From Actinomycetota bacterium (GTDB lineage Bacteria; Actinomycetota; Acidimicrobiia; Acidimicrobiales; JAFATL01): 64,000 nt of DNA. Numbering within the stretch: the first letter of the stretch is position 1; every line of letters begins with the position of its first letter. The position numbers were made by a program, and so were the translations under genes. Positions 1-64,000 of the stretch are shown in pieces. The stretch covers positions 15,114 through 79,113 of the forward strand of contig JBEEFP010000050.1 in the NCBI GenBank assembly GCA_041166085.1. Direction: 5' to 3'. Under the pieces are notes generated by a model that was given only the letters and a program-made list of their open reading frames with translations, had not been told where the DNA came from and ran no database searches.

Positions 1-354
1 CGCGCCGCGCAGGTCGTGTTCGTGGGTGGTCACGTCGAAGACGGCCTGCTCACCGGGAGGACCGATGGCGTCGAGCATGGACTCGAAGGCGGGCGCCTTC
101 TCGTTCCACTCCGCGACCACGTCTTCGAGCGAACGGTGCGCGCGCGCCTCGACCTGGAGCGCCGTCCACGGATCGGTGCCGACGCCGTCGAGCCGCCCGG
201 CGAGCGCGTCGTCGACCACGCCGGCCATGTGGGCAACGACATCCTTCACTGTCCACTCGGGACACGCCGGCACCCGCCGCGCCGGGTCGGCACCAACGAC
301 CATCGCACTCACCCGTTCCCGTACGCCCGCATAGGCACTGCCGACCTCGCCCAT
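1..354 (-). CDS. DinB / mycothiol-dependent maleylpyruvate-isomerase-like N-terminal domain protein (partial, C-terminus outside window)
   Basis: My own minus-strand translation from the ATG at 354: MGEVGSAYAGVRERVSAMVVGADPARRVPACPEWTVKDVVAHMAGVVDDALAG... The CPEWTVKDVVAH motif is typical of this family. The ORF has no stop in the window, so it is absent from the ORF track. Third codon positions are GC-rich. Confidence 0.55.
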   Translation of the reverse strand, partial: MGEVGSAYAGVRERVSAMVVGADPARRVPACPEWTVKDVVAHMAGVVDDALAGRLDGVGTDPWTALQVEARAHRSLEDVVAEWNEKAPAFESMLDAIGPPGEQAVFDVTTHEHDLRGA

Positions 355-426
355 CGCCCGCTCCTTCCCGCCTGCCGGTGCTCGCCGGTGAGACGGTAAC
401 CGCGTCGGCGCATAGCGTGATGGGCC

Positions 427-1194
427 ATGCTCGAGCGGCTGCCGGACAACGTGCGCACCCCGGCGGTGGCGCGCGCGGTGGTGTCCCCGTCGGCGCTGCT
501 GCTGGCCGGGGCAGGGACGGCCGCCGCCATCCTGGGCGGGCTGCCGATCGCGGCGGCGGCAGGCATCGGCGCGTTGGCGTGGGCCGTCCGCGTGGCAGCC
601 GCGGTTCCCCGCCGGCCGAAGGGCGAGCGGGTCGACGCCTTCCGGGTCGGCGAGCCGTGGCGCAAGTACGTGCTCGACGCACAGCAGGCCAAGGCGACAT
701 TCGAACGCACCACCAGGCGGATGAAGGACGGGCCCCTACGCGAGCGGCTCGAGGGCATCGGCTCCCGCCTCGACGACGGCGTCACCGAGTGCTGGCACAT
801 CGCGCGGCAGGGGGACGACCTGGTCGGCGCCTATCGCCAGCTCGACGTACGCAACACGGCCCAGGAGCTGGCCGGCCTGGAGGCGGAGGCACGGGCGAAC
901 AGCGACCGCGACCGCAAGTCGTCCCTCGACCGGGCCATCGCGGCCGTGCAGGCCCAGCTGGCCTCCGCCGAACGCATCAAGAACGTGGCCGAGAACGCGT
1001 CCGACCGGCTCAAGGTCATCAACGCCCAGCTCGACGAGGCGGTGGCCCGTGCCGTCGAGCTGTCGGTGCGCGCCAACGACGTGAGCGAGCTCAGCCCGCT
1101 CACCACCGACGTCGACAACCTCGTCAGCGAGCTCGAATCGTTGCGCCAGGGCCTCGAGGAGACCGGTGACGCGGCGGGGGGTATGACCGCATAA
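427..1194 (+). CDS. Hypothetical membrane-anchored coiled-coil protein upstream of pspA
   Basis: 255-aa ORF. It has two N-terminal hydrophobic segments (ALLLAGAGTAAAILGGLPIAAAAGIGALAWAV) followed by a long helical, charged region. It ends 10 nt before pspA on the same strand. Confidence 0.6.
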   Translation: MLERLPDNVRTPAVARAVVSPSALLLAGAGTAAAILGGLPIAAAAGIGALAWAVRVAAAVPRRPKGERVDAFRVGEPWRKYVLDAQQAKATFERTTRRMKDGPLRERLEGIGSRLDDGVTECWHIARQGDDLVGAYRQLDVRNTAQELAGLEAEARANSDRDRKSSLDRAIAAVQAQLASAERIKNVAENASDRLKVINAQLDEAVARAVELSVRANDVSELSPLTTDVDNLVSELESLRQGLEETGDAAGGMTA

Positions 1195-1204
1195 CCTTCG
1201 ACGC

Positions 1205-1987
1205 ATGATCAAGCTCTTGCGTCGAATGGGGCGCTACATCACGGCCGCCCTCACCGGGAAGTTCAACGAGGTCGCCGACCCCAAGGTGCAGCTCGAGCAG
1301 GCGATCATGGAGGCCCAGGAGCAGCACCGCCGGCTCAAGGAGCAGGCGGCCAACGTGATCGCCAACCAGAAGCAGACCGAGATGCGCCTCAACCGGGCCA
1401 TGGAGGAGCTGGAGAAGGTCAACTCCTCGGCCCGTCAGGCCGTGCTCATGGCCGACGAGGCCACCAAGCAGGGCGACGCCGCCAAGGCGACGGAGTACAC
1501 GCGCGCGGCAGAGGCCTTCGCCAACCGGCTCATCGCGTCGGAGAAGGAGGTGGACGGCCTCAAGAGCCTGGCCATGCAGACCACCCAGGCGTCCGACCAG
1601 GCCAAGGCGGCGGTGGCCCAGAACTCGAGCGCGCTGCAGAAGAAGCTGGCCGAGCGCCAGAAGCTCCTCAGCCAACTCGACCAGGCCAAGATGCAGGAGC
1701 AGATGAACAAGGCCATGGCCAGCCTGTCCGAGACCGTCGGCCAGGACGTCCCGACGCTCGAAGAGGTGCGGGACAAGATCGAGACCCGCTACGCCCGCGC
1801 CCTCGGCACGTCCGAGCTGCAAGGCGAGTCGGTCGAGAGCCGCATGCTCGAGGTCGAGCAGGCCTCGCTCAACACCGAGGCCAAGGCCCGCCTCTCGGAG
1901 ATCCGATCGCAGCTCGGGCTGTCGGCTCCGGCCGCCGCGCCCGCGCCTGCACCAGAAGCGACCCCGAGCGAGGGGTCCGCCGGTTAG
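1205..1987 (+). CDS. pspA: PspA/IM30 family (phage shock protein A-like) membrane-stress protein
   Basis: The N-terminus MIKLLRRMGRYITAALTGKFNEVADPKVQLEQAIMEAQEQHRRLKEQAANVIANQKQ is characteristic of PspA/IM30. The protein is all coiled coil and 260 aa long. Confidence 0.85.
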   Translation: MIKLLRRMGRYITAALTGKFNEVADPKVQLEQAIMEAQEQHRRLKEQAANVIANQKQTEMRLNRAMEELEKVNSSARQAVLMADEATKQGDAAKATEYTRAAEAFANRLIASEKEVDGLKSLAMQTTQASDQAKAAVAQNSSALQKKLAERQKLLSQLDQAKMQEQMNKAMASLSETVGQDVPTLEEVRDKIETRYARALGTSELQGESVESRMLEVEQASLNTEAKARLSEIRSQLGLSAPAAAPAPAPEATPSEGSAG

Positions 1988-1998
1988 GCGGACTCACC

Positions 1999-2622
1999 AT
2001 GGGCGCCGGGCTGGGCCGGGTCCTGCGGTGCTACGACGACGGCATCGACGCGGTCGAGGCCATCGCGACGCGTATCGAAGCGGCCGACGCGTGGGAGTCG
2101 ACGACGCCGTGTCCGGCGTGGACCGCGCTCGAGCTCCTCGGCCATCTCGGGATCGTCGCCGGCTGGTACCACGCGTGGCTGGATCGAGCTGAGGCCGGGA
2201 TCGCGGAGCCGCCCTTCCCCGCCGCCCACCTGCCGGTGGAGAACGCTGCTGCGGTCGACGCGCTGCCTGCCACGTCGGGTCCGGACCGCCTGACCACCTT
2301 CACCACGCTCGCCCGCACCTACGCCAAGCGCCTGCCCGAGCGATGGAGCCTGCCGTACGGCTACCCGCGCGGCACCGTGACGGCCGGGTTCCACGCCGGT
2401 GTCGCCGCCATCGAGTGGCACGTGCACGCGTGGGACCTCGGCCAGGTCATCGGGCACACGCACCGACCCGAGGACCCCGAGACGTTGGCCGCGGTCGGGG
2501 CCGAGTCCGAGCTGCGCTACCGCGCCCCCGCGCTGCGGTCCGTCGCGCCGCTCGCCCGCCGGCTCGCGACCACAGGTGACGCATGGCGTCGCGTCCTGAA
2601 GGGCGCGGGCCGCACGCCCTAG
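1999..2622 (+). CDS. DinB-like / maleylpyruvate isomerase N-terminal domain family protein
   Basis: 207 aa. The motif TTPCPAWTALELLGHLGIV plus later His residues (WHVHAWDL) resemble the actinobacterial mycothiol-dependent DinB-like fold. Confidence 0.6.
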   Translation: MGAGLGRVLRCYDDGIDAVEAIATRIEAADAWESTTPCPAWTALELLGHLGIVAGWYHAWLDRAEAGIAEPPFPAAHLPVENAAAVDALPATSGPDRLTTFTTLARTYAKRLPERWSLPYGYPRGTVTAGFHAGVAAIEWHVHAWDLGQVIGHTHRPEDPETLAAVGAESELRYRAPALRSVAPLARRLATTGDAWRRVLKGAGRTP

Positions 2623-2698
2623 CGAGGGTGCCTCCACCCATATGAAGTCGCTGGCAGCCGCCCTGTCGCGATGCCACCTCTGAGGCGAGACTGACACG

Positions 2699-5122
2699 AT
2701 GGGGGCCGTCGCGCTGCTCTTCCGTTCGCTCGTGCGCCGCCGCTGGCGCAGCTTCGTCGCGGTTGCGCTGCTGATCGGGCTCGGTGGCAGCGTGGCGCTG
2801 GCGGCGGGAGCCGGCGCGCGCAGGACGCTGTCGGCCTATCCGCGCTACCTCCGGGCAGGCCAGGTCTCGGACCTCGCTGTCGACTATCCCGTCAAGGACT
2901 TCGCGACCGACTTCGCCTCAGGCATCGCCCATCTCCCGCAGGTCGTCGCGGGCAGTAGCGCCACCTACATCGGGATGAACGTGGCGACGGCGACGCCCAC
3001 GGGCGACCCCGACCCGTCGCTCCAGTTCGAGTCGGTCGGGAGCCTCGACGGGCGGTTCATCGCGCAGGACCGAGCGGTCGTCATCCACGGCCGTCTGCCC
3101 CGCGCCGCACGCGCCGACGAGGTCCTGATCAACCAGGCGCTGGCCGACGCCGGTCTTCGGCTGGGCCAGACCATCCCACTGGCGACCGTGCCCCACGACA
3201 ACGACGAGGACGGGACGTCCGGCTTCGAGACCGGCGTCGTCCTCGACCGAGCGCGCGTGCGGGTTGTCGGCATCGGGTTGCTGCCGGAGGAGGTGGTCCA
3301 GGACGACATCGACCGCGGGCCACGGATGCTCTTCACTCCCGCGTTCACGCGAGCCCACCTCGAGAGCGCGAACTACCCGTGGCAGGGCCTTCGTGTCCGC
3401 GGTGGCGGCGCGGGCGTTCCCGCAGCGAAGCGCGCAATCGTCTCGTCGGCCCCGAAGGCGGACCAGGTGCTGTTCCGTGAACAGGCGCCGATCACCGCCA
3501 AGGTGCAGCGCTCCGAGCGGCCCATCGCCACCGCCCTCGGCATCTTCGCGGCGGCGGTGGCCTTCGCGATGCTGGTCCTCGCCGGCCAGGCGTTCAGTCG
3601 CCTGTTGAGCTTCGAACGCGACGACGAACGCGGCCTTCGCGCCATGGGCCTCGGGCCCGCGGCACGCGGCCTGCCCATGGCGTTGGTCGCGCTCGGGACG
3701 GTGGTCGTGGGCGCGGTGCTTGCCATCCTCGGCGCGCTCGCCCTGTCGCCGTTGGCACCCGTCGGGATCATCCGGCGCGTCGATCCCGATCCCGGTGCCG
3801 CGCTCGACGTCACCGCTGTCATCGGCGGCGCCGCTGTCCTCACCGTCCTGCTCACGGTCCTGATCGGCTTTCTCGTCGTCCGAGCCGTGGGCCGTGCCTC
3901 CGACCCCGACGCCCGCAGCGAACCGTCACGGCTGGCGGCGGCCGCGGCCGGACTCGGCCCCGCGGCGGCCATCGGGACCCGGATGGCGCTCGAACCGGGC
4001 CGGGGGCGAACGGCCGTACCGGTGCGCACGAACCTGTTCGCGGTGACGGGCGCCGTGGTCGTCGTCGTGGCCGCGTCGACCTTCGGCGCCAACCTCCATC
4101 GGTTGGTCGGCCATCCCGCGCTGTACGGCGCGCCGTGGAGCGGCGTCATCGCCGCCGACGGCGGTTACGGCGAGGTCTCCATGCCGGCCATGGGCCGGGC
4201 CATGCGTGACGACGAGGCCGTCGACGGCTGGGCCGGCGCCACCTTCGCGGCGGTCGGTGTCGACGGGCACGACACGCCCGTGATGGGACTGACCCGGGGG
4301 CGCGGCAGTGTCGGTCCCCCGGTGCTACGAGGTCGTCTGCCGGCCGACGACCGAGAGATCCTGCTGGCCGGGGGGACGGCAAAGGCGCTGCACGTCGACA
4401 TCGGTGACAAGGTCGCGCTCACCGCCGGCGGCCCTTCGAAGCCGTTCACGGTCGTCGGCACCGGCGTCCTGCCCGCCATCGGCAAGCTGTTCTCCGAACA
4501 CACCAGCCCCGGCATCGGCGCGCTCGTGAGCGGCCGCACCGTGCAGGAGCTGTCGCCCGACCAACCGCTTGCGGCCGCCGTGCTCGTGCGCTTGCGGCCG
4601 GGTCTCGCAAAGGAGCGAGAGCTGCGCCGCCTCGCGACCACACTGCCACGCGCGCCTCACACCAACGCCTACGACGTGCTCATCGACCAGCGGCCCGCGG
4701 ACATCGCCAACTCGAGCTCGGTGGGCGCCGGGCCGACAGCGCTGGCCGGCGTCCTCGGCGCCGCCGCGGTGTTGTCGGTCGCGCTCACCGCGGCTGTGTC
4801 GGCCCGTCGCCGCCGTGCCGATCTCGCCGTGCTCAAGGCCATCGGGTTCACCCGCCGGCAGCTGGCCACCGCGGTCCGATGGCAGGCCGGCCTCACCATG
4901 ACCATCGCACTCGTGGTCGGGACCGTGCTCGGCATCGTGGTCGGACGCGCGGTGTGGCGCGCTTTTGCCAACCAGTTGCACGTCGTCCCCGCCACGACCA
5001 TCCCCGTGCTGCTGCTCGCAGCGGTCGCCGTCGCGTTGCTGGCCGCCTCCGTCCTCGCCGCTGCGCCCATCGGTCGCTCCGCGGCACGGACACCGACCGC
5101 CGTGACGCTCCGGACGGAGTAG
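2699..5122 (+). CDS. FtsX-like (MacB-type) ABC transporter permease with duplicated FtsX domain
   Basis: 807 aa. The N-terminus LLFRSLVRRRWRSFVAVALLIGLGGSVALAAGAGARRT is followed by a large extracytoplasmic region. A C-terminal repeat (LKAIGFTRRQLATAVRWQAGL) is typical of FtsX permeases. No ATPase gene lies adjacent. Confidence 0.75.
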   Translation: MGAVALLFRSLVRRRWRSFVAVALLIGLGGSVALAAGAGARRTLSAYPRYLRAGQVSDLAVDYPVKDFATDFASGIAHLPQVVAGSSATYIGMNVATATPTGDPDPSLQFESVGSLDGRFIAQDRAVVIHGRLPRAARADEVLINQALADAGLRLGQTIPLATVPHDNDEDGTSGFETGVVLDRARVRVVGIGLLPEEVVQDDIDRGPRMLFTPAFTRAHLESANYPWQGLRVRGGGAGVPAAKRAIVSSAPKADQVLFREQAPITAKVQRSERPIATALGIFAAAVAFAMLVLAGQAFSRLLSFERDDERGLRAMGLGPAARGLPMALVALGTVVVGAVLAILGALALSPLAPVGIIRRVDPDPGAALDVTAVIGGAAVLTVLLTVLIGFLVVRAVGRASDPDARSEPSRLAAAAAGLGPAAAIGTRMALEPGRGRTAVPVRTNLFAVTGAVVVVVAASTFGANLHRLVGHPALYGAPWSGVIAADGGYGEVSMPAMGRAMRDDEAVDGWAGATFAAVGVDGHDTPVMGLTRGRGSVGPPVLRGRLPADDREILLAGGTAKALHVDIGDKVALTAGGPSKPFTVVGTGVLPAIGKLFSEHTSPGIGALVSGRTVQELSPDQPLAAAVLVRLRPGLAKERELRRLATTLPRAPHTNAYDVLIDQRPADIANSSSVGAGPTALAGVLGAAAVLSVALTAAVSARRRRADLAVLKAIGFTRRQLATAVRWQAGLTMTIALVVGTVLGIVVGRAVWRAFANQLHVVPATTIPVLLLAAVAVALLAASVLAAAPIGRSAARTPTAVTLRTE

Positions 5123-5126
5123 CGCC

Positions 5127-6220
5127 TCAGCCAGGGAGCACGACGAGGTCGTCGCGGTGCACGACCTCGTGCGGCACGTCGGCGGGCAGGTCCGACGTGT
5201 GCCTCCCCTGCCACTCCTTGATGCGCGCCGCGGAATGACCGGCCAGGCCCTTGGCGAAGACGCGCCCGTCACTGGCGGCGATCTCCACCGCGTCCTCCGC
5301 CGCGAACGAGCCCTCGACGCCGACCACGCCCGCGGGCAGCAGCGAGCCGCCCCGTTCGACCAGGGCACGACGGGCGCCGTCATCGACGACCACCGTTCCT
5401 GACGATCCGACCGCGAAGGCGATCCACAGCTTGCGGGCCGAGAGACGGCGGTCGTGCGGGCGCACCACCGTCCCCACCCCGGCGTGGCCGTTGAGCGCGT
5501 CCTGCAGCACACCGGCCCGGTCGGCCTTGGCGATGACGGCGCGCACCCCCGACCAGCTGGCGATCTTGGCCGCGGCCAGCTTGGACGCCATGCCGCCGCT
5601 GCCCTGCACCGTGGTCGGTCCGCCGGCCGCCTGCTCGAGGGCGTGGTCGACCTCGACGATCTCCTCGATGAGGCTGGCCCCTTCGTCGAGCCGGGGGTCT
5701 GCGGTGAACATCCCGGCCGTGTCGGTGAGCAGCACGAGCAGGTCCGCGCTGACGAGATGGGCGACGAGGGCGGCCAGCCTGTCGTTGTCGCCGAAGCGGA
5801 TCTCGTCGTCGGCGACTGCGTCGTTCTCGTTGACGATGGGCACGACGCCGAGCTCGAGCAGACGGGTGAGCGTCTGCCGCGCGTGCAAGTACTGCTGACG
5901 GTGGACGAAGTCGAGCGGCGCCAGCAGCACCTGTCCGCCCACGAGGGAGTGGCGGCCGAGGATGTCGTCGTAGGTGCGGATCAGGCGCCCCTGCCCGACC
6001 GCGCTCACCGCCTGCAGGGTGGCGAGGTCGGTGGGGCGGTTGCCGTGCAGGCCGAGGGCGGGCAGGCCCGCGCTGATGGCGCCCGACGTCACGATGAGCA
6101 CCTTGTGGTGCGCCCCTCGCAGGCCCGCCACCTCGGTGCACAGCTTCTCGATGGCGGTGGCGTCGATCTCGCCGTGCTGGTCGGTGATCGACGACGTGCC
6201 GATCTTGACGACGACGATCA

Positions 6221-6221
<1 letters not shown>
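5127..6221 (-). CDS. proB: Glutamate 5-kinase (with C-terminal PUA domain)
   Basis: The sequence MIVVVKIGTSSITDQHG...VLIVTSGAISAG...NENDAV..D.IRFGDNDRLAALVA matches ProB. It sits in the conserved obg-proB position. Confidence 0.9.
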
Positions 6222-7534
<1,313 letters not shown>

Positions 7535-7798
7535 CTAGTTGTCGCCGTCGGGCGCGAGCACGTCGACGAGCTTGCGGCCCTTGCGCTCGCCGAACTTGAC
7601 CTTGCCGGGGGCGAGGGCGAACAGGGTGTCATCGCCACCGCGGCCGACGTTGACGCCGGGGTGGAACCTGGTGCCGCGCTGGCGCACGATGATCGTGCCC
7701 GCGTTGACGGCGCCGCCGTCGAACACCTTCACGCCCAGGCGCTGGGCCTGGGAGTCACGGCCGTTGCGGGTCGAGCCGCCACCTTTGGTCTTGGACAT
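7535..7798 (-). CDS. rpmA: 50S ribosomal protein L27
   Basis: The sequence [52 protein letters not shown] is canonical L27. Confidence 0.95.
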
Positions 7799-7800
7799 CG

Positions 7801-8112
7801 TTAACCCCTCGTGATCCCGGTGATCTCGATCGTCGTGTACTTCTGCCGGTGACCCCAGCTCTTGCGGCTGCGGCTCTTGTTCTTGTACTTGAAGCCCCGG
7901 ATCTTGGGGCCCTTGCTCAGGCCGACGATGCGGGCCGACACGCTGGCGCCCGTGAGGTCACCCGCCTTGGCGACCACGTCCTCGCCGTCCACGAGCATCA
8001 CAGGGGTGAAGGTCACCTCGGCGCCCTCCTCGCCGTCGAGCAGCTCGACGTCGAGGCGCTGGCCCTCGGCCACCTTCTCCTGCTTGCCACCTGTCTTGAT
8101 CACCGCATACAT
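7801..8112 (-). CDS. rplU: 50S ribosomal protein L21
   Basis: [23 protein letters not shown] is a canonical L21 N-terminus. The start is re-set to Met10 of the ORF-track entry (8139 minus 27 nt). Confidence 0.93.
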
Positions 8113-8263
8113 AGGAAGGGGACAGGATACTCCAGGCAACGACAGCCCCCAATTGCCGCCGGCCGCTCAGGCGCCGAAGGCGCCCCTTCGGATGGCGGCC
8201 AGAAGGAAGCCTTCAGCGCGGAGCACGATCAAGCTCGGCCGAGCTTGCGAGGCCGAAAGGCTT

Positions 8264-10087
8264 CTATAGCAGCGCGTCGTCGAAGACGATTCCCCTGCCC
8301 TGGCAGGTGGGGCAGGTGGACGAGAAGCTCTCGACCAGGCCTTCCGACACCCGCTTCCTGGTCATCTCGACCAGCCCGAGGTCGGAGATGTCGAACACCT
8401 GGACCCGGGTCTTGTCCCGTGAGAGGGCGTCCCGGAAGGTGCGCTGGACCTCGTCGCGGTTCTTGCGGATCTCCATGTCGATGAAGTCGATGACGATGAT
8501 GCCGCCGATGTCCCGCAACCGGAGCTGACGGGCGATCTCCTCGGCCGCCTCGAGGTTGTTGCGGAAGACCGTCTCCTCCAGGCTCGACTTGCCCACGTTG
8601 CGCCCCGTGTTGACGTCGATCACGGTGAGGGCCTCGGTGCGCTCGATGATGAGCGAGCCACCCGACGGCAGCCAGACCTTGCGGTCGAGGGCCTTGTGCA
8701 GCTGCTCGTGCACGTGGAAGCGCTCGAAGATCGGGAGCGCCTCGACGGCCGGGTCGTAGTACTCCACGCGGTCGGCCAGCTCGGGGCTGATGCTGGCCAC
8801 GTAGTCGCGCACCTCCTTGTGCAGGCCGGGATCGTCGATGACGACGCCCCGGTAGTTCTTGTTGAACTCCTCGCGGATGACCCGCACCGCCATCCCCGGC
8901 TCCCGGTACAGCAGCGCCGGCGCGCGGGACTTCTTGGCCAGCGCGTCGATCTGGTCCCACTGGCCGGACAGGCGCGCCACATCGCGGCGTAGCTCGTCGG
9001 CCGTCGCGCCCTCCGCCGCGGTGCGCACGATGAGGCCGTGGCCGGCGGGGCGCACGTCGTCGAGGATGCGCCGCAGGCGCTTGCGCTCGTCGTCGGGCAG
9101 ACGCTTGGAGATGCCGTAGGTGTCGCTGTTGGGGATGAGGACCACGAAGCGGCCCGGCAGCGACACCTCCTGGGTGAGCCGGGCGCCCTTGGTGCCGATC
9201 GGGTTCTTGGTGACCTGGCAGAGGATGTTCTGGCCCGCCTTGAGCATCTGCTCGATGCGCAGGTTGCTGTTCTTCGAGGTGCCCGCTCCGTCGCCTTTCT
9301 CGCCTCCGGCGATGATGTCGTCCGGGTCGTAGCGGACGTCGCCCTTGTAGAGCACGGCGTTCTTGGGCGTGCCGATGTCGATGAACGCCGCCTCCATGCC
9401 CGGCAGCACGTTCTGGACGCGACCCACGTAGATGTTGCCGTCGATCTGGGTCGCGTCGTCCTGGGGGATCGACACGTAGTGCTCGATCAGGGCCCGGCCC
9501 TCGAGCACCGCCAGCTGCGTGCCCTGCGGTCGCACGTGCACGCACATGAGGTAGCGGCCGACCGGTCGGCCCTTGCGCTCGCGCCCCCGCCGCTTGGCGA
9601 GGGTCTCGTCGTCGAGCTCGTAGTCGTCGTCGTCCGCCTCGAGGTCGAACTCGACGGGGCGGACCTGCTGCCCACCGCCACCGCCTCCACCGCCGCCGCC
9701 TCCGCCACCACCACTGCGTGAGCGGCCCCGACCACCCCGGCGCCGGCGCCGTCGGGTGCCACCGGACGCGGCGCCATCGTCGTCGCCGTTGCGAGCGGCG
9801 GGACGGGGCGCGCTGGCGCCGGGCGGCGCCGGCCTGGTGTCGCCGATCTGGGGCTTGCGGGGCGCGGGCGTCACGGTCGCTCGCTCGGCCGCCTCGCCCG
9901 TGGCCCGTCCCTCGATGGGACGGTCGGGCAGGTCGTCGGGTCGGCGGTCGTCCGCCCCGGAGCTCGCGGTCGCGGTGCCGGCTGCGCTGTTGGGGTTGCT
10001 ACCGGGCGTGCGGCGGCGGTTCCGCCCGCCGCGCGAACCACGCCGACGGCGGCGGTTCGGGTCTGCTGGTGTGGTCTCGTCGGACAC
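8264..10087 (-). CDS. rne: Ribonuclease E/G family (Rne) with Arg/Gly/Pro-rich N-terminal extension
   Basis: The S1 and catalytic core are present: NIYVGRVQNVLPGMEAAFIDIG, VIDVNTGR, GGIIVIDFIDM, and a C-terminal Zn-link CPTCQGRG. The N-terminal ~190 aa are low complexity and include a 14-Gly run. The gene sits in the conserved position upstream of rplU. Confidence 0.85.
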   Translation of the reverse strand: MSDETTPADPNRRRRRGSRGGRNRRRTPGSNPNSAAGTATASSGADDRRPDDLPDRPIEGRATGEAAERATVTPAPRKPQIGDTRPAPPGASAPRPAARNGDDDGAASGGTRRRRRRGGRGRSRSGGGGGGGGGGGGGGQQVRPVEFDLEADDDDYELDDETLAKRRGRERKGRPVGRYLMCVHVRPQGTQLAVLEGRALIEHYVSIPQDDATQIDGNIYVGRVQNVLPGMEAAFIDIGTPKNAVLYKGDVRYDPDDIIAGGEKGDGAGTSKNSNLRIEQMLKAGQNILCQVTKNPIGTKGARLTQEVSLPGRFVVLIPNSDTYGISKRLPDDERKRLRRILDDVRPAGHGLIVRTAAEGATADELRRDVARLSGQWDQIDALAKKSRAPALLYREPGMAVRVIREEFNKNYRGVVIDDPGLHKEVRDYVASISPELADRVEYYDPAVEALPIFERFHVHEQLHKALDRKVWLPSGGSLIIERTEALTVIDVNTGRNVGKSSLEETVFRNNLEAAEEIARQLRLRDIGGIIVIDFIDMEIRKNRDEVQRTFRDALSRDKTRVQVFDISDLGLVEMTRKRVSEGLVESFSSTCPTCQGRGIVFDDALL

Positions 10088-10102
10088 TTGGGAAGTCCCT
10101 TC

Positions 10103-10792
10103 TCATGACGCACGCATCCCTGCGTGCGGCGCGTCCGTCGCGTCGAGGGAGATCGGCTCCCATCGCGCGCCGTCGCGCTCAATCCATTGGTGTGTCCTGC
10201 GTACGAGGCAGTCCTCGAACTCGACGCCGAGCACGGAGAGCAGCTCGGCTGGACGGACCCCGCGCTGCTGTACGAGCAGCTCGAAGGTCAACGTCGCATC
10301 GGGGTTGAGGACGAGCGAGCGGATGGCGGGCCGGATGTCATCTGTGACCGGCCGGCCCTTGCGCTCGCGGGTCAGGACGATCTCGTCCGCGGCCAGCACG
10401 TCTTGTATGCGGTCGCTGAGGTCGCCGTGCTCCCCCAGCTCCACCATCCACGTGGAGCTGGTGACTTCGTGCTGCAGGCTGTCGGCACCGGGCGGGACGG
10501 CGGCAGCCGCCACCACGTCGATGCCGACGGGGAGGGCAGGCGTGAGCCGGCCCGGAAGCGTGAGGATCTCGAGGGCGTCGTCGTTGACGTCGAGGTCCAG
10601 GTACTCGGCCATGGACTCGTGCCCGGTTGGGAGCGCGAGCCCGAAACTGACCTTGGGTCGAGGGGAGAACCCCTCGGTGTAGCTGAGGGAGACGCCCGCC
10701 CGCCGGCACGCCCGCTCCCACATGCGAGCCACGTCGCGGTGGCTGGTCCAGCGGACCTTGCCCAGCTTGGTGAAGCGAACGCGAACCTTCAC
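10103..10792 (-). CDS. DUF2344 / TIGR03936-type radical-SAM-associated protein
   Basis: VKVRVRFTKLGKVRWTSHRDVARMWERACRRAGVSLSYTEGFSPRPKVSFGLALPTGHES is typical of DUF2344. The GTG start at 10792 forms a GTGA overlap with the stop of the upstream radical SAM gene. Confidence 0.8.
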   Translation of the reverse strand: MKVRVRFTKLGKVRWTSHRDVARMWERACRRAGVSLSYTEGFSPRPKVSFGLALPTGHESMAEYLDLDVNDDALEILTLPGRLTPALPVGIDVVAAAAVPPGADSLQHEVTSSTWMVELGEHGDLSDRIQDVLAADEIVLTRERKGRPVTDDIRPAIRSLVLNPDATLTFELLVQQRGVRPAELLSVLGVEFEDCLVRRTHQWIERDGARWEPISLDATDAPHAGMRAS

Positions 10793-12756
10793 GCTCTCGT
10801 CCCCAAGAGCGTGACGGGCACGCTGCCCCCGTCGCGCAGGTCCTGGCCGGTTCCTTGACTGCCGCCCGCCGGCGGCACGCTGGAGGCCACGACGTGCTCG
10901 ATGCCGTAGCCGGTGCACGCCCCGCAGTCATAACACGGGGTCCACCGGCAATCGGGGAGCCCCGACGCCTCGAGGGCGTCCTCCCAGTCCTGCCAGAGGA
11001 AGTCCTTGTGCAACCCGGCCGACACGTGGTCCCACGGGAGGACCTCGTCGCGGTGCCGGTGGCGGAACACGTACCAGTCGATCTCGAGGCCGTGGCGGGC
11101 CATGGCGTTCTCCCAGAGGCGGACGTCGAACTTCTCCGACCACTCCTGGAAGGTGCCGCCGTTGCGCCACACGTCCTCGATCACCGGGCCGAGGCGGCGA
11201 TCGCCCCGGCTGGCGATGCCCTCGGCCAGGGTGGCCCGAGGGTCGTGCCACTTGAGCTGGACGCCCCGGTCGCGCTTGGTGGCGTCCTTCAGCAGATTGA
11301 CCTTGCGCTGCAGCTCGGCCGGCGTGTTCTGGCCGAACCACTGGAACGGGGTCTGGGGCTTCGGAACGAAGCCGCCCACCGAAGCGCTGACCGCCACCCG
11401 GTTGGAGTGCTTGCGGCCGACGGCCACGCAGTTGCGCGCCAGCTCGGCGATGCCGAGCGTGTCCTCGTCGGTCTCGGTGGGGAGGCCGATGAGGAAGTAC
11501 AGCTTCACCCGGTTCCACCCCTGCGAGAACGCCGACTCGACGGCCCCGTAGAGGTCCTCCTCGCGGATGAGCTTGTTGATCACCTGGCGCATGCGCCAAG
11601 TGCCGCCCTCGGGAGCGAAGGTGAGCCCGGTTCGGCGCACCTTCTGGATCTGGTTGGCGACGCCGACGGTGAAGGCATCGACGCGAAGGCTGGGGAGGCT
11701 CACCGACACCTGCCCGGAACAGGCGGGGTCGTTGATGATGCCGCCGACGACCTCGTCGATCCCCGAGTAGTCAGCGGAGGAGAGCGACGTGAGGCTCACC
11801 TCGTCGTAACCGGTGCGAGCAAGTCCGTCGCTCACCATGCGGCGCACCTGGGCGGCCGGACGCTCGCGCACGGGTCGCGTGATCATGCCCGCCTGGCAGA
11901 AGCGGCAGCCGCGCGTGCAGCCGCGGAAGATCTCCACGTTGAGGCGATCGTGGACGACCTCGGTGAGGGGGACGAGCTGCGACTTGGGATAGGGCCACTC
12001 GCCGAGGTCGGCGATGGTGCGCTTCTCGACGACCGCGGGGACGTCGGCGTATCGAGGTGTTACGGATCTCAGGGCCGGTCCGTCGTACTCCACGTCGTAC
12101 ATGGAGGGCGCGTACACCCCGGGCACCTTGGCCAGCTCGTGCAGGACGTGCTCACGCGAGCCCTCGGTGCGCCCGCTCGACTTCCACTCCCGCACGACAT
12201 CGGTGATCTCGCTGACAACCTCTTCGCCGTCGCCGATGACGAACAGATCGACGAAGTCGGCGAGGGGCTCGGGGTTGAACGTGCAGTGACCGCCGGCGAC
12301 GACGAGGGGATCCTCAGGCCGCCGCTCGGCCGCCCGCACCGGCACGCCGGCCAGGTCGATGCAGTTGAGGACGTTGGTGTAGACGAGCTCGGCCGACAGG
12401 TTGAAGGCCATGAGGTCGAAGTCCCCGGCGGGGCGGTGGTTCTCGACGCTGAACAGCGGGACGCCGCGGGCCCGCATCTGCGCCTCCATGTCCACCCACG
12501 GGGCGTAGGACCGCTCGGCCACCGCGTCGTCGCGCTCGTTCAGGATCTCGTAGAGGATCTGCAGGCCCTGGTTGGGCAGGCCCACCTCGTAGGCGTCGGG
12601 GTACAGCAGGAGCCAGGCCACCTTGCGGGGGCCGTGCTGCGGAAGCTGGGCGCCGTCCTCGCACCCGATGTACCGGGCGGGCTTCTGGACCCGAGCCAGC
12701 AGCGGCTCGATCCGAGGCCACAGATCTGTCATTTGCCAGTCCATGGTACCGGCCAC
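10789..12756 (-). CDS. B12-binding-domain radical SAM protein (TIGR03960-like)
   Basis: 655 aa. It has the CxxxCxxC cluster motif FRGCTRGCRFCQAGMITRP and the N-terminus LLARVQKPARYIGCE. It is paired with DUF2344. The true start may be Met5 or Met9 (12744 or 12732). Confidence 0.85.
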   Translation of the reverse strand: MAGTMDWQMTDLWPRIEPLLARVQKPARYIGCEDGAQLPQHGPRKVAWLLLYPDAYEVGLPNQGLQILYEILNERDDAVAERSYAPWVDMEAQMRARGVPLFSVENHRPAGDFDLMAFNLSAELVYTNVLNCIDLAGVPVRAAERRPEDPLVVAGGHCTFNPEPLADFVDLFVIGDGEEVVSEITDVVREWKSSGRTEGSREHVLHELAKVPGVYAPSMYDVEYDGPALRSVTPRYADVPAVVEKRTIADLGEWPYPKSQLVPLTEVVHDRLNVEIFRGCTRGCRFCQAGMITRPVRERPAAQVRRMVSDGLARTGYDEVSLTSLSSADYSGIDEVVGGIINDPACSGQVSVSLPSLRVDAFTVGVANQIQKVRRTGLTFAPEGGTWRMRQVINKLIREEDLYGAVESAFSQGWNRVKLYFLIGLPTETDEDTLGIAELARNCVAVGRKHSNRVAVSASVGGFVPKPQTPFQWFGQNTPAELQRKVNLLKDATKRDRGVQLKWHDPRATLAEGIASRGDRRLGPVIEDVWRNGGTFQEWSEKFDVRLWENAMARHGLEIDWYVFRHRHRDEVLPWDHVSAGLHKDFLWQDWEDALEASGLPDCRWTPCYDCGACTGYGIEHVVASSVPPAGGSQGTGQDLRDGGSVPVTLLGTRA

Positions 12757-12769
12757 GCGCGTTCCCGGG

Positions 12770-13906
12770 TCATGAGAAGCGCCGCATGTGGACGTTGAGG
12801 ACCAGCCCCACGGCCGCGAAGGCGGCGAGGGTGGAGGAGCCGCCGTAGGACAGGAAGGGCAGGGGGATGCCGGTGATCGGCATGATGCCCATGGTCATGC
12901 CCGCGTTCTCGAATATCTGGAACACGAACATGGCGAGCACGCCGACACACACGAGCGTCCCGTACAGGTCCTTGGCCAGCGACGCTGTTCGCCAGGTGCG
13001 CCAGACGATCAGCGCGAAGAGCGCGAGGAGCAACGCGGAGCCGATGAACCCGAGCTCCTCGCCCACCACCGTGAAGATGAAGTCGGTGTTCTGCTCCGGC
13101 ACGTACGACAGGTTGGTCTGCGTTCCCTTGAACAGGCCCTTGCCGGTGAAGCCGCCCGCGCCGATGGCGATCTTCGACTGGTTGAGGGTGTGGTACGCCG
13201 CCCGTTGGTTGTCGACCTGCGGATCGAGGAAGGCGCCCAAACGGTCGAGCTGGTACTGCTTCAGCACGCCGAGCTGGAAGACCGTCACCACCCCGAGGAC
13301 GCCGACGATGGTGAGCACGGCCAAGTGGCGCGGGCGGGCGCCCGCCACCAGCAGCACGCCCATGAGGATGGCGACGAACACCAACGCGGTGCCGAGGTCG
13401 GGCTGCAGATAGATGAGCCCCATGGGGATGGCCGACAGACCGAGGATGGAGACGGTGCGGTTCCAGTCCAGCTCGCCGCGGTACTGCGAGCAGTACGCGG
13501 CAAGGCAGATGATCACGGCCAACTTGGCCCACTCCGACGGCTGGAACTGGAACGGCCCCATCTGGAACCAGGCCTGGGTGCCCCGGCTCGACGACCCGAA
13601 CGGCGACAGCACGAGCAGCAGCACGAAGATGGTGGCGATGAAGATCACGGGCGCGAAGTCGCGGAACACGCGGTAGTCGACGAGGGCGAAGAACGCCATC
13701 ACGCCCAGGCCGAGCACCATCCACACCGCTTGACGCTTCAGGTAATAGCCGGGGTCGGACAGCTCCTGCTCGAGCTTCTGGTGGGTGGCCGAATAGATCA
13801 TCACCAGGCCGAGACCCGCGGCGATGAGCACCGAGCCGAGCAGGACGACGTCGAGGTGGCGCCACGCGGCGGTCGCGTCGCGGCGGGTGGAGGTGGCGCC
13901 GACCAT
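12770..13906 (-). CDS. rodA: Rod shape-determining protein RodA (SEDS family)
   Basis: 378-aa polytopic membrane protein. The motifs MIYSATH, QPSEWAKL and LPFLSYGGSS are present. It lies directly downstream of PBP2. Confidence 0.85.
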   Translation of the reverse strand: MVGATSTRRDATAAWRHLDVVLLGSVLIAAGLGLVMIYSATHQKLEQELSDPGYYLKRQAVWMVLGLGVMAFFALVDYRVFRDFAPVIFIATIFVLLLVLSPFGSSSRGTQAWFQMGPFQFQPSEWAKLAVIICLAAYCSQYRGELDWNRTVSILGLSAIPMGLIYLQPDLGTALVFVAILMGVLLVAGARPRHLAVLTIVGVLGVVTVFQLGVLKQYQLDRLGAFLDPQVDNQRAAYHTLNQSKIAIGAGGFTGKGLFKGTQTNLSYVPEQNTDFIFTVVGEELGFIGSALLLALFALIVWRTWRTASLAKDLYGTLVCVGVLAMFVFQIFENAGMTMGIMPITGIPLPFLSYGGSSTLAAFAAVGLVLNVHMRRFS

Positions 13907-13956
13907 CAGCCTGCCCCGCCCATCAGCTTGTCCATCAGCCTGTCCATCAATCGACG
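13904..13956 (-). repeat. Four tandem CATCA(G/A)-led ~12-nt repeats (minus strand TGATG x4) abutting the rodA start codon
   Basis: The plus strand reads catcagcctgcc ccgcc catcagcttgtc catcagcctgtc catcaatcgacg. On the minus strand this gives ..TTGATGGACAGGCTGATGGACAAGCTGATGGGCGGGGCAGGCTGATGGTC, where the last ATG is the rodA start. Confidence 0.5.
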
Positions 13957-14048
13957 CCGCCGACTCTGCTCATGCCTCTTCGCGCAAGCGCTCATCGGGT
14001 GGGGGCGAGCGCCGGGCCCGCAGACGCAGCACGCTTCGCCGTACAGCA

Positions 14049-15974
14049 TCAGTCGGTCCCCCCCACGACTGCGGCGCCCGTGTCCGGTCCGCCCGCCAGC
14101 TTCTCGAGGATGCGCCGCGCCACCGGGGCCGCCACCGACCCGCCGAATCCCGACTCCTCCATCACCACGGCCACGACGTACTGCGGGTTGTCGGCGGGGG
14201 CGAAGCCCACGAAGAGGGCGGTGTCCTGCTTCTTGGCCACCTGGGCCGTGCCCGTCTTGCCCGCCACCGTCATGCGGTTGAACGGGAAGCCTGCGAACGC
14301 GCCGGCCGCGGTCCCCTCGCCGCTCACCACGCCCTTGAGCCCGGCCAGGATCGGGTCGTGCACCGCGGGCGGGATGGACACGGTGCGCAGCTTGACCGGT
14401 TCCACCTGGCGATGGATGCGGCGCTGCTGGTCGACGACCTTGTCCACCAGACGCGGCTCCCACACGCTGCCACCGTTGGCGAACGTCGCGTAGGCGGTCG
14501 CCAGTTGCAGCGGCGTGACCGCCATCTCGCCCTGACCGATGGCGAGGTTGATGTTGTCACCAGTACGCCAGTCGCCGTTCGGGAAAGCGGTGGGGTTCTG
14601 GTCGTGCAGGCGCCGGCGGGTGGCGGGGTCGGGCACCCGTCCCACCGCTTCGGGCGACAGCGGGATCTCCGTCTTCTGGCCCAGGCCGAGGCGACGGGCC
14701 ACGTCCTGCATGGCATCGCCGTGCTGGCTGCGCAGGTTCCAGAACTGCGCACCCAACTGGTAGTAGAAGACGTCGCTCGACACCGTCAGCGCCCGCGACA
14801 GGTTGACCCGCCCATGGGCCACGCCACCCGCGTTGCGGAAGATGCACTTCTCACCCTTGCAGTTCTTCAGCTGGAACTTGCCGCCGTCGAGCACGGTGGT
14901 GCGTGCGTCGATGAGACCGGACTCGACCGCGGCGATCGACGTCACCAGCTTGAAGGTGGACCCCGGCGAGTAGAGGCCCTGGGTGGCCCGATTGTTGAGC
15001 GGGAAGTGCGCCGCCGGGTCGTTGAGGGCGCGAAAGACGTCGGTCTTGATGCCGTTGACGAACTGGGCGGGCTCGAACGTCGGGTTCGACGCCATCGCCA
15101 GCACGGACCCGTCGCGCGGGTCCATCACGACGACCGACCCGGCGGGCGCGACGAAGTCCTTGCCGCTGGAGCGGTCGTGGACCCGACGGTCTGCTTCGAG
15201 ACCCTGGGCCAGCGCGTTCTCCGCCACCGTCTGCACGTCGAGGTCGAGAGTGAGGAAGAGATCGCGCCCCTGTTGCGGGCTCGTCTCCCGCAGCGGCGGT
15301 CCGAGCACCTTGCCGGCCGAGTTGACCTGCAACCGCTTCGATCCGGGCGTTCCCCGCAGGTCCTCCTCGTAGGACTTCTCGACCCCCTGCTTGCCGATCT
15401 CGTCGCCCTCCCGGTACCCCTGCGACCGGCGGGCGTCGAGCTCCGCCTTGGTCGTCTGGCCCACGTACCCGAGGAGGTGGGCGGCCAGCGCCCCGTTGGG
15501 ATACGACCGCTCGGGCCGCGTCGGCGCGGCGATGCCGGGGAACTGGTCCTGGTGCTCGCGGAGGTACACGACCAGCTCCTCGGGGACGTCCTCGGCGACG
15601 GGCACGGGCGTGTAGGGACTGAAGCGCACGTCGGCCATGCGCTTGCGCACCTCGGCGACGGGCAGGTTCAGCAGCGCAGCCAGACGCCCCACGACCTCAG
15701 GCTTGTCCTTGACCTCGTTGCGGTCGACCGTGATCACCTGCGAGCCGCGGTTGTCGACGAGCACCTTGCCGTTGCGGTCGAGGATCCGCCCCCGCGGCGC
15801 CTCCTCGTAGACGACGCGCACCTGGTTGGTGGTGGCCTCCACCTTGAAGGTCTGCGAGTCCATCACCTGCAGGTACCAGAGGCGCGCCAGCAGCGCCGCG
15901 AAGAGGGAGACGACGACGATGCCGAGCACGCCGAGACGAAGGGGCCCGCTGTCGCCGGGCCGGGGGACCGTCAT
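14049..15974 (-). CDS. mrdA: Penicillin-binding protein 2 (elongasome transpeptidase)
   Basis: The motifs SPGSTFK (SxxK), SSD (SxN position) and KTGTA are present, along with an N-terminal anchor LGVLGIVVVSLFAALLARLWYLQV. The start is re-set to Met74 (ATG at 15974), which forms an ATGA overlap with the mreD stop. Confidence 0.85.
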   Translation of the reverse strand: MTVPRPGDSGPLRLGVLGIVVVSLFAALLARLWYLQVMDSQTFKVEATTNQVRVVYEEAPRGRILDRNGKVLVDNRGSQVITVDRNEVKDKPEVVGRLAALLNLPVAEVRKRMADVRFSPYTPVPVAEDVPEELVVYLREHQDQFPGIAAPTRPERSYPNGALAAHLLGYVGQTTKAELDARRSQGYREGDEIGKQGVEKSYEEDLRGTPGSKRLQVNSAGKVLGPPLRETSPQQGRDLFLTLDLDVQTVAENALAQGLEADRRVHDRSSGKDFVAPAGSVVVMDPRDGSVLAMASNPTFEPAQFVNGIKTDVFRALNDPAAHFPLNNRATQGLYSPGSTFKLVTSIAAVESGLIDARTTVLDGGKFQLKNCKGEKCIFRNAGGVAHGRVNLSRALTVSSDVFYYQLGAQFWNLRSQHGDAMQDVARRLGLGQKTEIPLSPEAVGRVPDPATRRRLHDQNPTAFPNGDWRTGDNINLAIGQGEMAVTPLQLATAYATFANGGSVWEPRLVDKVVDQQRRIHRQVEPVKLRTVSIPPAVHDPILAGLKGVVSGEGTAAGAFAGFPFNRMTVAGKTGTAQVAKKQDTALFVGFAPADNPQYVVAVVMEESGFGGSVAAPVARRILEKLAGGPDTGAAVVGGTD

Positions 15975-16510
15975 CGGACCGCGTAGGTGCGTTCGTTGAC
16001 CCCGCCCATGGCCCACGTCATGGCGCGGGCGACGAGCAGGCTCAGCGGAGCGTTGACGAGGCCGACCGACAGGGCGATGAACCCGAGCCGCGGCTGCACG
16101 AGGTGGGACTGGCCGACCATCGCGCCGATCACCGCGTAGAGCGCCATGCCGACCGCGCTGCCGATGAAGGCGGTGGCGGGCATGATCCACCACGCCGCCC
16201 GGATGACGTTGCCCTGGAGGACGCCGACCGCGAAGCCGGCCAGGCAGTAGGCGAGGGCCGACAGCCCGAACGGGGTCTGCAGGAACAGGTCGGCGACGAG
16301 TCCGGCGCCGAAGCCGACGAGGGCACCGCGCTCCGGTCCGCCCAGGGCGCCGGCGACGACGGCGACGAGCACGAGCGCGTCGGTCGGGATGCCCGCCGAC
16401 CGCAGTCCCTCGAGCAGCGACGACTGGAGGATGAGCACGCCGAAGATCACCAGCACCACGCGAGCACGTGCAGCGCCCGTCACGGCGTCACCCCGGGGTC
16501 GCGCTGCCAC
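15971..16510 (-). CDS. mreD: Rod shape-determining protein MreD
   Basis: 179-aa hydrophobic protein located between mreC and PBP2. It contains the LLVAVVAGALGGPERGALVGFGAGLVADL pattern. Confidence 0.75.
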   Translation of the reverse strand: MAARPRGDAVTGAARARVVLVIFGVLILQSSLLEGLRSAGIPTDALVLVAVVAGALGGPERGALVGFGAGLVADLFLQTPFGLSALAYCLAGFAVGVLQGNVIRAAWWIMPATAFIGSAVGMALYAVIGAMVGQSHLVQPRLGFIALSVGLVNAPLSLLVARAMTWAMGGVNERTYAVR

Positions 16511-16535
16511 ATCGGCTCGCGTCGCCGTCGCTCGC

Positions 16536-17369
16536 TCACGACGGGCTCCATTGGAGGACCTTCACGAAGGACAGCCGGTGCAGGTCGACGATGGGCTTGA
16601 CCCGGAGGAACTTCTGGAACCCGCCATTGGGCGACGACGCCTGCGTCACCTTGCCGATGGGGATGGACGGCGGGAACTCGCTCTGCTGCAGACCGCTGCT
16701 GACGACGACCTCGCCCTTGGCCACTTCGGCGTCGGGTGCGACGAAGTCGACACTGAGGTCCTTGTCGCTCCCCCGTCCATTGGCGACGCCCACCTCGGCC
16801 GATCCGGTGAGGCGGATGCCCACGCTCGACGCGGGGTCGGTGATGAGCAGGATGGTGGACCGCGTCCGCGACACCGACGTGACCCGGCCGACCAGGCCTG
16901 CGCCCGTCACGACGGGCATGCGCAGCGCGACGCCCGCGTTCGTGCCCTTGTCGATCTGGATGGTGAGGTCGAAGTTCGACGTCGACGTCGACACGACGCG
17001 CGCCGCGACCGACGGGATGTTCTGGACCACGGTGAGGTTGTCGAGCTCGAGCAGCTGCTCGCGCTCCCGTTCGGCGTCGGCCGCACGCAACGTCTGACCG
17101 CGCGCCTCCTCGAGCTGGTCGCGCAGGCGCGCGTTCTCCTTCTCGAGGGCGCCGTAGTGCGTGATGCCCTGGAAGAAGTCACCGACGGGGCGGAAGGCGG
17201 CGTCGGCCGCGTCCTGCACCGGCGCGAACGCGTCCTGGGCCGTGCCCTTGATCGAGTCGATGACACCGCCGGCGTCGCCCCGGTAATCGAGGGTGATCAC
17301 CGTGACCGACGTGAGGATCAGCAGGAAGAGGGTGAACCTCGGTCGAGCTGCCCGGCGGTAGACGGCCAC
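16536..17369 (-). CDS. mreC: Rod shape-determining protein MreC
   Basis: 277 aa. It has an N-terminal anchor, a coiled coil (ENARLRDQLEE) and a beta-rich C-terminus (GMPVVTGAGLVGRVTSVS). It lies downstream of mreB. Confidence 0.8.
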   Translation of the reverse strand: MAVYRRAARPRFTLFLLILTSVTVITLDYRGDAGGVIDSIKGTAQDAFAPVQDAADAAFRPVGDFFQGITHYGALEKENARLRDQLEEARGQTLRAADAEREREQLLELDNLTVVQNIPSVAARVVSTSTSNFDLTIQIDKGTNAGVALRMPVVTGAGLVGRVTSVSRTRSTILLITDPASSVGIRLTGSAEVGVANGRGSDKDLSVDFVAPDAEVAKGEVVVSSGLQQSEFPPSIPIGKVTQASSPNGGFQKFLRVKPIVDLHRLSFVKVLQWSPS

Positions 17370-17382
17370 AGACCGTCTTTCC

Positions 17383-18423
17383 TCAGGTTCGGCTGCTCGA
17401 GGAGATCAGGACCTGCTTCAGGGCCTCGAACTCCTCGAGGCACTGGCCACTTCCGACGGCTACCGAGTGCAGCGGGTTCTTGGCGATCACGATCGGCATG
17501 CCGGTCTCCGCCGACAGCCGGTGATCGATCCCGTGCAACAGGGCTCCCCCACCGGTGAGGACGATGCCCTGCTCCATGATGTCGGCCGCCAGCTCGGGCG
17601 GCGTCTTGTCGAGCGTCACCTTGACGGAGTCGACGATGGCAGCAACGGGCTCCTCGATGGCCAGCCGGATCTCCTCGGTGGTGGTGACGATCGTCTTCGG
17701 CAGGCCGGTGATGAGGTCGCGGCCTCGGATCTCGGCGTGCAACTCGTCTTCGAGGGGATAGGCGGTTCCCAACGCGATCTTGATCTCCTCGGCGGTTCGT
17801 TCGCCGAGGGCGAGGCTGTATTCCTTCTTGATGTACTGGATGATGGCTTCGTCGAGCTCGTCGCCGCCGATGCGGATCGACTGGCTCGTGACGATGCCTC
17901 CGAGCGAGATGACGGCCACCTCGGTGGTGCCGCCGCCGATGTCCACCACCATGTTCCCGGTGGGTTCGTGGACAGGGAGCCCGGCGCCGATCGCGGCGGC
18001 CATGGGCTCTTCGATGATGTAGGCGGGCTTGCGGGCGCCGGCGTACTCAGCCGCTTCCTGCACGGCACGCTGCTCGACGCCGGTGATGCCGGACGGCACG
18101 CAGATGACCATGCGGGGCTTGGCGAAGCGGCGCTGATGCACCCGGTGGATGAAGTACCGGAGCATCTTCTCGCAGATCTCGAAGTTGGCGATGACGCCGT
18201 CCTTCAGCGGGCGCACGGCCTGGATGTGTGCAGGCGTGCGGCCGATCATGCGCTTGGCCTCCGCGCCCACCGCGAGCGGACGGCCGTCCTTCACGTTGAC
18301 AGCGACCACCGACGGCTCGTTGAGCACGATGCCGCGCCCGCGCACGTAGACGAGTGTGTTGGCGGTTCCCAGGTCGACGGCCATGTCGCGGCCAAGGAAC
18401 GAAGAGAGGAAGTTGTCGGACAC
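17383..18423 (-). CDS. mreB: Rod shape-determining actin homolog MreB
   Basis: The motifs [43 protein letters not shown] and [11 protein letters not shown] are canonical MreB. Confidence 0.93.
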
Positions 18424-18486
18424 GACGGAAGCGAAGCCCCCTCAGGGGGTTGAGGTCGTGCGACAGGCTATTGGACGGGACGCCGA

Positions 18487-18900
18487 TTAAGCCAGTCCCG
18501 GGAAAAAGATGGAAATTTCCCGCTTTGCGGAATCGGGTCCGTCCGACCCGTGCACGAGGTTCTCGGTGAGCTCCACCGCGAGGTCGCCGCGGATCGTGCC
18601 GGGCGCCGCTTCCTTGGGGTTGGTGGTGCCCATGAGGTTCCTGACGACCTTCCAGGTGTCCCCCGGGCCCTCGACCACGAGGAGCATGGCGGGGCTGCGG
18701 GTGATGAAGGCCACGAGGTCGTCGTAGAACGGCTTGCCCTGGTGCTCCTCGTAGTGGCGGCCCGCGGTCGCTGCGTCGATGGTGCGCAGCTCGCCGGCCA
18801 CGAGGGTCAGGCCCTTGCGTTCGAGGCGGGCGATGATCTCGCCGGCCAGGCCGCGCTCGACGGCGTCGGGCTTGCAGATGACGAGGGTGCGGTCAGCCAT
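18487..18900 (-). CDS. ndk: Nucleoside diphosphate kinase
   Basis: The motifs RTLVICKPDAVERGLAGEII, GTTNP and NLVHGSD identify the protein. It is 137 aa. Confidence 0.93.
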   Translation of the reverse strand: MADRTLVICKPDAVERGLAGEIIARLERKGLTLVAGELRTIDAATAGRHYEEHQGKPFYDDLVAFITRSPAMLLVVEGPGDTWKVVRNLMGTTNPKEAAPGTIRGDLAVELTENLVHGSDGPDSAKREISIFFPGLA

Positions 18901-20191
18901 GGTCGGGCGAAGCTAGTACCGCGCGCGCCGCACCGACCAGGTAGAGGCTGCCCGTCACGAGGACGAGGTCGTCGACGTGGGCCGCGTCCACGGCGAGGCT
19001 CAGCGCCTCGGCGACTGACGTGGCCGGCACCGCCTCGGCGCCGAGCGACTTGGCTGCGTCCACGATGTCGGCCGCCGGCAGAGCCCGCGGCCACGGCGGC
19101 GGACAGGCGACCACGAGGCGGGCCTGTTCGGCGCCCAGGGCGCGCAGCAGCTCGACGGGGTCCTTGCCCGCGAAGCACCCGAAGACGATCACACGACCCG
19201 ACGCCGAGGAGAACTCCTCGTCGAGGGTGGCGGCGGCCGCGCGCGCGCCGGCGGCGTTGTGTGCGCCGTCGAGCACGACAAGGGGGCGGCGACCGACGAT
19301 CTCCATGCGGCCGGGCGACCGCACCGTCGCCAGCCCCTCGGCCACGACCTCGGGTGTCAGGGGTTCGCCGAAGAATGCCTCGGCCGCGGCGAGGGCGATG
19401 GCCGCGTTGTCCCCCTGGTGGGCGCCGTGCAGGGGCAGGTACACGGCGTCGTAGGTCGCGCCGGGCGTGCGCAGGTCGAGCAGGCGGCCGCCATGAGCCA
19501 CCGCGTTGGCGATGCACGCGAAGTCCTCGTTGCGCAGCCACGTGGTGGCCGCGCCCTCGCGCTCGAAGATGGGGACGAGGCCGGGATCCGTCTCGCCCAG
19601 CACCAGGGTGGCACCCGGTTTGACGACGCCGGCCTTCTCGAAGGCGATGTCTTCGCGCGTCGGCCCGATGAACTCGAGGTGGTCGAGGGCCACGTTGGTG
19701 ACGACCGCGACCGAGCCGTCGGCCACGTTGGTGGCATCGAAGCGGCCACCGAGACCCACCTCGACGACGGCCACGTCCACCGCGATGTCGGCGAACCAAC
19801 GCAGCGCCGCGGCGGTGATCAGCTCGAACCAGGTGGGCATGTGGTCGATGAGGGCCTCGAGCTCGGCCAGCGCGCCGACCACCTCGGCGAAGGCGCCGTC
19901 GGAGATGGGCTCGCCGTTCCAGCTCATGCGCTCGTTGACGCGCTCGAGGTGGGGGCTCGTGAAGGTGCCGACCGAGAGCCCCTTGGCCTCCAGCAGGGCG
20001 GTGAGGATGCGGGCGGCCGACGTCTTGCCGTTGGTGCCGGTGATGTGCAGCACCGGGTACTGCTGCTGCGGATCGCCCATCACCGTCATGAGGGCGCGCA
20101 CGCCCTCGAGCTTGAAGGCGGCCTCGGGCGCGGGCACCGCCTCGCGGTTGACGCGCTGGTCCAGCCACGCAATCGCCTCTTCGTAGGTCAC
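18893..20191 (-). CDS. folC: Bifunctional folylpolyglutamate synthase / dihydrofolate synthase
   Basis: HITGTNGKTSAARIL is a Mur-ligase P-loop, and SPHLERVNERM is also present. The start is re-set to the GTG at 20191 (VTYEEAIAWLD), 10 nt after the upstream stop. Confidence 0.85.
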   Translation of the reverse strand: MTYEEAIAWLDQRVNREAVPAPEAAFKLEGVRALMTVMGDPQQQYPVLHITGTNGKTSAARILTALLEAKGLSVGTFTSPHLERVNERMSWNGEPISDGAFAEVVGALAELEALIDHMPTWFELITAAALRWFADIAVDVAVVEVGLGGRFDATNVADGSVAVVTNVALDHLEFIGPTREDIAFEKAGVVKPGATLVLGETDPGLVPIFEREGAATTWLRNEDFACIANAVAHGGRLLDLRTPGATYDAVYLPLHGAHQGDNAAIALAAAEAFFGEPLTPEVVAEGLATVRSPGRMEIVGRRPLVVLDGAHNAAGARAAAATLDEEFSSASGRVIVFGCFAGKDPVELLRALGAEQARLVVACPPPWPRALPAADIVDAAKSLGAEAVPATSVAEALSLAVDAAHVDDLVLVTGSLYLVGAARAVLASPDHG

Positions 20192-20201
20192 GCTGCCCTC
20201 G

Positions 20202-21953
20202 CTAGTCGCCGAGGAGCGGGGCGGCCAGCGCCTTGACACGGTCGACGGCGTCGGGACTGATGCCCTGCTCGAGGAGGCCGGCCAGCAGCGGGATGACGTC
20301 GCCGGGGGTGCCCGCCGTGAAGGCGGCGTCGTAGGCGATCAGCAGGTCCTCGATGCCGGCCTCGCCGATGGGCGGGTCGTCGATGGCGGCGACGAGGGCG
20401 CCGGCCGCGTCCAGGTCGAGTCCGCCGGCCAGCAGGGCGGCCCGCACCACGCGGGGCCCGACCTCGGACACCAGACGGGCCAGGTCCACGGGCAGACGGG
20501 GGTCGGGGTCTTCCTCGGTGGCCACCACGTGGTGCACGGCGACGTTGCAGAACGGCACGACCCCCGCCAGCCACACGCCGAGGGCGGCCATGGGCAGGAC
20601 CCACTTGACCACGCCGCTCGGTCCGACCACGAGGGTCGTGACCGGCGCCAGCTCGGCCGGTCCCTTCTCGGTCGCGGGCCAGCCACCGGCCGCGAGCGGC
20701 CACACCGCGCCGACGAATCGGGCGTCGAGCACGTCGTCCTCGGCGACGAGCGTGCCCATGCACTTGCCGCACGACGTCGAGGTCTCGACGCTGACGGCGA
20801 GCTGGCCGCAGTCGAGGCACGCCGCCACCGGCACGGGCTGGCCCGCCCACACCTGGTGGCTCAGACACCAGTCGCCGCCCAGTCCGGCGCGGGCGATGAG
20901 CTCGTCGCGCGCCATGGGCGGGGCGAAGTCGATGCGGCTCTCGCGGACGGCGTCGGCCGCCGCCACCTCGAGATCGGCCATGGGCAGGAACCAGTGCCGT
21001 CCCCGCCTGGGCACGAGCACGGTCCCGCAGCGCCGGCACCGGTCCGACGGCTCGAGCCCGGGCCGCACCACGAGGACGTCCCCGTCGGCGGTGATGAGCT
21101 GGCGGGCCGCGGCCCGGGCCGCGAACCGGGCCAGGCCCTGCAGGGGTCCGTCGGAACGCACCACGCCGTCGGCGTCGAGCACGTCCACCGGTAGCAGCCC
21201 GTGACGGCGGGCCCGCTCGAGGCCGGCCGCGTCGTGCGACGGGATCACGAGCTCGGGCGCTTCGATGCCGGCCTCGGCGATCACCGGCACCACCGTGCGG
21301 GCGACGGGCACCTCGACCTGGCTGCCGGCGGCCGGGTGGTCCTCGGGCACGACGACCGCCACCACGCCCGGGAGCAGCTCGGGGGCGACGAGATCGACCT
21401 CCACGTCGAAGGTGACCTGGGGGCCGGTGGTCTCGGGCGGGCCCAGCTTGAGGGTGATGACCTCGGCGTCGAGTGCGGTGGGGATGGCGTCGGCCGGGTC
21501 GATGACCGTGCGGCAGCGGGGGCAGGTGGCCACGACCTGCTCCTGGCGGGTGAGCAGGCCCGCCTCGTAGAGACGGACGAAGGCGGTCCGGGCGGCGACG
21601 ACAGGCGCCTCGGTGTCGAGGGCGTCGGCTCCCAGGTCGGCGCTGATCCCCGCCGCGGCCAGGTCGCGGGTCACCCGCTCGCGGGCCTCGGCCTCCTGGG
21701 CCCGCACCCGGTCGACGAAGGCGTCGCGGCCGAGGTCGGAGCGGCTGATGCCCTGGCGGGCCAGGTCCCGCTCGACCAGCGCTTGACTCCCGAGGTCCCC
21801 GGCGAGTGTGGGGGCCTGCCACGTCCCCTCGGCTCCCTCGGACCGGGCCCGGCGCAGCAGGGCGTCCACCGACGCGAGGGTGGCGAGGTGGGCCAGGTGC
21901 AGCTCGCCGGTCAGGCGGACGGGGCTGGTGAGGATGCGGTACTGCTCGGGCAC
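20202..21953 (-). CDS. Short, degenerate valyl-tRNA-synthetase-like protein (class I aaRS homolog lacking KMSKS and the anticodon-binding domain)
   Basis: 583 aa in the syntenic valS position. ValRS-like blocks are present: TGELHLAHL (HIGH region), [39 protein letters not shown] and [20 protein letters not shown]. No KMSKS-like loop is present, and only about 75 aa follow that region. Confidence 0.6.
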
Positions 21954-21983
21954 GGTCGCCCGAGGTTACGGAGTGCTGGGTGC

Positions 21984-22550
21984 CTAAGCGACTTTGACCA
22001 GGATGGGCTCGCGGTCCTGGATCCGCTCCTTGGCATGGTCCGCCAGCTCCTCGGCCCGCTTGCGAGCCTGATCGGCGGCCTTCTCGGCCCGCTTCCGAGC
22101 CTGCTTGCCGGCGTGCTCGGCCCGCTTGGCCGCCTCGATGCGTGCCTTCCCGGCCCGCTTGCCGGCCTCCTTGCGGGCGGCCTTGGCCTGCTTGCGAGTC
22201 TGCTTGGCCGCCTGCTCGAGATGCGGCTTGGCCGTGTCCGCCGCCTCCTTGGCCCGCTCGCGGGCGACCTCGAGGGCGTGCTCGACAGCGGGACGGGCGA
22301 TGCGGGCCGCCTCGGCGAAGCTGCCGGCCTTGAGCGCGGTGATGGCGCTCGCCTTGCGGGACTTGCGCTTGGAGCGACGATCGAGGAGCAGGCCGAGGAC
22401 GGCGCCGCTGGCCGCGAAGGCACCGGCGGTCTTGGCCGCGTCGGTGGCGAGGTCCTCGGACTGGTCGTTGGGCGACTGGCTGCTCCGGTACACGGCGACG
22501 CCGACACCGGCGATGCCACCCAGGAGCGCGAACTTAACGAGCTTGGCCAT
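21984..22550 (-). CDS. Hypothetical N-terminally anchored Ala/Lys/Arg-rich helical repeat protein
   Basis: The N-terminus [23 protein letters not shown] is a TM anchor. It is followed by repeats such as [54 protein letters not shown]. The DNA shows imperfect tandem repeats. Confidence 0.55.
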
Positions 22551-22618
22551 GGGGGGAACCTACCCCCGCGCTGCCTTCTTGACTCCCGAGGAGCCGAGGG
22601 GGAAGGGGGCGACGCGCG

Positions 22619-23893
<1,275 letters not shown>

Positions 23894-23909
23894 TGTCCCC
23901 CCAGCCTCC

Positions 23910-24545
23910 TTATGCGACGCCCGCGGCTTGCGGGACCTGTGCCAGTTCGCGAGTCGTGATGACCTCGTCGACGATGCCGTACTCACGAGCTTCTTCTGCG
24001 CTCATGATGAAGTCGCGATCGGTGTCGTGCTTGACCTTCTCGATGGTCTGACCCGTGTGGTGGGCCAGCATGGCGTCGAGGAGATCGCGCATGCGCAGGA
24101 TCTCCTTGGCCTGGATCTCGATGTCGGCGGCCTGGCCCGCAGCACCGCCGTAGGGCTGGTGGATGAGGACCCGTGCGTGGGGCAGGGCGAAGCGCTTGCC
24201 CTTGCTGCCGGCGGCCAGCAGCACCGCCGCGGCCGACGCGGCCTGCCCGTAGCAGAACGTGGAGATCTCGTTCTTCACGAACTGGATGGTGTCGTAGATC
24301 GCGAAGAGGGCGGTGATGTCGCCACCGGGTGAGTTGATGTAGAGGCTGATCTCGCGGTCGGGGTTCTCCGACTCGAGGAACAGGATCTGCGCGCACACCA
24401 GGTTGGCGATGGTGTCGTCGATGGGCGTGCCCAAGAAGATGATGTGGTCCTTGAGCAGCCGGGAGTACAGGTCGAAGGCCCGCTCGCCCCGGTTCGTCGA
24501 CTCGACGACCGTGGGAACGAGGTAGTTGTACGCGGGCTGGATCAC
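23910..24545 (-). CDS. clpP: ATP-dependent Clp protease proteolytic subunit ClpP
   Basis: The motifs [33 protein letters not shown] and [14 protein letters not shown] (Ser active site) are present. The GTG start forms a GTGA overlap with the tig stop. Confidence 0.93.
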
Positions 24546-25972
24546 GACTGGAGCTGCTCCTCTTCTGCTTGCTCTTGTTGCGTTTCCTCTTGCGCTGGGG
24601 CCTCGTCTGCGGGGGCTGCTTCGTCGCCGGCGTCCTCGCCGGTTGCCTCATCCAAACCGTTGGTACCGGGGAGCTGCAGTTCGGCCCGGTCGATGGTGTG
24701 GCCCTCAGTGTCGACGATCTCGACGTGCTCGAGTAGCCACGCCAACGCCTTGCCCTTCCTGATGTCCGAGCGTACCGCCTGCATCTGGTCTGCACGTTCG
24801 AGTTGGCGGCGGAGCTGGGCGGGCTTCTGTTCGAAGCGTTCGGCCAGACGCTCGATCTCGGTGTCGACGTCGGCGTCGGTGGCCTCGATGCTTTCGGCCT
24901 CGACGACGGCGCGCAGTGCCAGGTCGGCCTTGACCGCCTCGGTTGCGGCGGAACGCAGGTCCTCGATGAGCTGCTCCTGGCTCTGGCCCGTGGCCTCCAG
25001 CCAGCCGCCGAGCTCCATGCCCTGGGACTCGAGGCGGTGCGACAGGTCGTGCAGACGGCGTTCCATCTCGGCGCCGACGAGGGGCTCGGGCGCGTCGTCG
25101 TCGACCAGCTTCACCAGCTCGTGCACGACCTCGTCGCGCAGGGCCAGCTGGGCCTGCACCTTGCGCACCATCGACAGCCGGTTGCGAATGTCGTCCTTGA
25201 GCGCGTCGACCGTCTCGAACTCCGAGGCCTCGCCCGCCCACTCGTCGGTGACGTCGGGGAGGATCATCTCCTTGACGTCTTTGACGAGAATCTGGAACGA
25301 CACCTCGTCGTCCGGAGTATCAGAGAGCTTGGCGTTGAACTTGAGGATGTCGCCGACCTTGGCGCCCCGCAGCTGCTCGTCGAGCTCGGGGACCATGGCG
25401 CCGCTGCCGACCTCGTAGAGCTCGTCGTCGGCCTGCTGCAGCGTCTCGTCGTGCCGGTAGATCTTGCGGTCGATGGTGACGTGGTCGCCGTCGTGCGCAG
25501 GGCGGTTCACCGGATTGAGCTGCGCGTCGTTGCGACGCAGCCGATCGACCTGGGCGTCGATCTCGGCTTCCGACGGGTCGAGCCCGGGCAGGGTCACCTG
25601 CAGGTTCTGGTACCCGGCCACGTTGATCTGCGGCATGACCTGCACGACCGCGTCGAAGGCCACCGGCCCCGACTCCTCGCCGGAGGTGATGTCGATCTCC
25701 GGCGGGGCGATGGGGTCGATGTCGGATTCCTGCAGGGCCTTGGCGTAGTAGTCGGGCAGCGCGTCGCGCAGTGCCTCCTGCCGGGCCGCCTCGGCACCGA
25801 TGCGGGCCTCGATGATGCGACGGGGCGCCTTGCCCGGACGGAACCCGGGGATGCGCACCTCACGGGCGATCTTGCGGAAGGCGGCGTCGAGGGCCTTCTC
25901 GAACTCCTGCTCGTCGACCTCGACGGAGAGCTTGACCTTGTTCCCCTCGAGGGGCTCGACCGTCGACTTCAT
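24542..25972 (-). CDS. tig: Trigger factor
   Basis: The N-terminus [55 protein letters not shown] matches trigger factor. It has an acidic C-terminal tail. Confidence 0.92.
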
Positions 25973-26138
25973 GCGGGGGCGAGTGTACCGGCGGGGGTCT
26001 CCAATCCCGACACCCTGCTTATTGCGCCAGCTCGGCTCCGCCTCGCCAGCGCGGTGCTGACGGGGACCCCAACCCCGTCAGCGGCAACTCGTCGGGTGCG
26101 CGCCTTGCCGTCGGTACGATTGCTGGCTCCAGCACATT

Positions 26139-26203
26139 CGGGGAGTGGCGCAGTGGTAGCGCAAGGCTGCATTGCGGGGGCAGGCGCCCCGCCTGTCCCC
26201 AGT
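26139..26203 (+). pseudogene. Decayed partial copy of tRNA-Pro (5' 25 nt identical to the intact gene; T-arm missing)
   Basis: CGGGGAGTGGCGCAGTGGTAGCGCA is identical to 26218-26242. A recognisable but non-foldable anticodon-arm remnant follows (..CTGC ATTGCGGGG GCAGGCG), and there is no T-arm. The flanking GTACGAT is also repeated (26115 and 26203). Confidence 0.45.
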
Positions 26204-26217
26204 ACGATCACCGCGAC

Positions 26218-26289
26218 CGGGGAGTGGCGCAGTGGTAGCGCACCTGCTTTGGGGGCAGGCGGTCGGGGGTTCAAATCCCCCCTCCCCGA
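26218..26289 (+). tRNA. tRNA-Pro (anticodon TGG)
   Basis: Hand-folded as CGGGGAG TG GCGC AGTGGTA GCGC A CCTGC TTTGGGG GCAGG CGGTC GGGGG TTCAAAT CCCCC CTCCCCG A. All stems are Watson-Crick. CCA is not encoded. Confidence 0.9.
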
Positions 26290-26311
26290 CGGCTAGCGTG
26301 CCAAGATCCGT

Positions 26312-26386
26312 GCGGGTGTAGCTCAATGGCTAGAGCTCCAGCCTTCCAAGCTGGTGACGCGGGTTCGACTCCCGTCACCCGCTCCA
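26312..26386 (+). tRNA. tRNA-Gly (anticodon TCC), CCA encoded
   Basis: Hand-folded as GCGGGTG TA GCTC AATGGCTA GAGC T CCAGC CTTCCAA GCTGG TGAC GCGGG TTCGACT CCCGT CACCCGC T CCA. Confidence 0.9.
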
Positions 26387-26453
26387 ATCTGCAAGTGAGG
26401 GTCTCCTGAACCGGGCTGCTGCAAGGAACGTTCTGGCCATCCTGACGCTGGCG

Positions 26454-26858
26454 ATGCTCGTCGTCGCCATCGTGGGCCTGTTCACCGTCGACTTCGGCGA
26501 CGACAACAACGTGGCCACGGGCCCCGGCGGAACCACCACGACCGAGTTCCCCGGCACGACTGCCACGACGGCAGGCACTGCGACGACCCAACCCAGCTCG
26601 GCGACGACCCAGGGCACCACCGCGACGACGAGCGCACCCGCCACAACCCAGGCCACCACCGCCACCACAACGGCCGTCGGCGGCACCGCCACCACCGCGC
26701 CCGGCAGCGGCCTCGGCACGGGCGGCACCGGCCAGGCCGGTCAGGGCCCGCTGGCCACCTCGGGCGGCACCGACATGATGGTGCCCGCCATCCTCCTCGC
26801 CCTGGTGGGGATCTTCGGCTGGCGGGTCAGCCGACGGGGAGCGCCGGCGGAGCGCTGA
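26454..26858 (+). CDS. Thr-rich secreted/surface protein with C-terminal sortase-like sorting signal (LATSG + TM + RVSRRG)
   Basis: 134 aa. It has a hydrophobic N-terminus and a ~90-aa Thr/Ala/Gly-rich low-complexity region. The C-terminus is GPLATSGGTDMMVPAILLALVGIFGWRVSRRG, which resembles the LAxTG class E sortase signal. Confidence 0.6.
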   Translation: MLVVAIVGLFTVDFGDDNNVATGPGGTTTTEFPGTTATTAGTATTQPSSATTQGTTATTSAPATTQATTATTTAVGGTATTAPGSGLGTGGTGQAGQGPLATSGGTDMMVPAILLALVGIFGWRVSRRGAPAER

Positions 26859-28242
26859 GCGCCTCGCCGGTCCCCTCTTCCACGCCGTCGGACTCGGCTC
26901 GCCCCTGGCGGCCGCGCCGACGCCCCTTGCGCTCCAACGGCGGTACCGCGAGAAGCAGGACGAAGAGGGGCAGCATCTGGACGCGCTGCCTGGCAAGGAT
27001 GCCGAAGTTGCCGATGCTGCCGAAGGCGAGACAGAACACGAACGTGTAGCTGCCGACGAAGGCCAGGTACGGCACCCGCACCATCATCCGGATCGCCGCA
27101 GCGATGCGGCGCCAGCCGCGGATCGTGAGGAGGAGCAGGAACGACGCTTCGACCGCGGTACCGAGCGCGAGTGGCGTGCCAGCCTCGAAGGGGAACGGGC
27201 GGAACAGCACGGTGACGATCGCGACGGGTGCCTGCGCGGGGTTGGTGGCCTTGACCGCGGTGAACTCAGAACCGGACTTCGAGGTCTGGGCCTGCGTGCG
27301 CGTCAGGGCGGCGTCGACACCCTCGGCGTCGAAGCTGTCGAGGTTGAACTTCTGGGCCACGCCACCGATCACGACACTCCCGACAACGAGGAGGACGACG
27401 ATGCCGAGACCCTTGACGAGGATGTTGGTGGGCAACCGCTTGACGGGTCGACGCAACAGGAACGCTGCCGTCAGCCCGACGAAGAGCATCAGGGTGATGT
27501 GGGGACGGCACGCGGCTGAGCCGAGGAGCCCAGCGCCGGTCCACAACACGCCGCGTGGCTTGGCCTTCAGCAGCAGGGCGACGCCATACGCGGTGGCACC
27601 GACCGTCAGCACCATCCATGCCTCCTTGCCGATGCTGGATGGCCAGAACAGCGTCGATGGCAGGAAGAACAGCAGGAAGAAGTAGCGACGGGAGTCGAGC
27701 TCGGGACAGGCCACGCGCATGGCGCGGTAACAGAGGTACACACCCAGGAACGAGAACCACCCGAACACGAAGAAGCCGCCGAGCTTGGTCGGATCGGTGA
27801 TGCTGAAGACGATGCCGGTCACGATCTTCAGGAACCCCGTGCCGATGAACTTGCCGACGTCGACCGAGTAGTCCCCGGCACGGAACTGGTCGGCAAGCGA
27901 GCGGCCGGCGCCGTAGTACTCGGTGGCGTCGCTCTTGCCGTGATACAGCCCGTAGATCATCACGAACCGGGCCAGGATCCCGATGGCCTTCACCCCGAGC
28001 ACGGTCGGCGCGAGGCGCACCATGAGGTCGTCGCCCTCGCGCCGAGCGGTGCGCAGCATGAACGGAAGCGTGATGGCTGCGAGCAGCGGCCCGATGAGCA
28101 TCGCCGGCCAGACGTCGTAGGTCGTGCGCTCCATGGCCCACGCGAACACGCCCATGTAGGCGATGAGGATCGCGCCTCCGACAACCACCTCGAACCGCGG
28201 CAGCCGCAGGCCGAGCTCGGCTGACAAGGGGCGGGTGGCCAT
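26827..28242 (-). CDS. Polytopic membrane protein, O-antigen polymerase/ligase (Wzy)-like (putative)
   Basis: 471 aa with about 10 or more hydrophobic spans. It is the last gene of the GT/BY-kinase operon, with a TGATG overlap to the upstream GT4. The functional assignment rests on context and topology only. Confidence 0.5.
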   Translation of the reverse strand: MATRPLSAELGLRLPRFEVVVGGAILIAYMGVFAWAMERTTYDVWPAMLIGPLLAAITLPFMLRTARREGDDLMVRLAPTVLGVKAIGILARFVMIYGLYHGKSDATEYYGAGRSLADQFRAGDYSVDVGKFIGTGFLKIVTGIVFSITDPTKLGGFFVFGWFSFLGVYLCYRAMRVACPELDSRRYFFLLFFLPSTLFWPSSIGKEAWMVLTVGATAYGVALLLKAKPRGVLWTGAGLLGSAACRPHITLMLFVGLTAAFLLRRPVKRLPTNILVKGLGIVVLLVVGSVVIGGVAQKFNLDSFDAEGVDAALTRTQAQTSKSGSEFTAVKATNPAQAPVAIVTVLFRPFPFEAGTPLALGTAVEASFLLLLTIRGWRRIAAAIRMMVRVPYLAFVGSYTFVFCLAFGSIGNFGILARQRVQMLPLFVLLLAVPPLERKGRRRGRQGRAESDGVEEGTGEALSAPPALPVG

Positions 28243-29345
28243 CAGCGCGTCACCTCGGCATAGACCTCGAGGGTTCGAGCGACCGCTGGTGCGATGTCGT
28301 AGCCCGCTCCGGTCGTCGCCGCCGCCGACCCGAGCGCGTTGCGGAGCGCGGCGTCCTCCAGCACCTTCCCCAACGCAACCGCGAGGCCGGCCGCGTCACC
28401 GGGAGGGACGAGAAGCCCGTCCTCGCCGTGCGTCACCACTTCGGGCACGCCCCCCACGGCGGTTGCCACGCACGCCAGTCCCGACGCCATGGCCTCGAGC
28501 AAGGCGATCGGCAGCCCTTCGAAGCGGGAGCTGAGCACGAACACATCGAACCCGGCCAAGAGATCGGGGACGTCGTCACGCAGACCGAGGAAATGCACGC
28601 GACCCTCGAGCCCGGCGGCTGTCACCTGCCGGCGAACGGCGTGTTCCTCAGGACCGGTGCCGACCAGCGCGAGCTCGGCCTCGGGATGGTCGCGACGCAA
28701 CTGCGCGAACGCGGTGATGAGTGTGGCGTGGTCCTTCTTCGGCGTGAAGTTCCCGACGGTGCCCACGACCGGCACGCCTTCGGCGATGCCGAGAACGGCA
28801 CGAGCACCGGCGCGATCGCCCGCCCCGGTGATCGCGTCCACGTCGATGCCATGGACGAGCACTTCGACGGGGGGACGACCCGGCCGGCGGGGTGTGATCG
28901 ACGCCGCCACCGCCGAAGAGACGGCAAAGGCGCGAGTGTTGCGGGCATAGGTGAGGGCGTTGGCCTTGGCCGTGAGCGGCCGGTACCGCTCCCAGAGGTT
29001 GTGCTCGGTGTGCACGAGCCGCACTCGGCGGGGCGCCACGAGACGCGCCGCGACCGCGGGGACGGGCATGTGGGTGTGCACAATGTCGTAGTTCCCGGTG
29101 CGGATGAGCTTGCGCAGTCGCCACACCCACCGCAAGTCGGCGGGTCCGCCACCGCCGAGACAGTGCACCGGCACCTTGCGTTCGACCAGGGCCGGGACCA
29201 GCGCGTCCTTCCATGGCAGGACGTAGGCGACCTCGACGGCGACGACTGCCGGGTCGATGTGGCGGATGCTGTCGACGGCGAGTTGCTCGGCGCCGCCCCG
29301 CCCCAGGCCCTTGAGGAGCCAGAGCGCGCGGAGAGGCACGGTCAC
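28242..29345 (-). CDS. Glycosyltransferase family 4 (GT-B)
   Basis: The N-terminus LWLLKGLGRGGAEQLAVD is followed by a C-terminal EGLPIALLEAMASGLACVAT (EX7E region). The start is re-set to the GTG at 29345, 10 nt after the BY-kinase stop. Confidence 0.75.
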   Translation of the reverse strand: MTVPLRALWLLKGLGRGGAEQLAVDSIRHIDPAVVAVEVAYVLPWKDALVPALVERKVPVHCLGGGGPADLRWVWRLRKLIRTGNYDIVHTHMPVPAVAARLVAPRRVRLVHTEHNLWERYRPLTAKANALTYARNTRAFAVSSAVAASITPRRPGRPPVEVLVHGIDVDAITGAGDRAGARAVLGIAEGVPVVGTVGNFTPKKDHATLITAFAQLRRDHPEAELALVGTGPEEHAVRRQVTAAGLEGRVHFLGLRDDVPDLLAGFDVFVLSSRFEGLPIALLEAMASGLACVATAVGGVPEVVTHGEDGLLVPPGDAAGLAVALGKVLEDAALRNALGSAAATTGAGYDIAPAVARTLEVYAEVTR

Positions 29346-29355
29346 CCGCTGCCGG

Positions 29356-31572
29356 TCAGCGGTCCGACGGACCGAAAGGGGGCGCCGACGGGATCGCAGC
29401 GTCAACGGCCACGTCGGCGATCACGTCCTCGGGGTCGTCGAGACTCACGGTTTCGGGAGCCGCGACGGGGCCCTCGGCGGCCGGCGGCGGGGGCGAGAAC
29501 GGACTCGGCTCGGCGCGCGGAGGAGGGGCCGGCTGCTGCTGTTGGGGACGCGCCGCGACCGTGGCCGCCGGAGGCCGAGGCGGCTGCGGTTGGGGAGCGG
29601 GCGGCGCGGCCTGCGGTGCAGGCTGGGGCGTCGCGGGAGCGGGTGGGGTCGGCCGCTGCTGCTGCACGTTCTGCTGCTGCTGCGGAACGGGCTTCGGGCC
29701 CGCGGGCTGCGGGGCGGCGGCGACCTTCGCGGCGGCTGGGGCGGCCGCCGGAGGTTCGGCCGGCAGCGTGGCAACCGCAGGTCGACCCTGCTGCGGACGC
29801 GAGCCCCCCTTCTGCTTCCGCTTCTTGCCGCCCTGGCCGCCACCACTCGACGGCGGACGGTTGGCAGCCGCGCCCTCGGGGCGGGGACGGGTGGGCCGCG
29901 ACGCGGTATCGGGCCGACGACGGCGCCGGAAGAACCCGGCCAGACCGCGGCTTCGACCGGACGAGTAGTAGTAGTAGTAATAGCCGTGGGCGGCCGGCGC
30001 ATCGGCGCCACCCACCAGCACGACGCCCTGCAGGGGCGCACCAACGCGACGCAGGCGCTCAGCCGCGAGCTCGGCCGAGGGATAGCTGGTCTTCCCACCA
30101 CGTGCGACGAGCACCACCTGGTCCACGATCGGCACGACGTCGAGGGCGTCGTTGATGGCGAGGATCGGCGCGGTGTCCAGGATGACGACGTCGGCCAATC
30201 GGCGGGCGCCGGCGACGAGCTCGGTGGCGAGGGGGAACAGCTCGGAGGGACGGTCGACCGACTGGCCGGCGGTGATGAGACGCACGCCCGGTACCGAGGT
30301 CGAGCGGGCCAGCTTCTCGAGGTTCATCGGCGAGCCGCTGTGGGCGGCGAGGATCGCGTCACTGAGGCCGGGCGAGTCGGAGACGCCCAGGTAGCGCTGC
30401 GCACGCGGGTGGCGGAAGTCGCAGTCGAGCACGAGCACCGATCGGCCCGCCTCGGCGAAGCTGGCGGCCAGGTTCACGGCCGTCGTGGTCTTGCCCTCGC
30501 CGGGGTTGGCGGACGACACCAGGATCATCAGGTCACTGACCTCGATGGCGGGCGTGTGGCTCGTGACGTGCTCGCCATTGCCACTGCTGTGCGATGCCTG
30601 CGGGTGCGGCCGCATGAGCACGAGCGAGGTCCGCAGTGTTCGGTACGCCTCGGCGATCATCGACGAAGGATCGACGGCGGTCAGCACCTCGGGCCGGCGG
30701 CGGAGGCGCAGGGGCAGGATGGGAACATCGGAGAGCACGGGGGCGCCGAACGCCGCCTCCGCGACCTCCTTTGTTCCGATGCGCAAGTCGAACCGCTGCA
30801 CGATCAGCGCCAGGGCGAGACCGAGGAGGAGCCCGAGCGCGGCAGCCAGCGCGATGCGGCCAAGACGACTCGTGGGCGCGCGGAAGCGGCTGGCCGGCGC
30901 CAGCTTGGCGTGGGCCGTCTCCAGCGAGCTCAGACCCGAGGTGGGCGTCCCTGAGATGAGCTGGAGCTCGGCGTAAGCCTGGCCGTATTCCCGGAGCAGG
31001 GCGTCGCGCTGCGCGATGAGCGCGGCCTGTCCGGCCAAGGGCGTCTTGGCGATGCGCGCCTCGAGCTGCGTGACCTGGGTCTGGATGGTTTGGATGCGCT
31101 TGTTCGTCGCGTCGACGAGCTGCTGCTGCTGCGAGAGCTGTCGACTGTCGAGCTCGACCAGCAGTTCCGTGGCGAACGCGTCCGCCAGCTGCTCGGCCTG
31201 TGCCGGCTTGCTCTGCGTCGAGGAGATGGTGATCGTGCGCGTGTCGGGGTTGGCCTCGACCTTGATCTGGCTGGCCAGCTTGGCGCTGTCGCCCTGATAT
31301 CCGACCCTCGCAGCGACGCGCTGGGTGACCTCTGCCCCGGTGGCGAGCTCGGCCGCCGCGGGCAGGGCGTTGGGCTGCAACGCACCCCCCGAGCGGTCAT
31401 TTCCCGTGGCCGGCGACGAAAGGATCAATCGGTGCTGCGCGACGTAGCGCTTCGGCGGACCCTTGGGGTGCGCGGGCGTGACCACGAACGTGACGACGAC
31501 CGCCGTCAGGATCGTGAAGGCGATGACGCGCCAGCGTCGCCGCAACGTTGTGAGGTAAAGGTCCGGCTGCAC
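29356..31572 (-). CDS. Polysaccharide co-polymerase (Wzz domain) fused to BY-type tyrosine autokinase, with long Pro/Gln/Ala-rich C-terminal tail
   Basis: Two TM segments flank a coiled periplasmic-type domain. Walker A NPGEGKTTTAVNLA, Walker A' VLVLDCDFRHP and Walker B VVILDTAPI are present, plus a Tyr cluster GYYYYYYSS. About 200 aa of P/A/Q-rich tail follow. The start is uncertain (GTG at 31572 or 31632, or ORF-track 31752). Confidence 0.8.
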   Translation of the reverse strand: MQPDLYLTTLRRRWRVIAFTILTAVVVTFVVTPAHPKGPPKRYVAQHRLILSSPATGNDRSGGALQPNALPAAAELATGAEVTQRVAARVGYQGDSAKLASQIKVEANPDTRTITISSTQSKPAQAEQLADAFATELLVELDSRQLSQQQQLVDATNKRIQTIQTQVTQLEARIAKTPLAGQAALIAQRDALLREYGQAYAELQLISGTPTSGLSSLETAHAKLAPASRFRAPTSRLGRIALAAALGLLLGLALALIVQRFDLRIGTKEVAEAAFGAPVLSDVPILPLRLRRRPEVLTAVDPSSMIAEAYRTLRTSLVLMRPHPQASHSSGNGEHVTSHTPAIEVSDLMILVSSANPGEGKTTTAVNLAASFAEAGRSVLVLDCDFRHPRAQRYLGVSDSPGLSDAILAAHSGSPMNLEKLARSTSVPGVRLITAGQSVDRPSELFPLATELVAGARRLADVVILDTAPILAINDALDVVPIVDQVVLVARGGKTSYPSAELAAERLRRVGAPLQGVVLVGGADAPAAHGYYYYYYSSGRSRGLAGFFRRRRRPDTASRPTRPRPEGAAANRPPSSGGGQGGKKRKQKGGSRPQQGRPAVATLPAEPPAAAPAAAKVAAAPQPAGPKPVPQQQQNVQQQRPTPPAPATPQPAPQAAPPAPQPQPPRPPAATVAARPQQQQPAPPPRAEPSPFSPPPPAAEGPVAAPETVSLDDPEDVIADVAVDAAIPSAPPFGPSDR
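29965..29982 (-). repeat. Trinucleotide repeat (plus strand GTAGTAGTAGTAGTAATA) encoding the Tyr6 cluster of the BY-kinase
   Basis: Read directly. The minus strand is TAT TAC TAC TAC TAC TAC = YYYYYY, a conspicuous AT-containing microsatellite in a GC-rich gene. Confidence 0.7.
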
Positions 31573-31652
31573 GATGCTCCGACTCGGGGGGACCGGGGTA
31601 TCGACCGATTTCCGGCGGTCGCCCCTTTCGACCAACTGGCAGGTTACCGCCT

Positions 31653-32753
31653 CTACGCCGCAGGCGGCCACACCCCCCCCGGATCGGCCACGGCGTCGAG
31701 CAGTTGTGCCCACGAGGCTGCGACCGCGCCCAGCTCGAAGCGTTCTGCGCACCGGCTCCGAGCGGCTGGGCCCATCTGCGCCGCGGCCGCGATGGCGGTT
31801 CGTAAGCCCCGCGCCAGCGCACCGACGTCCCCGGGGCTGACGAGCACGCCCGTGACCCCGTCGACGACGATCTCCGGGATGCCCCCGACGGCGCTGGCCA
31901 CCACCGGGACGCCAGCGAGGCCAGCCTCGATGGGCGCCGCCGGTAGGCCCTCCGTCCGGCTCGGAAGCACCAGCGCGTCTGCCGCCGCGTAGACGGGCAC
32001 GACATCGTCGAGCGACCCGAGGAAGTGGACGCGCCCGGGCGCCGCTCGCTCGGCCTCCGCGCGCAACGCCGCCTCGTCCGGGCCGTCACCTGCCACGACG
32101 AGCCGAACGCCTTCGATGGCCCCGATGGCGCGGATGGCGCTTCCCAGATCCTTCTCGCCGGACAGCGCGCCGACGTAGGCGACGACCGGTCCCTCCGCCG
32201 GGAGTCCGAGGGCGAGGCGGGCCTGGCCCCGATCGGCGGACGTCACGGCCAGGAGCCGCGCGCCCGGCACGCCGTTGGGGATCACCCGCATCCGCTCGGG
32301 CACGACGCCGTGACGACGCACGAGCTCGGCCCCGGCGGCGTCCCAGAGGCTCACGACCGCCGCGGCACGGTGGAGTGCGACGCGCACCCAGGCCCGCCGG
32401 TCGATGCGGGTCGACCAGAAGGCGGGGTCACCGATGGAGCGATACACGAAGGGCACGCCCGTACCCGCCGTCGCGACGGCTGCAGCCGGCAGGGTCGTGG
32501 ACCCGTGAGCCACAACCACCCTTGCGTGACGTACCCGGGCTCGGAGGCGCCGCAAGGTGCTCGGCGCAAGGCGCCGCGTGCCGAGGGTGGCGATCGGCAA
32601 TCGCGTCGGCGATGTTCCAGGTGCCAACGCCATCACGTCGCCGTGACGTCCCAGCGTTTCGAGCGCGGCGGCCAGCCCGACGGCAAAGACCTCGGCGCCT
32701 CGGTGATCCGTCGTCGTGACGACGTGGAGGATCCGGGGAGCTGTCCCGCGCAT
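31653..32753 (-). CDS. Glycosyltransferase family 4
   Basis: The N-terminus is MRGTAPRILHVVTTTDHRGAEVFAVGLAAALE. The C-terminal motif is PSRTEGLPAAPIEAGLAGVPVVASAVGGIPE. The start is re-set to Met54 (32753). Confidence 0.75.
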   Translation of the reverse strand: MRGTAPRILHVVTTTDHRGAEVFAVGLAAALETLGRHGDVMALAPGTSPTRLPIATLGTRRLAPSTLRRLRARVRHARVVVAHGSTTLPAAAVATAGTGVPFVYRSIGDPAFWSTRIDRRAWVRVALHRAAAVVSLWDAAGAELVRRHGVVPERMRVIPNGVPGARLLAVTSADRGQARLALGLPAEGPVVAYVGALSGEKDLGSAIRAIGAIEGVRLVVAGDGPDEAALRAEAERAAPGRVHFLGSLDDVVPVYAAADALVLPSRTEGLPAAPIEAGLAGVPVVASAVGGIPEIVVDGVTGVLVSPGDVGALARGLRTAIAAAAQMGPAARSRCAERFELGAVAASWAQLLDAVADPGGVWPPAA

Positions 32754-32784
32754 GGCGCGCAGCCTAGGGAGCGGCCGGCGACAT

Positions 32785-33963
32785 CTAGCGGGGCCGTCGA
32801 CCCGCGCGTTGGACCCGCTCGTAGAACGCGACCGTCCGGTCGGCCACGGGTCCGATCTCGAACCGATCGAGGAAGCGCTGCCGGGCCGCGTCGGCACGAC
32901 GGACAGCTCCATCGCGATCCGTCATGCAGAGCTCTATGGCCCGGGCCAGGGCGGACGGATCGGCTGCGGGCACCATGAGCGCTTCCTGCTCGTGCCGGAC
33001 CACCTCCCGCACCGCGGGGATGTCGCTGGCGACGATGGGTGCCTCGAGCGCCATGGCTTCGATCAGCACGCTGCCGAGGCCCTCCCAGCGCGACGGCACC
33101 ACGAACACGTCGGCGGCGGCGAGGAGGTCGGGCACGTCGTCGCGGGCGCCCAGGAGGGTCGTACTGGGGTCGAGTCCCGCATCGGCGACGAGCCGCTCGA
33201 GCTCGTGCGTTCGATTGCCGCGCCGACCCGCTATGACCAGGCGGGCGCCGCGGCTGCCCGCTAGGTCGGCCCAGGCGTGCACGAGCACATCCAGGCCCTT
33301 CTGCCACTCGTGGCGCGCGGCCGCCAGCACGAGTGGCTGACCGGGCGCCACCCCGACGGCACGACGGGCTGCCGCAGCCCGCTCAGGCGACCGCCGGCCC
33401 AGGACGGCTTCCTCGCGCCCGCGAGGGATGACGTCGATCCGCTCGCGCGGAATGCGCAGGCGATCACTCATCGCGATGGCGACGGTTTCGGTGATGGCGT
33501 GGAAGCGCACGACGGCTCGGCTCGTCATGGTGTCCAAGGCTCTCGCCGCCAGGAGACGCCGGCGCGAAAGGGAGCGGTCGGCGCGCTGTTCCTCCCCGTA
33601 AGGCACGTTGACCAGGCTCGAGACCACGGGAACGCGCGCCAGGCGCGCGGCGATCCGCCCGACCTGATCGGCCTCGAACAACGTCGTGTGGACGATGTCC
33701 GGGCGGCGATCACGTATCAGGGCGGCGACGGCTCGGAGCCATTGCACGCGACCACTTCCGCCGACGGCGTGCACCCGGATGTCGTGCTCGAGCAGGGCGG
33801 GGGCGAGCGGCGCTTCTGGTCGGAGATGGGCCACTTCGATGGCGATGCCCCTGTCCGCGAGTGCTGGCGCGAGCGCGACGAGCGACCGCTCCGCGCCCCC
33901 GGGCGCCAGGCTGTCGATCACGTAGAGGATGCCCGGGCGTGGCTCGGGTGACACCCGGGGCAT
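32785..33963 (-). CDS. Glycosyltransferase family 4
   Basis: The motifs ILYVIDSLAPGGAERSLVALA and PSRWEGLGSVLIEAMALEAPIVASDIPAVRE are present. It is the first gene of the minus-strand operon. Confidence 0.78.
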   Translation of the reverse strand: MPRVSPEPRPGILYVIDSLAPGGAERSLVALAPALADRGIAIEVAHLRPEAPLAPALLEHDIRVHAVGGSGRVQWLRAVAALIRDRRPDIVHTTLFEADQVGRIAARLARVPVVSSLVNVPYGEEQRADRSLSRRRLLAARALDTMTSRAVVRFHAITETVAIAMSDRLRIPRERIDVIPRGREEAVLGRRSPERAAAARRAVGVAPGQPLVLAAARHEWQKGLDVLVHAWADLAGSRGARLVIAGRRGNRTHELERLVADAGLDPSTTLLGARDDVPDLLAAADVFVVPSRWEGLGSVLIEAMALEAPIVASDIPAVREVVRHEQEALMVPAADPSALARAIELCMTDRDGAVRRADAARQRFLDRFEIGPVADRTVAFYERVQRAGRRPR

Positions 33964-33986
33964 CCTACGGATGCGACCATGGCCCG

Positions 33987-34817
33987 GTGCCAGGGCGTCT
34001 CCCCAACTTCTTGATCGTCGGTGCCATGCGATCGGGCACGACGTCGCTGGCCCGATACCTCGACGCCCACCCCGACGTGTTCCTCGCTCCGACCAAAGAG
34101 GTGCGATTCTTCGACCGTCACCACGAGCGCGGGCTCGATTGGTACCGCTCGCATTTCGCCGGTGCTGGCCAACATCCGCTGGTCGGCGAGGCCACGCAGA
34201 CGTACCTCTATGACCACGACGCCATGCAGCGGATGGCCGCCGCCGTCCCCGATGCCCGCTTGGTGGCCATCCTCCGCGATCCCGTCGACCGCGCCTACTC
34301 GCATTACTGGCTCAACAAGGCACGCGATCGCGAGCCGCTGAGCTTCGAGGACGCCCTCGCGGCAGAGCCCGAGCGGCTGGCGCGGGGCGACCTGGACTCA
34401 CGCTTCTTCTACTCATATGTCGACCGCGGCCGATATGTGCACCAGATCGACCGGCTGGAGCGCCTGTATCCGCCGGGCAGGGTGCACCTGATTCTCTTCG
34501 ACGACCTGCGTGACCGGGCCCCCGACACCTACGCCGGCGTCCTGCGGTTCCTCGGAGCCCGTCCCTTCACGCCCGACAACCTCGGGCGCGCGGTGAACAC
34601 CTATACGTCGTTCCGCTCGGTGCGGCTGCGACGGCTGGCCCGGAGGTTGCCGGGCCGGGCGCGGGACGCAGTCGGTCGCATCAACGCACAACGCGAGTCG
34701 TACCCACCCCTCGACCCTGGACTGCGGGCCCAGGTCGCGGCCTGCTTCGCAGACGACAACGCCGCGCTCGCTGAGCGGCTCGCGCGCGATCTCTCGCTTT
34801 GGAGCCGGCCAGCGTGA
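33987..34817 (+). CDS. Sulfotransferase (PAPS-dependent; family A)
   Basis: The 5'-PSB loop is LPNFLIVGAMRSGTTSLARYLDAHPDV, and the 3'-PB motif is LRDPVDRAYSHY. The start is re-set to the in-frame GTG at 33987, 23 nt from the divergent GT4 start. Confidence 0.8.
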   Translation: MPGRLPNFLIVGAMRSGTTSLARYLDAHPDVFLAPTKEVRFFDRHHERGLDWYRSHFAGAGQHPLVGEATQTYLYDHDAMQRMAAAVPDARLVAILRDPVDRAYSHYWLNKARDREPLSFEDALAAEPERLARGDLDSRFFYSYVDRGRYVHQIDRLERLYPPGRVHLILFDDLRDRAPDTYAGVLRFLGARPFTPDNLGRAVNTYTSFRSVRLRRLARRLPGRARDAVGRINAQRESYPPLDPGLRAQVAACFADDNAALAERLARDLSLWSRPA

Positions 34818-35683
34818 GCGACACGCTCGTGCTGCCGACCTTCGTCGTCATCGGGTCGATGAAGTCGGGGACGACCACTCTCCAGGCGTGGCTCGACGCT
34901 CAGCCCGACGTGGAAATGGCGCCGAAGGAACCCAACTTCTTCTCGCGTGACGAGGTCTGGGCTCGAGGCCTGCGCTGGTACTCCGACCTCTTCGAACCCA
35001 CGAGCGCGCCCGCGCGTGGGGACGTGTCGCCGAGCTACACGAATCCGTTGTGGGCCGAACGTGCCGCGGCGCGGATGCACGAGGTCATTCCCGATGCGCG
35101 GATCGTGTATTTGCTCCGGCATCCTGTCGACCGCCTTCGCTCGCATTACCTCCACCAGGTGCGCCGCGCGCGTGAATCACGGTCGCTCGTCGAGGCCCTC
35201 GCCGATCCGAACAACCCGTACGTCGCCCGCAGCCGCTACCTCGCATGCATGCAGCCGTACATCGCCCATTTCCCGAAGGAGCAGATTCGAGTCGAGCGCC
35301 TGGAGGACCTGGTGGTGCCCGGCGCGCCCGGCTGGACACGGCTCCTCGAGCACCTGGGCCTCCCGCATCGCCAGCCCCCGGGGACGCACCACTACATCGG
35401 TGCCGAGCAGCCCGCGTATACCCGTCCGCTGCGTTGGCTGGCCGATCGAGGCCGCCTCGACTCGGTGCGCCGGCTGCCCGCGCCGGTGCGGGCGGTGGGC
35501 AAGGCCGTCGCCCTGCGGCGACGAGCCGCGGGTCGGCGACGCGAGGAGGAGGCCGCCCTCGCAGCGCTGCCGACAGCGGCGCTCGACGCGGTGTGGCGCG
35601 ACATCGCCGAGCTCGAGGCATGGGTCGGTCGCGGCCCGCTGTGGCCCGCCGACGACGGGACCGGTCGAAGCCGTCCCGTATGA
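34814..35683 (+). CDS. Sulfotransferase (family A)
   Basis: The motifs LPTFVVIGSMKSGTTTLQAWLDAQPDV and LLRHPVDRLRSHY are present. The GTG at 34814 forms a GTGA overlap with the preceding sulfotransferase stop. It is a close paralog of the 41511 gene. Confidence 0.8.
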   Translation: MSDTLVLPTFVVIGSMKSGTTTLQAWLDAQPDVEMAPKEPNFFSRDEVWARGLRWYSDLFEPTSAPARGDVSPSYTNPLWAERAAARMHEVIPDARIVYLLRHPVDRLRSHYLHQVRRARESRSLVEALADPNNPYVARSRYLACMQPYIAHFPKEQIRVERLEDLVVPGAPGWTRLLEHLGLPHRQPPGTHHYIGAEQPAYTRPLRWLADRGRLDSVRRLPAPVRAVGKAVALRRRAAGRRREEEAALAALPTAALDAVWRDIAELEAWVGRGPLWPADDGTGRSRPV

Positions 35684-35710
35684 TCGTCGGCCGGAGTCCC
35701 CCGCCACCTC

Positions 35711-36562
35711 ATGTCCCTACGTCCCGATCTTGCTGCCGGCCCGCCGCCGGAGCTTCGCTACCGCTACCGGGTCCGGCCCCTCCACTCCATCCGCGAGTTC
35801 TGGGGCGCCCGGCGCCTGGCGTGGACCCTGGCCGAGCGCGACATCCGGGCCCGATACAAGCAGGCCTTCCTCGGAGTGAGCTGGGCGGTCGTCACGCCGC
35901 TCATCATGATGTTGGCGTTCAACGTGTTTTTCAAACGGGTGGCCAAGATCGACACCCACGGCGCGCCGTACCCCATCTTCAGCTACCTCGGGCTGCTGCC
36001 GTGGCAGTTCTTCTCCGGCTCGGTGAGCAGCGGCGGCTACGCGTTCATCACGGACTCGCAATTGCTGAACAAGATCTACTGCCCCCGCGAGGTGTTCCCG
36101 CTCGCGGACATCATGGGCACCGCCGTCGACATGGTGATCTCGACCGGCGTATTGGTGATCCTCTTCGGCGTGTTCAGCTACGCGCCGTACGCCACCTCGG
36201 TGTGGGTGCCGGTCCTGCTGCTGATCCAGATCGCTTTCACCGTCGGCGTGACCCTGGGGATCTGCGGCCTGTTCGTCTACATCCGGGACCTCAAACAGGT
36301 CGTGCCGATCATCCTGCAGCTCGGGCTCTTCGCCACGCCCGTGGCGTGGGGCCTCGAGTCGATACCGGCGACATGGCGCGGCGCCTACTGCACGATCAAC
36401 CCCCTCGGCATCGTCATCGACGGATACCGCCAGGCCGTGCTCTACGGCCACGCGCCTGACACCCGCTTGGTGGTCTACGCCGCCGTCTCGTCCGCCATCT
36501 ACCTCGTCGCCGGTTACCTCCTCCTCAAGCGCCTGGAGGTTGGCTTTGCCGACGTTGCCTGA
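35711..36562 (+). CDS. wzm: ABC-2 type polysaccharide/teichoic-acid export permease (Wzm/TagG-like)
   Basis: 283 aa. The motif LAERDIRARYKQAFLGVSWAVVTPLIMMLAFNVFF is present, with six hydrophobic spans. It is followed by the cognate ATPase. Confidence 0.8.
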   Translation: MSLRPDLAAGPPPELRYRYRVRPLHSIREFWGARRLAWTLAERDIRARYKQAFLGVSWAVVTPLIMMLAFNVFFKRVAKIDTHGAPYPIFSYLGLLPWQFFSGSVSSGGYAFITDSQLLNKIYCPREVFPLADIMGTAVDMVISTGVLVILFGVFSYAPYATSVWVPVLLLIQIAFTVGVTLGICGLFVYIRDLKQVVPIILQLGLFATPVAWGLESIPATWRGAYCTINPLGIVIDGYRQAVLYGHAPDTRLVVYAAVSSAIYLVAGYLLLKRLEVGFADVA

Positions 36563-37727
36563 GGGCACGATCGCGGCGAGCCACGTCTGGAAGCGCTTCC
36601 GCGCCGACCGCCGAGGGTCACTCCTGAGCGCGGAGCTGCGCCGGTTGAGCGCAAGGCTGCGCGGCCGGCCCTTCCAAGCCTGGCGATGGGCGCTGCGCGA
36701 CGTGGACTTCCATGCCGAGCCCGGCGACAGCATCGGACTCATCGGCGCCAACGGCTCGGGCAAGTCGACACTGCTCAAGATCCTGACGCGCGTGATGTAC
36801 CCCTACGCGGGGTCGGTGCACGTGTCCGGCCGGGTCGGTGCGCTCATCGAGGTGAGCGCCGGCATCCACCCCCAGCTCACTGGTCGGGAGAACGTCTACC
36901 TGTACGGCATGCTGCTCGGCCTCTCGCGCAAGGAGGTCTCCCGCAAGTTCGACGAGATCGTGGCCTTCGCGGAGGTGGAGCAGGCGACCGACCGTCTCGT
37001 GAAGTTCTATTCGAGCGGCATGAAGATGCGCATCGGCTTCGCCGTCGCCGCCTTCCTCGAGCCCCACATCCTGCTCGTCGACGAGGTGCTGGCGGTGGGT
37101 GATGCCAGCTTCCAGCAGAAGTGCCTGGATCGCATGCGTGTCGTCCTGAGTCAGAACACCACACTCGTCTTCGTCTCCCACGACCTCGCGGCGGTGCAAG
37201 CCACCTGCACGCGTGGCATCTGGCTGGCCGAAGGCGACGTCATGACCACCGGCCCGATCAACGACGTGCTCGCGTCGTATCGCCACGCCATCGAGATGGC
37301 CGCTGAAGCGAGCACCGCCGGAGCGCTGGGCGCTCTCCTGAAGGTCACAGCGGCCGGGCGCGCCGGCGTCACGGCGCGTACCGAGGAACCGCTCGACATC
37401 ACGTTGGTGTTCACGAGTGACTTCCCACGCGATGCGGACCTCTATCTGGGTCTGAGCGAGGGGACCGCGACCCCGATCTTCACCCTCAACCGGCCCGTGC
37501 ACCTGAGCAACGGGCAGACCGAGGTGCGCTGCACGATCCCCCATCTTCCGTTGCCGCGGGGTCGCTATTACGTGTGGGTCGGGTTGTGGGGCGGCGGTCA
37601 GATCGTGCCGTGGCAACCAGCAGGTCATGTGGACGTCGTGGGTCCCGACCTCGACCCAGCGCCGCGCGCAGTGGTACGCCTTGCTCCGGTGTACGTCGAG
37701 GCCACGTGGGACGTCGCGGCGCTGTAA
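36540..37727 (+). CDS. wzt: Polysaccharide export ABC ATPase (Wzt/TagH-like) with ~150-aa C-terminal extra domain
   Basis: Walker A GANGSGKST, the signature YSSGMKMRIGFAVA and Walker B ILLVDEVLAVGD are present. Residues after ~245 form a beta-rich extension (LDITLVFTSDF...RGRYYVWVGLWGG). The TTG start is uncertain (36540, 36546 or 36555). Confidence 0.85.
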   Translation: MALPTLPEGTIAASHVWKRFRADRRGSLLSAELRRLSARLRGRPFQAWRWALRDVDFHAEPGDSIGLIGANGSGKSTLLKILTRVMYPYAGSVHVSGRVGALIEVSAGIHPQLTGRENVYLYGMLLGLSRKEVSRKFDEIVAFAEVEQATDRLVKFYSSGMKMRIGFAVAAFLEPHILLVDEVLAVGDASFQQKCLDRMRVVLSQNTTLVFVSHDLAAVQATCTRGIWLAEGDVMTTGPINDVLASYRHAIEMAAEASTAGALGALLKVTAAGRAGVTARTEEPLDITLVFTSDFPRDADLYLGLSEGTATPIFTLNRPVHLSNGQTEVRCTIPHLPLPRGRYYVWVGLWGGGQIVPWQPAGHVDVVGPDLDPAPRAVVRLAPVYVEATWDVAAL

Positions 37728-38842
37728 CCCACCCGCCCGAACCTCCGGCCGTCCTCTTCGTCTGTCTCACGGGTGGGCTCGGGGGCTCCACGCGCAGCGT
37801 GGCAACCGTACTCAGCCACATCGAGGGTCGGGCCACTCGTGTCGTCGCCGGACCCCCTCGCGGCCGCTTCACACGACTCGTCGCCGAGCGAGGTCTCAGC
37901 GACGAACGCGTCGACCTGCCCCAGAAGGGCGACCACCGGCTGCGCGCCATCGCGCGGGTGCGGGCGGCCGCCCGACTGGCGCGCTGGGCGCGCGCCAACC
38001 GAAGCCGGTTGGCAGCCATCCACGCGAACGGGCCCGAGGAGATCAACGTGGCGGCGCCGGCCGCGCTGTGCGCGGGCGTGCCGCTCGTGGTGTGGACCCA
38101 CGCCTGGACGGTCCCCCCGTCGGCGAGACATTTCGGCCGCGTGTGGCGTCGGCTCCTCGCGCGCCATCCAGTCAGGTACGCGGCGGTGTCGGCGCTGGCC
38201 GCGCGGATGTTCGCCGACGCCGGGTACACGGACGTCGGGAACGTCGAGCTCATCCCCAACCCGATCGATCCCGCCGATGTCCTCGTGGAACCAGCCGCTC
38301 GTCACGACGACATCGTCCGGGTCGGGTTCCTCGGCGCGGCCGACCAACGCAAGGGCGTCGACCTCCTGCCCGGTGTCATTGCTGCCCTCGCCGACCTTTC
38401 CGTGCGGTGGATCCTGTTCACGCCGCGGACGGCGGAGCTGGCGCCCGTGGAGCGACTCATCCGCGAGCGGCCCGAGATGGCGATCGAGTGGCCCGGGCTC
38501 GTCGCCGACGTACGCGTGGCCTACGCCCAGCTCGACGTGGTGTTCTGTCCATCCCGGATGGAGTCGTTCTGCCGCGTCGTCGCCGAGGCCATGTTGAACG
38601 GCATCGCCGTGGTCGCCAGTGATCTCGAGCCCATACGCGGTCTGGTCGGGGAGGACGAGGCTGGACTGCTGTTTCCTCCTGGGGACCCGGAGGCCGCGGT
38701 CGTCGCCCTCCGTCTCGTTGTCGCTGACGCCAAGGTGCGGGCCGCACTCGGAGACAGCGGGCGGTCCCGGGCCGCGATGTTCGAGCCCGCCGCCGTCGTC
38801 GACCAACTGGCCCGTCTCTACGGGCTGAGGGTCAGTCCGTGA
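37706..38842 (+). CDS. Glycosyltransferase family 4
   Basis: The motifs VLFVCLTGGLGGSTRSV and PSRMESFCRVVAEAMLNGIAVVASDLEPIRG are present. The proposed GTG start at 37706 overlaps the wzt end by 22 nt. Confidence 0.7.
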   Translation: MGRRGAVTHPPEPPAVLFVCLTGGLGGSTRSVATVLSHIEGRATRVVAGPPRGRFTRLVAERGLSDERVDLPQKGDHRLRAIARVRAAARLARWARANRSRLAAIHANGPEEINVAAPAALCAGVPLVVWTHAWTVPPSARHFGRVWRRLLARHPVRYAAVSALAARMFADAGYTDVGNVELIPNPIDPADVLVEPAARHDDIVRVGFLGAADQRKGVDLLPGVIAALADLSVRWILFTPRTAELAPVERLIRERPEMAIEWPGLVADVRVAYAQLDVVFCPSRMESFCRVVAEAMLNGIAVVASDLEPIRGLVGEDEAGLLFPPGDPEAAVVALRLVVADAKVRAALGDSGRSRAAMFEPAAVVDQLARLYGLRVSP

Positions 38843-39668
38843 ACGAGTAATCACGCAGCAGCGGCCGGTCCGCCATCTCTGCGCTGGTGGATTCGACGAG
38901 GTCATGGGTCCACGGTGCGCGTTCGCGAGTGCGGCGAGGCGCCGCGAACAGGATCCCCGCACACGCCGTCGCCCATGCTTCGTCCGCCTCGATCTGCATG
39001 AACCCAGCCAACGTCGCCAGCGTCGCAGCTGGGTCGGCGATCAGGTCCTCGTGGCGGAGGTCGAGCAACTCACTGGGCTCGAGCCTGGTGCGAAGGCCTT
39101 CGACGCCGTCGGCCAGCGAGAAGTAGGCCCTCGCCGCGCCCTCCAGGTCGGTGTGGCCCCGTTCGGCCATCGTGCTGATGTTGTCGAAGGGATTGCGCAC
39201 GACGTGCACGACGCGGAGCGGCACCTTCACGGTGGCGCGGACCTTGTCGAGCACATTCGCGTGGGCAGTCAGGATCCGCGTCGACTGTGCCCCCTTCTTG
39301 TCACCGATGACCCGCAGCCGGCGGAATCGTCCCTGCCATTGGTCGGGGACCGCATAGTCGTACCGCGTCTGCCTCCCGGCTGCGGTGAAGCTGCGGTCGC
39401 GCCTGAGGATGAGGGAGTAGATCTGATCGCGGCGAAAGCCGACACGAAAGAGGCGGAGTGCGCCCAGCTCGTGGGCGATGACAGCCTCGGGGTGAGCGTC
39501 GAGGAGGGACCCGACCAGGCTGTGACCCGATCGCGGATAACCCACGAACATCGCGTAGTTCGCCACATCCGTGAAGTTGGCCCGGTCGCGTCGCGCCGTG
39601 AAGAGCGACGTCACGAACGCGGTGGGCACGTCGCGGTTGAAGTGGGCAACGCGCCACGGCGCCGTCAT
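38832..39668 (-). CDS. Sulfotransferase-like protein (family B paralog 1)
   Basis: MFVGYPRSGHSLVGSLLDAHPEAVIAHEL is a P-loop-like 5'-PSB, RVIGDKKG is present, and VVRNPFDNISTM is 3'-PB-like. It shows high similarity by eye to the 48549 and 50444 ORFs. There is a 4-nt overlap with the upstream GT2. Confidence 0.7.
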   Translation of the reverse strand: MTAPWRVAHFNRDVPTAFVTSLFTARRDRANFTDVANYAMFVGYPRSGHSLVGSLLDAHPEAVIAHELGALRLFRVGFRRDQIYSLILRRDRSFTAAGRQTRYDYAVPDQWQGRFRRLRVIGDKKGAQSTRILTAHANVLDKVRATVKVPLRVVHVVRNPFDNISTMAERGHTDLEGAARAYFSLADGVEGLRTRLEPSELLDLRHEDLIADPAATLATLAGFMQIEADEAWATACAGILFAAPRRTRERAPWTHDLVESTSAEMADRPLLRDYSFTD

Positions 39669-40594
39669 GTCTGCGTCTTCCGGCCTTCGGCGCGCCGGAA
39701 CTCATCCACCCGCCACACCCGCCCTCCGAGCGCAGGGCCGGCGGCGAGGATCATGCGGCCGAGGTGCTTCGGGTTGCCGGGATTGGCGCGTGCCGCCGCC
39801 CACAGCATGCGGCGGGCCTCGCGCCAGTCGCCTCGCCGCGCCGCGCTGACGCCGGCGATCGCCAGGTAGTCCCCCAACATCCTGGGACTCCGCCGCAGTC
39901 GGTCTCCGTGGTGCTCGAGGATGTACCGCGCGCCCTCGTAGAGCGCCGAGGGGTGGTTCCGCGCCCGGTCGCTGGCACGACGGTCGTGCACGAGCACGAG
40001 TGGCTGGTCGACGGCGCGGATGGTCCAACCCCGCGCTTCGCAGAGACCAACGAGCCGGAGGGCCAGTTCGGTGTGCGGGCTGGCCGGGAGACCGTCGACG
40101 AATCCGCCCACACCGTCGAAGGCCTCGCGGCGCAGGATGTAGGTCCCGGTGTCGAACAGACCCCGCAGGTGATCGAAGGGCGCGCCCATGTCCTGAGGCG
40201 GGACGGTCCGCGCGATCGCACCGTCCTCGTCGACGTGAGCCGCCGCGCAACACGCGACCGCGCAGTTGGGGTCGCCGAGCTGGCCGAGGAGGGTCGCGGC
40301 CCAACGGGGAACCACTTCGTCGTCGTCGTCGAGGAACGCAAGGACCGGTGCCGTGGCGACCCGCGCCCCTGCGTTGCGGGCCGCGCACCCCCCCGCGTTG
40401 TCCTGCGCCACGTACCGCACTCGGGGATCTCCGATGGCTGCGACCACCTCCGCGGTGTCGTCCACCGAACCGTCGTCGGCCACCACGACCTCGACTGCGG
40501 CCCCTTGTTGCGCGAGGACACTCCGGACCGTTGCTTCGAGAGCCCGGGCGCGGTTGTACGTCGGCACGACGACAGAGAGAGCGGGGAGGGTCAT
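39665..40594 (-). CDS. Glycosyltransferase family 2
   Basis: The motifs MTLPALSVVVPTYNRARALEATVRSVLAQ, VVVADDGSVDDT and FLDDDDEV (DxD) are present. Confidence 0.8.
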   Translation of the reverse strand: MTLPALSVVVPTYNRARALEATVRSVLAQQGAAVEVVVADDGSVDDTAEVVAAIGDPRVRYVAQDNAGGCAARNAGARVATAPVLAFLDDDDEVVPRWAATLLGQLGDPNCAVACCAAAHVDEDGAIARTVPPQDMGAPFDHLRGLFDTGTYILRREAFDGVGGFVDGLPASPHTELALRLVGLCEARGWTIRAVDQPLVLVHDRRASDRARNHPSALYEGARYILEHHGDRLRRSPRMLGDYLAIAGVSAARRGDWREARRMLWAAARANPGNPKHLGRMILAAGPALGGRVWRVDEFRRAEGRKTQT

Positions 40595-40620
40595 CAGGCG
40601 ATCGCTTAGGGTTGTCCGAG

Positions 40621-41514
40621 ATGTCGGTCGAGCGGGCCTCGGGCCCCGACCCCATGATCAGCGTCGTGATGCCGGCCCGCAACTCGGCCCATGTGATCGC
40701 CGGTCAGTTGGCCGCGCTCGATGCGCAACTGTACGACGGGCCTTGGGAGATCATCGTCGCCGACAACGGTTCGACGGACGGAACGGCCGGCGTCGCTCGC
40801 CGGTGGGCGGACCGTCTCCCCGCGTTGCAGGTCGTCGATGCAGGCGAACGCATCGGCATCAATGCCGCAAGGAACGCAGGCGCACGCCGGGCCGCCGGTC
40901 GCTTCCTGCTCTTCTGCGACGCCGATGACGAGGCCGATCCCGGATGGCTGGCGGCGATGGCCGACGCAGCGCGCACGTGCTCGGCGGTCGGTGGGACGCT
41001 CGAGAAGCAGACGCTCAACGACCCCACGGTGGTCGAATGGCGGCCGCCGCTCGTCATGACGGAGCTCCCGGTCATGGCCGGTTTCCTGCCGCGCCCGGTG
41101 GGGGCGAACTGCGGGGTTCGGGCGGAGTTGTGGCGCCAGCTCGGGGGCTTCAACGAGGAGTACACCGTCGGAGCCACCGAGACCGAGTTCTTCTGGCGTC
41201 TGCAACTGGCAGGCCACGACGTCTGCTTCGTACCCGACGCCGTCATGCACTACCGGTTCCGGCCCGGGCTGCCGGCGCACGCCCGCCAGTTCTTCCGCTT
41301 CGGTGTCGCGCGAGCCCGGCTCTACCGCGACTTCCGCACGGCGGGCATGCCCCCGCGCATGTTTCGGGCACTCCTGCGCGACGTCGGATGGCTGTGCGGC
41401 CATCTGCCCGACCTCTTCCGGGGGCGCGGGCCGCGCGGTCGGTGGATCGGGCACGCGGCAGCCGAGTGGGGCCGAGTGGTGGGCAGCATCCGCTACCGGC
41501 TTGTGTATCTGTGA
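40621..41514 (+). CDS. Glycosyltransferase family 2
   Basis: The motifs MISVVMPARNSAHVIAGQLAALDAQ, IIVADNGSTDGT and FCDADDE are present. The start is either ATG 40621 or ATG 40654. The ORF-track start at 40000 is a spurious extension. Confidence 0.75.
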   Translation: MSVERASGPDPMISVVMPARNSAHVIAGQLAALDAQLYDGPWEIIVADNGSTDGTAGVARRWADRLPALQVVDAGERIGINAARNAGARRAAGRFLLFCDADDEADPGWLAAMADAARTCSAVGGTLEKQTLNDPTVVEWRPPLVMTELPVMAGFLPRPVGANCGVRAELWRQLGGFNEEYTVGATETEFFWRLQLAGHDVCFVPDAVMHYRFRPGLPAHARQFFRFGVARARLYRDFRTAGMPPRMFRALLRDVGWLCGHLPDLFRGRGPRGRWIGHAAAEWGRVVGSIRYRLVYL

Positions 41515-42380
41515 CCTCGGTCCAGGGCACCGGCCGCCTTCCGGACTTCGTGGTGATCGGCGCCGCCAAGTCGGGCACGACCACGCTGTACCGATGGCTG
41601 GCCGAGCAGCCCGACGTCTTCGACGCGCCGCTCAAGGAGCCACGGTTCTTCTCGCGGGACTGGGACAGGGGCATCGACTGGTACGCCGGTCTCTACGCGA
41701 CCGCGAGCCCAGACGAGCTGGTGGGCGATGCGTCGACCAACTACACGGATCCGGCGTTCAGTGACGTCGCGGCGGCGCGCATGCGTGATGCGCTGCCGAA
41801 TGCCCGCCTCGTCTACCTCCTCCGCCACCCGGTCGAACGACTGCAGTCGCAGTACCGGCACGACCGGCGCAGGGCCGTGGTGAAGACGTCGCTCGCACAG
41901 GCCGTGCGTGAGCCGGGCAATCCCTACGTCGGACGCAGCCTCTACTGGTCCAACCTCCGCCCTTACGCGGATCGGTTCGATCGTGACCAGATCCGCGTGG
42001 CCCGCTTCGAGGACCTGGTGGGCAACGGGGCGCCCGCGTGGCACACCATCCTGAGGCACCTCGGTCTCACCGACCGACCGCCGCCGAGCGAGGCATACAA
42101 CGTGACGTCCGAGAAGCGGCGAGTCAGCCGTCCCCTGGCGATGTTGCGGGACCGCGGGCTCCTCGAACGCGTCCCGACACTGCCGGTACCGGTGGCCCGT
42201 CGCCTCAAGCGGGCGCTTCGGCCTCGGCAGAAGGGCGACGGGGGGGCGGAAGGGCTCGAGGCGATCCCGCAGGACGTGATCGAGTTGATCCGCGCAGACA
42301 GTGCGGAGCTCGAGGCCTGGCTCGGTCTGGACCGTCCGCTGTGGGACGCCGGGGGGGGCGCGGACCCAAGCGACCGGTAG
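41511..42380 (+). CDS. Sulfotransferase (family A)
   Basis: The motifs LPDFVVIGAAKSGTTTLYRWLAEQPDV and LLRHPVERLQSQY are present. The GTG at 41511 forms a GTGA overlap with the GT2 stop. Confidence 0.8.
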   Translation: MTSVQGTGRLPDFVVIGAAKSGTTTLYRWLAEQPDVFDAPLKEPRFFSRDWDRGIDWYAGLYATASPDELVGDASTNYTDPAFSDVAAARMRDALPNARLVYLLRHPVERLQSQYRHDRRRAVVKTSLAQAVREPGNPYVGRSLYWSNLRPYADRFDRDQIRVARFEDLVGNGAPAWHTILRHLGLTDRPPPSEAYNVTSEKRRVSRPLAMLRDRGLLERVPTLPVPVARRLKRALRPRQKGDGGAEGLEAIPQDVIELIRADSAELEAWLGLDRPLWDAGGGADPSDR

Positions 42381-42393
42381 CGTCGTCGCGACG

Positions 42394-44241
42394 ATGTGCG
42401 GGATCTGTGGCAGCCACGGCGCTCACGACGCGCTCGACCTGCAGGTCGCGACGCTGCGGCATCGCGGTCCGGATGCCGCAGGTGGCTTCGTGGAGGGATC
42501 GGGTGCGATCGGCCAGGCCCGGCTCGCGGTGATCGACCTCCTCACCGGCGATCCCCCCATCGCCAACGGCGACCGCTCGGTGGGTGCCACCCTGAACGGC
42601 GAGATCTACAACTTCCAGTCATTGCGCGCTGAGCTGGCTGCAGGCGGACACGACCTCAAGACGCAGGGCGACACCGAGGTTCTCGTGCACCTGGCAGAGG
42701 ACCTCGAGCCCGTCGAGATGGCCCGTCGACTGGATGGCATGTTCGCCTTCGCCGTGCTCGACGGGCGGCGCGACCGGCTCGTGCTCGGTCGCGACCCCGT
42801 GGGCAAGAAGCCGCTCTACTACTTCTATGACGGTCGGGTCTTCGTCTTCGGCAGCGAGATCAAGGCGGTCATCGGCCACCCGCAGGTGCCACGGCGACTC
42901 AACGAGCGCGCCCTGCCCGCATATCTCACCTTCGGTTACGTCCCCACGCCCGAGACGTTCTATGACGGCGTGCGCAGCGTGCCGCCCGGCCACGTCCTCT
43001 GGATCGAGCGGGGCGCGGCGCCGGTCATCGAGCCGTTCTGGGAACCGCAGGTCCCAGGCATGGGAGACACGACCCGCCTCGACCTGTCGCTCGACGCGGC
43101 GGCTGCCGGCATCCGCGAGCGGCTGGCCCGCGCCGTCGAGAAGCGGTTGGTGGCCGACGTCCCCCTCGGCGCCTTCTTGAGTGGAGGCATCGATTCGTCA
43201 ACCGTGGTCGCGCTCATGGCCCAGATGATGGACGAGCCCGTGCGCACCTTCACCATCGGCTTCGACCAGCCCGGCGCAGACGAGCGCGACTACGCGCGAC
43301 TGGTTGCGAAGCGCTACAAGACCGATCACACCGAGTTCGTCGTCCAACCCCACGGCACCGGTGAGCTCATAGAGCAGCTGGTGTGGCACTACGACCAGCC
43401 CTTCGGCGATTCGAGCGCCCTGCCGACCTTCATCCTGTCCGAGCTCACTCGCGCCGAGGTCACGGTCGCGCTCTGCGGCGACGGCGGCGATGAGCTGTTC
43501 GCCGGGTACAAGCGCTTCGTCACCGGGCAGCGCCGCTCATTGGCGGCCCGCACCCCGAGGCCGCTGCGGCAGGCGACGCGGCGTGCCCTCGCGGCGATGC
43601 CGACCGGACGGACACGGGCGGCAGCCGGCCGCCTCGCCAACGTGGAGCTCAGCGGTACAGAGGCCCAGCTCTCATGGGTCGCGCGCATCCCTGGGCCGTG
43701 GCGGGATCGCCTCCTGCCTGATGCCGACCGCTGGGCGATCGACGACTACGAGCGCCTCTGGGCCGAGAGCGATGGCGGCAGCTACCTGGACCGCATGCTG
43801 CTCCTGAACCTGCAGACGTATCTGCTGGACGATCTCCTCCCCAAGATCGACCGCATGAGCATGGCCCACGCCCTCGAGCTGCGGTCACCGTTCCTCGACC
43901 GCGAGCTCGTGGAGTTCGCGTTGCGCCTCCCCGACCGGACGCGGGTGAGTGGCGCCACGACCAAGCGCGCCCTGCGGGCGGCGATGGCGGCAGACCTGCC
44001 CGCGGAGATCATGAGCCGAGGCAAGCGCGGCTTCCAGCTCCCGCTCAACGACTGGTTCCGGAACGAGCTGGCCGACTACGCCCGTTCCATGCTCTGCGAC
44101 CCGCGGGCACGGGTACGACAGGTGCTCGCCCCGGAGGCCCTCGACGACCTGGTGGCGGGCCATCTCGGCGGCGGATCGTACGGGCGACCGCTCTGGACCC
44201 TCATCACGCTCGAGGTGTTCCTGCGTACCCAAGACCTGTAG
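42394..44241 (+). CDS. Asparagine synthetase B-type glutamine amidotransferase
   Basis: MCGICG is the Ntn Cys2. The motifs GPDAAG and GEIYNF, and the PP-loop FLSGGIDSS, are present. It is 615 aa from the ATG at 42394. Confidence 0.88.
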   Translation: MCGICGSHGAHDALDLQVATLRHRGPDAAGGFVEGSGAIGQARLAVIDLLTGDPPIANGDRSVGATLNGEIYNFQSLRAELAAGGHDLKTQGDTEVLVHLAEDLEPVEMARRLDGMFAFAVLDGRRDRLVLGRDPVGKKPLYYFYDGRVFVFGSEIKAVIGHPQVPRRLNERALPAYLTFGYVPTPETFYDGVRSVPPGHVLWIERGAAPVIEPFWEPQVPGMGDTTRLDLSLDAAAAGIRERLARAVEKRLVADVPLGAFLSGGIDSSTVVALMAQMMDEPVRTFTIGFDQPGADERDYARLVAKRYKTDHTEFVVQPHGTGELIEQLVWHYDQPFGDSSALPTFILSELTRAEVTVALCGDGGDELFAGYKRFVTGQRRSLAARTPRPLRQATRRALAAMPTGRTRAAAGRLANVELSGTEAQLSWVARIPGPWRDRLLPDADRWAIDDYERLWAESDGGSYLDRMLLLNLQTYLLDDLLPKIDRMSMAHALELRSPFLDRELVEFALRLPDRTRVSGATTKRALRAAMAADLPAEIMSRGKRGFQLPLNDWFRNELADYARSMLCDPRARVRQVLAPEALDDLVAGHLGGGSYGRPLWTLITLEVFLRTQDL

Positions 44242-44263
44242 GCCGCTCACGTATCGTGCAGCA

Positions 44264-45151
44264 GTGAGCGCGGTCCAGCACCTGAAGCGCTGGGTGCCCC
44301 GTCGGCAGCGCCGTCGGTTCGCGAGGGCGCGTGTGGGCGCGCGTACGCACATCCCGCTCACTCGGGTACTGCCCGACGCGCTGGTCATCGGCGCTCAGCG
44401 ATCGGGGACAAGCTCGCTGTACAAGTACCTCGAGGCCCATCCGCAGCTGATGCCGTCGATCCGCAAGGAGACCGAGTACTTCACGTTCTGGTTCGACAAG
44501 GGCGACCGCTGGTACCGCTCCCACTTCCCGACGCAGGCCCGCATGGCCGCGGCCCGCCGCGGGGGCAGGCCGGCCCAGGCCTTCGAGGCCACGCCCTACT
44601 ACCTGTTCCACCCGCATGCCCCCGAACGTGCGGCTGCCGTCGTCCCTCACGCCCGTCTGGTGGCGGTGCTGCGCAACCCGGTGGAGCGGGCCTACTCGCA
44701 CTGGCAGCACGAGGTGCGGGGCGGTCGAGAGTCCCTGTCGTTCGAGGAGGCGATCGACGCCGAGCCGGAGCGAGTGGACACCGAGGAGCGCCGGTTGCAG
44801 AACGATCCGTCGTACCGCAGCAACCGCCACCACCGCTTCTCCTATGTCGGCCGGGGCCGCTACGCAATGCAACTCGAGCGCTGGCTGGCCCACTACCCCC
44901 GTGAGCAACTGCTCGTGGTTCGCAGCGAGGACCTGTACGCGGATCCAGCGTCGACGTTCCTGCGCATCGTCGAGCACATGGGCGTGGACCAGTGGGAGCC
45001 GGCGGAGTTCCGCAATCACAGTTACGAAGGGCTCAGGCCAGAGGCCGGGCCGCCCATGGCCCCTGCGACGCGCACCCGACTCGAGGCCACCTTCGAGGCC
45101 GACAACGAACGACTGGCCCGGCTGCTGGAACGCCCGGCCATGTGGAGCTGA
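44264..45151 (+). CDS. Sulfotransferase (family A)
   Basis: The motifs LPDALVIGAQRSGTSSLYKYLEAHPQL and VLRNPVERAYSHW are present. Confidence 0.78.
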   Translation: MSAVQHLKRWVPRRQRRRFARARVGARTHIPLTRVLPDALVIGAQRSGTSSLYKYLEAHPQLMPSIRKETEYFTFWFDKGDRWYRSHFPTQARMAAARRGGRPAQAFEATPYYLFHPHAPERAAAVVPHARLVAVLRNPVERAYSHWQHEVRGGRESLSFEEAIDAEPERVDTEERRLQNDPSYRSNRHHRFSYVGRGRYAMQLERWLAHYPREQLLVVRSEDLYADPASTFLRIVEHMGVDQWEPAEFRNHSYEGLRPEAGPPMAPATRTRLEATFEADNERLARLLERPAMWS

Positions 45152-45155
45152 TCGC

Positions 45156-46040
45156 GTGCTCCCGAACTCCGTGATCATCGGGGCACAGAAGGCTGGTACC
45201 ACCGCGCTCAAGCTCGCTCTCAAAGCCCACCCCGACGTGGACGCACCGCGAGGTGAGTGCCCGTTCTTCGAGGACCCGTACTACGACAGCGACGACCTCG
45301 GGCCGCTCGAAGCGCTGTTCGCAGGGTCGACCGCGTCGGTGCGCGTCATCAAGCGGCCGGACTACCTGGCCCACCCCGAGTGCGCCGAGCGCATCCACCG
45401 CCACCTCCTCGACGTCAGTCTCGTCGCGGTGCTTCGCCACCCCGTCGAGCGGGCCGTGTCCGCGTACTTCCATTTCGTCGCCCGGGGCATGCTGCCCCTG
45501 CGCGGCCTCGACAACGGGATGCGCCGCCTCCTCCAAGGCGACGAACGGCCCGCGGCCCAGGACGTCCTGAACTACGGCTACTACCACCGTCAGCTCACCG
45601 CCTACACCAACGTGTTCCCGCGTGAGCGTTTGCACGTCATCCGCTACGAGGAGTTGCGCTTCAGCTTCGGCGCCGCCCTCCATGACGTGCAGGTGTTCCT
45701 CGGTCTCGACCCGGAGCGGATGGGGTCGCTACCGCCGTTGTCGGCCAACGAGAGCATGTACGCCCTGCCCCGCCTCTCGGTCCATCGTCTGCGCACGCGC
45801 ATCCGCTCCGACCGCGATACCGCGCGCGGGCACACGCATCCCCGCACCGCGATGCGCGCACCCGCACGATGGGCCAGCGCCGCCCTCCACGGGGTGGACC
45901 GCCGCGCGCTGGCGCGACTCGACAGCAGCAAGCCGATCCTTGCTCCCGACCTGCGGGCCGAGCTGCTCGAGCGGTACCGCGACGACACCGATCAGCTCGA
46001 GGTGTGGCTGGGCGTCGACCTCTCGGATTGGAAGCGCTGA
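45156..46040 (+). CDS. Sulfotransferase (family A)
   Basis: The motifs LPNSVIIGAQKAGTTALKLALKAHPDV and VLRHPVERAVSAYFH are present. The GTG at 45156 lies 4 nt after the previous stop. The ORF-track start at 44616 is a spurious extension. Confidence 0.75.
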   Translation: MLPNSVIIGAQKAGTTALKLALKAHPDVDAPRGECPFFEDPYYDSDDLGPLEALFAGSTASVRVIKRPDYLAHPECAERIHRHLLDVSLVAVLRHPVERAVSAYFHFVARGMLPLRGLDNGMRRLLQGDERPAAQDVLNYGYYHRQLTAYTNVFPRERLHVIRYEELRFSFGAALHDVQVFLGLDPERMGSLPPLSANESMYALPRLSVHRLRTRIRSDRDTARGHTHPRTAMRAPARWASAALHGVDRRALARLDSSKPILAPDLRAELLERYRDDTDQLEVWLGVDLSDWKR

Positions 46041-46047
46041 GACCGAA

Positions 46048-47520
46048 CTACGCCAGGTCGATGACGACGAGGACGATGGTGCCGAACGGCTCCTGGCTGT
46101 CGGGCGGACCCGCGTTGAACCCCACGTAGGCCCGCTTGCCCGAGGGGTCGAGGGCCACGTCATAGGAACCCCCGAGCCGCAGCTGGAGCTGCTTCTCGGC
46201 CAGGTCGTTGACACGCACGACGACCGTCTGGTCGCCGGTCTTGGTGTCGACGCGGATCAGCGGACTGCCCTGCTCCCAGCTCCTCCCGTGGGCGTCGGGA
46301 ACGTAGTAGAAAGCGTCGCCCTTCGGGTCGAGGGCCATGGAGGCGGTGTACCCCTTGGCGTCGCCGAGCACGTCGATGCTGCCGTCGGGATGCAGCGCGA
46401 AGAACTTGTCTGGCAGCCGGGTGACGCCATAGATCGTGCCGTCGGGTCCGGGACGCGTCGATGCCCGCATGTACGCACCGGGAAGCTTCGCCGGTAGGAC
46501 GTCGAGCTTCTTCGTCGCCGGGTCATAGCGCTTGAGTTGGCTGTCGCCACCCGAGTAATAGGCGACGCCCTTGGGTCCAACGGCCACGTTCCGGTAGCCG
46601 GCCTGCGTGCCGTCGTCCTGGAAGACGACCTTGCCGGTCTTGATGTCGTAGACGAAGAAGACGCCGGGCTTCACCTTCGCTTCGCTGTTGCCCTCCTCGT
46701 CGCTGCCCGTGCTGTCGGCAGCTCCGCCCGCCTTCTTGCCCGACCCCTTCTGCTTGACCGAGGTGGCCGTGCTGGACGAATCGGCCGCCGCCGCGGCCAG
46801 CGGATCAGGGGCCTCCCCGTAGAGCAGCCCGCCGGCCGTCCACGTCGTCATCGAGGGAATGCCGTGCTTGGGCACGGGTACGTCGAGCTTGGTGATCGCA
46901 CCGGAGCCGGGGTCGACCCGGAGAAGGAGGTCGCCGTCATAGCCGTTGCCATAGGCGATGTCCTTCGACGCGCCCCAGTAGGTCGCCGCGTAGAGCTTCC
47001 CGTCAGGGCCGAGGCCCATCTGTGCGTGGATCTTGCCGTAGCCCCAGGCCCCGTCGTTGTGCCCCACCGACGAGTCGACGTCGCTCAGCATCCGGAGGCG
47101 GCCGCTGTCGGGTGAGAACTCGTAGAAGTAGGCATTCCCGTTGACGCCGCAGTGGTCGCCCACCGCCGAGAAGAACCGACCGTCTGCCAGCGCCACGCCC
47201 TGGCCCCACTGGCTCCAGAGCTTGGCCTGGTAGTCGGGGTGCGGATACGTCACGGCCTGCACGTGTGGCCCGGCGCCACCAGCCGCCTGCAGATCCTTGG
47301 CGGTCGCCGACATGTCGCTGGCCTTCTGCGGCGTGGCGCAGCCCTTGCCGCCGCCGGCGTCACCCGAGGCGGCATCACCCGGGCGGGTCTTCGCGGTTGC
47401 TTTCGCCGTTGTCGAGGTCGTCGACGTGGCCGCCTTGCTGCCGCCGTTGCAGGCGGCAGCCACGAGGGCGATGACAAATGCGATGCAGAACAAGCGAACG
47501 GACCGACGATGGGGGGACAA
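46048..47520 (-). CDS. Predicted lipoprotein with beta-propeller-like repeats (unknown function)
   Basis: The signal peptide and lipobox are MSPHRRSVRLFCIAFVIALVAAAC. Recurrent G-x-hydrophobic-Y/DG strand motifs are present, along with an internal Ser/Lys/Gly-rich insertion. The TTG start is preceded by GGAGG. Confidence 0.6.
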   Translation of the reverse strand: MSPHRRSVRLFCIAFVIALVAAACNGGSKAATSTTSTTAKATAKTRPGDAASGDAGGGKGCATPQKASDMSATAKDLQAAGGAGPHVQAVTYPHPDYQAKLWSQWGQGVALADGRFFSAVGDHCGVNGNAYFYEFSPDSGRLRMLSDVDSSVGHNDGAWGYGKIHAQMGLGPDGKLYAATYWGASKDIAYGNGYDGDLLLRVDPGSGAITKLDVPVPKHGIPSMTTWTAGGLLYGEAPDPLAAAAADSSSTATSVKQKGSGKKAGGAADSTGSDEEGNSEAKVKPGVFFVYDIKTGKVVFQDDGTQAGYRNVAVGPKGVAYYSGGDSQLKRYDPATKKLDVLPAKLPGAYMRASTRPGPDGTIYGVTRLPDKFFALHPDGSIDVLGDAKGYTASMALDPKGDAFYYVPDAHGRSWEQGSPLIRVDTKTGDQTVVVRVNDLAEKQLQLRLGGSYDVALDPSGKRAYVGFNAGPPDSQEPFGTIVLVVIDLA

Positions 47521-47528
47521 GCGTGACC

Positions 47529-47570
47529 TCCGGACCGGGTCATAGTAGGAGTGGGTTCGACCGGTCCGGA
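47529..47570 (-). promoter_or_regulatory. 10-bp perfect inverted repeat (TCCGGACCGG-N22-CCGGTCCGGA) overlapping the Shine-Dalgarno of the lipoprotein gene
   Basis: Read directly. On the minus strand the 3' arm runs into GGAGG, 6 nt upstream of the TTG start at 47520. The element lies in the 99-bp divergent intergenic region. Confidence 0.3.
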
Positions 47571-47619
47571 CGCGCCCCGTGGGCGGCGGCCGAGTGTGGC
47601 CTGACTACCGTGAGCGTCG

Positions 47620-48567
47620 GTGCCCGCGCCCTTCCCCTTCGTCGTCGGGCGTGGCCGCTCAGGAACCACGCTCCTACGCGCCATGCTCGATTCCCACCCC
47701 GACGTCGCCGTCCCGGACGAGGCGCCGTGGCTCGTTCGCCTCGCCCGCGATCGGGCCGCGATGGAGCTCGGAGGTCGGCTGTCGGTCGAGCGGCTGCTCG
47801 ACCGGCTGAACGCCGACCGCTCCTTCCGCCGTTGGGGCCTGCCTGAAGGCGAGGTCCGCGCCACCCTCGAGGGCGAGGCGCCCGCCACCTTTGCCGACGC
47901 GGTGAGATGCCTGTACCGCATGCACGCGAACCGCCAGCGCAAGTCCCGGTACGGCGACAAGACGCCATGGGCGGTCATGCACATCGGGCTCCTGGCAGGG
48001 CTGTTCCCCGAAGCGCGCTTCGTGCACGTGATCCGGGACGGCCGCGACGTCGCCCTCTCGTATCTGGAGGCAGGGTTCGGTCCGCCGACGCTGGAGGCGG
48101 GTGCCCTCGAATGGCGGCGCTACGTGGAGGCGGGTCGTCGCGCCGGCCGCGCCCTCGGCCCCACCCGCTATCTCGAAGCGCGCTACGAGGACCTGGTCGC
48201 GTCACCCCAAGCGGTGCTCGAACGCATCTGCGCGTTCCTCGAGCTGCCGTTCGTCCCTGGGATGCTCCTCTACTACGAGCGGGCCGACGAGGTCGTCGGG
48301 TCGATGCCCCACCCGCAGGCTCGCCGCAACGTGTACCTCCCGCCCACGACCGGCCTGCGCGATTGGCGGTCGGCGCTCAATCCGACCCAGCAGGCCCTGT
48401 TCACCGCGCTGGCGGGCAAGCTCCTCGCCACCCTCGACTACGAACCGGGGCCGAGGCCGACGCCGAGGGTGTGGGCGGCCGCGCTCGGCGCTCACGTGCG
48501 TTGGCGAGCCGACCGGGTGTCGGTGCGCCTCGGCCGGGGCTCGAGCCCTCAGCCGTCGAACGAGTAG
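47620..48567 (+). CDS. Sulfotransferase (Stf0/Sulfotransfer_3-like subtype)
   Basis: The motifs FPFVVGRGRSGTTLLRAMLDSHPDV and VIRDGRDVALSY are present, along with C-terminal YEDLVASPQAVLERICAFLELPF. Confidence 0.75.
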   Translation: MPAPFPFVVGRGRSGTTLLRAMLDSHPDVAVPDEAPWLVRLARDRAAMELGGRLSVERLLDRLNADRSFRRWGLPEGEVRATLEGEAPATFADAVRCLYRMHANRQRKSRYGDKTPWAVMHIGLLAGLFPEARFVHVIRDGRDVALSYLEAGFGPPTLEAGALEWRRYVEAGRRAGRALGPTRYLEARYEDLVASPQAVLERICAFLELPFVPGMLLYYERADEVVGSMPHPQARRNVYLPPTTGLRDWRSALNPTQQALFTALAGKLLATLDYEPGPRPTPRVWAAALGAHVRWRADRVSVRLGRGSSPQPSNE

Positions 48568-49430
48568 CCAGCGAGGAAGTCGACGGCGGCGATGCGTCGC
48601 TCGACGTCACTGCGGAGCTCGGGGGTCCATGGTGCGTCATGACGAGTACGCCGCGGTGAGGTGAAGAGGATGGAGGCGCAGTCGTCGAGGTACCCCGGTC
48701 CGGCGTCGAGCCCGACGAAACGAACCAACGATCCGATGGTGCGATGCGGCGACTCGATGAGATCCTCGTGCCGCAGGTCGAGCACCTGCCCGGGCGCCAG
48801 GCGCGCGCGCAGGCCTGCGTTCACCTCGCACGCCGAGAAGTAGAAGTCGATCGCCCCGGGCAGCGACGCATGCTTGCCGCGCCGGCGGAAGATCGTGCTG
48901 ATGTTGTCAAAGGGGTTACGCACCACGTGGACGAGGCGGACCGGCACTCCGGTCTGCTGCTGCAGGCGCTCCAGGAGCTGGGGACGGTCGCGAAGGCGCA
49001 CGGTCGAACGACCGCCTCGTTTGTCGCCGATCACACGCAGCCGATCGAAGCGGCCCTGGTGCTGGTTGGGCACGGCGTACTCATAGCCGCCTGTCGCGGC
49101 CCGCCGCCCTCTCTCGGTGAACTCCCGGTCGTTGCGCAGGATGAGTGCGTAGATCTGCGATCGCCTGAAGCCGCCGCGCACATAGCGCAGGGCATCGAGC
49201 TCGTGCGCGATCACCGCCTCAGGATGCGCGTCGAGCAACGAGCCGACGAGGCTGTGACCGGACCGGGGGTAGCCGATGAACATGCAGTAGGTCTCGACCT
49301 CGGCGAAGAGGCGTCGCTGACGGAACCCATCCAGCGCCGACCGTACGTAGAGCGCGGGCAGACCGCGGTTGATGACGGCGCGCTGCACCATGCTTGGGCG
49401 CCGCCGCGCCGTGTTCTGCACCATGGCCAC
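48549..49430 (-). CDS. Sulfotransferase-like protein (family B paralog 2)
   Basis: The motifs MFIGYPRSGHSLVGSLLDAHPEAVIAHELDALRY, RVIGDKRG, VVRNPFDNISTI and LDLRHEDLIESP are present. Confidence 0.7.
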   Translation of the reverse strand: MAMVQNTARRRPSMVQRAVINRGLPALYVRSALDGFRQRRLFAEVETYCMFIGYPRSGHSLVGSLLDAHPEAVIAHELDALRYVRGGFRRSQIYALILRNDREFTERGRRAATGGYEYAVPNQHQGRFDRLRVIGDKRGGRSTVRLRDRPQLLERLQQQTGVPVRLVHVVRNPFDNISTIFRRRGKHASLPGAIDFYFSACEVNAGLRARLAPGQVLDLRHEDLIESPHRTIGSLVRFVGLDAGPGYLDDCASILFTSPRRTRHDAPWTPELRSDVERRIAAVDFLAGYSFDG

Positions 49431-49496
49431 ACACTAGGAGGAGCCACCTGCGGCCCCTTCGGGGGGCGCAAGCCCGCCCCTAGACTGCGGGGGGTC

Positions 49497-50474
49497 ATGG
49501 CCAAAGTACTCCTGTCCTGCGTCGGTGAAAACGCACCGATGTGGCACAACAAGATGGAGAACCTGGTGCTGTCGATGCGACTCTTCGGTGGGTCGCTGTC
49601 GGGCTGCCCCGTGGTCGTGAACGTGGTCGAGAGCGTCGACCCCGAGTTCCGGGAACGCATGGCCCGTTGGGACGCGGAGGTGCGTGTGGTCGCGCGCGTC
49701 GACACGCGGTTGCCGGTCGCCAACAAGCTCCACGTCCTTGACCTCGCCACCACGGACGCCTTTGACATCGTGCTCATGCTCGATTGTGACGTGATCGTCA
49801 TGGGCGACGTCGCGCCCGAACTCGGCTCCGGCACCCTGCGCGGTCTTCCCGCCGGGCGGAGCCACATCAGCGCCGCCGCGTGGAGCCGGCTCTACGCCGC
49901 CCTCGGCATCGCCGAGCCCGCGCCTGACTGGGTCCTCTCGGTCAGCGGCGAGCGCTCGCACCCTTACGTCAACAGCGGCGTGCTCTTCGTGCCGCACGCG
50001 CTCTGCGCGCCCCTACGGGAGGGGTGGTACGGCCACATGCAGTGGCTGCTCGGTCCCGAAGGTGTCGAGCTCCTCGGTCGGCCGGTGCACCGCGACCAGA
50101 TTCCCCTCGCCCTCACCCTCGCCACCCTTGCGGTGCAGGTCGATCCACTGCCTCGCAACCTCAACCTCTCGACCACCGCCGCCCAGCCCGTCCCTGCCCA
50201 GTTCCGCTCGCAGGACGGTCCCCCGTTCATCCTGCACTACCACCGGAGCATCGACAGCGACGGTTTTCTCACCAGGTCGCCCCGCCGTGCCGTCAACCCG
50301 TGGCTCGACGAATTCAACGCGGCGCGCGCCGACGCGCTCGGCATCCCGTACCACGGCCTCGGCTCGCTGCCGGCCCGGAGCCAGGTCGCGGCGTTTTTGA
50401 AGTCCCGAGGGTGGGACCGGCGTATCCCGCGGCGCCCCCGTCGTCAGGGACGGCCCGCGGGCTCCTCGTCGTAG
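49497..50474 (+). CDS. Nucleotide-diphospho-sugar transferase, GT8-like (putative)
   Basis: The sequence from the ATG at 49497 begins MAKVLLSCVG. It has the DxD motif LMLDCDVIVMGD and a later YVNSGVLFV, resembling GT8 signature blocks. The assignment is tentative. Confidence 0.5.
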   Translation: MAKVLLSCVGENAPMWHNKMENLVLSMRLFGGSLSGCPVVVNVVESVDPEFRERMARWDAEVRVVARVDTRLPVANKLHVLDLATTDAFDIVLMLDCDVIVMGDVAPELGSGTLRGLPAGRSHISAAAWSRLYAALGIAEPAPDWVLSVSGERSHPYVNSGVLFVPHALCAPLREGWYGHMQWLLGPEGVELLGRPVHRDQIPLALTLATLAVQVDPLPRNLNLSTTAAQPVPAQFRSQDGPPFILHYHRSIDSDGFLTRSPRRAVNPWLDEFNAARADALGIPYHGLGSLPARSQVAAFLKSRGWDRRIPRRPRRQGRPAGSSS

Positions 50475-51325
50475 ACGTAACCCGAGAAGAAGTCGTACGC
50501 GGCGGACCGCCGCGCCACCGCCCCGATGAGCTCGGGACTCCACTCTCGGTCGAAGCGACTGCGGTGCGGGGTTTGATAGATGATGCCCGCGCACGCGTCC
50601 AGGTAGTCCGGATGAGGCTCGATACCGAGAAACGTGCACAGGCCCGCGACCGCTGCCCGGGGATCAGCGATGAGATCCTCGTGGCGGAGGTCGTGCCACG
50701 CCTCGGGCGGCAGCAACGAGCGGATGGTGACGACTCCGTCGGCGAGTCGGAAGAAGCGGTCGGCCGTGCGGTCCAGCGGAGAGCGCGTGCGCTTGGACAT
50801 CGTCGTGATGCTGTCGTACGGGTTGCGCAGGACGTGCAGGCACCGAACAGGCACCTTCACCAGGTCGCGCAGGTTCGCGAGGAGTTGCGGGTCGGCACCA
50901 ATGGCTTGACTGCTGCCCTTGCCCCGCTTGTCCCCGATGACACGGAGCGTGCGGTACCGACCCTGCCACTGACCGGGCACGGCGTAGTCGTACTCGCGCT
51001 TGGTGCCTGTGCGACCCTTCTTCTCGAAGCGGGCGTCGGAGAGGAAGATCATCCCGAACAGCTGCGCGCGACTGAAGCCGTTCTCCACGTAACGAAGGGC
51101 GTTCAGCTGGTGGGACACCACGACGTCGGGGTGGGCGTTGAGCAGCGAGCCCACCAGGCTGTGGCCGCTGCGTGGGTACCCGGCGAACATGAGGTAGCGC
51201 TCGATCTGGTCGAAGTCGGCCGCGTGACGACCGGCCACGCGCCTGGAAAGAAGCCAGTCGCGGGCGACGCCGACGGACGTGAGGGCCCTGCTGATCCGCA
51301 GCTTGGTCTCGAGCATTCGGGTCAT
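50444..51325 (-). CDS. Sulfotransferase-like protein (family B paralog 3)
   Basis: The motifs MFAGYPRSGHSLVGSLLNAHPDVVVSHQLNALRY, RVIGDKRG, VLRNPYDSITTM and DLRHEDLIADP are present. The ATG at 51325 is preceded by GGAGGGAGG. Confidence 0.7.
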   Translation of the reverse strand: MTRMLETKLRISRALTSVGVARDWLLSRRVAGRHAADFDQIERYLMFAGYPRSGHSLVGSLLNAHPDVVVSHQLNALRYVENGFSRAQLFGMIFLSDARFEKKGRTGTKREYDYAVPGQWQGRYRTLRVIGDKRGKGSSQAIGADPQLLANLRDLVKVPVRCLHVLRNPYDSITTMSKRTRSPLDRTADRFFRLADGVVTIRSLLPPEAWHDLRHEDLIADPRAAVAGLCTFLGIEPHPDYLDACAGIIYQTPHRSRFDREWSPELIGAVARRSAAYDFFSGYVYDEEPAGRP

Positions 51326-51447
51326 GCGGGGTCCTCCCTCCGACGCGCAGCCTCTGGACGAGCGAACCACGCTATCCGGCAATGGGTCGGGCACAACCAG
51401 CCGGTAGCTTGCCTCCCGTGAGCAAGCGGCCCCGTCCACGCGCGGCA

Positions 51448-52611
51448 ATGCCGCGGCTGCTGCACATCACGACCACCGACATCAGCCTCGAGTTGCTGCT
51501 GGGACCCCAACTGCGCGCCTTCGCAGCGGCCGGCTACGACGTGCACACCGCGTCCGCACCGGGCCCCTACGTCGCACGACTCGAGGCCGATGGCGTCCGC
51601 CACCACCCGCTGCGACATGCGACTCGCGCCATGGCGCCGCGTCGCGACGCGCAGGCGCTGGTCGAGCTCTGGCGTCTCTTCCGCCGGCTCGACCCCGACA
51701 TCGTGCACACCCACAACCCCAAGCCGGGCCTCTATGGGCGAATGGCCGCTCGCGCGGCACGCGTGCCCGTCGTGGTGAACACCGTGCACGGTCTCTACGC
51801 CGTCCCTGAGGACTCGCGTGCCAAGCGGACCGTGGTCTACGGGCTCGAGCGCGTCGCAGCCCGCTGCTCCGACGCCGAGCTCGTGCAGAACCCGGAGGAC
51901 CTCGAGGTTCTGGCCGGGCTCGGAATCCCCCGTTCCAAGCTGCACCTGCTCGGGAACGGGGTCGACCTGAGGCGCTTCGATCCGGCCGCGGTGCCACTCG
52001 AACGGCGGGAGGCGGTACGTGCGGAACTGGGGCTCGGACCAGACGACGTGGTGTGCGGGGCCGTGGGACGGCTGGTTGCGGAGAAGGGCTATCGTGAGCT
52101 CTTCGCGGCAGCCGCAATCCTCGCGTCCACCGCACCGCAGGTGAAGATGGTGGTCGTCGGGCCGGACGAGCCCGACAAGGCTGACGCAATCACCGAAGAG
52201 CAGCTTGGTCAAGCACGTGCGAGCGGGGTCAGGCTGCTCGGAGCCCGGGACGACATGGAAGACCTCTACACCGCGATGGACATCTACGTGCTGGCGTCGC
52301 ACCGCGAGGGCTTCCCCCGATCGGCGATGGAAGCGGCGGCCATGCGGCTGCCGGTGATCGCGACCGACATCCGGGGGTGCCGCCAGGTGGTCGAGTCAGG
52401 CCGCACCGGGACCCTCGTGCCTCCCCGTCGCGCCGACGCCTTGGCCACCGCCATCGCCGCGCTGGCAAGCGACCAGTCCCTCCGCCGGGCGATGGGCCAG
52501 AGCGGCCGGGACAAGGCGCTGCGGGAGTTCGACGACCGGCGCGTCATCGACATCACGCTCGGGATCTACGACCAGCTCGGCGCCCGCCCGGTCGCGGCGT
52601 CGCAACGATGA
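51448..52611 (+). CDS. Glycosyltransferase family 4
   Basis: The motifs MPRLLHITTTDISLELLLGPQL, HTHNPKPGLYGRMAA and SHREGFPRSAMEAAAMRLPVIATDIRGCRQ are present. Confidence 0.78.
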   Translation: MPRLLHITTTDISLELLLGPQLRAFAAAGYDVHTASAPGPYVARLEADGVRHHPLRHATRAMAPRRDAQALVELWRLFRRLDPDIVHTHNPKPGLYGRMAARAARVPVVVNTVHGLYAVPEDSRAKRTVVYGLERVAARCSDAELVQNPEDLEVLAGLGIPRSKLHLLGNGVDLRRFDPAAVPLERREAVRAELGLGPDDVVCGAVGRLVAEKGYRELFAAAAILASTAPQVKMVVVGPDEPDKADAITEEQLGQARASGVRLLGARDDMEDLYTAMDIYVLASHREGFPRSAMEAAAMRLPVIATDIRGCRQVVESGRTGTLVPPRRADALATAIAALASDQSLRRAMGQSGRDKALREFDDRRVIDITLGIYDQLGARPVAASQR

Positions 52612-53792
52612 GACGCCCCGCTGTCCTCGGCGGCACGCCCGCGTTCGCGCCCGCTTTGCCGTTCGCCCGGCCGACCACCCCGCCCCTCGAACGGGTGACG
52701 GCGCGGCTGCAGCCGTCCTACGACCGGGGCATCCTCACCAACGGGCCCCTCGTGCGAGAGCTCGAGGCCGCCGCCGCCGACCGGCTCGGCGTGGCCCATG
52801 TCGTCGCCGTCGCGAACTGCACCTCCGGACTCATCCTCACGCTGCGCGCCCTCGACCTCGACGGCGCGGTGGTGCTGCCGAGCTTCACCTTCTCGGCGTC
52901 TGCCCACGCGGTGGCGTGGAACGGGCTCACCCCCTTGTTCGCCGAGTGCCTTCCCGAGAGCCTCCAGGTCGACGCGCAGGACGCGGCAGCGCGAGCGAAG
53001 GCGGCACAGCGGCCCGTCGCGGCGCTGCTGGCCACCCACGTGTTCGGCGCGCCGGCCCCCGTCAAGGAGCTGGAGGCCCTGGCCGACCAACTCGGCGTGC
53101 CACTCGTGTTCGACGCGGCCCACGCCATCGGGTCCGAACACGGCGGCCGTCCGGTCGGCGGCAACGGCTCGGCCGAGGTCTTCAGTCTCAGCCCCACGAA
53201 GCCGGTGGTCGCCGGTGAGGGTGGACTGGTCGCGACCAACCGCGACGACATCGCGGCCTTCGTGCGCATCGGGAGGGACTACGGCAACCCCGGCAACTAC
53301 GACACCCAATTCGTCGGGCTGAACGCGCGCATGTCCGAGCTCCACGCGGCGGTCGCCCTCGAGTCGCTGGCCGGCCTCGACCAGAGCCTGGACGTGCGGA
53401 GGACGCTGGCGGAGCGCTACCGCGTCGGCCTGCAGGCGATCCCCGGCGTCGGCGTCCAGCACATCGCCCGGGATGACCGGTCCACGTTCAAAGACCTCAC
53501 CATCACCATCGATCCCGAGCACTTCGGGCTGTCGCGCGACCACCTCGTGATCGCACTGGGCCAGGAGGGCATCGACACGCGGCTGTACTTCTCCCCGCCT
53601 GTACACCGTCACCAGGCCTATGCCCACCTGAAGAGTGAGGACCTCCCCGTCACTGACGAGGCAGCGGCGCGTGTTGTGAGCCTCCCCCTCTTCAACGCCA
53701 TGACGCTCGACGACGTCGACGGGGTCGTCCAGGCACTCGCCTCGCTGCAGAGCCATTCCGCGGAGATCCGCCCTCTGCTCGCCACCGCCTGA
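52608..53792 (+). CDS. DegT/DnrJ/EryC1/StrS family sugar aminotransferase (PLP-dependent)
   Basis: The motifs MRRPAVLGGTPAF, ANCTSGL and FSLSPTKPVVAGEGGLV (Lys for PLP) are present. The ATG at 52608 forms an ATGA overlap with the GT4 stop. Confidence 0.85.
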   Translation: MRRPAVLGGTPAFAPALPFARPTTPPLERVTARLQPSYDRGILTNGPLVRELEAAAADRLGVAHVVAVANCTSGLILTLRALDLDGAVVLPSFTFSASAHAVAWNGLTPLFAECLPESLQVDAQDAAARAKAAQRPVAALLATHVFGAPAPVKELEALADQLGVPLVFDAAHAIGSEHGGRPVGGNGSAEVFSLSPTKPVVAGEGGLVATNRDDIAAFVRIGRDYGNPGNYDTQFVGLNARMSELHAAVALESLAGLDQSLDVRRTLAERYRVGLQAIPGVGVQHIARDDRSTFKDLTITIDPEHFGLSRDHLVIALGQEGIDTRLYFSPPVHRHQAYAHLKSEDLPVTDEAAARVVSLPLFNAMTLDDVDGVVQALASLQSHSAEIRPLLATA

Positions 53793-53811
53793 AGGGCCAA
53801 GGCTTGAGCGC

Positions 53812-54848
53812 GTGATCGAGCTGGCAGGCAAGAAGGACAAGCAGAAGACACCGACGAGCGCCCCCGCTCCGACCACCCACCGCCCGCGGGACAACGCGCC
53901 CAAACCCGCTCAGCGCGAGCAACAGGTGAAGTCAACCCTCACCCAGGTCGTGCACCGCCCCGAGTTCACCCACGCTCTCGGCGACGCCGTGGGGGCAGTG
54001 GCCGTCGGTCTCGCCATCGCAGTCGTGTGGCGGCTGGCCCGCCGGCGCACCGCGCCGATCGCGGGGCTGGTGTTCGCCGCTGTCGCGCTGCTCGCACTGC
54101 GGGGCACCGTCGGCGCGCCCGACGACCTGGTGACGGGCGTCGCGGTGCTGGTCGTGCCGACCTTCGTCATCGAGCTGTTGCGGCTGGCGCCCGCCCTCGA
54201 GCTGGCGGCAGCCGTGCCAGGCGCAGTGCTGGTCGCCGGCGCGGTGCCCGACCCTGCTGCCGGCTGGGTGAGAATCCTGGTCGGCGTCACCATCGTGCTC
54301 GGCGGGTCGGTCGTCGGGAACTTCGACCACCGCTGGCGCAAGCGGGCCATCGGCCCTGGCCTCGCCGCGCTCTTCGTCGCTGGCGTGTTCGCCTGCGTAC
54401 CCGAGACCAAGCGCATCGTGGTGCTGCTCGGCGCGGCGGTGCCATTGCCGCTCCTCGGCTGGCCAGTGCCGCTGGCCCGTCTCGGCAGGGCCGGTTCGTA
54501 CGGCGTCGTAGCGGTCGTGCTCTGGGCGTCGGCGACCGACGGCGCGGCCCGGCCGAGCGCGGTCGTGGGCGCAGTCGCGTGCCTCGGACTCATGCTGGCC
54601 GAGCCCGTGATCCGAACCATCGGCAATCGCCGCAGCCCCCTCGACGTCGTCCCCGAGACGTGGCCGGCCTGGTTGTGGGCGGGTCCCGTCGTCGCTCTCC
54701 ACTTCGCGCTCGTCTTCGTGGGATCGCGCGTGGCGGGGATCCGGCCCACGGTGGCAGAGGCGCTGACCGTCGTCGCGGCCGAGACCGTCGTGGTGCTGGC
54801 CGTCGGGGTGGGCCTTCGCCTATGGGCGACGCCGCCGCTCCCCCGTCG

Positions 54849-54867
<19 letters not shown>
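53812..54867 (+). CDS. Hypothetical polytopic membrane protein with Lys/Pro-rich N-terminal tail
   Basis: 351 aa. The N-terminus MIELAGKKDKQKTPTSAPAPTTHRPRDNAPKPAQREQQ is followed by about 8-9 Ala/Val/Leu-rich spans. It is the last gene of the GT4-DegT operon. No motif was recognised. Confidence 0.5.
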
Positions 54868-56597
<1,730 letters not shown>

Positions 56598-56665
56598 GAG
56601 GGGGCGATGGTAGTGACGTACCGGACGGCCGCGGTCGCGCCCGTGCGTGAGCGAAGCTCTGCGGA

Positions 56666-57406
56666 TCACCCAGCGGTAACGGCCAGCACCCGCTCGACCA
56701 GCTCGGGTCGACAGATGAGCAGGTCGGGCAGCCACGGGTCGGCGCGGTTGTAGAGCAGCGGCGAGCCGTCGAGGCGCGACACATGCAGCCCGGCGGCTGC
56801 CGCCACTGCGACAGGCGCGCACGAGTCCCACTCGTATTGGCCGCCGCTGTGGGCGTACACGTCGACGTCACCGCGCACGACCGCCATGGCCTTGGCGCCG
56901 GCCGAGCCCATCTCGACCAGGTCGCCGTGGAGGTGCTCGGCCAGCTCGAGGGCGACCGCGGGCGGGCGGGTGCGGCTCACGACCAGACGCGGAGGGCCGT
57001 CGTGGGCCGGCGGCGGCGGTGGAGGGGCGTCGGTGGCCAGCACCACGCCGAGAGCGGGAAGTCCGACGGCGCCGGCGATGGGCAGGCCGGCGGCGGTGAG
57101 GGCGACGTGGACGGCCCAGTCGCTGCGGCCCGCCTCGCCGAACTCCCGCGTCCCATCGAGGGGGTCGACGATCCAGACCCGTTCGGCGTCGAGGCGGGCG
57201 GGGTCGGCGGCGCCTTCCTCGGACAGGACGGCGTCATCCGGACGCAGCTCACCCAGCCGCTCCATCATCAGCTCGTGGGACGCGAGATCACCTTCGTCCT
57301 TCAGGGCCTTCGGGTCGGCGCCCGCGTCGAGCTTGGCCCGGATGGTGAGCAGCAGCGCGCCCGCCTCCTCGGCCACGAGCCGGGCAATCCGGTGGTCGTC
57401 GTCCAT
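56666..57406 (-). CDS. cysQ: 3'(2'),5'-bisphosphate nucleotidase (CysQ-type PAP phosphatase; IMPase superfamily)
   Basis: The motifs VLSEEG, WIVDPLDGTREF and YEWDSCAPVAV are present. The EWD and DGTxEF variants favour CysQ over SuhB. It is 246 aa. Confidence 0.7.
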   Translation of the reverse strand: MDDDHRIARLVAEEAGALLLTIRAKLDAGADPKALKDEGDLASHELMMERLGELRPDDAVLSEEGAADPARLDAERVWIVDPLDGTREFGEAGRSDWAVHVALTAAGLPIAGAVGLPALGVVLATDAPPPPPPAHDGPPRLVVSRTRPPAVALELAEHLHGDLVEMGSAGAKAMAVVRGDVDVYAHSGGQYEWDSCAPVAVAAAAGLHVSRLDGSPLLYNRADPWLPDLLICRPELVERVLAVTAG

Positions 57407-57441
57407 CGCCCCGACCCTAGGAGACGGCTGGTAGGACTTCG

Positions 57442-58104
57442 GTGGTGCCGCCGACCGAGCCCTCCCCCCGCGCCGGTGTCCCGATCGTCGTCTACGGCGG
57501 CGGCGGGCACGGGATCACCCTCATCGACGCCCTCCGCGTCATCGGCGGCTACGACGTGGCCGGCGTCATCGACGGCGGCCTCGCCCAGGGGAGCTCTCTG
57601 CTCGGCGTGGCCGTGCTGGGCGGCGCCGACGTCCTGACCGAGGTCAGGGCGGGCGGCATCGAACTGGCGGTGAACGCGGTGGGGTCGCTGCGCGACCTCG
57701 CACGGCGAGCCGCCATCTTCGAGGAGCTGACCGATGCAGGCTTCCGGTGCCCGACCGTCACGCATCCATCCGCGGTGCTCGACGCCAGTGCCGAGGTGGA
57801 GGACGGCGTGCACGTGCTGGCCCACGCCTACGTGGGCGCGGCCGCCGCTGTCGGGTTCGGTTGTGTGGTCAACACCGGCGCAGTGGTGTCCCACGGGTGC
57901 CGCATCGGCGCGTGCGCGAACATCTCCCCCGGCGCGCTGCTGGCGGGAGACGTGACCATCGGCGACCACGCCCTGGTCGGCATGGGGGCCAACATCAACA
58001 TCGGCCTGGCCATCGGCGCGGGCGCGCGCGTCGGCAATGGCGCAGTGGTCAAGGCCGACGTCCCCGACGGCGGCGTGGTGCGGGCCGGCGAGGTCTGGGG
58101 CTGA
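57442..58104 (+). CDS. NeuD/PglD-family sugar N/O-acetyltransferase (left-handed beta-helix)
   Basis: The N-terminal Rossmann-like region is VVYGGGGHGITLIDAL. Hexapeptide repeats follow (VGAAAAVGFGCVVNTGAVVSHGCRIGACANISPGALLAGDVTIGDHALVGMGANI). Confidence 0.75.
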   Translation: MVPPTEPSPRAGVPIVVYGGGGHGITLIDALRVIGGYDVAGVIDGGLAQGSSLLGVAVLGGADVLTEVRAGGIELAVNAVGSLRDLARRAAIFEELTDAGFRCPTVTHPSAVLDASAEVEDGVHVLAHAYVGAAAAVGFGCVVNTGAVVSHGCRIGACANISPGALLAGDVTIGDHALVGMGANINIGLAIGAGARVGNGAVVKADVPDGGVVRAGEVWG

Positions 58105-58157
58105 CTCCTCGAGCCGTACCAGTCGCGCCAGCTCGGCCAAACCCTGCACACAACGAA

Positions 58158-58329
58158 GGGGCCGCGTCCCGGCTGGCCGCCGCGGCCCCGTCCGCCATTT
58201 GGCGCAGAGAACGGGGGGTGATCGCGGGCGAATTGCCAGGTTTCCACCCCCTGTTCTCTGCATGAAACGCGACCGAGCCGCGGGTTGGTGCACTTGGGCG
58301 CATTCGCAGACACGCGGGTGCACCAACCC
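58158..58329. repeat. Three consecutive long inverted repeats (hairpins) in the convergent intergenic region
   Basis: H1 is GGGGCCGCG (58158-66) pairing with CGCGGCCCC (58181-89). H2 is a 15-17 bp stem, 58204-58220 with 58245-58261, containing one G.T pair. H3 is a perfect 12 bp, GGGTTGGTGCAC (58282-93) with GTGCACCAACCC (58318-29). Confidence 0.45.
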
Positions 58330-58444
58330 AACGGGGAGCGCGCGACGCGACGTTCGACAGCGCAGCGCCTTCTTGTGAGCGGGGTTGGGCGCCTCCCGGC
58401 ACCTCGATGTGAGCGTCGGGACCTACGGAAGCGACAGGGGAGCC

Positions 58445-59437
58445 CTAGAAGAGCTCGATGTCGCCGAGAGCGAGGGCCCATCGGGCCGGCGGCTCGGACC
58501 TGGTGAGGTGGCGAAAGACGAAGGTGGGGCCCTGTCCCGGCACCGGCAGCCAGCCGGCGCGGGGACCGTTGCCCGCTAGCCGCACCGCGTAGTCCGCACC
58601 GGACGCGCGCACCACGCGTCGCAACATGGCGTGGGGACGCGCCGCGGCCCCGGGCACCAAGAGGTCGCACACCGTCGCCTCGACGGCGCGACCGCGACGA
58701 CGGAGGCGGTACACGACGAGCCCGTCCTCGATCCGGCCGCCCGCGAGGGCGACGCGGTAGTGGAGCGGTCCGAACCCGTAGCGCCAGCGGAGGAAGTCCG
58801 GGGTGCGATGGGTGCTGGCCCCGTCGGCGGCCGCGACCGAGCCCAACAGCCGCGCCACCGCGCCGGTGTCGGCGAAGACGTCGGCAGCCGCCTCGCCGGT
58901 CGTCGTGGGGATCGACATCTTCTCGGCCGGCACCGCCGCCCCCGCCAGCTTGGGAAGGGCCAACAGGCCGCGGGGTCGGGCCCACAGCGGCAGGCGCGCC
59001 ACCACCTGCCATCCCATCTTGAGATAGCCGGGCCGGCTCTTCTCGTTCGGCGTGTTGAAGACGAACGCCACCCCCTCCGCCTCCATGGCATCGAGCGCGT
59101 GCAGCGTCAGCTTGGAGAAGATGCCCCGGCCCTGGAAGTCAGGGTGGGTCGCGGTGTCCACCGCGCGCACCGCGGGCATGGTCACGCCGTCGACGTCCCA
59201 CTCCCATCGCAAGAAGGTGCGGAACCCGGCCAGGCGACCGTCGGCCTCGGCCACCCACGCCGCCGATCGACCGAAGGCGTTCTCCTGGTGCTTCCACCGG
59301 AAGAAGTCGCGCGTCAGGTCGTCGGGCACCCACCCCATCGACGCCTGGAGCAGCTCCAGCACCGCGGCCTCGTCGGCCACCGCGTCGAACGGCCGGATGA
59401 CGAGATCGGTGGCAGGCCCGGATGCACCGGGCGTCAC
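58445..59437 (-). CDS. GNAT family N-acetyltransferase (two-domain, ~330 aa)
   Basis: The acetyl-CoA motif is VDTATHPDFQGRGIFSKLTLHALDAMEAEGVAFVFNTPN. The GTG at 59437 forms a GTGA overlap with the arsC-fusion stop. Confidence 0.7.
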   Translation of the reverse strand: MTPGASGPATDLVIRPFDAVADEAAVLELLQASMGWVPDDLTRDFFRWKHQENAFGRSAAWVAEADGRLAGFRTFLRWEWDVDGVTMPAVRAVDTATHPDFQGRGIFSKLTLHALDAMEAEGVAFVFNTPNEKSRPGYLKMGWQVVARLPLWARPRGLLALPKLAGAAVPAEKMSIPTTTGEAAADVFADTGAVARLLGSVAAADGASTHRTPDFLRWRYGFGPLHYRVALAGGRIEDGLVVYRLRRRGRAVEATVCDLLVPGAAARPHAMLRRVVRASGADYAVRLAGNGPRAGWLPVPGQGPTFVFRHLTRSEPPARWALALGDIELF

Positions 59438-60108
59438 TGCCGGTAGTGCTCGACCGTGTCGATGTCGCGCGCGTGCGCCTCTTCGGGATCCTGACCGGTG
59501 TGGCGCTTGGCCCGACGTTGCCGGAGCAGGTCCCAGCACTGGTCGAGACCCTCCTCGAGGTGGCGCAGGCGGGCCTCCTCGTCCTCCTTGAGCCCGGCGG
59601 CACCACGCGTGCGCAGCTCGTGCTCTTCGTCGACGAGCTTGTTGATGCGCTCGAGGATGTCCTGGTCGTCCATGCCCCCGACGCTACCCACGTCCGGCGC
59701 CCTACGGCACGGGTTCACCAGCAGCTCCCTGAGGAGTGCCCGAACCCGCTTGTCGATCTCCTCGACGATCGGTCGCACCTCTTCGACCGACTTCCCAGCC
59801 GGATCGTCGAGCTCCCAATCGAGGTAGCGCTTCCCGGGGTAGAAGGGACAGGCGTCGCCGCATCCCATGGTCACGATCACGTCAGCGTCGCGAGCGGCGA
59901 TGTCGGTCAGCGGTTTGGGGAAGTGCCGATCGGGGTCGAGGCCGCGCTCCCGGAGCACCGCCGCCACCGAGGGGTTGACCTCCGAACCGGGAGCGGAGCC
60001 CGCCGAGCGGACCTCGACCCGACCACGGCCGAGGTGCTCGGTGAGGACCGCGGCGGCGATCGAGCGGCCCGCGTTGTGCACGCATACGTACAGGATCTGC
60101 GGCGTCAC
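59434..60108 (-). CDS. arsC: LMW-PTP-type arsenate reductase ArsC fused in frame to a DUF2630-like C-terminal domain
   Basis: The N-terminal ~135 aa contain ILYVCVHNAGRS (CX5R loop), MGCGDACP and DDPAGK. A linker leads to MDDQDILERINKLVDEEHELR...LEEGLDQCWDLLRQRRAKR, typical of stand-alone DUF2630 proteins. It is a single uninterrupted ORF. Confidence 0.8.
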   Translation of the reverse strand: MTPQILYVCVHNAGRSIAAAVLTEHLGRGRVEVRSAGSAPGSEVNPSVAAVLRERGLDPDRHFPKPLTDIAARDADVIVTMGCGDACPFYPGKRYLDWELDDPAGKSVEEVRPIVEEIDKRVRALLRELLVNPCRRAPDVGSVGGMDDQDILERINKLVDEEHELRTRGAAGLKEDEEARLRHLEEGLDQCWDLLRQRRAKRHTGQDPEEAHARDIDTVEHYRQ

Positions 60109-60824
60109 GGCTCGCCGTCCCGGGTCCCGTGCGGCACCACGACGTCGTCCGCGACGCTCGCCACGTCCGGGTAGAGGTAGCGGACGAGCACCAACGCCAC
60201 CCCGCCGCCCACCAACTGCGCGACGACGAACGCGGGCACCGACGAGGGTTCGATACCGGCGAAGGTGTCGCTGAAGGCCCGGCCCACGGTGACCGCCGGG
60301 TTGGCGAAGCTCGTCGAGGACGTGAACCAGTAGGCGCTACCGATGTACGCCGCCACCGCGAACGGAGCGGCGGACGCGCGGCCCGAGCGCACCACGCCGA
60401 AGACGACGAGGACCAGGCCGGCTGTCGCAACCACCTCGGCCAGCCAGAACCCGCCCCCCGAGCGCGCCCTCATCGACCAGTCGACCGCCCGCACGTCGAA
60501 CATGAGGTTGGCGAGGACACAACCTGCGATTGCCCCCGTGAGCTGCGCGGCCACGTACGCACCGATGTCGCGCAACGACAACCCGCCGAACGCCGCGTCC
60601 ACCAGCGAGATCACCGGATTCAGGTGGGCGCCGGACACCGGCCCAACCGCCAGGATGATCGCGACCAGTCCGCCCGCGGTGGCTGCCGCGTTCTCGAGCA
60701 ACTGCAGCCCGGTGTCGGCCGGCGACATCCGCTGGGCCGCGATGCCCGAGCCGACGACAACGGTGACGAGCAGACCGGTGCCGACGAACTCCGCGAGGGC
60801 GCGGCGGCCGCGGCCGCCGTCCAT
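60105..60824 (-). CDS. MIP-family channel (aquaglyceroporin; AqpS-like arsenite channel by context)
   Basis: The two signature motifs are SGAHLNPVISL and FANPAVTVGRAF. There are six hydrophobic spans. It has a 4-nt overlap with the arsC start. Confidence 0.85.
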   Translation of the reverse strand: MDGGRGRRALAEFVGTGLLVTVVVGSGIAAQRMSPADTGLQLLENAAATAGGLVAIILAVGPVSGAHLNPVISLVDAAFGGLSLRDIGAYVAAQLTGAIAGCVLANLMFDVRAVDWSMRARSGGGFWLAEVVATAGLVLVVFGVVRSGRASAAPFAVAAYIGSAYWFTSSTSFANPAVTVGRAFSDTFAGIEPSSVPAFVVAQLVGGGVALVLVRYLYPDVASVADDVVVPHGTRDGEP

Positions 60825-60840
60825 CAGAAGGCGACCACGT

Positions 60841-61182
60841 TCACGCGCGCACGGGCACTGCCAGCGCGTCGCGCAGCACCGCGAGCCGCTCGGGTACGAC
60901 GCGGTACCACGCCCACTTCCCCCGCTTCTCGCGGGTGATGAGGCCGGCCTCGGTGAGGGTGGACAGGTGATGGGAGACCGTGGGCTGGCTCTTGCTCACG
61001 GGTTCCACCAGATCGCAGGCACACGCCTCGCCGTTCGCTCCGGCGGCGATGAGCGACAGGAGCCGGAGCCGCACCGGGTCGGCCAGCACCTTGAACGCTG
61101 CGGCGAGCTCGTCGGCCTCGTCGGGGTCGAGGGCACCCTCCAGGACGGGCCCACAGCACGGTGCGATCGTCTTGATGTCCAT
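60841..61182 (-). CDS. arsR: ArsR/SmtB family metalloregulator
   Basis: FKVLADPVRLRLLSLIAAGANGEACACDLVEPVSKSQPTVSHHLSTLTEAGLI is the wHTH with a CxC sensing site. The ATG at 61182 is preceded by GGGAGG. Confidence 0.85.
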   Translation of the reverse strand: MDIKTIAPCCGPVLEGALDPDEADELAAAFKVLADPVRLRLLSLIAAGANGEACACDLVEPVSKSQPTVSHHLSTLTEAGLITREKRGKWAWYRVVPERLAVLRDALAVPVRA

Positions 61183-61222
61183 CTCCGGCCTCCCGACCAC
61201 GGGTCCTGCGCTGGCGAACATA

Positions 61223-61260
61223 TTGACAGCGGTCTATGTTCCTCGTAGTGTCGCATAGAC
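61223..61260 (+). promoter_or_regulatory. Candidate promoter (-35 TTGACA, 17-nt spacer, -10 TAGTGT) overlapped by inverted repeat GTCTATG-N15-CATAGAC (possible ArsR operator)
   Basis: Read directly: TTGACA at 61223-28, TAGTGT at 61246-51, and inverted-repeat arms at 61232-38 and 61254-60. The element lies in the arsR / arsI-like divergent intergenic region. Confidence 0.4.
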
Positions 61261-61300
61261 AGTGGTCGATGTGACCGTACCTCGTCCGGGAGGAACCCTC

Positions 61301-61774
61301 GTGTCTCGTGTCCAGCTCGCCCTCAACGTGTCCGACATCGAGACCGCGGTCGACTTCTACTCGAAGCTCTTCAAGGCCGAGCCCGCCAAGCGAAAGCCCG
61401 GATACGCCAACTTCGCCATCGACGAGCCCGCCCTCAAGCTGGTGCTGATCGAGAACCCGGGCGCCGAGGGCCGCCTCAACCACCTCGGCGTGGAGGTCAC
61501 CTCCGCCGACGACGTCGGCGCGGCGCAGCGCCGGCTGGCGGGCGAGGGAGTGGCCACGGCGACCGAGGACAACGTCACGTGTTGCTACGCGGTCCAGGAC
61601 AAGGTGTGGGTCGACGATCCTGACGGCGCACCGTGGGAGATCTACACGGTGCTCGCCGACGCCGACACGCCCAACGGTGAGCTCGGCGCGGTCGACGCGT
61701 GCGGCGCGGGTGCGTGCGCCACCGAGCCCCTCCCCGCCGACGCAGGCACGGCGACAGTGAAGGGATGCTGCTGA
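61301..61774 (+). CDS. ArsI/CadI-family VOC (glyoxalase-fold) protein with vicinal Cys pair and Cys-rich tail
   Basis: The motifs VSRVQLALNVSDIETAVDFYSKLF, LNHLGVEV and NVTCCYAVQDKVWV are present, with a tail DACGAGAC...KGCC. The GTG at 61301 is preceded by GGGAGGA at 6-7 nt. Confidence 0.75.
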   Translation: MSRVQLALNVSDIETAVDFYSKLFKAEPAKRKPGYANFAIDEPALKLVLIENPGAEGRLNHLGVEVTSADDVGAAQRRLAGEGVATATEDNVTCCYAVQDKVWVDDPDGAPWEIYTVLADADTPNGELGAVDACGAGACATEPLPADAGTATVKGCC

Positions 61775-61813
61775 TGTCGTGGCGTCCCCCCGCTGATCCG
61801 ACCGCGCCGTCCG

Positions 61814-61930
61814 TCAGCTGCGGCCGCGGTGGAACAACAGCGTGAGGACGACGACGAGGATGGGCCCGACCAGGGCGATCGTCGGCATCACCCACGTGGG
61901 CGGGTCGATGACGGCGACGAGCTCGATCAC
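61814..61930 (-). CDS. Candidate 38-aa single-span membrane peptide
   Basis: The product is VIELVAVIDPPTWVMPTIALVGPILVVVLTLLFHRGRS. The GTG at 61930 forms a GTGA overlap with the stop of the preceding 61-aa ORF. Confidence 0.3.
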   Translation of the reverse strand: MIELVAVIDPPTWVMPTIALVGPILVVVLTLLFHRGRS

Positions 61931-62112
61931 TCGTCGTCCTTGCTGCGGCTCCAGCCGTCGAGAGCGGCGAGCAGCGCGAGGACCACGTACGTCGCGCCGG
62001 TGGTGACGGCGACCCAGCGATGCTCCGGATCGGCAACGGGCGTGAGCGCGAACGCCAGCCCGGCCGCCACCAGGAAGAACACGGCCCGGCGATCCACGGC
62101 CGTCGTCTTCAC
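61927..62112 (-). CDS. Candidate 61-aa two-span membrane protein coupled to pit
   Basis: The product is VKTTAVDRRAVFFLVAAGLAFALTPVADPEHRWVAVTTGATYVVLALLAALDGWSRSKDDE. The GTG at 62112 forms a GTGA overlap with the pit stop. Confidence 0.4.
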   Translation of the reverse strand: MKTTAVDRRAVFFLVAAGLAFALTPVADPEHRWVAVTTGATYVVLALLAALDGWSRSKDDE

Positions 62113-63098
62113 CCGAACGCTCGCACGACGTGAGCGGTGAGGAACGCGATCCCGAACGCACCCGGGATGGTCAGCACCCACGCCCAGACCACGCGGGCGG
62201 CCACGCCCCACCGCACCGCCGAGAGCCGGTGGGTGGCGCCCACCCCGACGATGGCACCGGTGATGGTGTGCGTCGTCGACACAGGGATGCCCGCGGCTGA
62301 CGTGAAGAACAGCGTCGCCGCCGCCGCCGACTCCGCGGCCATGCCGCCCACGGGCTGCAGCCGCGTGATGCGCGATCCCATCGTCTTCACGATGCGCCAG
62401 CCGCCCGTGAGCGTGCCCAGGCCGATGGCGGTGTGCGCCGCCAGCACGACCCACAGAGGCACGTCGGCCTCCTTGGGCAGATGCCCGGAGGCGATGAGGA
62501 CGGCGAGGATGATGCCCATGGTCTTCTGAGCGTCGTTGGCACCGTGGCCCAGGCTGAATGCGGCGGCCGAGACGAGCTGACCACGCCGGAAGCCCACGTT
62601 GAGCGCCTCCACCCGCTTCTCGCGGTGGAACAGCCACATGATCAGCACGGTGAGGATGAGGGCGAGGGCGAGCCCGATGAGTGGGGACAGGACGATGAAG
62701 ACGCCGATCTTTCGCAGCCCCGTGCTGACGAGGACGTGGCCGCCCGCGTAGGCGACGGCGGCACCGGAGACGCCGCCGACCAGCGCGTGGGACGAGCTGG
62801 TGGGGAGGCCGAGCCAGAAGGTGAGCAGGTCCCATCCGATGGCGCCGACCAGTCCGGCGAAGACGACGCCGATGGAGAGCACGTCCTGCAAGACCACGTC
62901 CTTGGCGATGGTCGTGGCCACGTGCGTCCCGAAGATGAGGAAGGCGGCGAAGTTGAAGAAGGCGGCCCACGCCACCGCTTGGCGCGGGCTGAGGACCCGC
63001 GTGGACACGACGGTTGCGATCGAGTTGGCTGCGTCGTGGAAGCCGTTGACGAAGTCGAAGGCGAGCGCCACCAGCACGACGATGACCACGCCGAGCAT
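62109..63098 (-). CDS. pit: Inorganic phosphate transporter, PiT family
   Basis: The N-terminus is LAFDFVNGFHDAANSIATVVSTRVLSPRQAV. The repeated GANDAQK motif appears as SLGHGANDAQKTMGII. It is 329 aa. Confidence 0.9.
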   Translation of the reverse strand: MLGVVIVVLVALAFDFVNGFHDAANSIATVVSTRVLSPRQAVAWAAFFNFAAFLIFGTHVATTIAKDVVLQDVLSIGVVFAGLVGAIGWDLLTFWLGLPTSSSHALVGGVSGAAVAYAGGHVLVSTGLRKIGVFIVLSPLIGLALALILTVLIMWLFHREKRVEALNVGFRRGQLVSAAAFSLGHGANDAQKTMGIILAVLIASGHLPKEADVPLWVVLAAHTAIGLGTLTGGWRIVKTMGSRITRLQPVGGMAAESAAAATLFFTSAAGIPVSTTHTITGAIVGVGATHRLSAVRWGVAARVVWAWVLTIPGAFGIAFLTAHVVRAFG

Positions 63099-63107
63099 GC
63101 AGAATCC

Positions 63108-63725
63108 TTACGCGTGCTTGAGCACGATGGACTCGACGACGTCGCCGATGTCCTCGAGGGTGTTCAACGCCGCTTCGAGGGCCTCGATGATGTCCTTCCA
63201 CTTGAGCACATCGAGAGCGTCGTACTCGCCGCTGAACAGGCGCGCCATGGTGCGGCGGTACACGGCGTCGCCTTCGCTCTCCAGGCCGTCGATCGAATCG
63301 AGGTGGGGCTGCACACCCTTCATCTTCTCGAGCCGGCTCATCAGGCCTGAGACCTCCTCCGCCATCTTCACCATGACGTCGGCCTGCTCCTTGACCTCGG
63401 GCAGCAGATCACCAACGCCGGTGAGTTGGAGGAGATAAGAGACGGCGAGCATGTCGTCGACGACGTCGTCGAGCTCCTCGGCCAGGGCGTGGATGTCCTC
63501 GCGGTCGAAGGGCGTGACGAAGGTGGAGCTCAGCCGACGGAGGATCGTCCGGGTGATCTCGTCGCCCCGGCGCTCGCAGTCCACGACGCGGCCGTGTTTC
63601 GTGTCGATGTCGGTGAAGTCGTCGATCAACTCCCGCAGGCGCTCGGCGCACTCGACCACGTTGTCCGACGATGCTCGGAACAGATCGAAGAAGCCGTCGT
63701 CGGTAGGGACCAACCGGAACCGCAC
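63108..63725 (-). CDS. DUF47 / PhoU-like phosphate transport regulator family protein
   Basis: The motifs FFDLFRASSDNVVECAERLRELI, CERRGDEITRTILRRLSSTFVTPFDREDIHALAEELDDVVD are present. It shows the typical pairing upstream of pit. Confidence 0.85.
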   Translation of the reverse strand: MRFRLVPTDDGFFDLFRASSDNVVECAERLRELIDDFTDIDTKHGRVVDCERRGDEITRTILRRLSSTFVTPFDREDIHALAEELDDVVDDMLAVSYLLQLTGVGDLLPEVKEQADVMVKMAEEVSGLMSRLEKMKGVQPHLDSIDGLESEGDAVYRRTMARLFSGEYDALDVLKWKDIIEALEAALNTLEDIGDVVESIVLKHA

Positions 63726-63840
63726 GGCGGGAGACTAGGAGCCCGCAGCGGTCTCCGGCGACACAAGATGGTTTGACCCAGGAAATCCACAGGGTTGTCC
63801 CCCTGTCGACCCACAGGCCAGGCGTCGTAGGGTCCCGAGC

Positions 63841-64000
63841 GTGAGTACCGGGGAGGCGGCGGACACGCTCGTCGCGCACATCGAGGCTGCCCGTGGACGT
63901 CTGGGTGCCCTTGCCACCGCCAGGGTGGATCGGGGCTCGGCCGCGTGCGACTTCGGGCGGGCCCTCGGGGTGGACATCGCCGGACTGGTCGACGACCTCG
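63841..64000 (+). CDS. Possible partial ORF running off the right edge (unknown product)
   Basis: The GTG at 63841 gives VSTGEAADTLVAHIEAARGRLGALATARVDRGSAACDFGRALGVDIAGLVDDL. Third codon positions are GC-rich. No stop lies in the window and no motif was recognised. Confidence 0.25.
   Translation, partial: MSTGEAADTLVAHIEAARGRLGALATARVDRGSAACDFGRALGVDIAGLVDDL

Follow-up and report, generated by a model that had tools for sequence, protein, structure and literature searches.

ValRS is reported to be among the most evolutionarily stable of the synthetases and is normally present in one copy per genome (PMC5388404). Dead synthetase paralogues are already known as a kind. In the Sulfolobaceae, LeuRS-I is a non-aminoacylating class Ia paralogue that occurs beside a working LeuRS (Weitzel et al. 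2020, via PMC9437257); according to that source, its CP1 editing domain is disrupted and its C-terminal region is divergent and acidic, yet the protein is retained. HisZ, the HisRS paralogue that is the regulatory subunit of ATP phosphoribosyltransferase, has no aminoacylation activity and is kept for a non-catalytic role. A ValRS-derived counterpart was not found described: no such example is listed in a recent review that covers synthetase duplicates and synthetase-like proteins (PMC9437257), and our literature search for a ValRS pseudo-paralogue or ValRS-derived pseudo-synthetase found none.

We describe here a 583-aa ValRS-like protein (mini-ValRS) encoded in the window, the whole 64-kb stretch of DNA, from a soil Acidimicrobiales bacterium, that was analysed. 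It is probably a catalytically dead, shortened descendant of an ancestral type-1 valS, with the working ValRS encoded elsewhere.

Identity and fold of mini-ValRS

The mini-ValRS ORF has a GTG start codon and a TAG stop codon. The gene and its modules are the following:

20202..21953 (-): mini-ValRS gene, 583 aa, type-1 ValRS catalytic core and CP1 without working motifs
21513..21524 (-): zinc-knuckle CxxC (C144, C147), whose partners C306/C309 lie at 21027-21038; family-invariant
20760..20819 (-): second zinc module (C379, C382, C395, C398); family-invariant
20205..20501 (-): C-terminal tail (residues ~485-583), helical and acidic with a pI of 4.05, standing where the anticodon-binding and coiled-coil domains were

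The original prediction, made by eye, was that this ORF aligns with ValRS landmarks along its length, and this was borne out by Pfam (tRNA-synt_1, E = 2.4e-32), by the NCBIfam valS profile NF004349 (222.8 bits, residues 3-481 matching profile positions 30-513 of 860) and by phmmer against the T. thermophilus ValRS 1GAX (E = 1e-55, residues 7-507 on 38-555). The family cut-offs were reached neither in NF004349 (704 bits) nor in TIGR00422 (204.4 bits against a cut-off of 612.1), the mini-ValRS score being a third of the type-1 ValRS family cut-off. The type-2 ValRS model NF009687 gave only 103.8 bits, a low score compared to that of the type-1 model, indicating that mini-ValRS descends from the bacterial type-1 enzyme. 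The AlphaFold2 model, built on a 39-sequence family alignment, had a pLDDT of 91.0 and a pTM of 0.88, and its top PDB match in Foldseek was 1GAX (E = 1e-38, TMq 0.83). Model, structural match and alignment together place in mini-ValRS the class Ia Rossmann fold, the inserted CP1 domain and the Cys4 zinc knuckles.

The predicted shortening was also found at both ends. The N-terminus lacks ~35-40 ValRS residues (about 40 had been expected), and the protein stops ~76 residues past the last position aligned to ValRS, where about 75 residues had been counted after the KMSKS site. Neither Anticodon_1 nor Val_tRNA-synt_C matched the mini-ValRS protein, in agreement with the proposed lack of anticodon-binding and coiled-coil domains. 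The protein is acidic (pI ~4.6, net charge about -32), as is its family, whose median pI is 4.6 versus 6.0 in canonical ValRS.

The original prediction had allowed that sequencing errors might explain the truncation, the missing domains then lying in the flanking DNA. Frame breaks or fusions do occur here in some long-read MAG loci (L061, possibly L024); nevertheless, the probability that a normal valS was cut short by a frameshift or by an error of assembly or sequencing is practically negligible, because the length, start and stop of mini-ValRS recur in dozens of assemblies made independently, by different projects and with different technologies, folC lies directly after it, and a ValRS C-terminal domain is absent from all frames of the 64-kb window.

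Replacement of the synthetic and editing motifs

The motif relics of mini-ValRS, as located in the alignment to T. thermophilus ValRS, are the following:

21888..21899 (-): HIGH relic HLAH, residues 19-22, aligned with HMGH of T. thermophilus ValRS
20484..20522 (-): site of the lost KMSKS loop, residues 478-490, reading [13 protein letters not shown], in which 4 residues of T. thermophilus ValRS are deleted
21054..21476 (-): relic of the editing domain CP1 (residues ~160-300), including LVAPEL
21375-21392 (-): LVAPEL, residues 188-193, aligned with ATVRPET

The 1GAX alignment puts these relics where they had been read by eye: HLAH at the HIGH site, LVAPEL at the TTRPET-like block, LSHQ (residues 364-367) opposite ISRQ, and a 4-residue gap exactly at the stretch that had been assigned to KMSKS. 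No intact HIGH or KMSKS equivalent that the reading by eye might have missed appeared in this alignment, and the catalytic residues, once mapped, proved to be replaced.

These positions were followed through the family by comparing 61 canonical full-length ValRS with 117 members of the mini-ValRS family in 173 columns, each at least 85% conserved in canonical ValRS. At the HxGH site, 37% of the family retain the first His, 8% the Gly and 49% the second His; the site reads PGPM, GFNE or GVNA in divergent members, and no K-M-S-K-S-like sequence was found across the family. The valine and ATP pockets are likewise altered: PPPN of canonical ValRS is replaced by S-P-V-R, the Asp-His of GTDHAG by Leu-Ala, and the Trp of DTWF by Arg (97% of the family), that is, T. 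thermophilus Pro41, Asn44, Asp81 and Trp456 of the valine/adenylate pocket correspond to Ser, Arg, Leu and Arg. We take the Asp of GTDHAG to be the residue that holds the valine amino group in 1GAX, a role that Fukai et al. 2000 are said to have described. In addition, the Arg of ISRQ is mostly His, the His of WWGH is mostly Gln, and the GYD ribose-binding block reads GPS.

One reading put forward in the original prediction, an extremely divergent synthetase that still works, is therefore rejected, since the family does not conserve HIGH, has lost KMSKS by deletion, has Leu in place of the Asp that contacts the valine amino group, and lacks an anticodon-binding domain. Mini-ValRS is homologous to the synthetase core and lacks the aminoacylation motifs, which marks it as a probable pseudoenzyme, and from its sequence it is predicted to be incapable of activation, transfer, editing and anticodon recognition.

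The loss extends to the editing domain. The T, R and T of TxRPET are replaced by V, A and L, and the editing-pocket Lys and Thr by Leu and Val/Ile; taken together, the editing-site residues T, R, T, D, K, T read V, A, L, V, L, V. The GTG block has been deleted, and only 38% of the family still have the editing Asp universal to Ile/Leu/ValRS, which in the window's protein is Gly. These changes bear on the possibility that mini-ValRS is a free-standing trans-editing or tRNA-binding factor, whose CP1 and zinc knuckles would bind the acceptor end of tRNA-Val and either clear mischarged tRNA or sequester tRNA. In favour of such a factor, conservation is strong in the CP1 fold, an E192/H240/D241 block, a GLxRFxAR-like helix and the two zinc knuckles, and the comparable class Ia paralogue Sulfolobus LeuRS-I still binds tRNA (PMC9437257). 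We nevertheless regard this role as distinctly improbable, given a pocket that is now hydrophobic (R, T, K, T to A, L, L, V), the poor retention of the universal editing Asp, the strong acidity of the protein (pI 4.6, net charge about -32) and the absence of both tRNA-binding C-terminal domains.

Many of the residues that replaced the canonical ones have in turn become conserved (Arg412 in 97% of the family, His320 in 96%, Ala457 in 96% and Gly52 in 94%), which fits a re-packed scaffold under selection and not random decay.

Family, selection and history of the clpX-folC locus

Searched against 5.8 billion proteins, mini-ValRS had 428 matches. In the best 120 of these 428, tRNA-synt_1 is the sole domain, the length is mostly 480-596 aa, identity falls from 90% to 46%, and the named sources are Acidimicrobiales or Actinomycetota MAGs. 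More than 400 homologues (440-596 aa, 40-90% identity, from uncultured Acidimicrobiales) have intact frames. When representatives at 50% identity were searched exhaustively with HMMER, ~45 mini-ValRS clusters were found, followed by a clear gap and then by full-length ValRS at 32-33% identity; ~33 GTDB species representatives, all uncultured Acidimicrobiales-like MAGs, carry the gene. Many database records label these proteins 'valyl-tRNA synthetase', and calls of ValRS presence that are based on annotation can therefore mislead.

The 39-sequence alignment contains ~50 invariant residues, including 8/8 zinc-module cysteines. The proposed check of conservation and dN/dS of the short form gave a conserved family with values of 0.20-0.30: 0.20 for mini-ValRS against the closest locus (L002), and about 0.3 in other close pairs. 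In the window-L002 pair, the neighbouring genes gave 0.24 (folC), 0.15 (ndk) and 0.04 (clpX). Mini-ValRS is kept by purifying selection, with a dN/dS comparable to those of folC and ndk. The gene was present in none of the RNA runs that were searched for it, which thus provided no transcript evidence. As a separate observation, mini-ValRS evolves faster than core genes.

The mini-ValRS sequences form a single clade (SH-aLRT 100), whose stem measures 1.2-2.1 substitutions per site; because of this long branch the type-1 lineage that donated it is not placeable on the tree. In attempts to place the mini clade inside the type-1 tree, long-branch attraction pulled it towards the outgroup or further long branches, and the nearest full-length representatives (P0162-P0177, P0198 and others) belonged to unrelated organisms or were Streptomyces/Micromonospora paralogues.

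Mini-ValRS is flanked in the window by the following genes:

22619..23986 (-): clpX, upstream anchor of the conserved valS locus tig-clpP-clpX
21984..22550 (-): 188-aa basic, membrane-anchored, A/K/R/E-rich protein, upstream of mini-ValRS and downstream of clpX
18893..20191 (-): folC, with a likely GTG start at 20191, 10 nt past the mini-ValRS stop

After folC come ndk, mreB and mreC, and the order tig-clpP-clpX-(small ORF)-mini-folC-ndk-mreB is identical in all mini loci. Eighty metagenome loci were fetched with the window's ClpX as bait and classified by what lies between clpX and folC: type-1 valS, type-1 and alt-type valS in tandem, alt-type valS, mini, micro, or nothing. Ordinary type-1 valS occurs at this site in relatives, upholding the original view that mini-ValRS occupies the canonical valS position. 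In two loci (L095, L098), an alt-type valS stands in tandem behind a full type-1 valS with intact motifs; an alt-type/type-2 ValRS occupies the slot in L093 and L094; and clpX abuts folC, with nothing between them, in 14 loci of the 80-locus sample. The members of the 'micro' subclade (444-476 aa) end just before the former KMSKS position and abut folC, and the tail was partly lost independently in other members (e.g. L014), the C-terminus having been truncated several times.

In a tree of ClpX+FolC+Ndk+MreB, the mini, tandem and alt-at-locus lineages and one 'lost' group form one clade (local support 100). The 'lost' group is nested among the mini lineages and therefore represents a secondary complete loss. 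Mini-ValRS has thus been repeatedly truncated and, in a nested group, wholly lost, indicating that any function it has is dispensable in some lineages.

This history raises the question of a decaying relic, slowly eroding and functionless, whose ORF would stay open only incidentally, for example through translational coupling to folC. Stepwise shortening from ~575 to ~500 to ~450 aa, ending in complete loss in related lineages, is what erosion would produce, and the disappearance of all catalytic motifs, the long stem branch and the negative RNA search agree with it. We consider such a relic improbable, however, since more than 400 sequences, with identities as low as 40%, have unbroken frames, dN/dS (0.2-0.3) is similar to that of folC and ndk, the eight Cys and the other invariant residues (about 50) have not changed, the replaced active-site residues are conserved (Arg412 97%, His320 96%) and the fold is predicted with confidence; coupling to folC would leave the amino acids unconstrained. 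Purifying selection on the scaffold indicates instead that mini-ValRS works as a protein, and not as a ValRS-type enzyme.

The basic ORF upstream of mini-ValRS was followed in the same loci. ORFs of the 188-aa type are present at about 15 of the 17 long-form mini loci, and the sampled loci show none elsewhere; at micro, lost, alt and most type-1 loci the ORF is absent and clpX abuts the next gene. This co-occurrence with the mini-ValRS tail, to which L011 and L017 are exceptions, is a weak lead that hints at a partnership between the two proteins; the link is weak because the independent events are few and because of these two exceptions. A scan for an operon promoter and terminator found nothing, and at 70% GC such a scan is uninformative.

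The working ValRS, the proposed origin and the closest known systems

A search with the alt-type profile retrieved hundreds of ~850-aa proteins with source names of the form 'valine--tRNA ligase [Acidimicrobiia/Acidimicrobiales bacterium]', which scored 1415-1453 bits on NCBIfam NF000540 'alt_ValS' (cut-off 900). Alt-type valS lies exactly in the clpX-folC slot in five NCBI MAGs. The type-2 ValRS of L078, tried as an Acidimicrobiia query, proved to be from Streptosporangiaceae.

The alt ValRS P0515 (840 aa, HVGH at 54, KMSKS at 580) is encoded on contig DASRGI010000263.1 of assembly GCA_035651095.1, where its gene adjoins a divergently transcribed cysS. The same assembly (SMAG_U10054) carries a mini-ValRS at the clpX-folC locus of contig DASRGI010000084.1 (L007, 56% identity to the window's copy). 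The tetranucleotide correlation between the two contigs is 0.989, compared with 0.72-0.92 to other loci. At least one mini-bearing genome therefore has an intact ValRS elsewhere, a co-occurrence observed in one MAG, in which binning could mix contigs. The window contains no second ValRS-like sequence in any frame, nor the alt valS neighbourhood, and by extension from this relative MAG its genome would encode a working alt ValRS elsewhere. The reading of mini-ValRS as a pseudo-enzyme or paralogue, also put forward in the original prediction, gains support both from this MAG and from the loss of catalytic residues across a family under purifying selection.

The complete alt ValRS in a mini-bearing MAG also speaks against a split ValRS, in which mini-ValRS would be the N-terminal subunit and the KMSKS and anticodon-binding half would be encoded elsewhere. 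Split LeuRS is known in Aquifex, a precedent for such an arrangement, and the micro forms stop just before the KMSKS position. An active subunit would, however, keep HIGH, the valine pocket and the Asp for the amino group, each of which is lost or variable here, and no C-terminal half was found in the window or up to 10 kb from any of 33 loci, making a split enzyme very improbable.

For a dead descendant of type-1 valS, we propose the following origin. A second, archaeal-like alt ValRS (NF000540), encoded elsewhere, would carry out Val-tRNA synthesis in this Acidimicrobiales lineage, and its arrival presumably made the old type-1 valS redundant. Free of its enzymatic role, the old gene would have shed the N-terminal helix, the KMSKS loop and the anticodon-binding and coiled-coil domains, and with them the chemistry of the synthetic and editing pockets. 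The zinc-stabilised Rossmann/CP1 scaffold, predicted to be well folded, would have been kept under purifying selection, and the gene would in this way have been reshaped in place to encode a non-catalytic protein.

As to the present role of this protein, a binding or regulatory scaffold is our tentative guess, possible though not probable; the acidic tail at its C-terminus may associate with the basic, membrane-anchored product of the gene immediately upstream. The fuller proposal is rather doubtful: that, after Acidimicrobiia acquired the archaeal-like ValRS, one soil clade turned the redundant valS, where it stood, into a new type of zinc-containing, acidic and non-catalytic class Ia scaffold that works with this upstream protein, the two having co-evolved. 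Such a pair could serve, for example, as a membrane-tethered sensor or adaptor tied to translation or to the neighbouring cell-envelope genes and, if real, would provide the first case of a dedicated partner for a pseudo-synthetase derived from ValRS.

Within one group of related lineages, the locus displays the stages by which an essential gene is replaced by a xenologue: type-1 alone; type-1 and alt in tandem; alt alone; a selected dead relic; a shorter relic; and nothing. Since all these stages are found at one locus, they offer a natural series for the study of enzyme retirement and of the reuse of a class Ia scaffold.

Among full-length enzymes, the alt-type/type-2 ValRS (NF000540, NF009687) shares with mini-ValRS the clpX-folC slot in many Acidimicrobiia relatives. 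It differs in being ~850 aa long with intact motifs, is only ~24-26% identical to mini-ValRS, and is presumed to be the functional replacement and not a relative of the mini form. The bacterial type-1 ValRS is the best sequence match of mini-ValRS among all families and has the same clpX-folC position, and the T. thermophilus enzyme (1GAX/1IVS; NF004349/TIGR00422) has the same Rossmann core, CP1 and both Cys4 zinc modules. Compared to type-1 ValRS, mini-ValRS is ~300 residues shorter, being without the N-terminal helix, the anticodon-binding helical bundle and the coiled-coil; HIGH is not conserved, KMSKS is deleted, and the valine, ATP and editing pockets are replaced.

The closest functional analogues of mini-ValRS would be LeuRS-I and HisZ, both loosely analogous (PMC9437257). 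Like mini-ValRS, LeuRS-I is described in that source as a class Ia paralogue with a disrupted CP1 and an acidic C-terminus, non-charging but kept. Unlike mini-ValRS, from which the adenylation motifs and tRNA-binding domains are gone, it has its full length, continues to form Leu-AMP and binds tRNA (PMC9437257). LeuRS-I and mini-ValRS also come from different domains of life and from different parent synthetases. HisZ resembles mini-ValRS as a truncated synthetase core without an anticodon-binding domain, and mini-ValRS may be likened to it as a protein that does not charge tRNA and is kept for a non-catalytic role; HisZ, however, is a class II protein with a known partner, HisG, and still binds histidine, whereas the amino-acid pocket of mini-ValRS is not conserved.

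The slot between clpX and folC

In the window, the mini-ValRS gene (encoding a 583-aa shortened, probably non-catalytic homologue of type-1 ValRS; 20202-21953, minus strand) is separated from clpX by one other gene.

21984-22550, minus strand: gene of a 188-aa protein, between clpX and the mini-ValRS

The 188-aa protein starts with hydrophobic helices, continues into a long basic, A/K/R/E-rich helical region, and gave weak matches to ElaB, apolipoprotein and DivIVA-like proteins. About 15 of the 17 loci with a long-form mini-ValRS have a homologue (38-71% identity) placed between that gene and clpX, and none was found among the compared loci in which the mini-ValRS is shortened, lost or replaced. 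Some shorter family members form a monophyletic micro subclade (444-476 aa), whose proteins terminate just ahead of the former KMSKS position and whose genes adjoin clpX and folC directly, with nothing between. In 14 relatives' loci clpX is followed directly by folC, without any ValRS-like gene; one group of these loci is nested within the mini-bearing clade.

L016, L018, L020, L023, L027, L028, L029: micro loci, genome contigs
L086-L090, L092, L100, L102, L112, L115, L125, L130, L148, L152: clpX-folC loci without a ValRS-like gene

Frame breaks and fusions

In a long-read MAG (L024:10001-13040), a single stop-to-stop frame of 1013 aa spans the mini-ValRS and folC. The frame may represent a real fusion of the two; an indel error at their 4-nt junction is the most likely explanation. 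Assembly indels are the probable cause of the mini-ValRS split over several frames in the complete long-read chromosome OY970363.1 (L061:9980-11412), whose neighbouring tig, clpP and clpX are likewise broken. The JGI metagenome protein P0065 (562 aa) is the only case of a fusion with a DUF1003 membrane domain, which takes up residues 1-78 and is joined to a mini-ValRS part lacking the first ~85 residues.

Alt-type valS and other ValRS-like proteins

The archaeal-like alt-type valS, presumed to encode the working enzyme, forms a divergent pair with cysS in the mini-bearing MAG, followed by an anti-sigma-like HATPase and a GAF-SpoIIE phosphatase. In two metagenome relatives it stands in tandem behind a full, motif-intact type-1 valS, and its motifs there are HLGS or HVGH, plus KLSKS. 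These tandems are possibly a snapshot of the stage preceding the loss of one valS copy.

L165:4658-8523: alt-type valS region, DASRGI010000263.1
L095:6179-13009 and L098:7355-12065: tandems of type-1 and alt-type valS

Separate long-branch ValRS-like proteins of ~790-850 aa (P0198, P0250, P0262), named class I tRNA ligase family proteins, occur in cultured actinomycetes (Streptomyces, Micromonospora, Solwaraspora). They lack the N-terminal region, some carry variant motifs, and they may be paralogues tied to resistance or biosynthesis.

Follow-up and report, generated by a model that had tools for sequence, protein, structure and literature searches.

Composition and extent of the locus

The occurrence of nine sulfotransferase genes in one locus of an uncultured soil actinobacterium, probably a member of Acidimicrobiia and represented by a metagenome-assembled genome, raises the question of whether they jointly decorate a single surface polymer, are divided among several products, or act on acceptors other than glycans. 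Sulfated surface sugar polymers are a type of molecule still regarded as rare in bacteria; the first-pass annotation adopted this view of glycan sulfation, which is weakened by the more than 4000 homologues, spread over many phyla, of just one of the sulfotransferase families found here (family B).

In the window (the whole analyzed stretch of DNA, 64 kb), the locus occupies 26.8–59.4 kb, i.e., ~33 kb (Table 1). The core of the initially proposed interval (26827–58104) was retained, while its right end was shifted, probably to ~59.4 kb, because relatives have the GNAT gene located there as a module partner: its homologues (50–59% identity) lie beside ST7-like genes in at least eight Acidimicrobiia loci. 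Given the presence of glycan assembly and export genes, nine intact sulfotransferases and a PAP phosphatase, the product is most likely a sugar polymer of the cell surface with unusually heavy sulfation, and we consider it rather probable that the locus as a whole is responsible for biosynthesis of such a glycan (exopolysaccharide, capsule or wall-linked polymer), sulfated at many positions. The locus is already known in kind and extreme in the number of sulfotransferases.

Table 1. Features of the locus in order of position in the window (profile and domain scores in bits).
Feature	Position	Strand	Evidence	dN/dS
Thr/Ala/Gly-rich small protein, 134 aa (neighbour of the locus, possibly associated)	26454..26858	+	public gene call	
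Polytopic membrane protein, 471 aa, ~10 TM	26827..28242	-	hydropathy; no Pfam or NCBIfam match	
GT4a, GT4 glycosyltransferase	28242..29345	-	PF00534 144.5, PF13439 66	
Polysaccharide co-polymerase/BY tyrosine autokinase fusion (Wzc-like)	29356..31572	-	TIGR01007 98.9, Wzc PRK11519 95	
GT4b, GT4 glycosyltransferase	31653..32753	-	PF00534 109	
GT4c, GT4 glycosyltransferase	32785..33963	-	PF13692 125, PF00534 122.5	
ST1, family A (heparan-sulfate-ST-like)	33987..34817	+	PF13469 63.8, PF00685 53; GAMRSGTT, RDPVDRAYS	0.18
ST2, family A	34799..35683	+	PF13469 55.8, PF00685 36.7; PDB matches 3RNL, HS 3-OST	0.27
Wzm, ABC-2 type exporter permease	35711..36562	+	ABC2_membrane PF01061 51.3; six hydrophobic segments	
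Wzt, exporter ATPase	36546..37727	+	ABC_tran PF00005 72.7	
GT4d, GT4 glycosyltransferase	37799..38842	+	PF13692 67.4, PF00534 66	
ST3, family B	38832..39668	-	PF13469 45.6, PF00685 25.2; GYPRSGHS, RNPFDNIST	0.15–0.16
GT2a, GT2 glycosyltransferase	39665..40594	-	PF00535 110	
GT2b, GT2 glycosyltransferase	40621..41514	+	PF00535 87.7	
ST4, family A	41511..42380	+	PF13469 54.3, PF00685 44	0.21–0.25
AsnB-type glutamine amidotransferase	42394..44241	+	PF00733 353, GATase_7 121.7	
ST5, family A	44264..45151	+	PF13469 63.4, PF00685 50.3	0.19–0.20
ST6, family A	45156..46040	+	PF13469 47.7, PF00685 45	0.27–0.30
Predicted lipoprotein, possibly beta-propeller	46048..47520	-	signal peptide, LVAAAC lipobox; Kelch and GloVer repeats sub-threshold only	
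ST7, family C (TPST/CurM-ST-like)	47620..48567	+	PF13469 126.9; GRGRSGTT, RDGRDVALS	0.17–0.26
ST8, family B	48549..49430	-	PF13469 45.4	0.14–0.17
DxD-motif protein, uncharacterised (putative glycosyltransferase)	49497..50474	+	no Pfam, NCBIfam or PDB match	
ST9, family B	50444..51448	-	PF13469 50; GYPRSGHS, RNPYDSITT	0.21–0.22
GT4e, GT4 glycosyltransferase	51448..52611	+	PF00534 116, PF13439 81	
DegT/DnrJ/EryC1 sugar aminotransferase	52608..53792	+	PF01041 296	
Polytopic membrane protein, 351 aa, ~10 TM	53812..54867	+	no family match	
FG-GAP/ASPIC-repeat protein, lipoprotein-like N-terminus	54849..56597	-	PF13517 130, PF01839 84, PF07593 24	
CysQ-type 3'-phosphoadenosine-5'-phosphate (PAP) phosphatase	56666..57406	-	PF00459 106	
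NeuD/PglB/VioB-family hexapeptide sugar N-acetyltransferase	57442..58104	+	TIGR03570 159.9 (cut-off 160.8)	
GNAT acetyltransferase	58445..59437	-	PF13527, PF00583	

Identity and number of the sulfotransferases

All nine open reading frames proposed as sulfotransferases, with the same positions and strands, fell into sulfotransferase families in profile searches, matching PF13469 (Sulfotransfer_3) at 45–127 bits against a Pfam cut-off of 27 bits; the cut-off of PF00685 (Sulfotransfer_1), 22 bits, was passed by eight of them, ST9 scoring 21.6. HMMs derived from the nine proteins, applied to the entire window, returned exactly nine sulfotransferases. Both PAPS-binding motifs that had been claimed were found in each protein, namely the 5'-phosphosulfate loop G-x-x-[KR]-[SA]-G-[TH]-[TS] and, ~85–130 residues past it, the 3'-phosphate motif in the form R-x-P-x-[DE]-R..S, RNPxDxI[ST]T or RDGRDVALS, and no hydrophobic or membrane segment was detected in any of the nine. 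Two start positions of the first-pass annotation proved better than the public gene calls: 33987 (ST1) retains a conserved LPNF strand ahead of the P-loop, which the public start drops, and the public start of ST7 (47620 here) drops the P-loop itself.

The proteins represent three divergent families with less than 28% identity between them: A (ST1, ST2, ST4, ST5 and ST6), B (ST3, ST8 and ST9) and C (ST7). Family A resembles heparan-sulfate 3-O/N-sulfotransferases (its profile scores 119–123 bits against HS 3-O-sulfotransferases and 113 bits against NDST1), with an invariant Glu where the 3-OST-3 'AEPHFFD' aligns and an equally invariant R-x-P-V-x-R-x-x-S. For family B, little studied and the weakest of the three in profile matches, the AlphaFold model of ST8 (pLDDT 93.9) was compared with the PDB using Foldseek, and the best 50 matches were all PAPS-dependent sulfotransferases.

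The unusual density noted initially holds against ~160 related loci as well as against the published clusters compared, which have one or two sulfotransferases. Among 73 loci, all at least 14 kb long and retrieved as carriers of a family-B sulfotransferase, usually 1–2 and at most five real sulfotransferase genes occur within ±10 kb; the same frame contains seven in the present locus, and the whole locus nine, so chance is ruled out as an issue for this number. In comparison, the synechan cluster combines two sulfotransferases and eight glycosyltransferases, matching a product with two sulfates for every eight sugars (PMC8205485), the Actinoplanes wps-1 cluster has two sulfotransferases, and Pontiella has one in-cluster sulfotransferase.

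Glycan assembly and export genes

The glycan context proposed in the first-pass annotation was reproduced for the Wzm/Wzt exporter, BY-kinase, AsnB, DegT with NeuD and two GT2 enzymes; of the six GT4 enzymes claimed Pfam gives five, and the labels 'GT8-like' (49497–50474) and 'Wzy-like' (26827–28242) belong to proteins with no family assignment. The former is a DxD-motif protein, putatively a glycosyltransferase of unassigned family, with 708 homologues and invariant K77, D96, D98, G161, W177, Q201 and H247; domain fusions are frequent among its homologues, with Sulfotransfer_3 in 10 and methyltransferase domains in 15 of the 43 checked. The latter, the 471-aa polytopic protein, has more than 1500 homologues, the best 120 of which contain no Pfam domain and, where named, come mostly from Acidimicrobiales MAGs. 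The BY-kinase possesses transmembrane segments at residues 73–96 and 296–323, a Walker A motif GEGKTT, ParA/CbiA P-loop matches, a long Pro/Gln-rich tail and a tyrosine cluster HGYYYYYYSS, and Wzt bears a C-terminal extension of ~150 aa with no assigned family. The role of AsnB is likely amidation of a sugar acid, by analogy with known polysaccharide loci. No priming phosphoglycosyltransferase, Wzx flippase or 4,6-dehydratase is encoded in the locus.

Conservation in relatives and the number of products

As judged by sequence comparison, the locus is real and conserved across relatives. In a relative from another metagenome (L164 and L166) all nine sulfotransferases are present in unchanged order beside tig; a second relative (L163) has seven orthologues and 2–3 extra copies, with the ST9 orthologue relocated; at the same site of a third (L167), other glycan genes and no sulfotransferase are found. 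The predicted LVAAAC lipoprotein keeps its position in L163 and L164 (66–71% identity), where the 351-aa polytopic protein (55–56%) and the FG-GAP/ASPIC-repeat protein (69–70%) are also encoded. AsnB is 80% identical in L164 and absent from L163, Wzt is 89% identical in L163, the 471-aa protein shares 79% identity with its L166 counterpart and 41% with that of L167, and GT4e is 51–55% identical in Acidimicrobiia module loci.

Since ABC exporter and BY-kinase logics stand side by side and the frequent strand switching divides the genes into ~10 transcription units, the locus may serve more than one product. Such a composite region would consist of a conserved BY-kinase/polytopic-protein system beside tig plus a distinct system dependent on Wzm/Wzt, producing at least two glycans among which the sulfotransferases are divided, so that no single product would be exceptionally sulfated. 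We regard this as unlikely, although deserving serious weight. The ABC exporter does indeed coexist with a PCP/BY-kinase, many gene pairs are divergent or convergent, pointing to multiple transcription units, and parts of the locus occur separately: L167 has the left arm (the Thr-rich and polytopic proteins and the BY-kinase) in quite different company, a polysaccharide deacetylase and a beta-helix protein, a GNAT-ST(C)-DxD-GT4-ST(B)-ST(B)-ST(A) module is present in Ilumatobacteraceae-type loci, and another MAG locus (L010) has a sub-module of ST5-like, Wzm (58% identical), Wzt and ST8-like genes. However, the nine sulfotransferases are confined to a single unbroken block of 17.5 kb on the right of the BY-kinase arm, L164/L166 have inherited this block whole, and Pfam detects only one exporter in the locus, without a second member of a flippase or polymerase family.

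Acceptors and integrity of the sulfotransferases

If some or most of the enzymes acted on glycolipids or lipids (as for mycobacterial sulfolipids), on peptide or protein tyrosine, or on small metabolites, the glycan context would be only partly relevant. The nearest solved relatives of families B and C are indeed peptide- and polyketide-modifying sulfotransferases rather than carbohydrate ones, with TPST2, CurM ST and Stf1/Stf9 as the nearest folds for family B, and TPST1 (65 bits) and OLS/CurM ST (40–50 bits) as matches of ST7. Moreover, a Thr-rich protein at the locus border, with an N-terminal transmembrane segment and a C-terminal 'PLATSGG' followed by a hydrophobic stretch and a basic tail, is possibly wall-anchored and is conserved, C-terminal motif included, in L166 as well as the sulfotransferase-free L167; it contains no tyrosine, though. 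Non-glycan acceptors seem quite improbable, since PKS/NRPS, lipid-synthesis and precursor-peptide genes are absent from the locus, glycosyltransferase or export genes flank every sulfotransferase, for five of the nine the closest matches are carbohydrate sulfotransferases, and in Rubrobacter marinus as well as other phyla, families B and C recur beside GT4, Wzx, Wzy_C and WecG genes.

Recent duplication with subsequent decay, which would leave inactive or redundant copies and few effective sulfation activities, is very improbable despite the paralogous pairs ST2/ST4 (49% identity) and ST3/ST8 (54%) and the content varying among relatives, since the nine genes have no stops or frameshifts, the PAPS-binding motifs are intact in every orthologue checked, the dN/dS values of 0.14–0.30 indicate purifying selection in the same range as for AsnB, GT2a, DegT and tig, and the duplications are older than the divergence of the three lineages, as follows from paralogue identity of at most 54% against 64–81% for orthologues (78% for ST1, 80–81% for ST3).

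Proposed pathway and PAPS turnover

For a heavily sulfated surface glycan as the product, we infer the following pathway. Eight glycosyltransferase-type proteins (five GT4, two GT2 and the DxD protein) would build a lipid-linked sugar chain at the cytoplasmic face, containing an N-acetylated amino sugar (DegT and NeuD), with an amidated sugar acid (AsnB) as a probable further constituent. The nine soluble cytoplasmic PAPS-dependent sulfotransferases would each sulfate a different acceptor position before export, giving the several distinct sulfate esters envisaged initially; some of the sulfates could be sulfamates, given that the likeness of family A to heparan sulfate enzymes extends to N- as well as O-sulfotransferases. 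The finished chain may leave the cell via the Wzm/Wzt exporter, with the BY-kinase/co-polymerase and the unassigned polytopic proteins presumably participating in assembly or chain-length control, and the two conserved predicted lipoproteins may bind or act on the product extracellularly.

The inhibitory by-product PAP would be hydrolysed by CysQ. This protein is homologous over its full length to the PAP phosphatase CysQ of M. tuberculosis (PDB 5DJF; 220 bits, E 4e-64), and the best NCBIfam model for it, TIGR01331 (CysQ), scores 110 bits, under the model's cut-off. The link between CysQ and sulfation suggested at first reading gains support from its repeated adjacency to sulfotransferases: it recurs in L163, with CysQ 85% identical, and a distant Acidimicrobiales MAG (L042) shows the same adjacency. 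In L164 it is not found at the locus border. No cysD/N/C or sat gene occurs in the 73 kb examined of the 147-kb contig. PAPS-pathway genes were observed in more distant relatives: in L042 CysQ and a fused ATP-sulfurylase/APS-kinase come after three consecutive sulfotransferase genes, cysD and cysN lie beside the sulfotransferase cluster in L029 and L031, and an APS-kinase-CysQ fusion lies beside that of L143.

Nine Sulfotransferases of Three Families

All nine ORFs named as sulfotransferases in the first-pass annotation (ST1-ST9) fell in sulfotransferase families in the profile-HMM searches: each matches Pfam Sulfotransfer_3 (PF13469) with 45.4-126.9 bits (cut-off 27), and eight of them also pass Sulfotransfer_1 (PF00685, cut-off 22), for which ST9 scores 21.6 bits. 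A scan of the entire 64 kb window with HMMs built from the nine returned exactly nine sulfotransferase copies. The PAPS-binding motifs reported earlier, i.e., the 5'-phosphosulfate P-loop and the 3'-phosphate motif, are present with the expected spacing in 9/9 ORFs and are also kept in their orthologues, and no membrane segment was detected in any of the nine proteins (0/9), which are 270-335 aa long. By family HMMs and motifs, ST1-ST9 are predicted to be PAPS-dependent sulfotransferases which would transfer a sulfuryl group to an acceptor. Independent public gene calls with precomputed Pfam matches, taken from the JGI metagenome contig Ga0467053_0000053 (3300049434; 147,265 bp, the window being positions 20115-84114), were used for the gene models beside the ORF lists; the raw lists are full of spurious frames because of the 70% G+C content of the window. 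The starts proposed earlier for ST1 and ST7 are better than those of the public calls, which lie too late and deprive ST7 of the PAPS-binding P-loop and ST1 of the strand preceding it, so that both would look truncated in automated annotation. At NCBI the same proteins carry locus tags QOE35_1782 to QOE35_1801, the locus as a whole being approximately QOE35_1782-1810.

Coordinates of the features discussed in the text
Feature	Sequence	Position	Strand	Remark
valS-position gene	window	20202-21953	-	583 aa
24-nt tRNA-Pro copy; tRNA-Pro(tgg), tRNA-Gly(tcc)	window	26139-26162, 26218-26386		between tig and glycan locus
Glycan locus	window	26.8-59.4 kb		
Thr-rich protein	window	26454-26858	+	left edge of locus
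Polytopic protein	window	26827-28242	-	formerly 'Wzy-like'
ST1	window	start 33987	+	family A; 33987-34011 lost in public call
ST2	window	start 34799	+	family A
Wzm, Wzt	window	35711-37727		overlapping adjacent genes
ST3	window	start 38832	-	family B
ST4	window	start 41511	+	family A
ST5	window	start 44264	+	family A
ST6	window	start 45156	+	family A
ST7	window	start 47620	+	family C; 47620-47683 lost in public call
ST8	window	start 48549	-	family B
DxD protein	window	49497-50474	+	formerly 'GT8-like'
ST9	window	start 50444	-	family B
CysQ	window	56666-57406	-	
ars cluster	window	within 59434-63725		
Thr-rich protein	L166	9171-9746	-	
Thr-rich protein	L167	6821-7264	-	
Segment beside tig	L167	1-7264		no sulfotransferase
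Sulfotransferases, CysQ and PAPS-synthesis fusion	L042	5179-8177		
APS kinase/CysQ-type fusion	L143	5278-6567		single ORF
Rubrobacter marinus locus	NZ_CP045121.1	3727140-3747988		L033

The proteins form three families with between-family identity below 28%. The five members of family A are 30-49% identical among themselves, and the family profile matches the bacterial sulfotransferase structure 3RNL with 186 bits, the human heparan-sulfate 3-O-sulfotransferases (3-OSTs) with 119-123 bits and the N-sulfotransferase domain of NDST1 with 113 bits. Invariant across family A are the R-x-P-V-x-R-x-x-S motif and a glutamate (E44, ST2 numbering), which aligns with the Glu of 'AEPHFFD' in 3-OST-3. In the NST and 3-OST enzymes, the Glu after the PSB loop (E-x-x-F-F) is the catalytic base, which is not applicable to families B and C. 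The single member of family C resembles tyrosylprotein sulfotransferases (65 bits) and the sulfotransferase domains of the CurM/OLS type. Family B, whose members are 45-54% identical, has the weakest sequence support of the three, and the structural check was run on this family. The AlphaFold model of ST8, based on an alignment with 53 homologues, reached a pLDDT of 93.9 (a model from an alignment of only the three window paralogues, with a pLDDT of 57, was discarded), and its top 50 Foldseek matches in the PDB were all PAPS-dependent sulfotransferases (E down to 3e-9, TM about 0.5), including TPST2, the CurM sulfotransferase, Stf1, Stf9, 3-OSTs and cytosolic SULTs. Thus, the sulfotransferase fold is supported by the model for family B and via sequence matches to solved sulfotransferases for families A and C.

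Density and Conservation of the Sulfotransferase Genes

Pattern scans of GTDB and metagenomes revealed family B in Acidimicrobiia, Rubrobacter, cyanobacteria, Balneolaceae, Planctomycetota, Myxococcota, Desulfobacterales, Binatia and archaea; the relatives retrieved in this way were all at most 58% identical, and closer ones (72-82% identity) came from a word-indexed protein search. The density of sulfotransferase genes, described earlier as unusual, is so indeed: of the 73 family-B loci that span at least 14 kb, 26 had one sulfotransferase gene within ±10 kb, 29 had two and 17 had three to five, and the window holds seven in the same frame versus 1-5 in these loci. One locus with apparently six sulfotransferases was an artefact of split frames.

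A module recurrent in Acidimicrobiia consists of a GNAT protein, a family-C sulfotransferase, the DxD protein (see below), a GT4, two family-B sulfotransferases and one of family A. On the ENA contig ERZ534009 NODE_351 (L164 and L166), the complete locus adjoins tig, and the order of all nine sulfotransferases is unchanged. The metagenomic locus L163 (ENA contig 'NM_farmland') contains orthologues of ST3-ST9 and a CysQ with 85% identity and differs in two or three further sulfotransferases and the missing AsnB. In L167 (JGI 3300066008, Ga0604939_0001279), with a trigger factor 80% identical, no sulfotransferase was found at the same site, and the segment beside tig encodes a polysaccharide deacetylase, a beta-helix protein and homologues of the BY-kinase (44%) and of the polytopic protein (41%). 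Since the content at the tig site differs between relatives, we regard the sulfotransferase block as a variable surface-glycan region in a conserved chromosomal position; the tig-adjacent site in L167 and relatives behaves like a variable surface-glycan locus.

That some of the genes are decayed paralogues is one of the less likely explanations of their number: all nine are intact in comparison with the orthologues from L163, L164 and L166, their motifs are kept, and dN/dS values of 0.14-0.30 for ST1-ST9 are the same as those of AsnB, GT2a, DegT and tig. In one clade of uncultured soil actinobacteria, nine divergent sulfotransferases have been maintained in a single glycan locus under purifying selection. 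The cultured Rubrobacter marinus SCSIO 52915 possesses five sulfotransferases in about 9 kb, in the order Wzy_C, three tandem family-A sulfotransferases, GT4, a family-C-like sulfotransferase, WecG-TagA, GT4, a family-B sulfotransferase and Wzx. Pairs of family-C and family-B sulfotransferases occur in isolates of Gracilimonas and Rhodohalobacter. Our search found no literature on glycan sulfotransferases of Acidimicrobiia or Rubrobacter, the R. marinus locus included.

Assembly and Export Genes

Most of the glycan context described in the first-pass annotation was recovered, namely Wzm/Wzt, AsnB, a DegT aminotransferase, a NeuD-type acetyltransferase and two GT2 proteins, whereas five GT4 proteins were found instead of six. 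Wzm matches PF01061 with 51.3 bits and Wzt matches PF00005 with 72.7 bits; the Wzt_C carbohydrate-binding domain was not detected in the latter by Pfam. The protein proposed as Wzz/BY-kinase has two TM segments, a Walker A motif GEGKTT and a tyrosine cluster HGYYYYYYSS, in agreement with this assignment, and scores 98.9 bits against TIGR01007, just below the cut-off of 108.05. Neither a priming phosphoglycosyltransferase nor a Wzx or a 4,6-dehydratase was found in the locus, and no locus protein matched the MOP family (Polysacc_synt/MOP), to which a Wzx flippase would belong.

Two labels could not be upheld, neither of them being backed by Pfam, NCBIfam or PDB profile searches. The 'Wzy-like' polytopic protein has no Pfam or NCBIfam match, Wzy_C (PF04932) included, and none was found among its best 120 homologues; its family counts over 1500 members, most of them from Acidimicrobiales, and the protein can be described only as a polytopic membrane protein in a suitable place. 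The 'GT8-like' protein, designated here as the DxD protein, gave no Pfam, NCBIfam or PDB match either as a single sequence or as an 11-sequence profile, and Glyco_transf_8 (PF01501) did not rank with the 25 commonest families when 43 of its homologues were scanned. Considering its conserved DxD, FNSG and H-x-H motifs, a GT-A-like enzyme is still plausible. The family, for which there is no Pfam model, comprises 708 homologues (50% clustering) with invariant K77, D-x-D, G161, W177, Q201 and H247. Among the 43 diverse homologues, the domain is fused to a sulfotransferase in 10 and to a methyltransferase in 15; in larger proteins, it also occurs with TPR domains and once with Wzt_C. These fusions are an independent link, at the level of predicted domain architecture, between glycan modification and the uncharacterised domain, which seems to be a hitherto undescribed domain for glycan modification or glycosyl transfer.

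The Thr-rich protein adjoins the polytopic one in three lineages, including one without sulfotransferases. It has an N-terminal TM segment, a mucin-like middle part rich in Thr, Ala, Gly and Pro, and a conserved '(G/Q)PLATSG' motif near the C-terminus, with a hydrophobic segment and a basic tail behind it; this end of the protein looks like a wall-sorting signal of the sortase type (LAxTG-like). It could be an O-glycosylated wall protein.

CysQ and PAPS Supply

The identification of a CysQ-type phosphatase in the locus was corroborated, as the protein is a full-length homologue of the PAP phosphatase of Mycobacterium tuberculosis (PDB 5DJF; 220 bits, E 4e-64, residues 4-242 of 246). It contains VDPLDGT and EWDSCAP, which we take to be the metal-binding motifs (DPxDGT, WDxxA) of the inositol-monophosphatase superfamily. 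With 110 bits, it falls below the cut-off of NCBIfam TIGR01331 (228.8), yet this is its best model, followed by HisN with 65.6 bits; apparently, TIGR01331 is tuned to proteobacterial CysQ.

No cysD/N, sat or cysC was found in the 73 kb of the contig covered (contig positions 22.8-93.2 kb). In more distant relatives, genes of the PAPS cycle lie beside sulfotransferases: in L042 (an Acidimicrobiales MAG), three sulfotransferase genes are directly followed by a CysQ homologue and a PUA_2/ATP-sulfurylase/APS-kinase fusion; in L029 and L031, cysD and cysN follow the sulfotransferase cluster; and in L143, a single ORF fuses APS kinase with a CysQ-type phosphatase. These arrangements provide indirect support for a supply of PAPS. 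E. coli CysC and CysD served as probes only; seven of the candidate ORFs picked with these or with the CysQ probe, in L029, L031, L042, L105 and L143, were checked with Pfam, and a cysC-probe match in L118 was left out. PAPS genes were found near family-B sulfotransferases in 5 of about 160 loci, an enrichment that is suggestive only, for which reason we rely on the individual adjacent arrangements and give no statistic.

Comparison with Known Systems

The best-characterised locus for a bacterial sulfated exopolysaccharide is the synechan (xss) cluster of Synechocystis sp. PCC 6803, with eight glycosyltransferases and two sulfotransferases for eight sugars and two sulfates (PMC8205485). Similarly to the window, it combines many glycosyltransferases, PF13469/PF00685-type sulfotransferases of distinct subfamilies and a PCP component in one cluster. 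It differs in having two sulfotransferases versus nine, Wzx/Wzy export versus the Wzm/Wzt ABC exporter without a detected Wzx, and a location on a cyanobacterial megaplasmid versus an actinobacterial chromosome beside tig; furthermore, xss lacks CysQ, and the XssS/R/Q regulators are absent from the window locus.

In the same phylum, the wps-1 cluster of Actinoplanes missouriensis is predicted to direct the synthesis of a sulfated EPS with two sulfotransferases and has a neighbouring sulfate-activation gene required for the phenotype; its authors stress that sulfation is unverified (PMC13390465). It likewise represents an EPS-type locus with sulfotransferases of two families, one of them heparan-sulfate-ST-like, and its sulfate-activation neighbour parallels the linkage of CysQ and PAPS genes in the window and relatives. 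In contrast to the window, with Wzm/Wzt and nine sulfotransferases, wps-1 has two, follows the Wzx/Wzy/Wzz pathway and is tied to sporangium formation in a cultured actinomycete. The putative GAG cluster of Pontiella contains one sulfotransferase. The window locus represents an extreme form of an already known locus type; the published clusters compared hold one or two sulfotransferases versus nine here.

Family A aligns with the animal heparan sulfate enzymes (the NDST domain and 3-OSTs; 113-123 bits) over about 190 residues spanning the PSB loop, the E-x-x-F-F glutamate and the 3'-phosphate motif, and the logic of several regiospecific sulfotransferases decorating one glycan may be shared by analogy. 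However, the heparan enzymes are Golgi type II membrane proteins, whereas those of family A are predicted to be soluble and cytoplasmic, and, unlike the heparan sulfate pathway, the window contains no heparosan-type synthase, epimerase or N-deacetylase. The resemblance concerns the mechanism only and gives no evidence for a glycosaminoglycan.

In M. tuberculosis, PAPS feeds a sulfation branch comprising Stf0-Stf3, CysNC and CysQ (Rv2131c; PMC3141025). The window CysQ is a full-length homologue of the mycobacterial CysQ. By analogy, the same division of labour would be expected, with PAPS used by the sulfotransferases and PAP cleared by CysQ. Both Stf1 and Stf9 turned up as structural matches to family B. 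The mycobacterial products, however, are sulfated glycolipids whose synthesis involves PKS and acyltransferase genes, and the sulfotransferases are dispersed, with CysQ unclustered with them, versus nine in one locus in the window.

WbdD of E. coli O9a, acting with Wzm/Wzt, exemplifies the ABC-transporter-dependent O-polysaccharide pathway with multidomain chain-modifying or chain-terminating enzymes. Features common to this type and the window are Wzm/Wzt, a C-terminally extended Wzt and, presumably, cytoplasmic modification before export; the occurrence of DxD-protein homologues as large methyltransferase, sulfotransferase and TPR fusions, once with Wzt_C, adds to the likeness. Unlike in O9a-type systems, the modifiers in the window are separate and far more numerous genes, the host is of the Gram-positive type, and no Wzt_C domain is detectable in Wzt.

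Predicted Product of the Locus

These data are best explained by a locus that produces a multiply sulfated glycan of the cell surface. Both chain assembly and sulfation would occur in the cytoplasm; Wzm/Wzt would export the sulfated chain, and CysQ would relieve product inhibition. The locus remains a genomic prediction, for which the genomic evidence is strong and conserved. Proceeding from eight glycosyltransferase-type proteins and nine sulfotransferases, and from the analogy with synechan, we infer about one sulfate per sugar in the product.

According to the main rival explanation, the genes of the region are divided among two or more products, in favor of which are the presence of both an ABC exporter and a BY-kinase, the many transcription units, roughly ten in number, and a left arm common to L167 with its sulfotransferase-free site. 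Less likely is that the sulfotransferases act on non-glycan acceptors, the genes being interspersed with those for glycan assembly and export. As to the nature of a multiply sulfated glycan, we consider it quite improbable that these soil Acidimicrobiia-like actinobacteria make a GAG-like polymer with approximately one sulfate per sugar and both O- and N-sulfates, patterned by nine regiospecific sulfotransferases and perhaps displayed as a 'proteoglycan' on the Thr-rich wall protein. If so, the polytopic protein would be a glycan-to-protein or glycan-to-wall ligase, and the differing sulfotransferase sets of relatives would amount to a sulfation code comparable to serotype variation.

Animals and algae are the textbook producers of sulfated polysaccharides; among bacteria, such products are firmly established mainly for cyanobacteria. 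A possible sulfated EPS in an actinomycete was presented as new in 2026 (PMC13390465). Family B has thousands of members beside glycan genes across many phyla, and this spread points to glycan sulfation being far commoner among soil and sediment microbes than has been supposed; such organisms are candidate producers of the GAG-like sulfated polymers described from the matrices of sludge and mats. The locus also represents a panel of predicted soluble bacterial carbohydrate sulfotransferases, five of them related to heparan-sulfate enzymes, and this family A is of interest for chemoenzymatic sulfation. The cultured R. marinus SCSIO 52915, with its five sulfotransferases in a Wzx/Wzy_C/WecG locus, is a practical test organism.

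Genomic Site and Neighbouring Genes

The locus is flanked on the left by tRNA-Pro and tRNA-Gly, beyond which come tig-clpP-clpX-valS-folC-ndk-mreBCD-pbp2-rodA, and on the right by an ars cluster, PiT and pst-pho genes. The named homologues of the trigger factor, with 63-69% identity, are from Acidimicrobiales/Acidimicrobiia MAGs, so that this uncultured actinobacterium probably belongs to the class Acidimicrobiia. When the window was searched for direct repeats of the tRNA-Pro/tRNA-Gly region, the sole match was a 24-nt copy of the tRNA-Pro 5' end, which lies 79 nt upstream of the intact tRNA-Pro and may be a truncated tRNA copy; no att-like repeat was seen at the far border of the locus. The locus shows no GC discontinuity, GC3 being slightly lower in it (0.83-0.92) than in the neighbours (0.87-0.95), and Rfam and tRNA scans found nothing inside it. 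Hence, a genomic island at the tRNA genes could not be demonstrated, there being neither a far repeat nor a GC break, though the site differs in L167.

The ars cluster includes arsC (LMW-PTP type, fused with DUF2630), a MIP channel, arsR and a glyoxalase-fold protein, followed, in the window and the contig past it (L002), by PiT and a PhoU_div protein, ppx, pstSCAB-phoU and phoRP. In L163, a PhoX phosphatase adjoins CysQ. The gene at the valS position has the same length in L167; its sole Pfam match on record is tRNA-synt_1, and an anticodon-binding domain is not listed for it. Possibly, it represents a class I aminoacyl-tRNA synthetase that is shortened or split.
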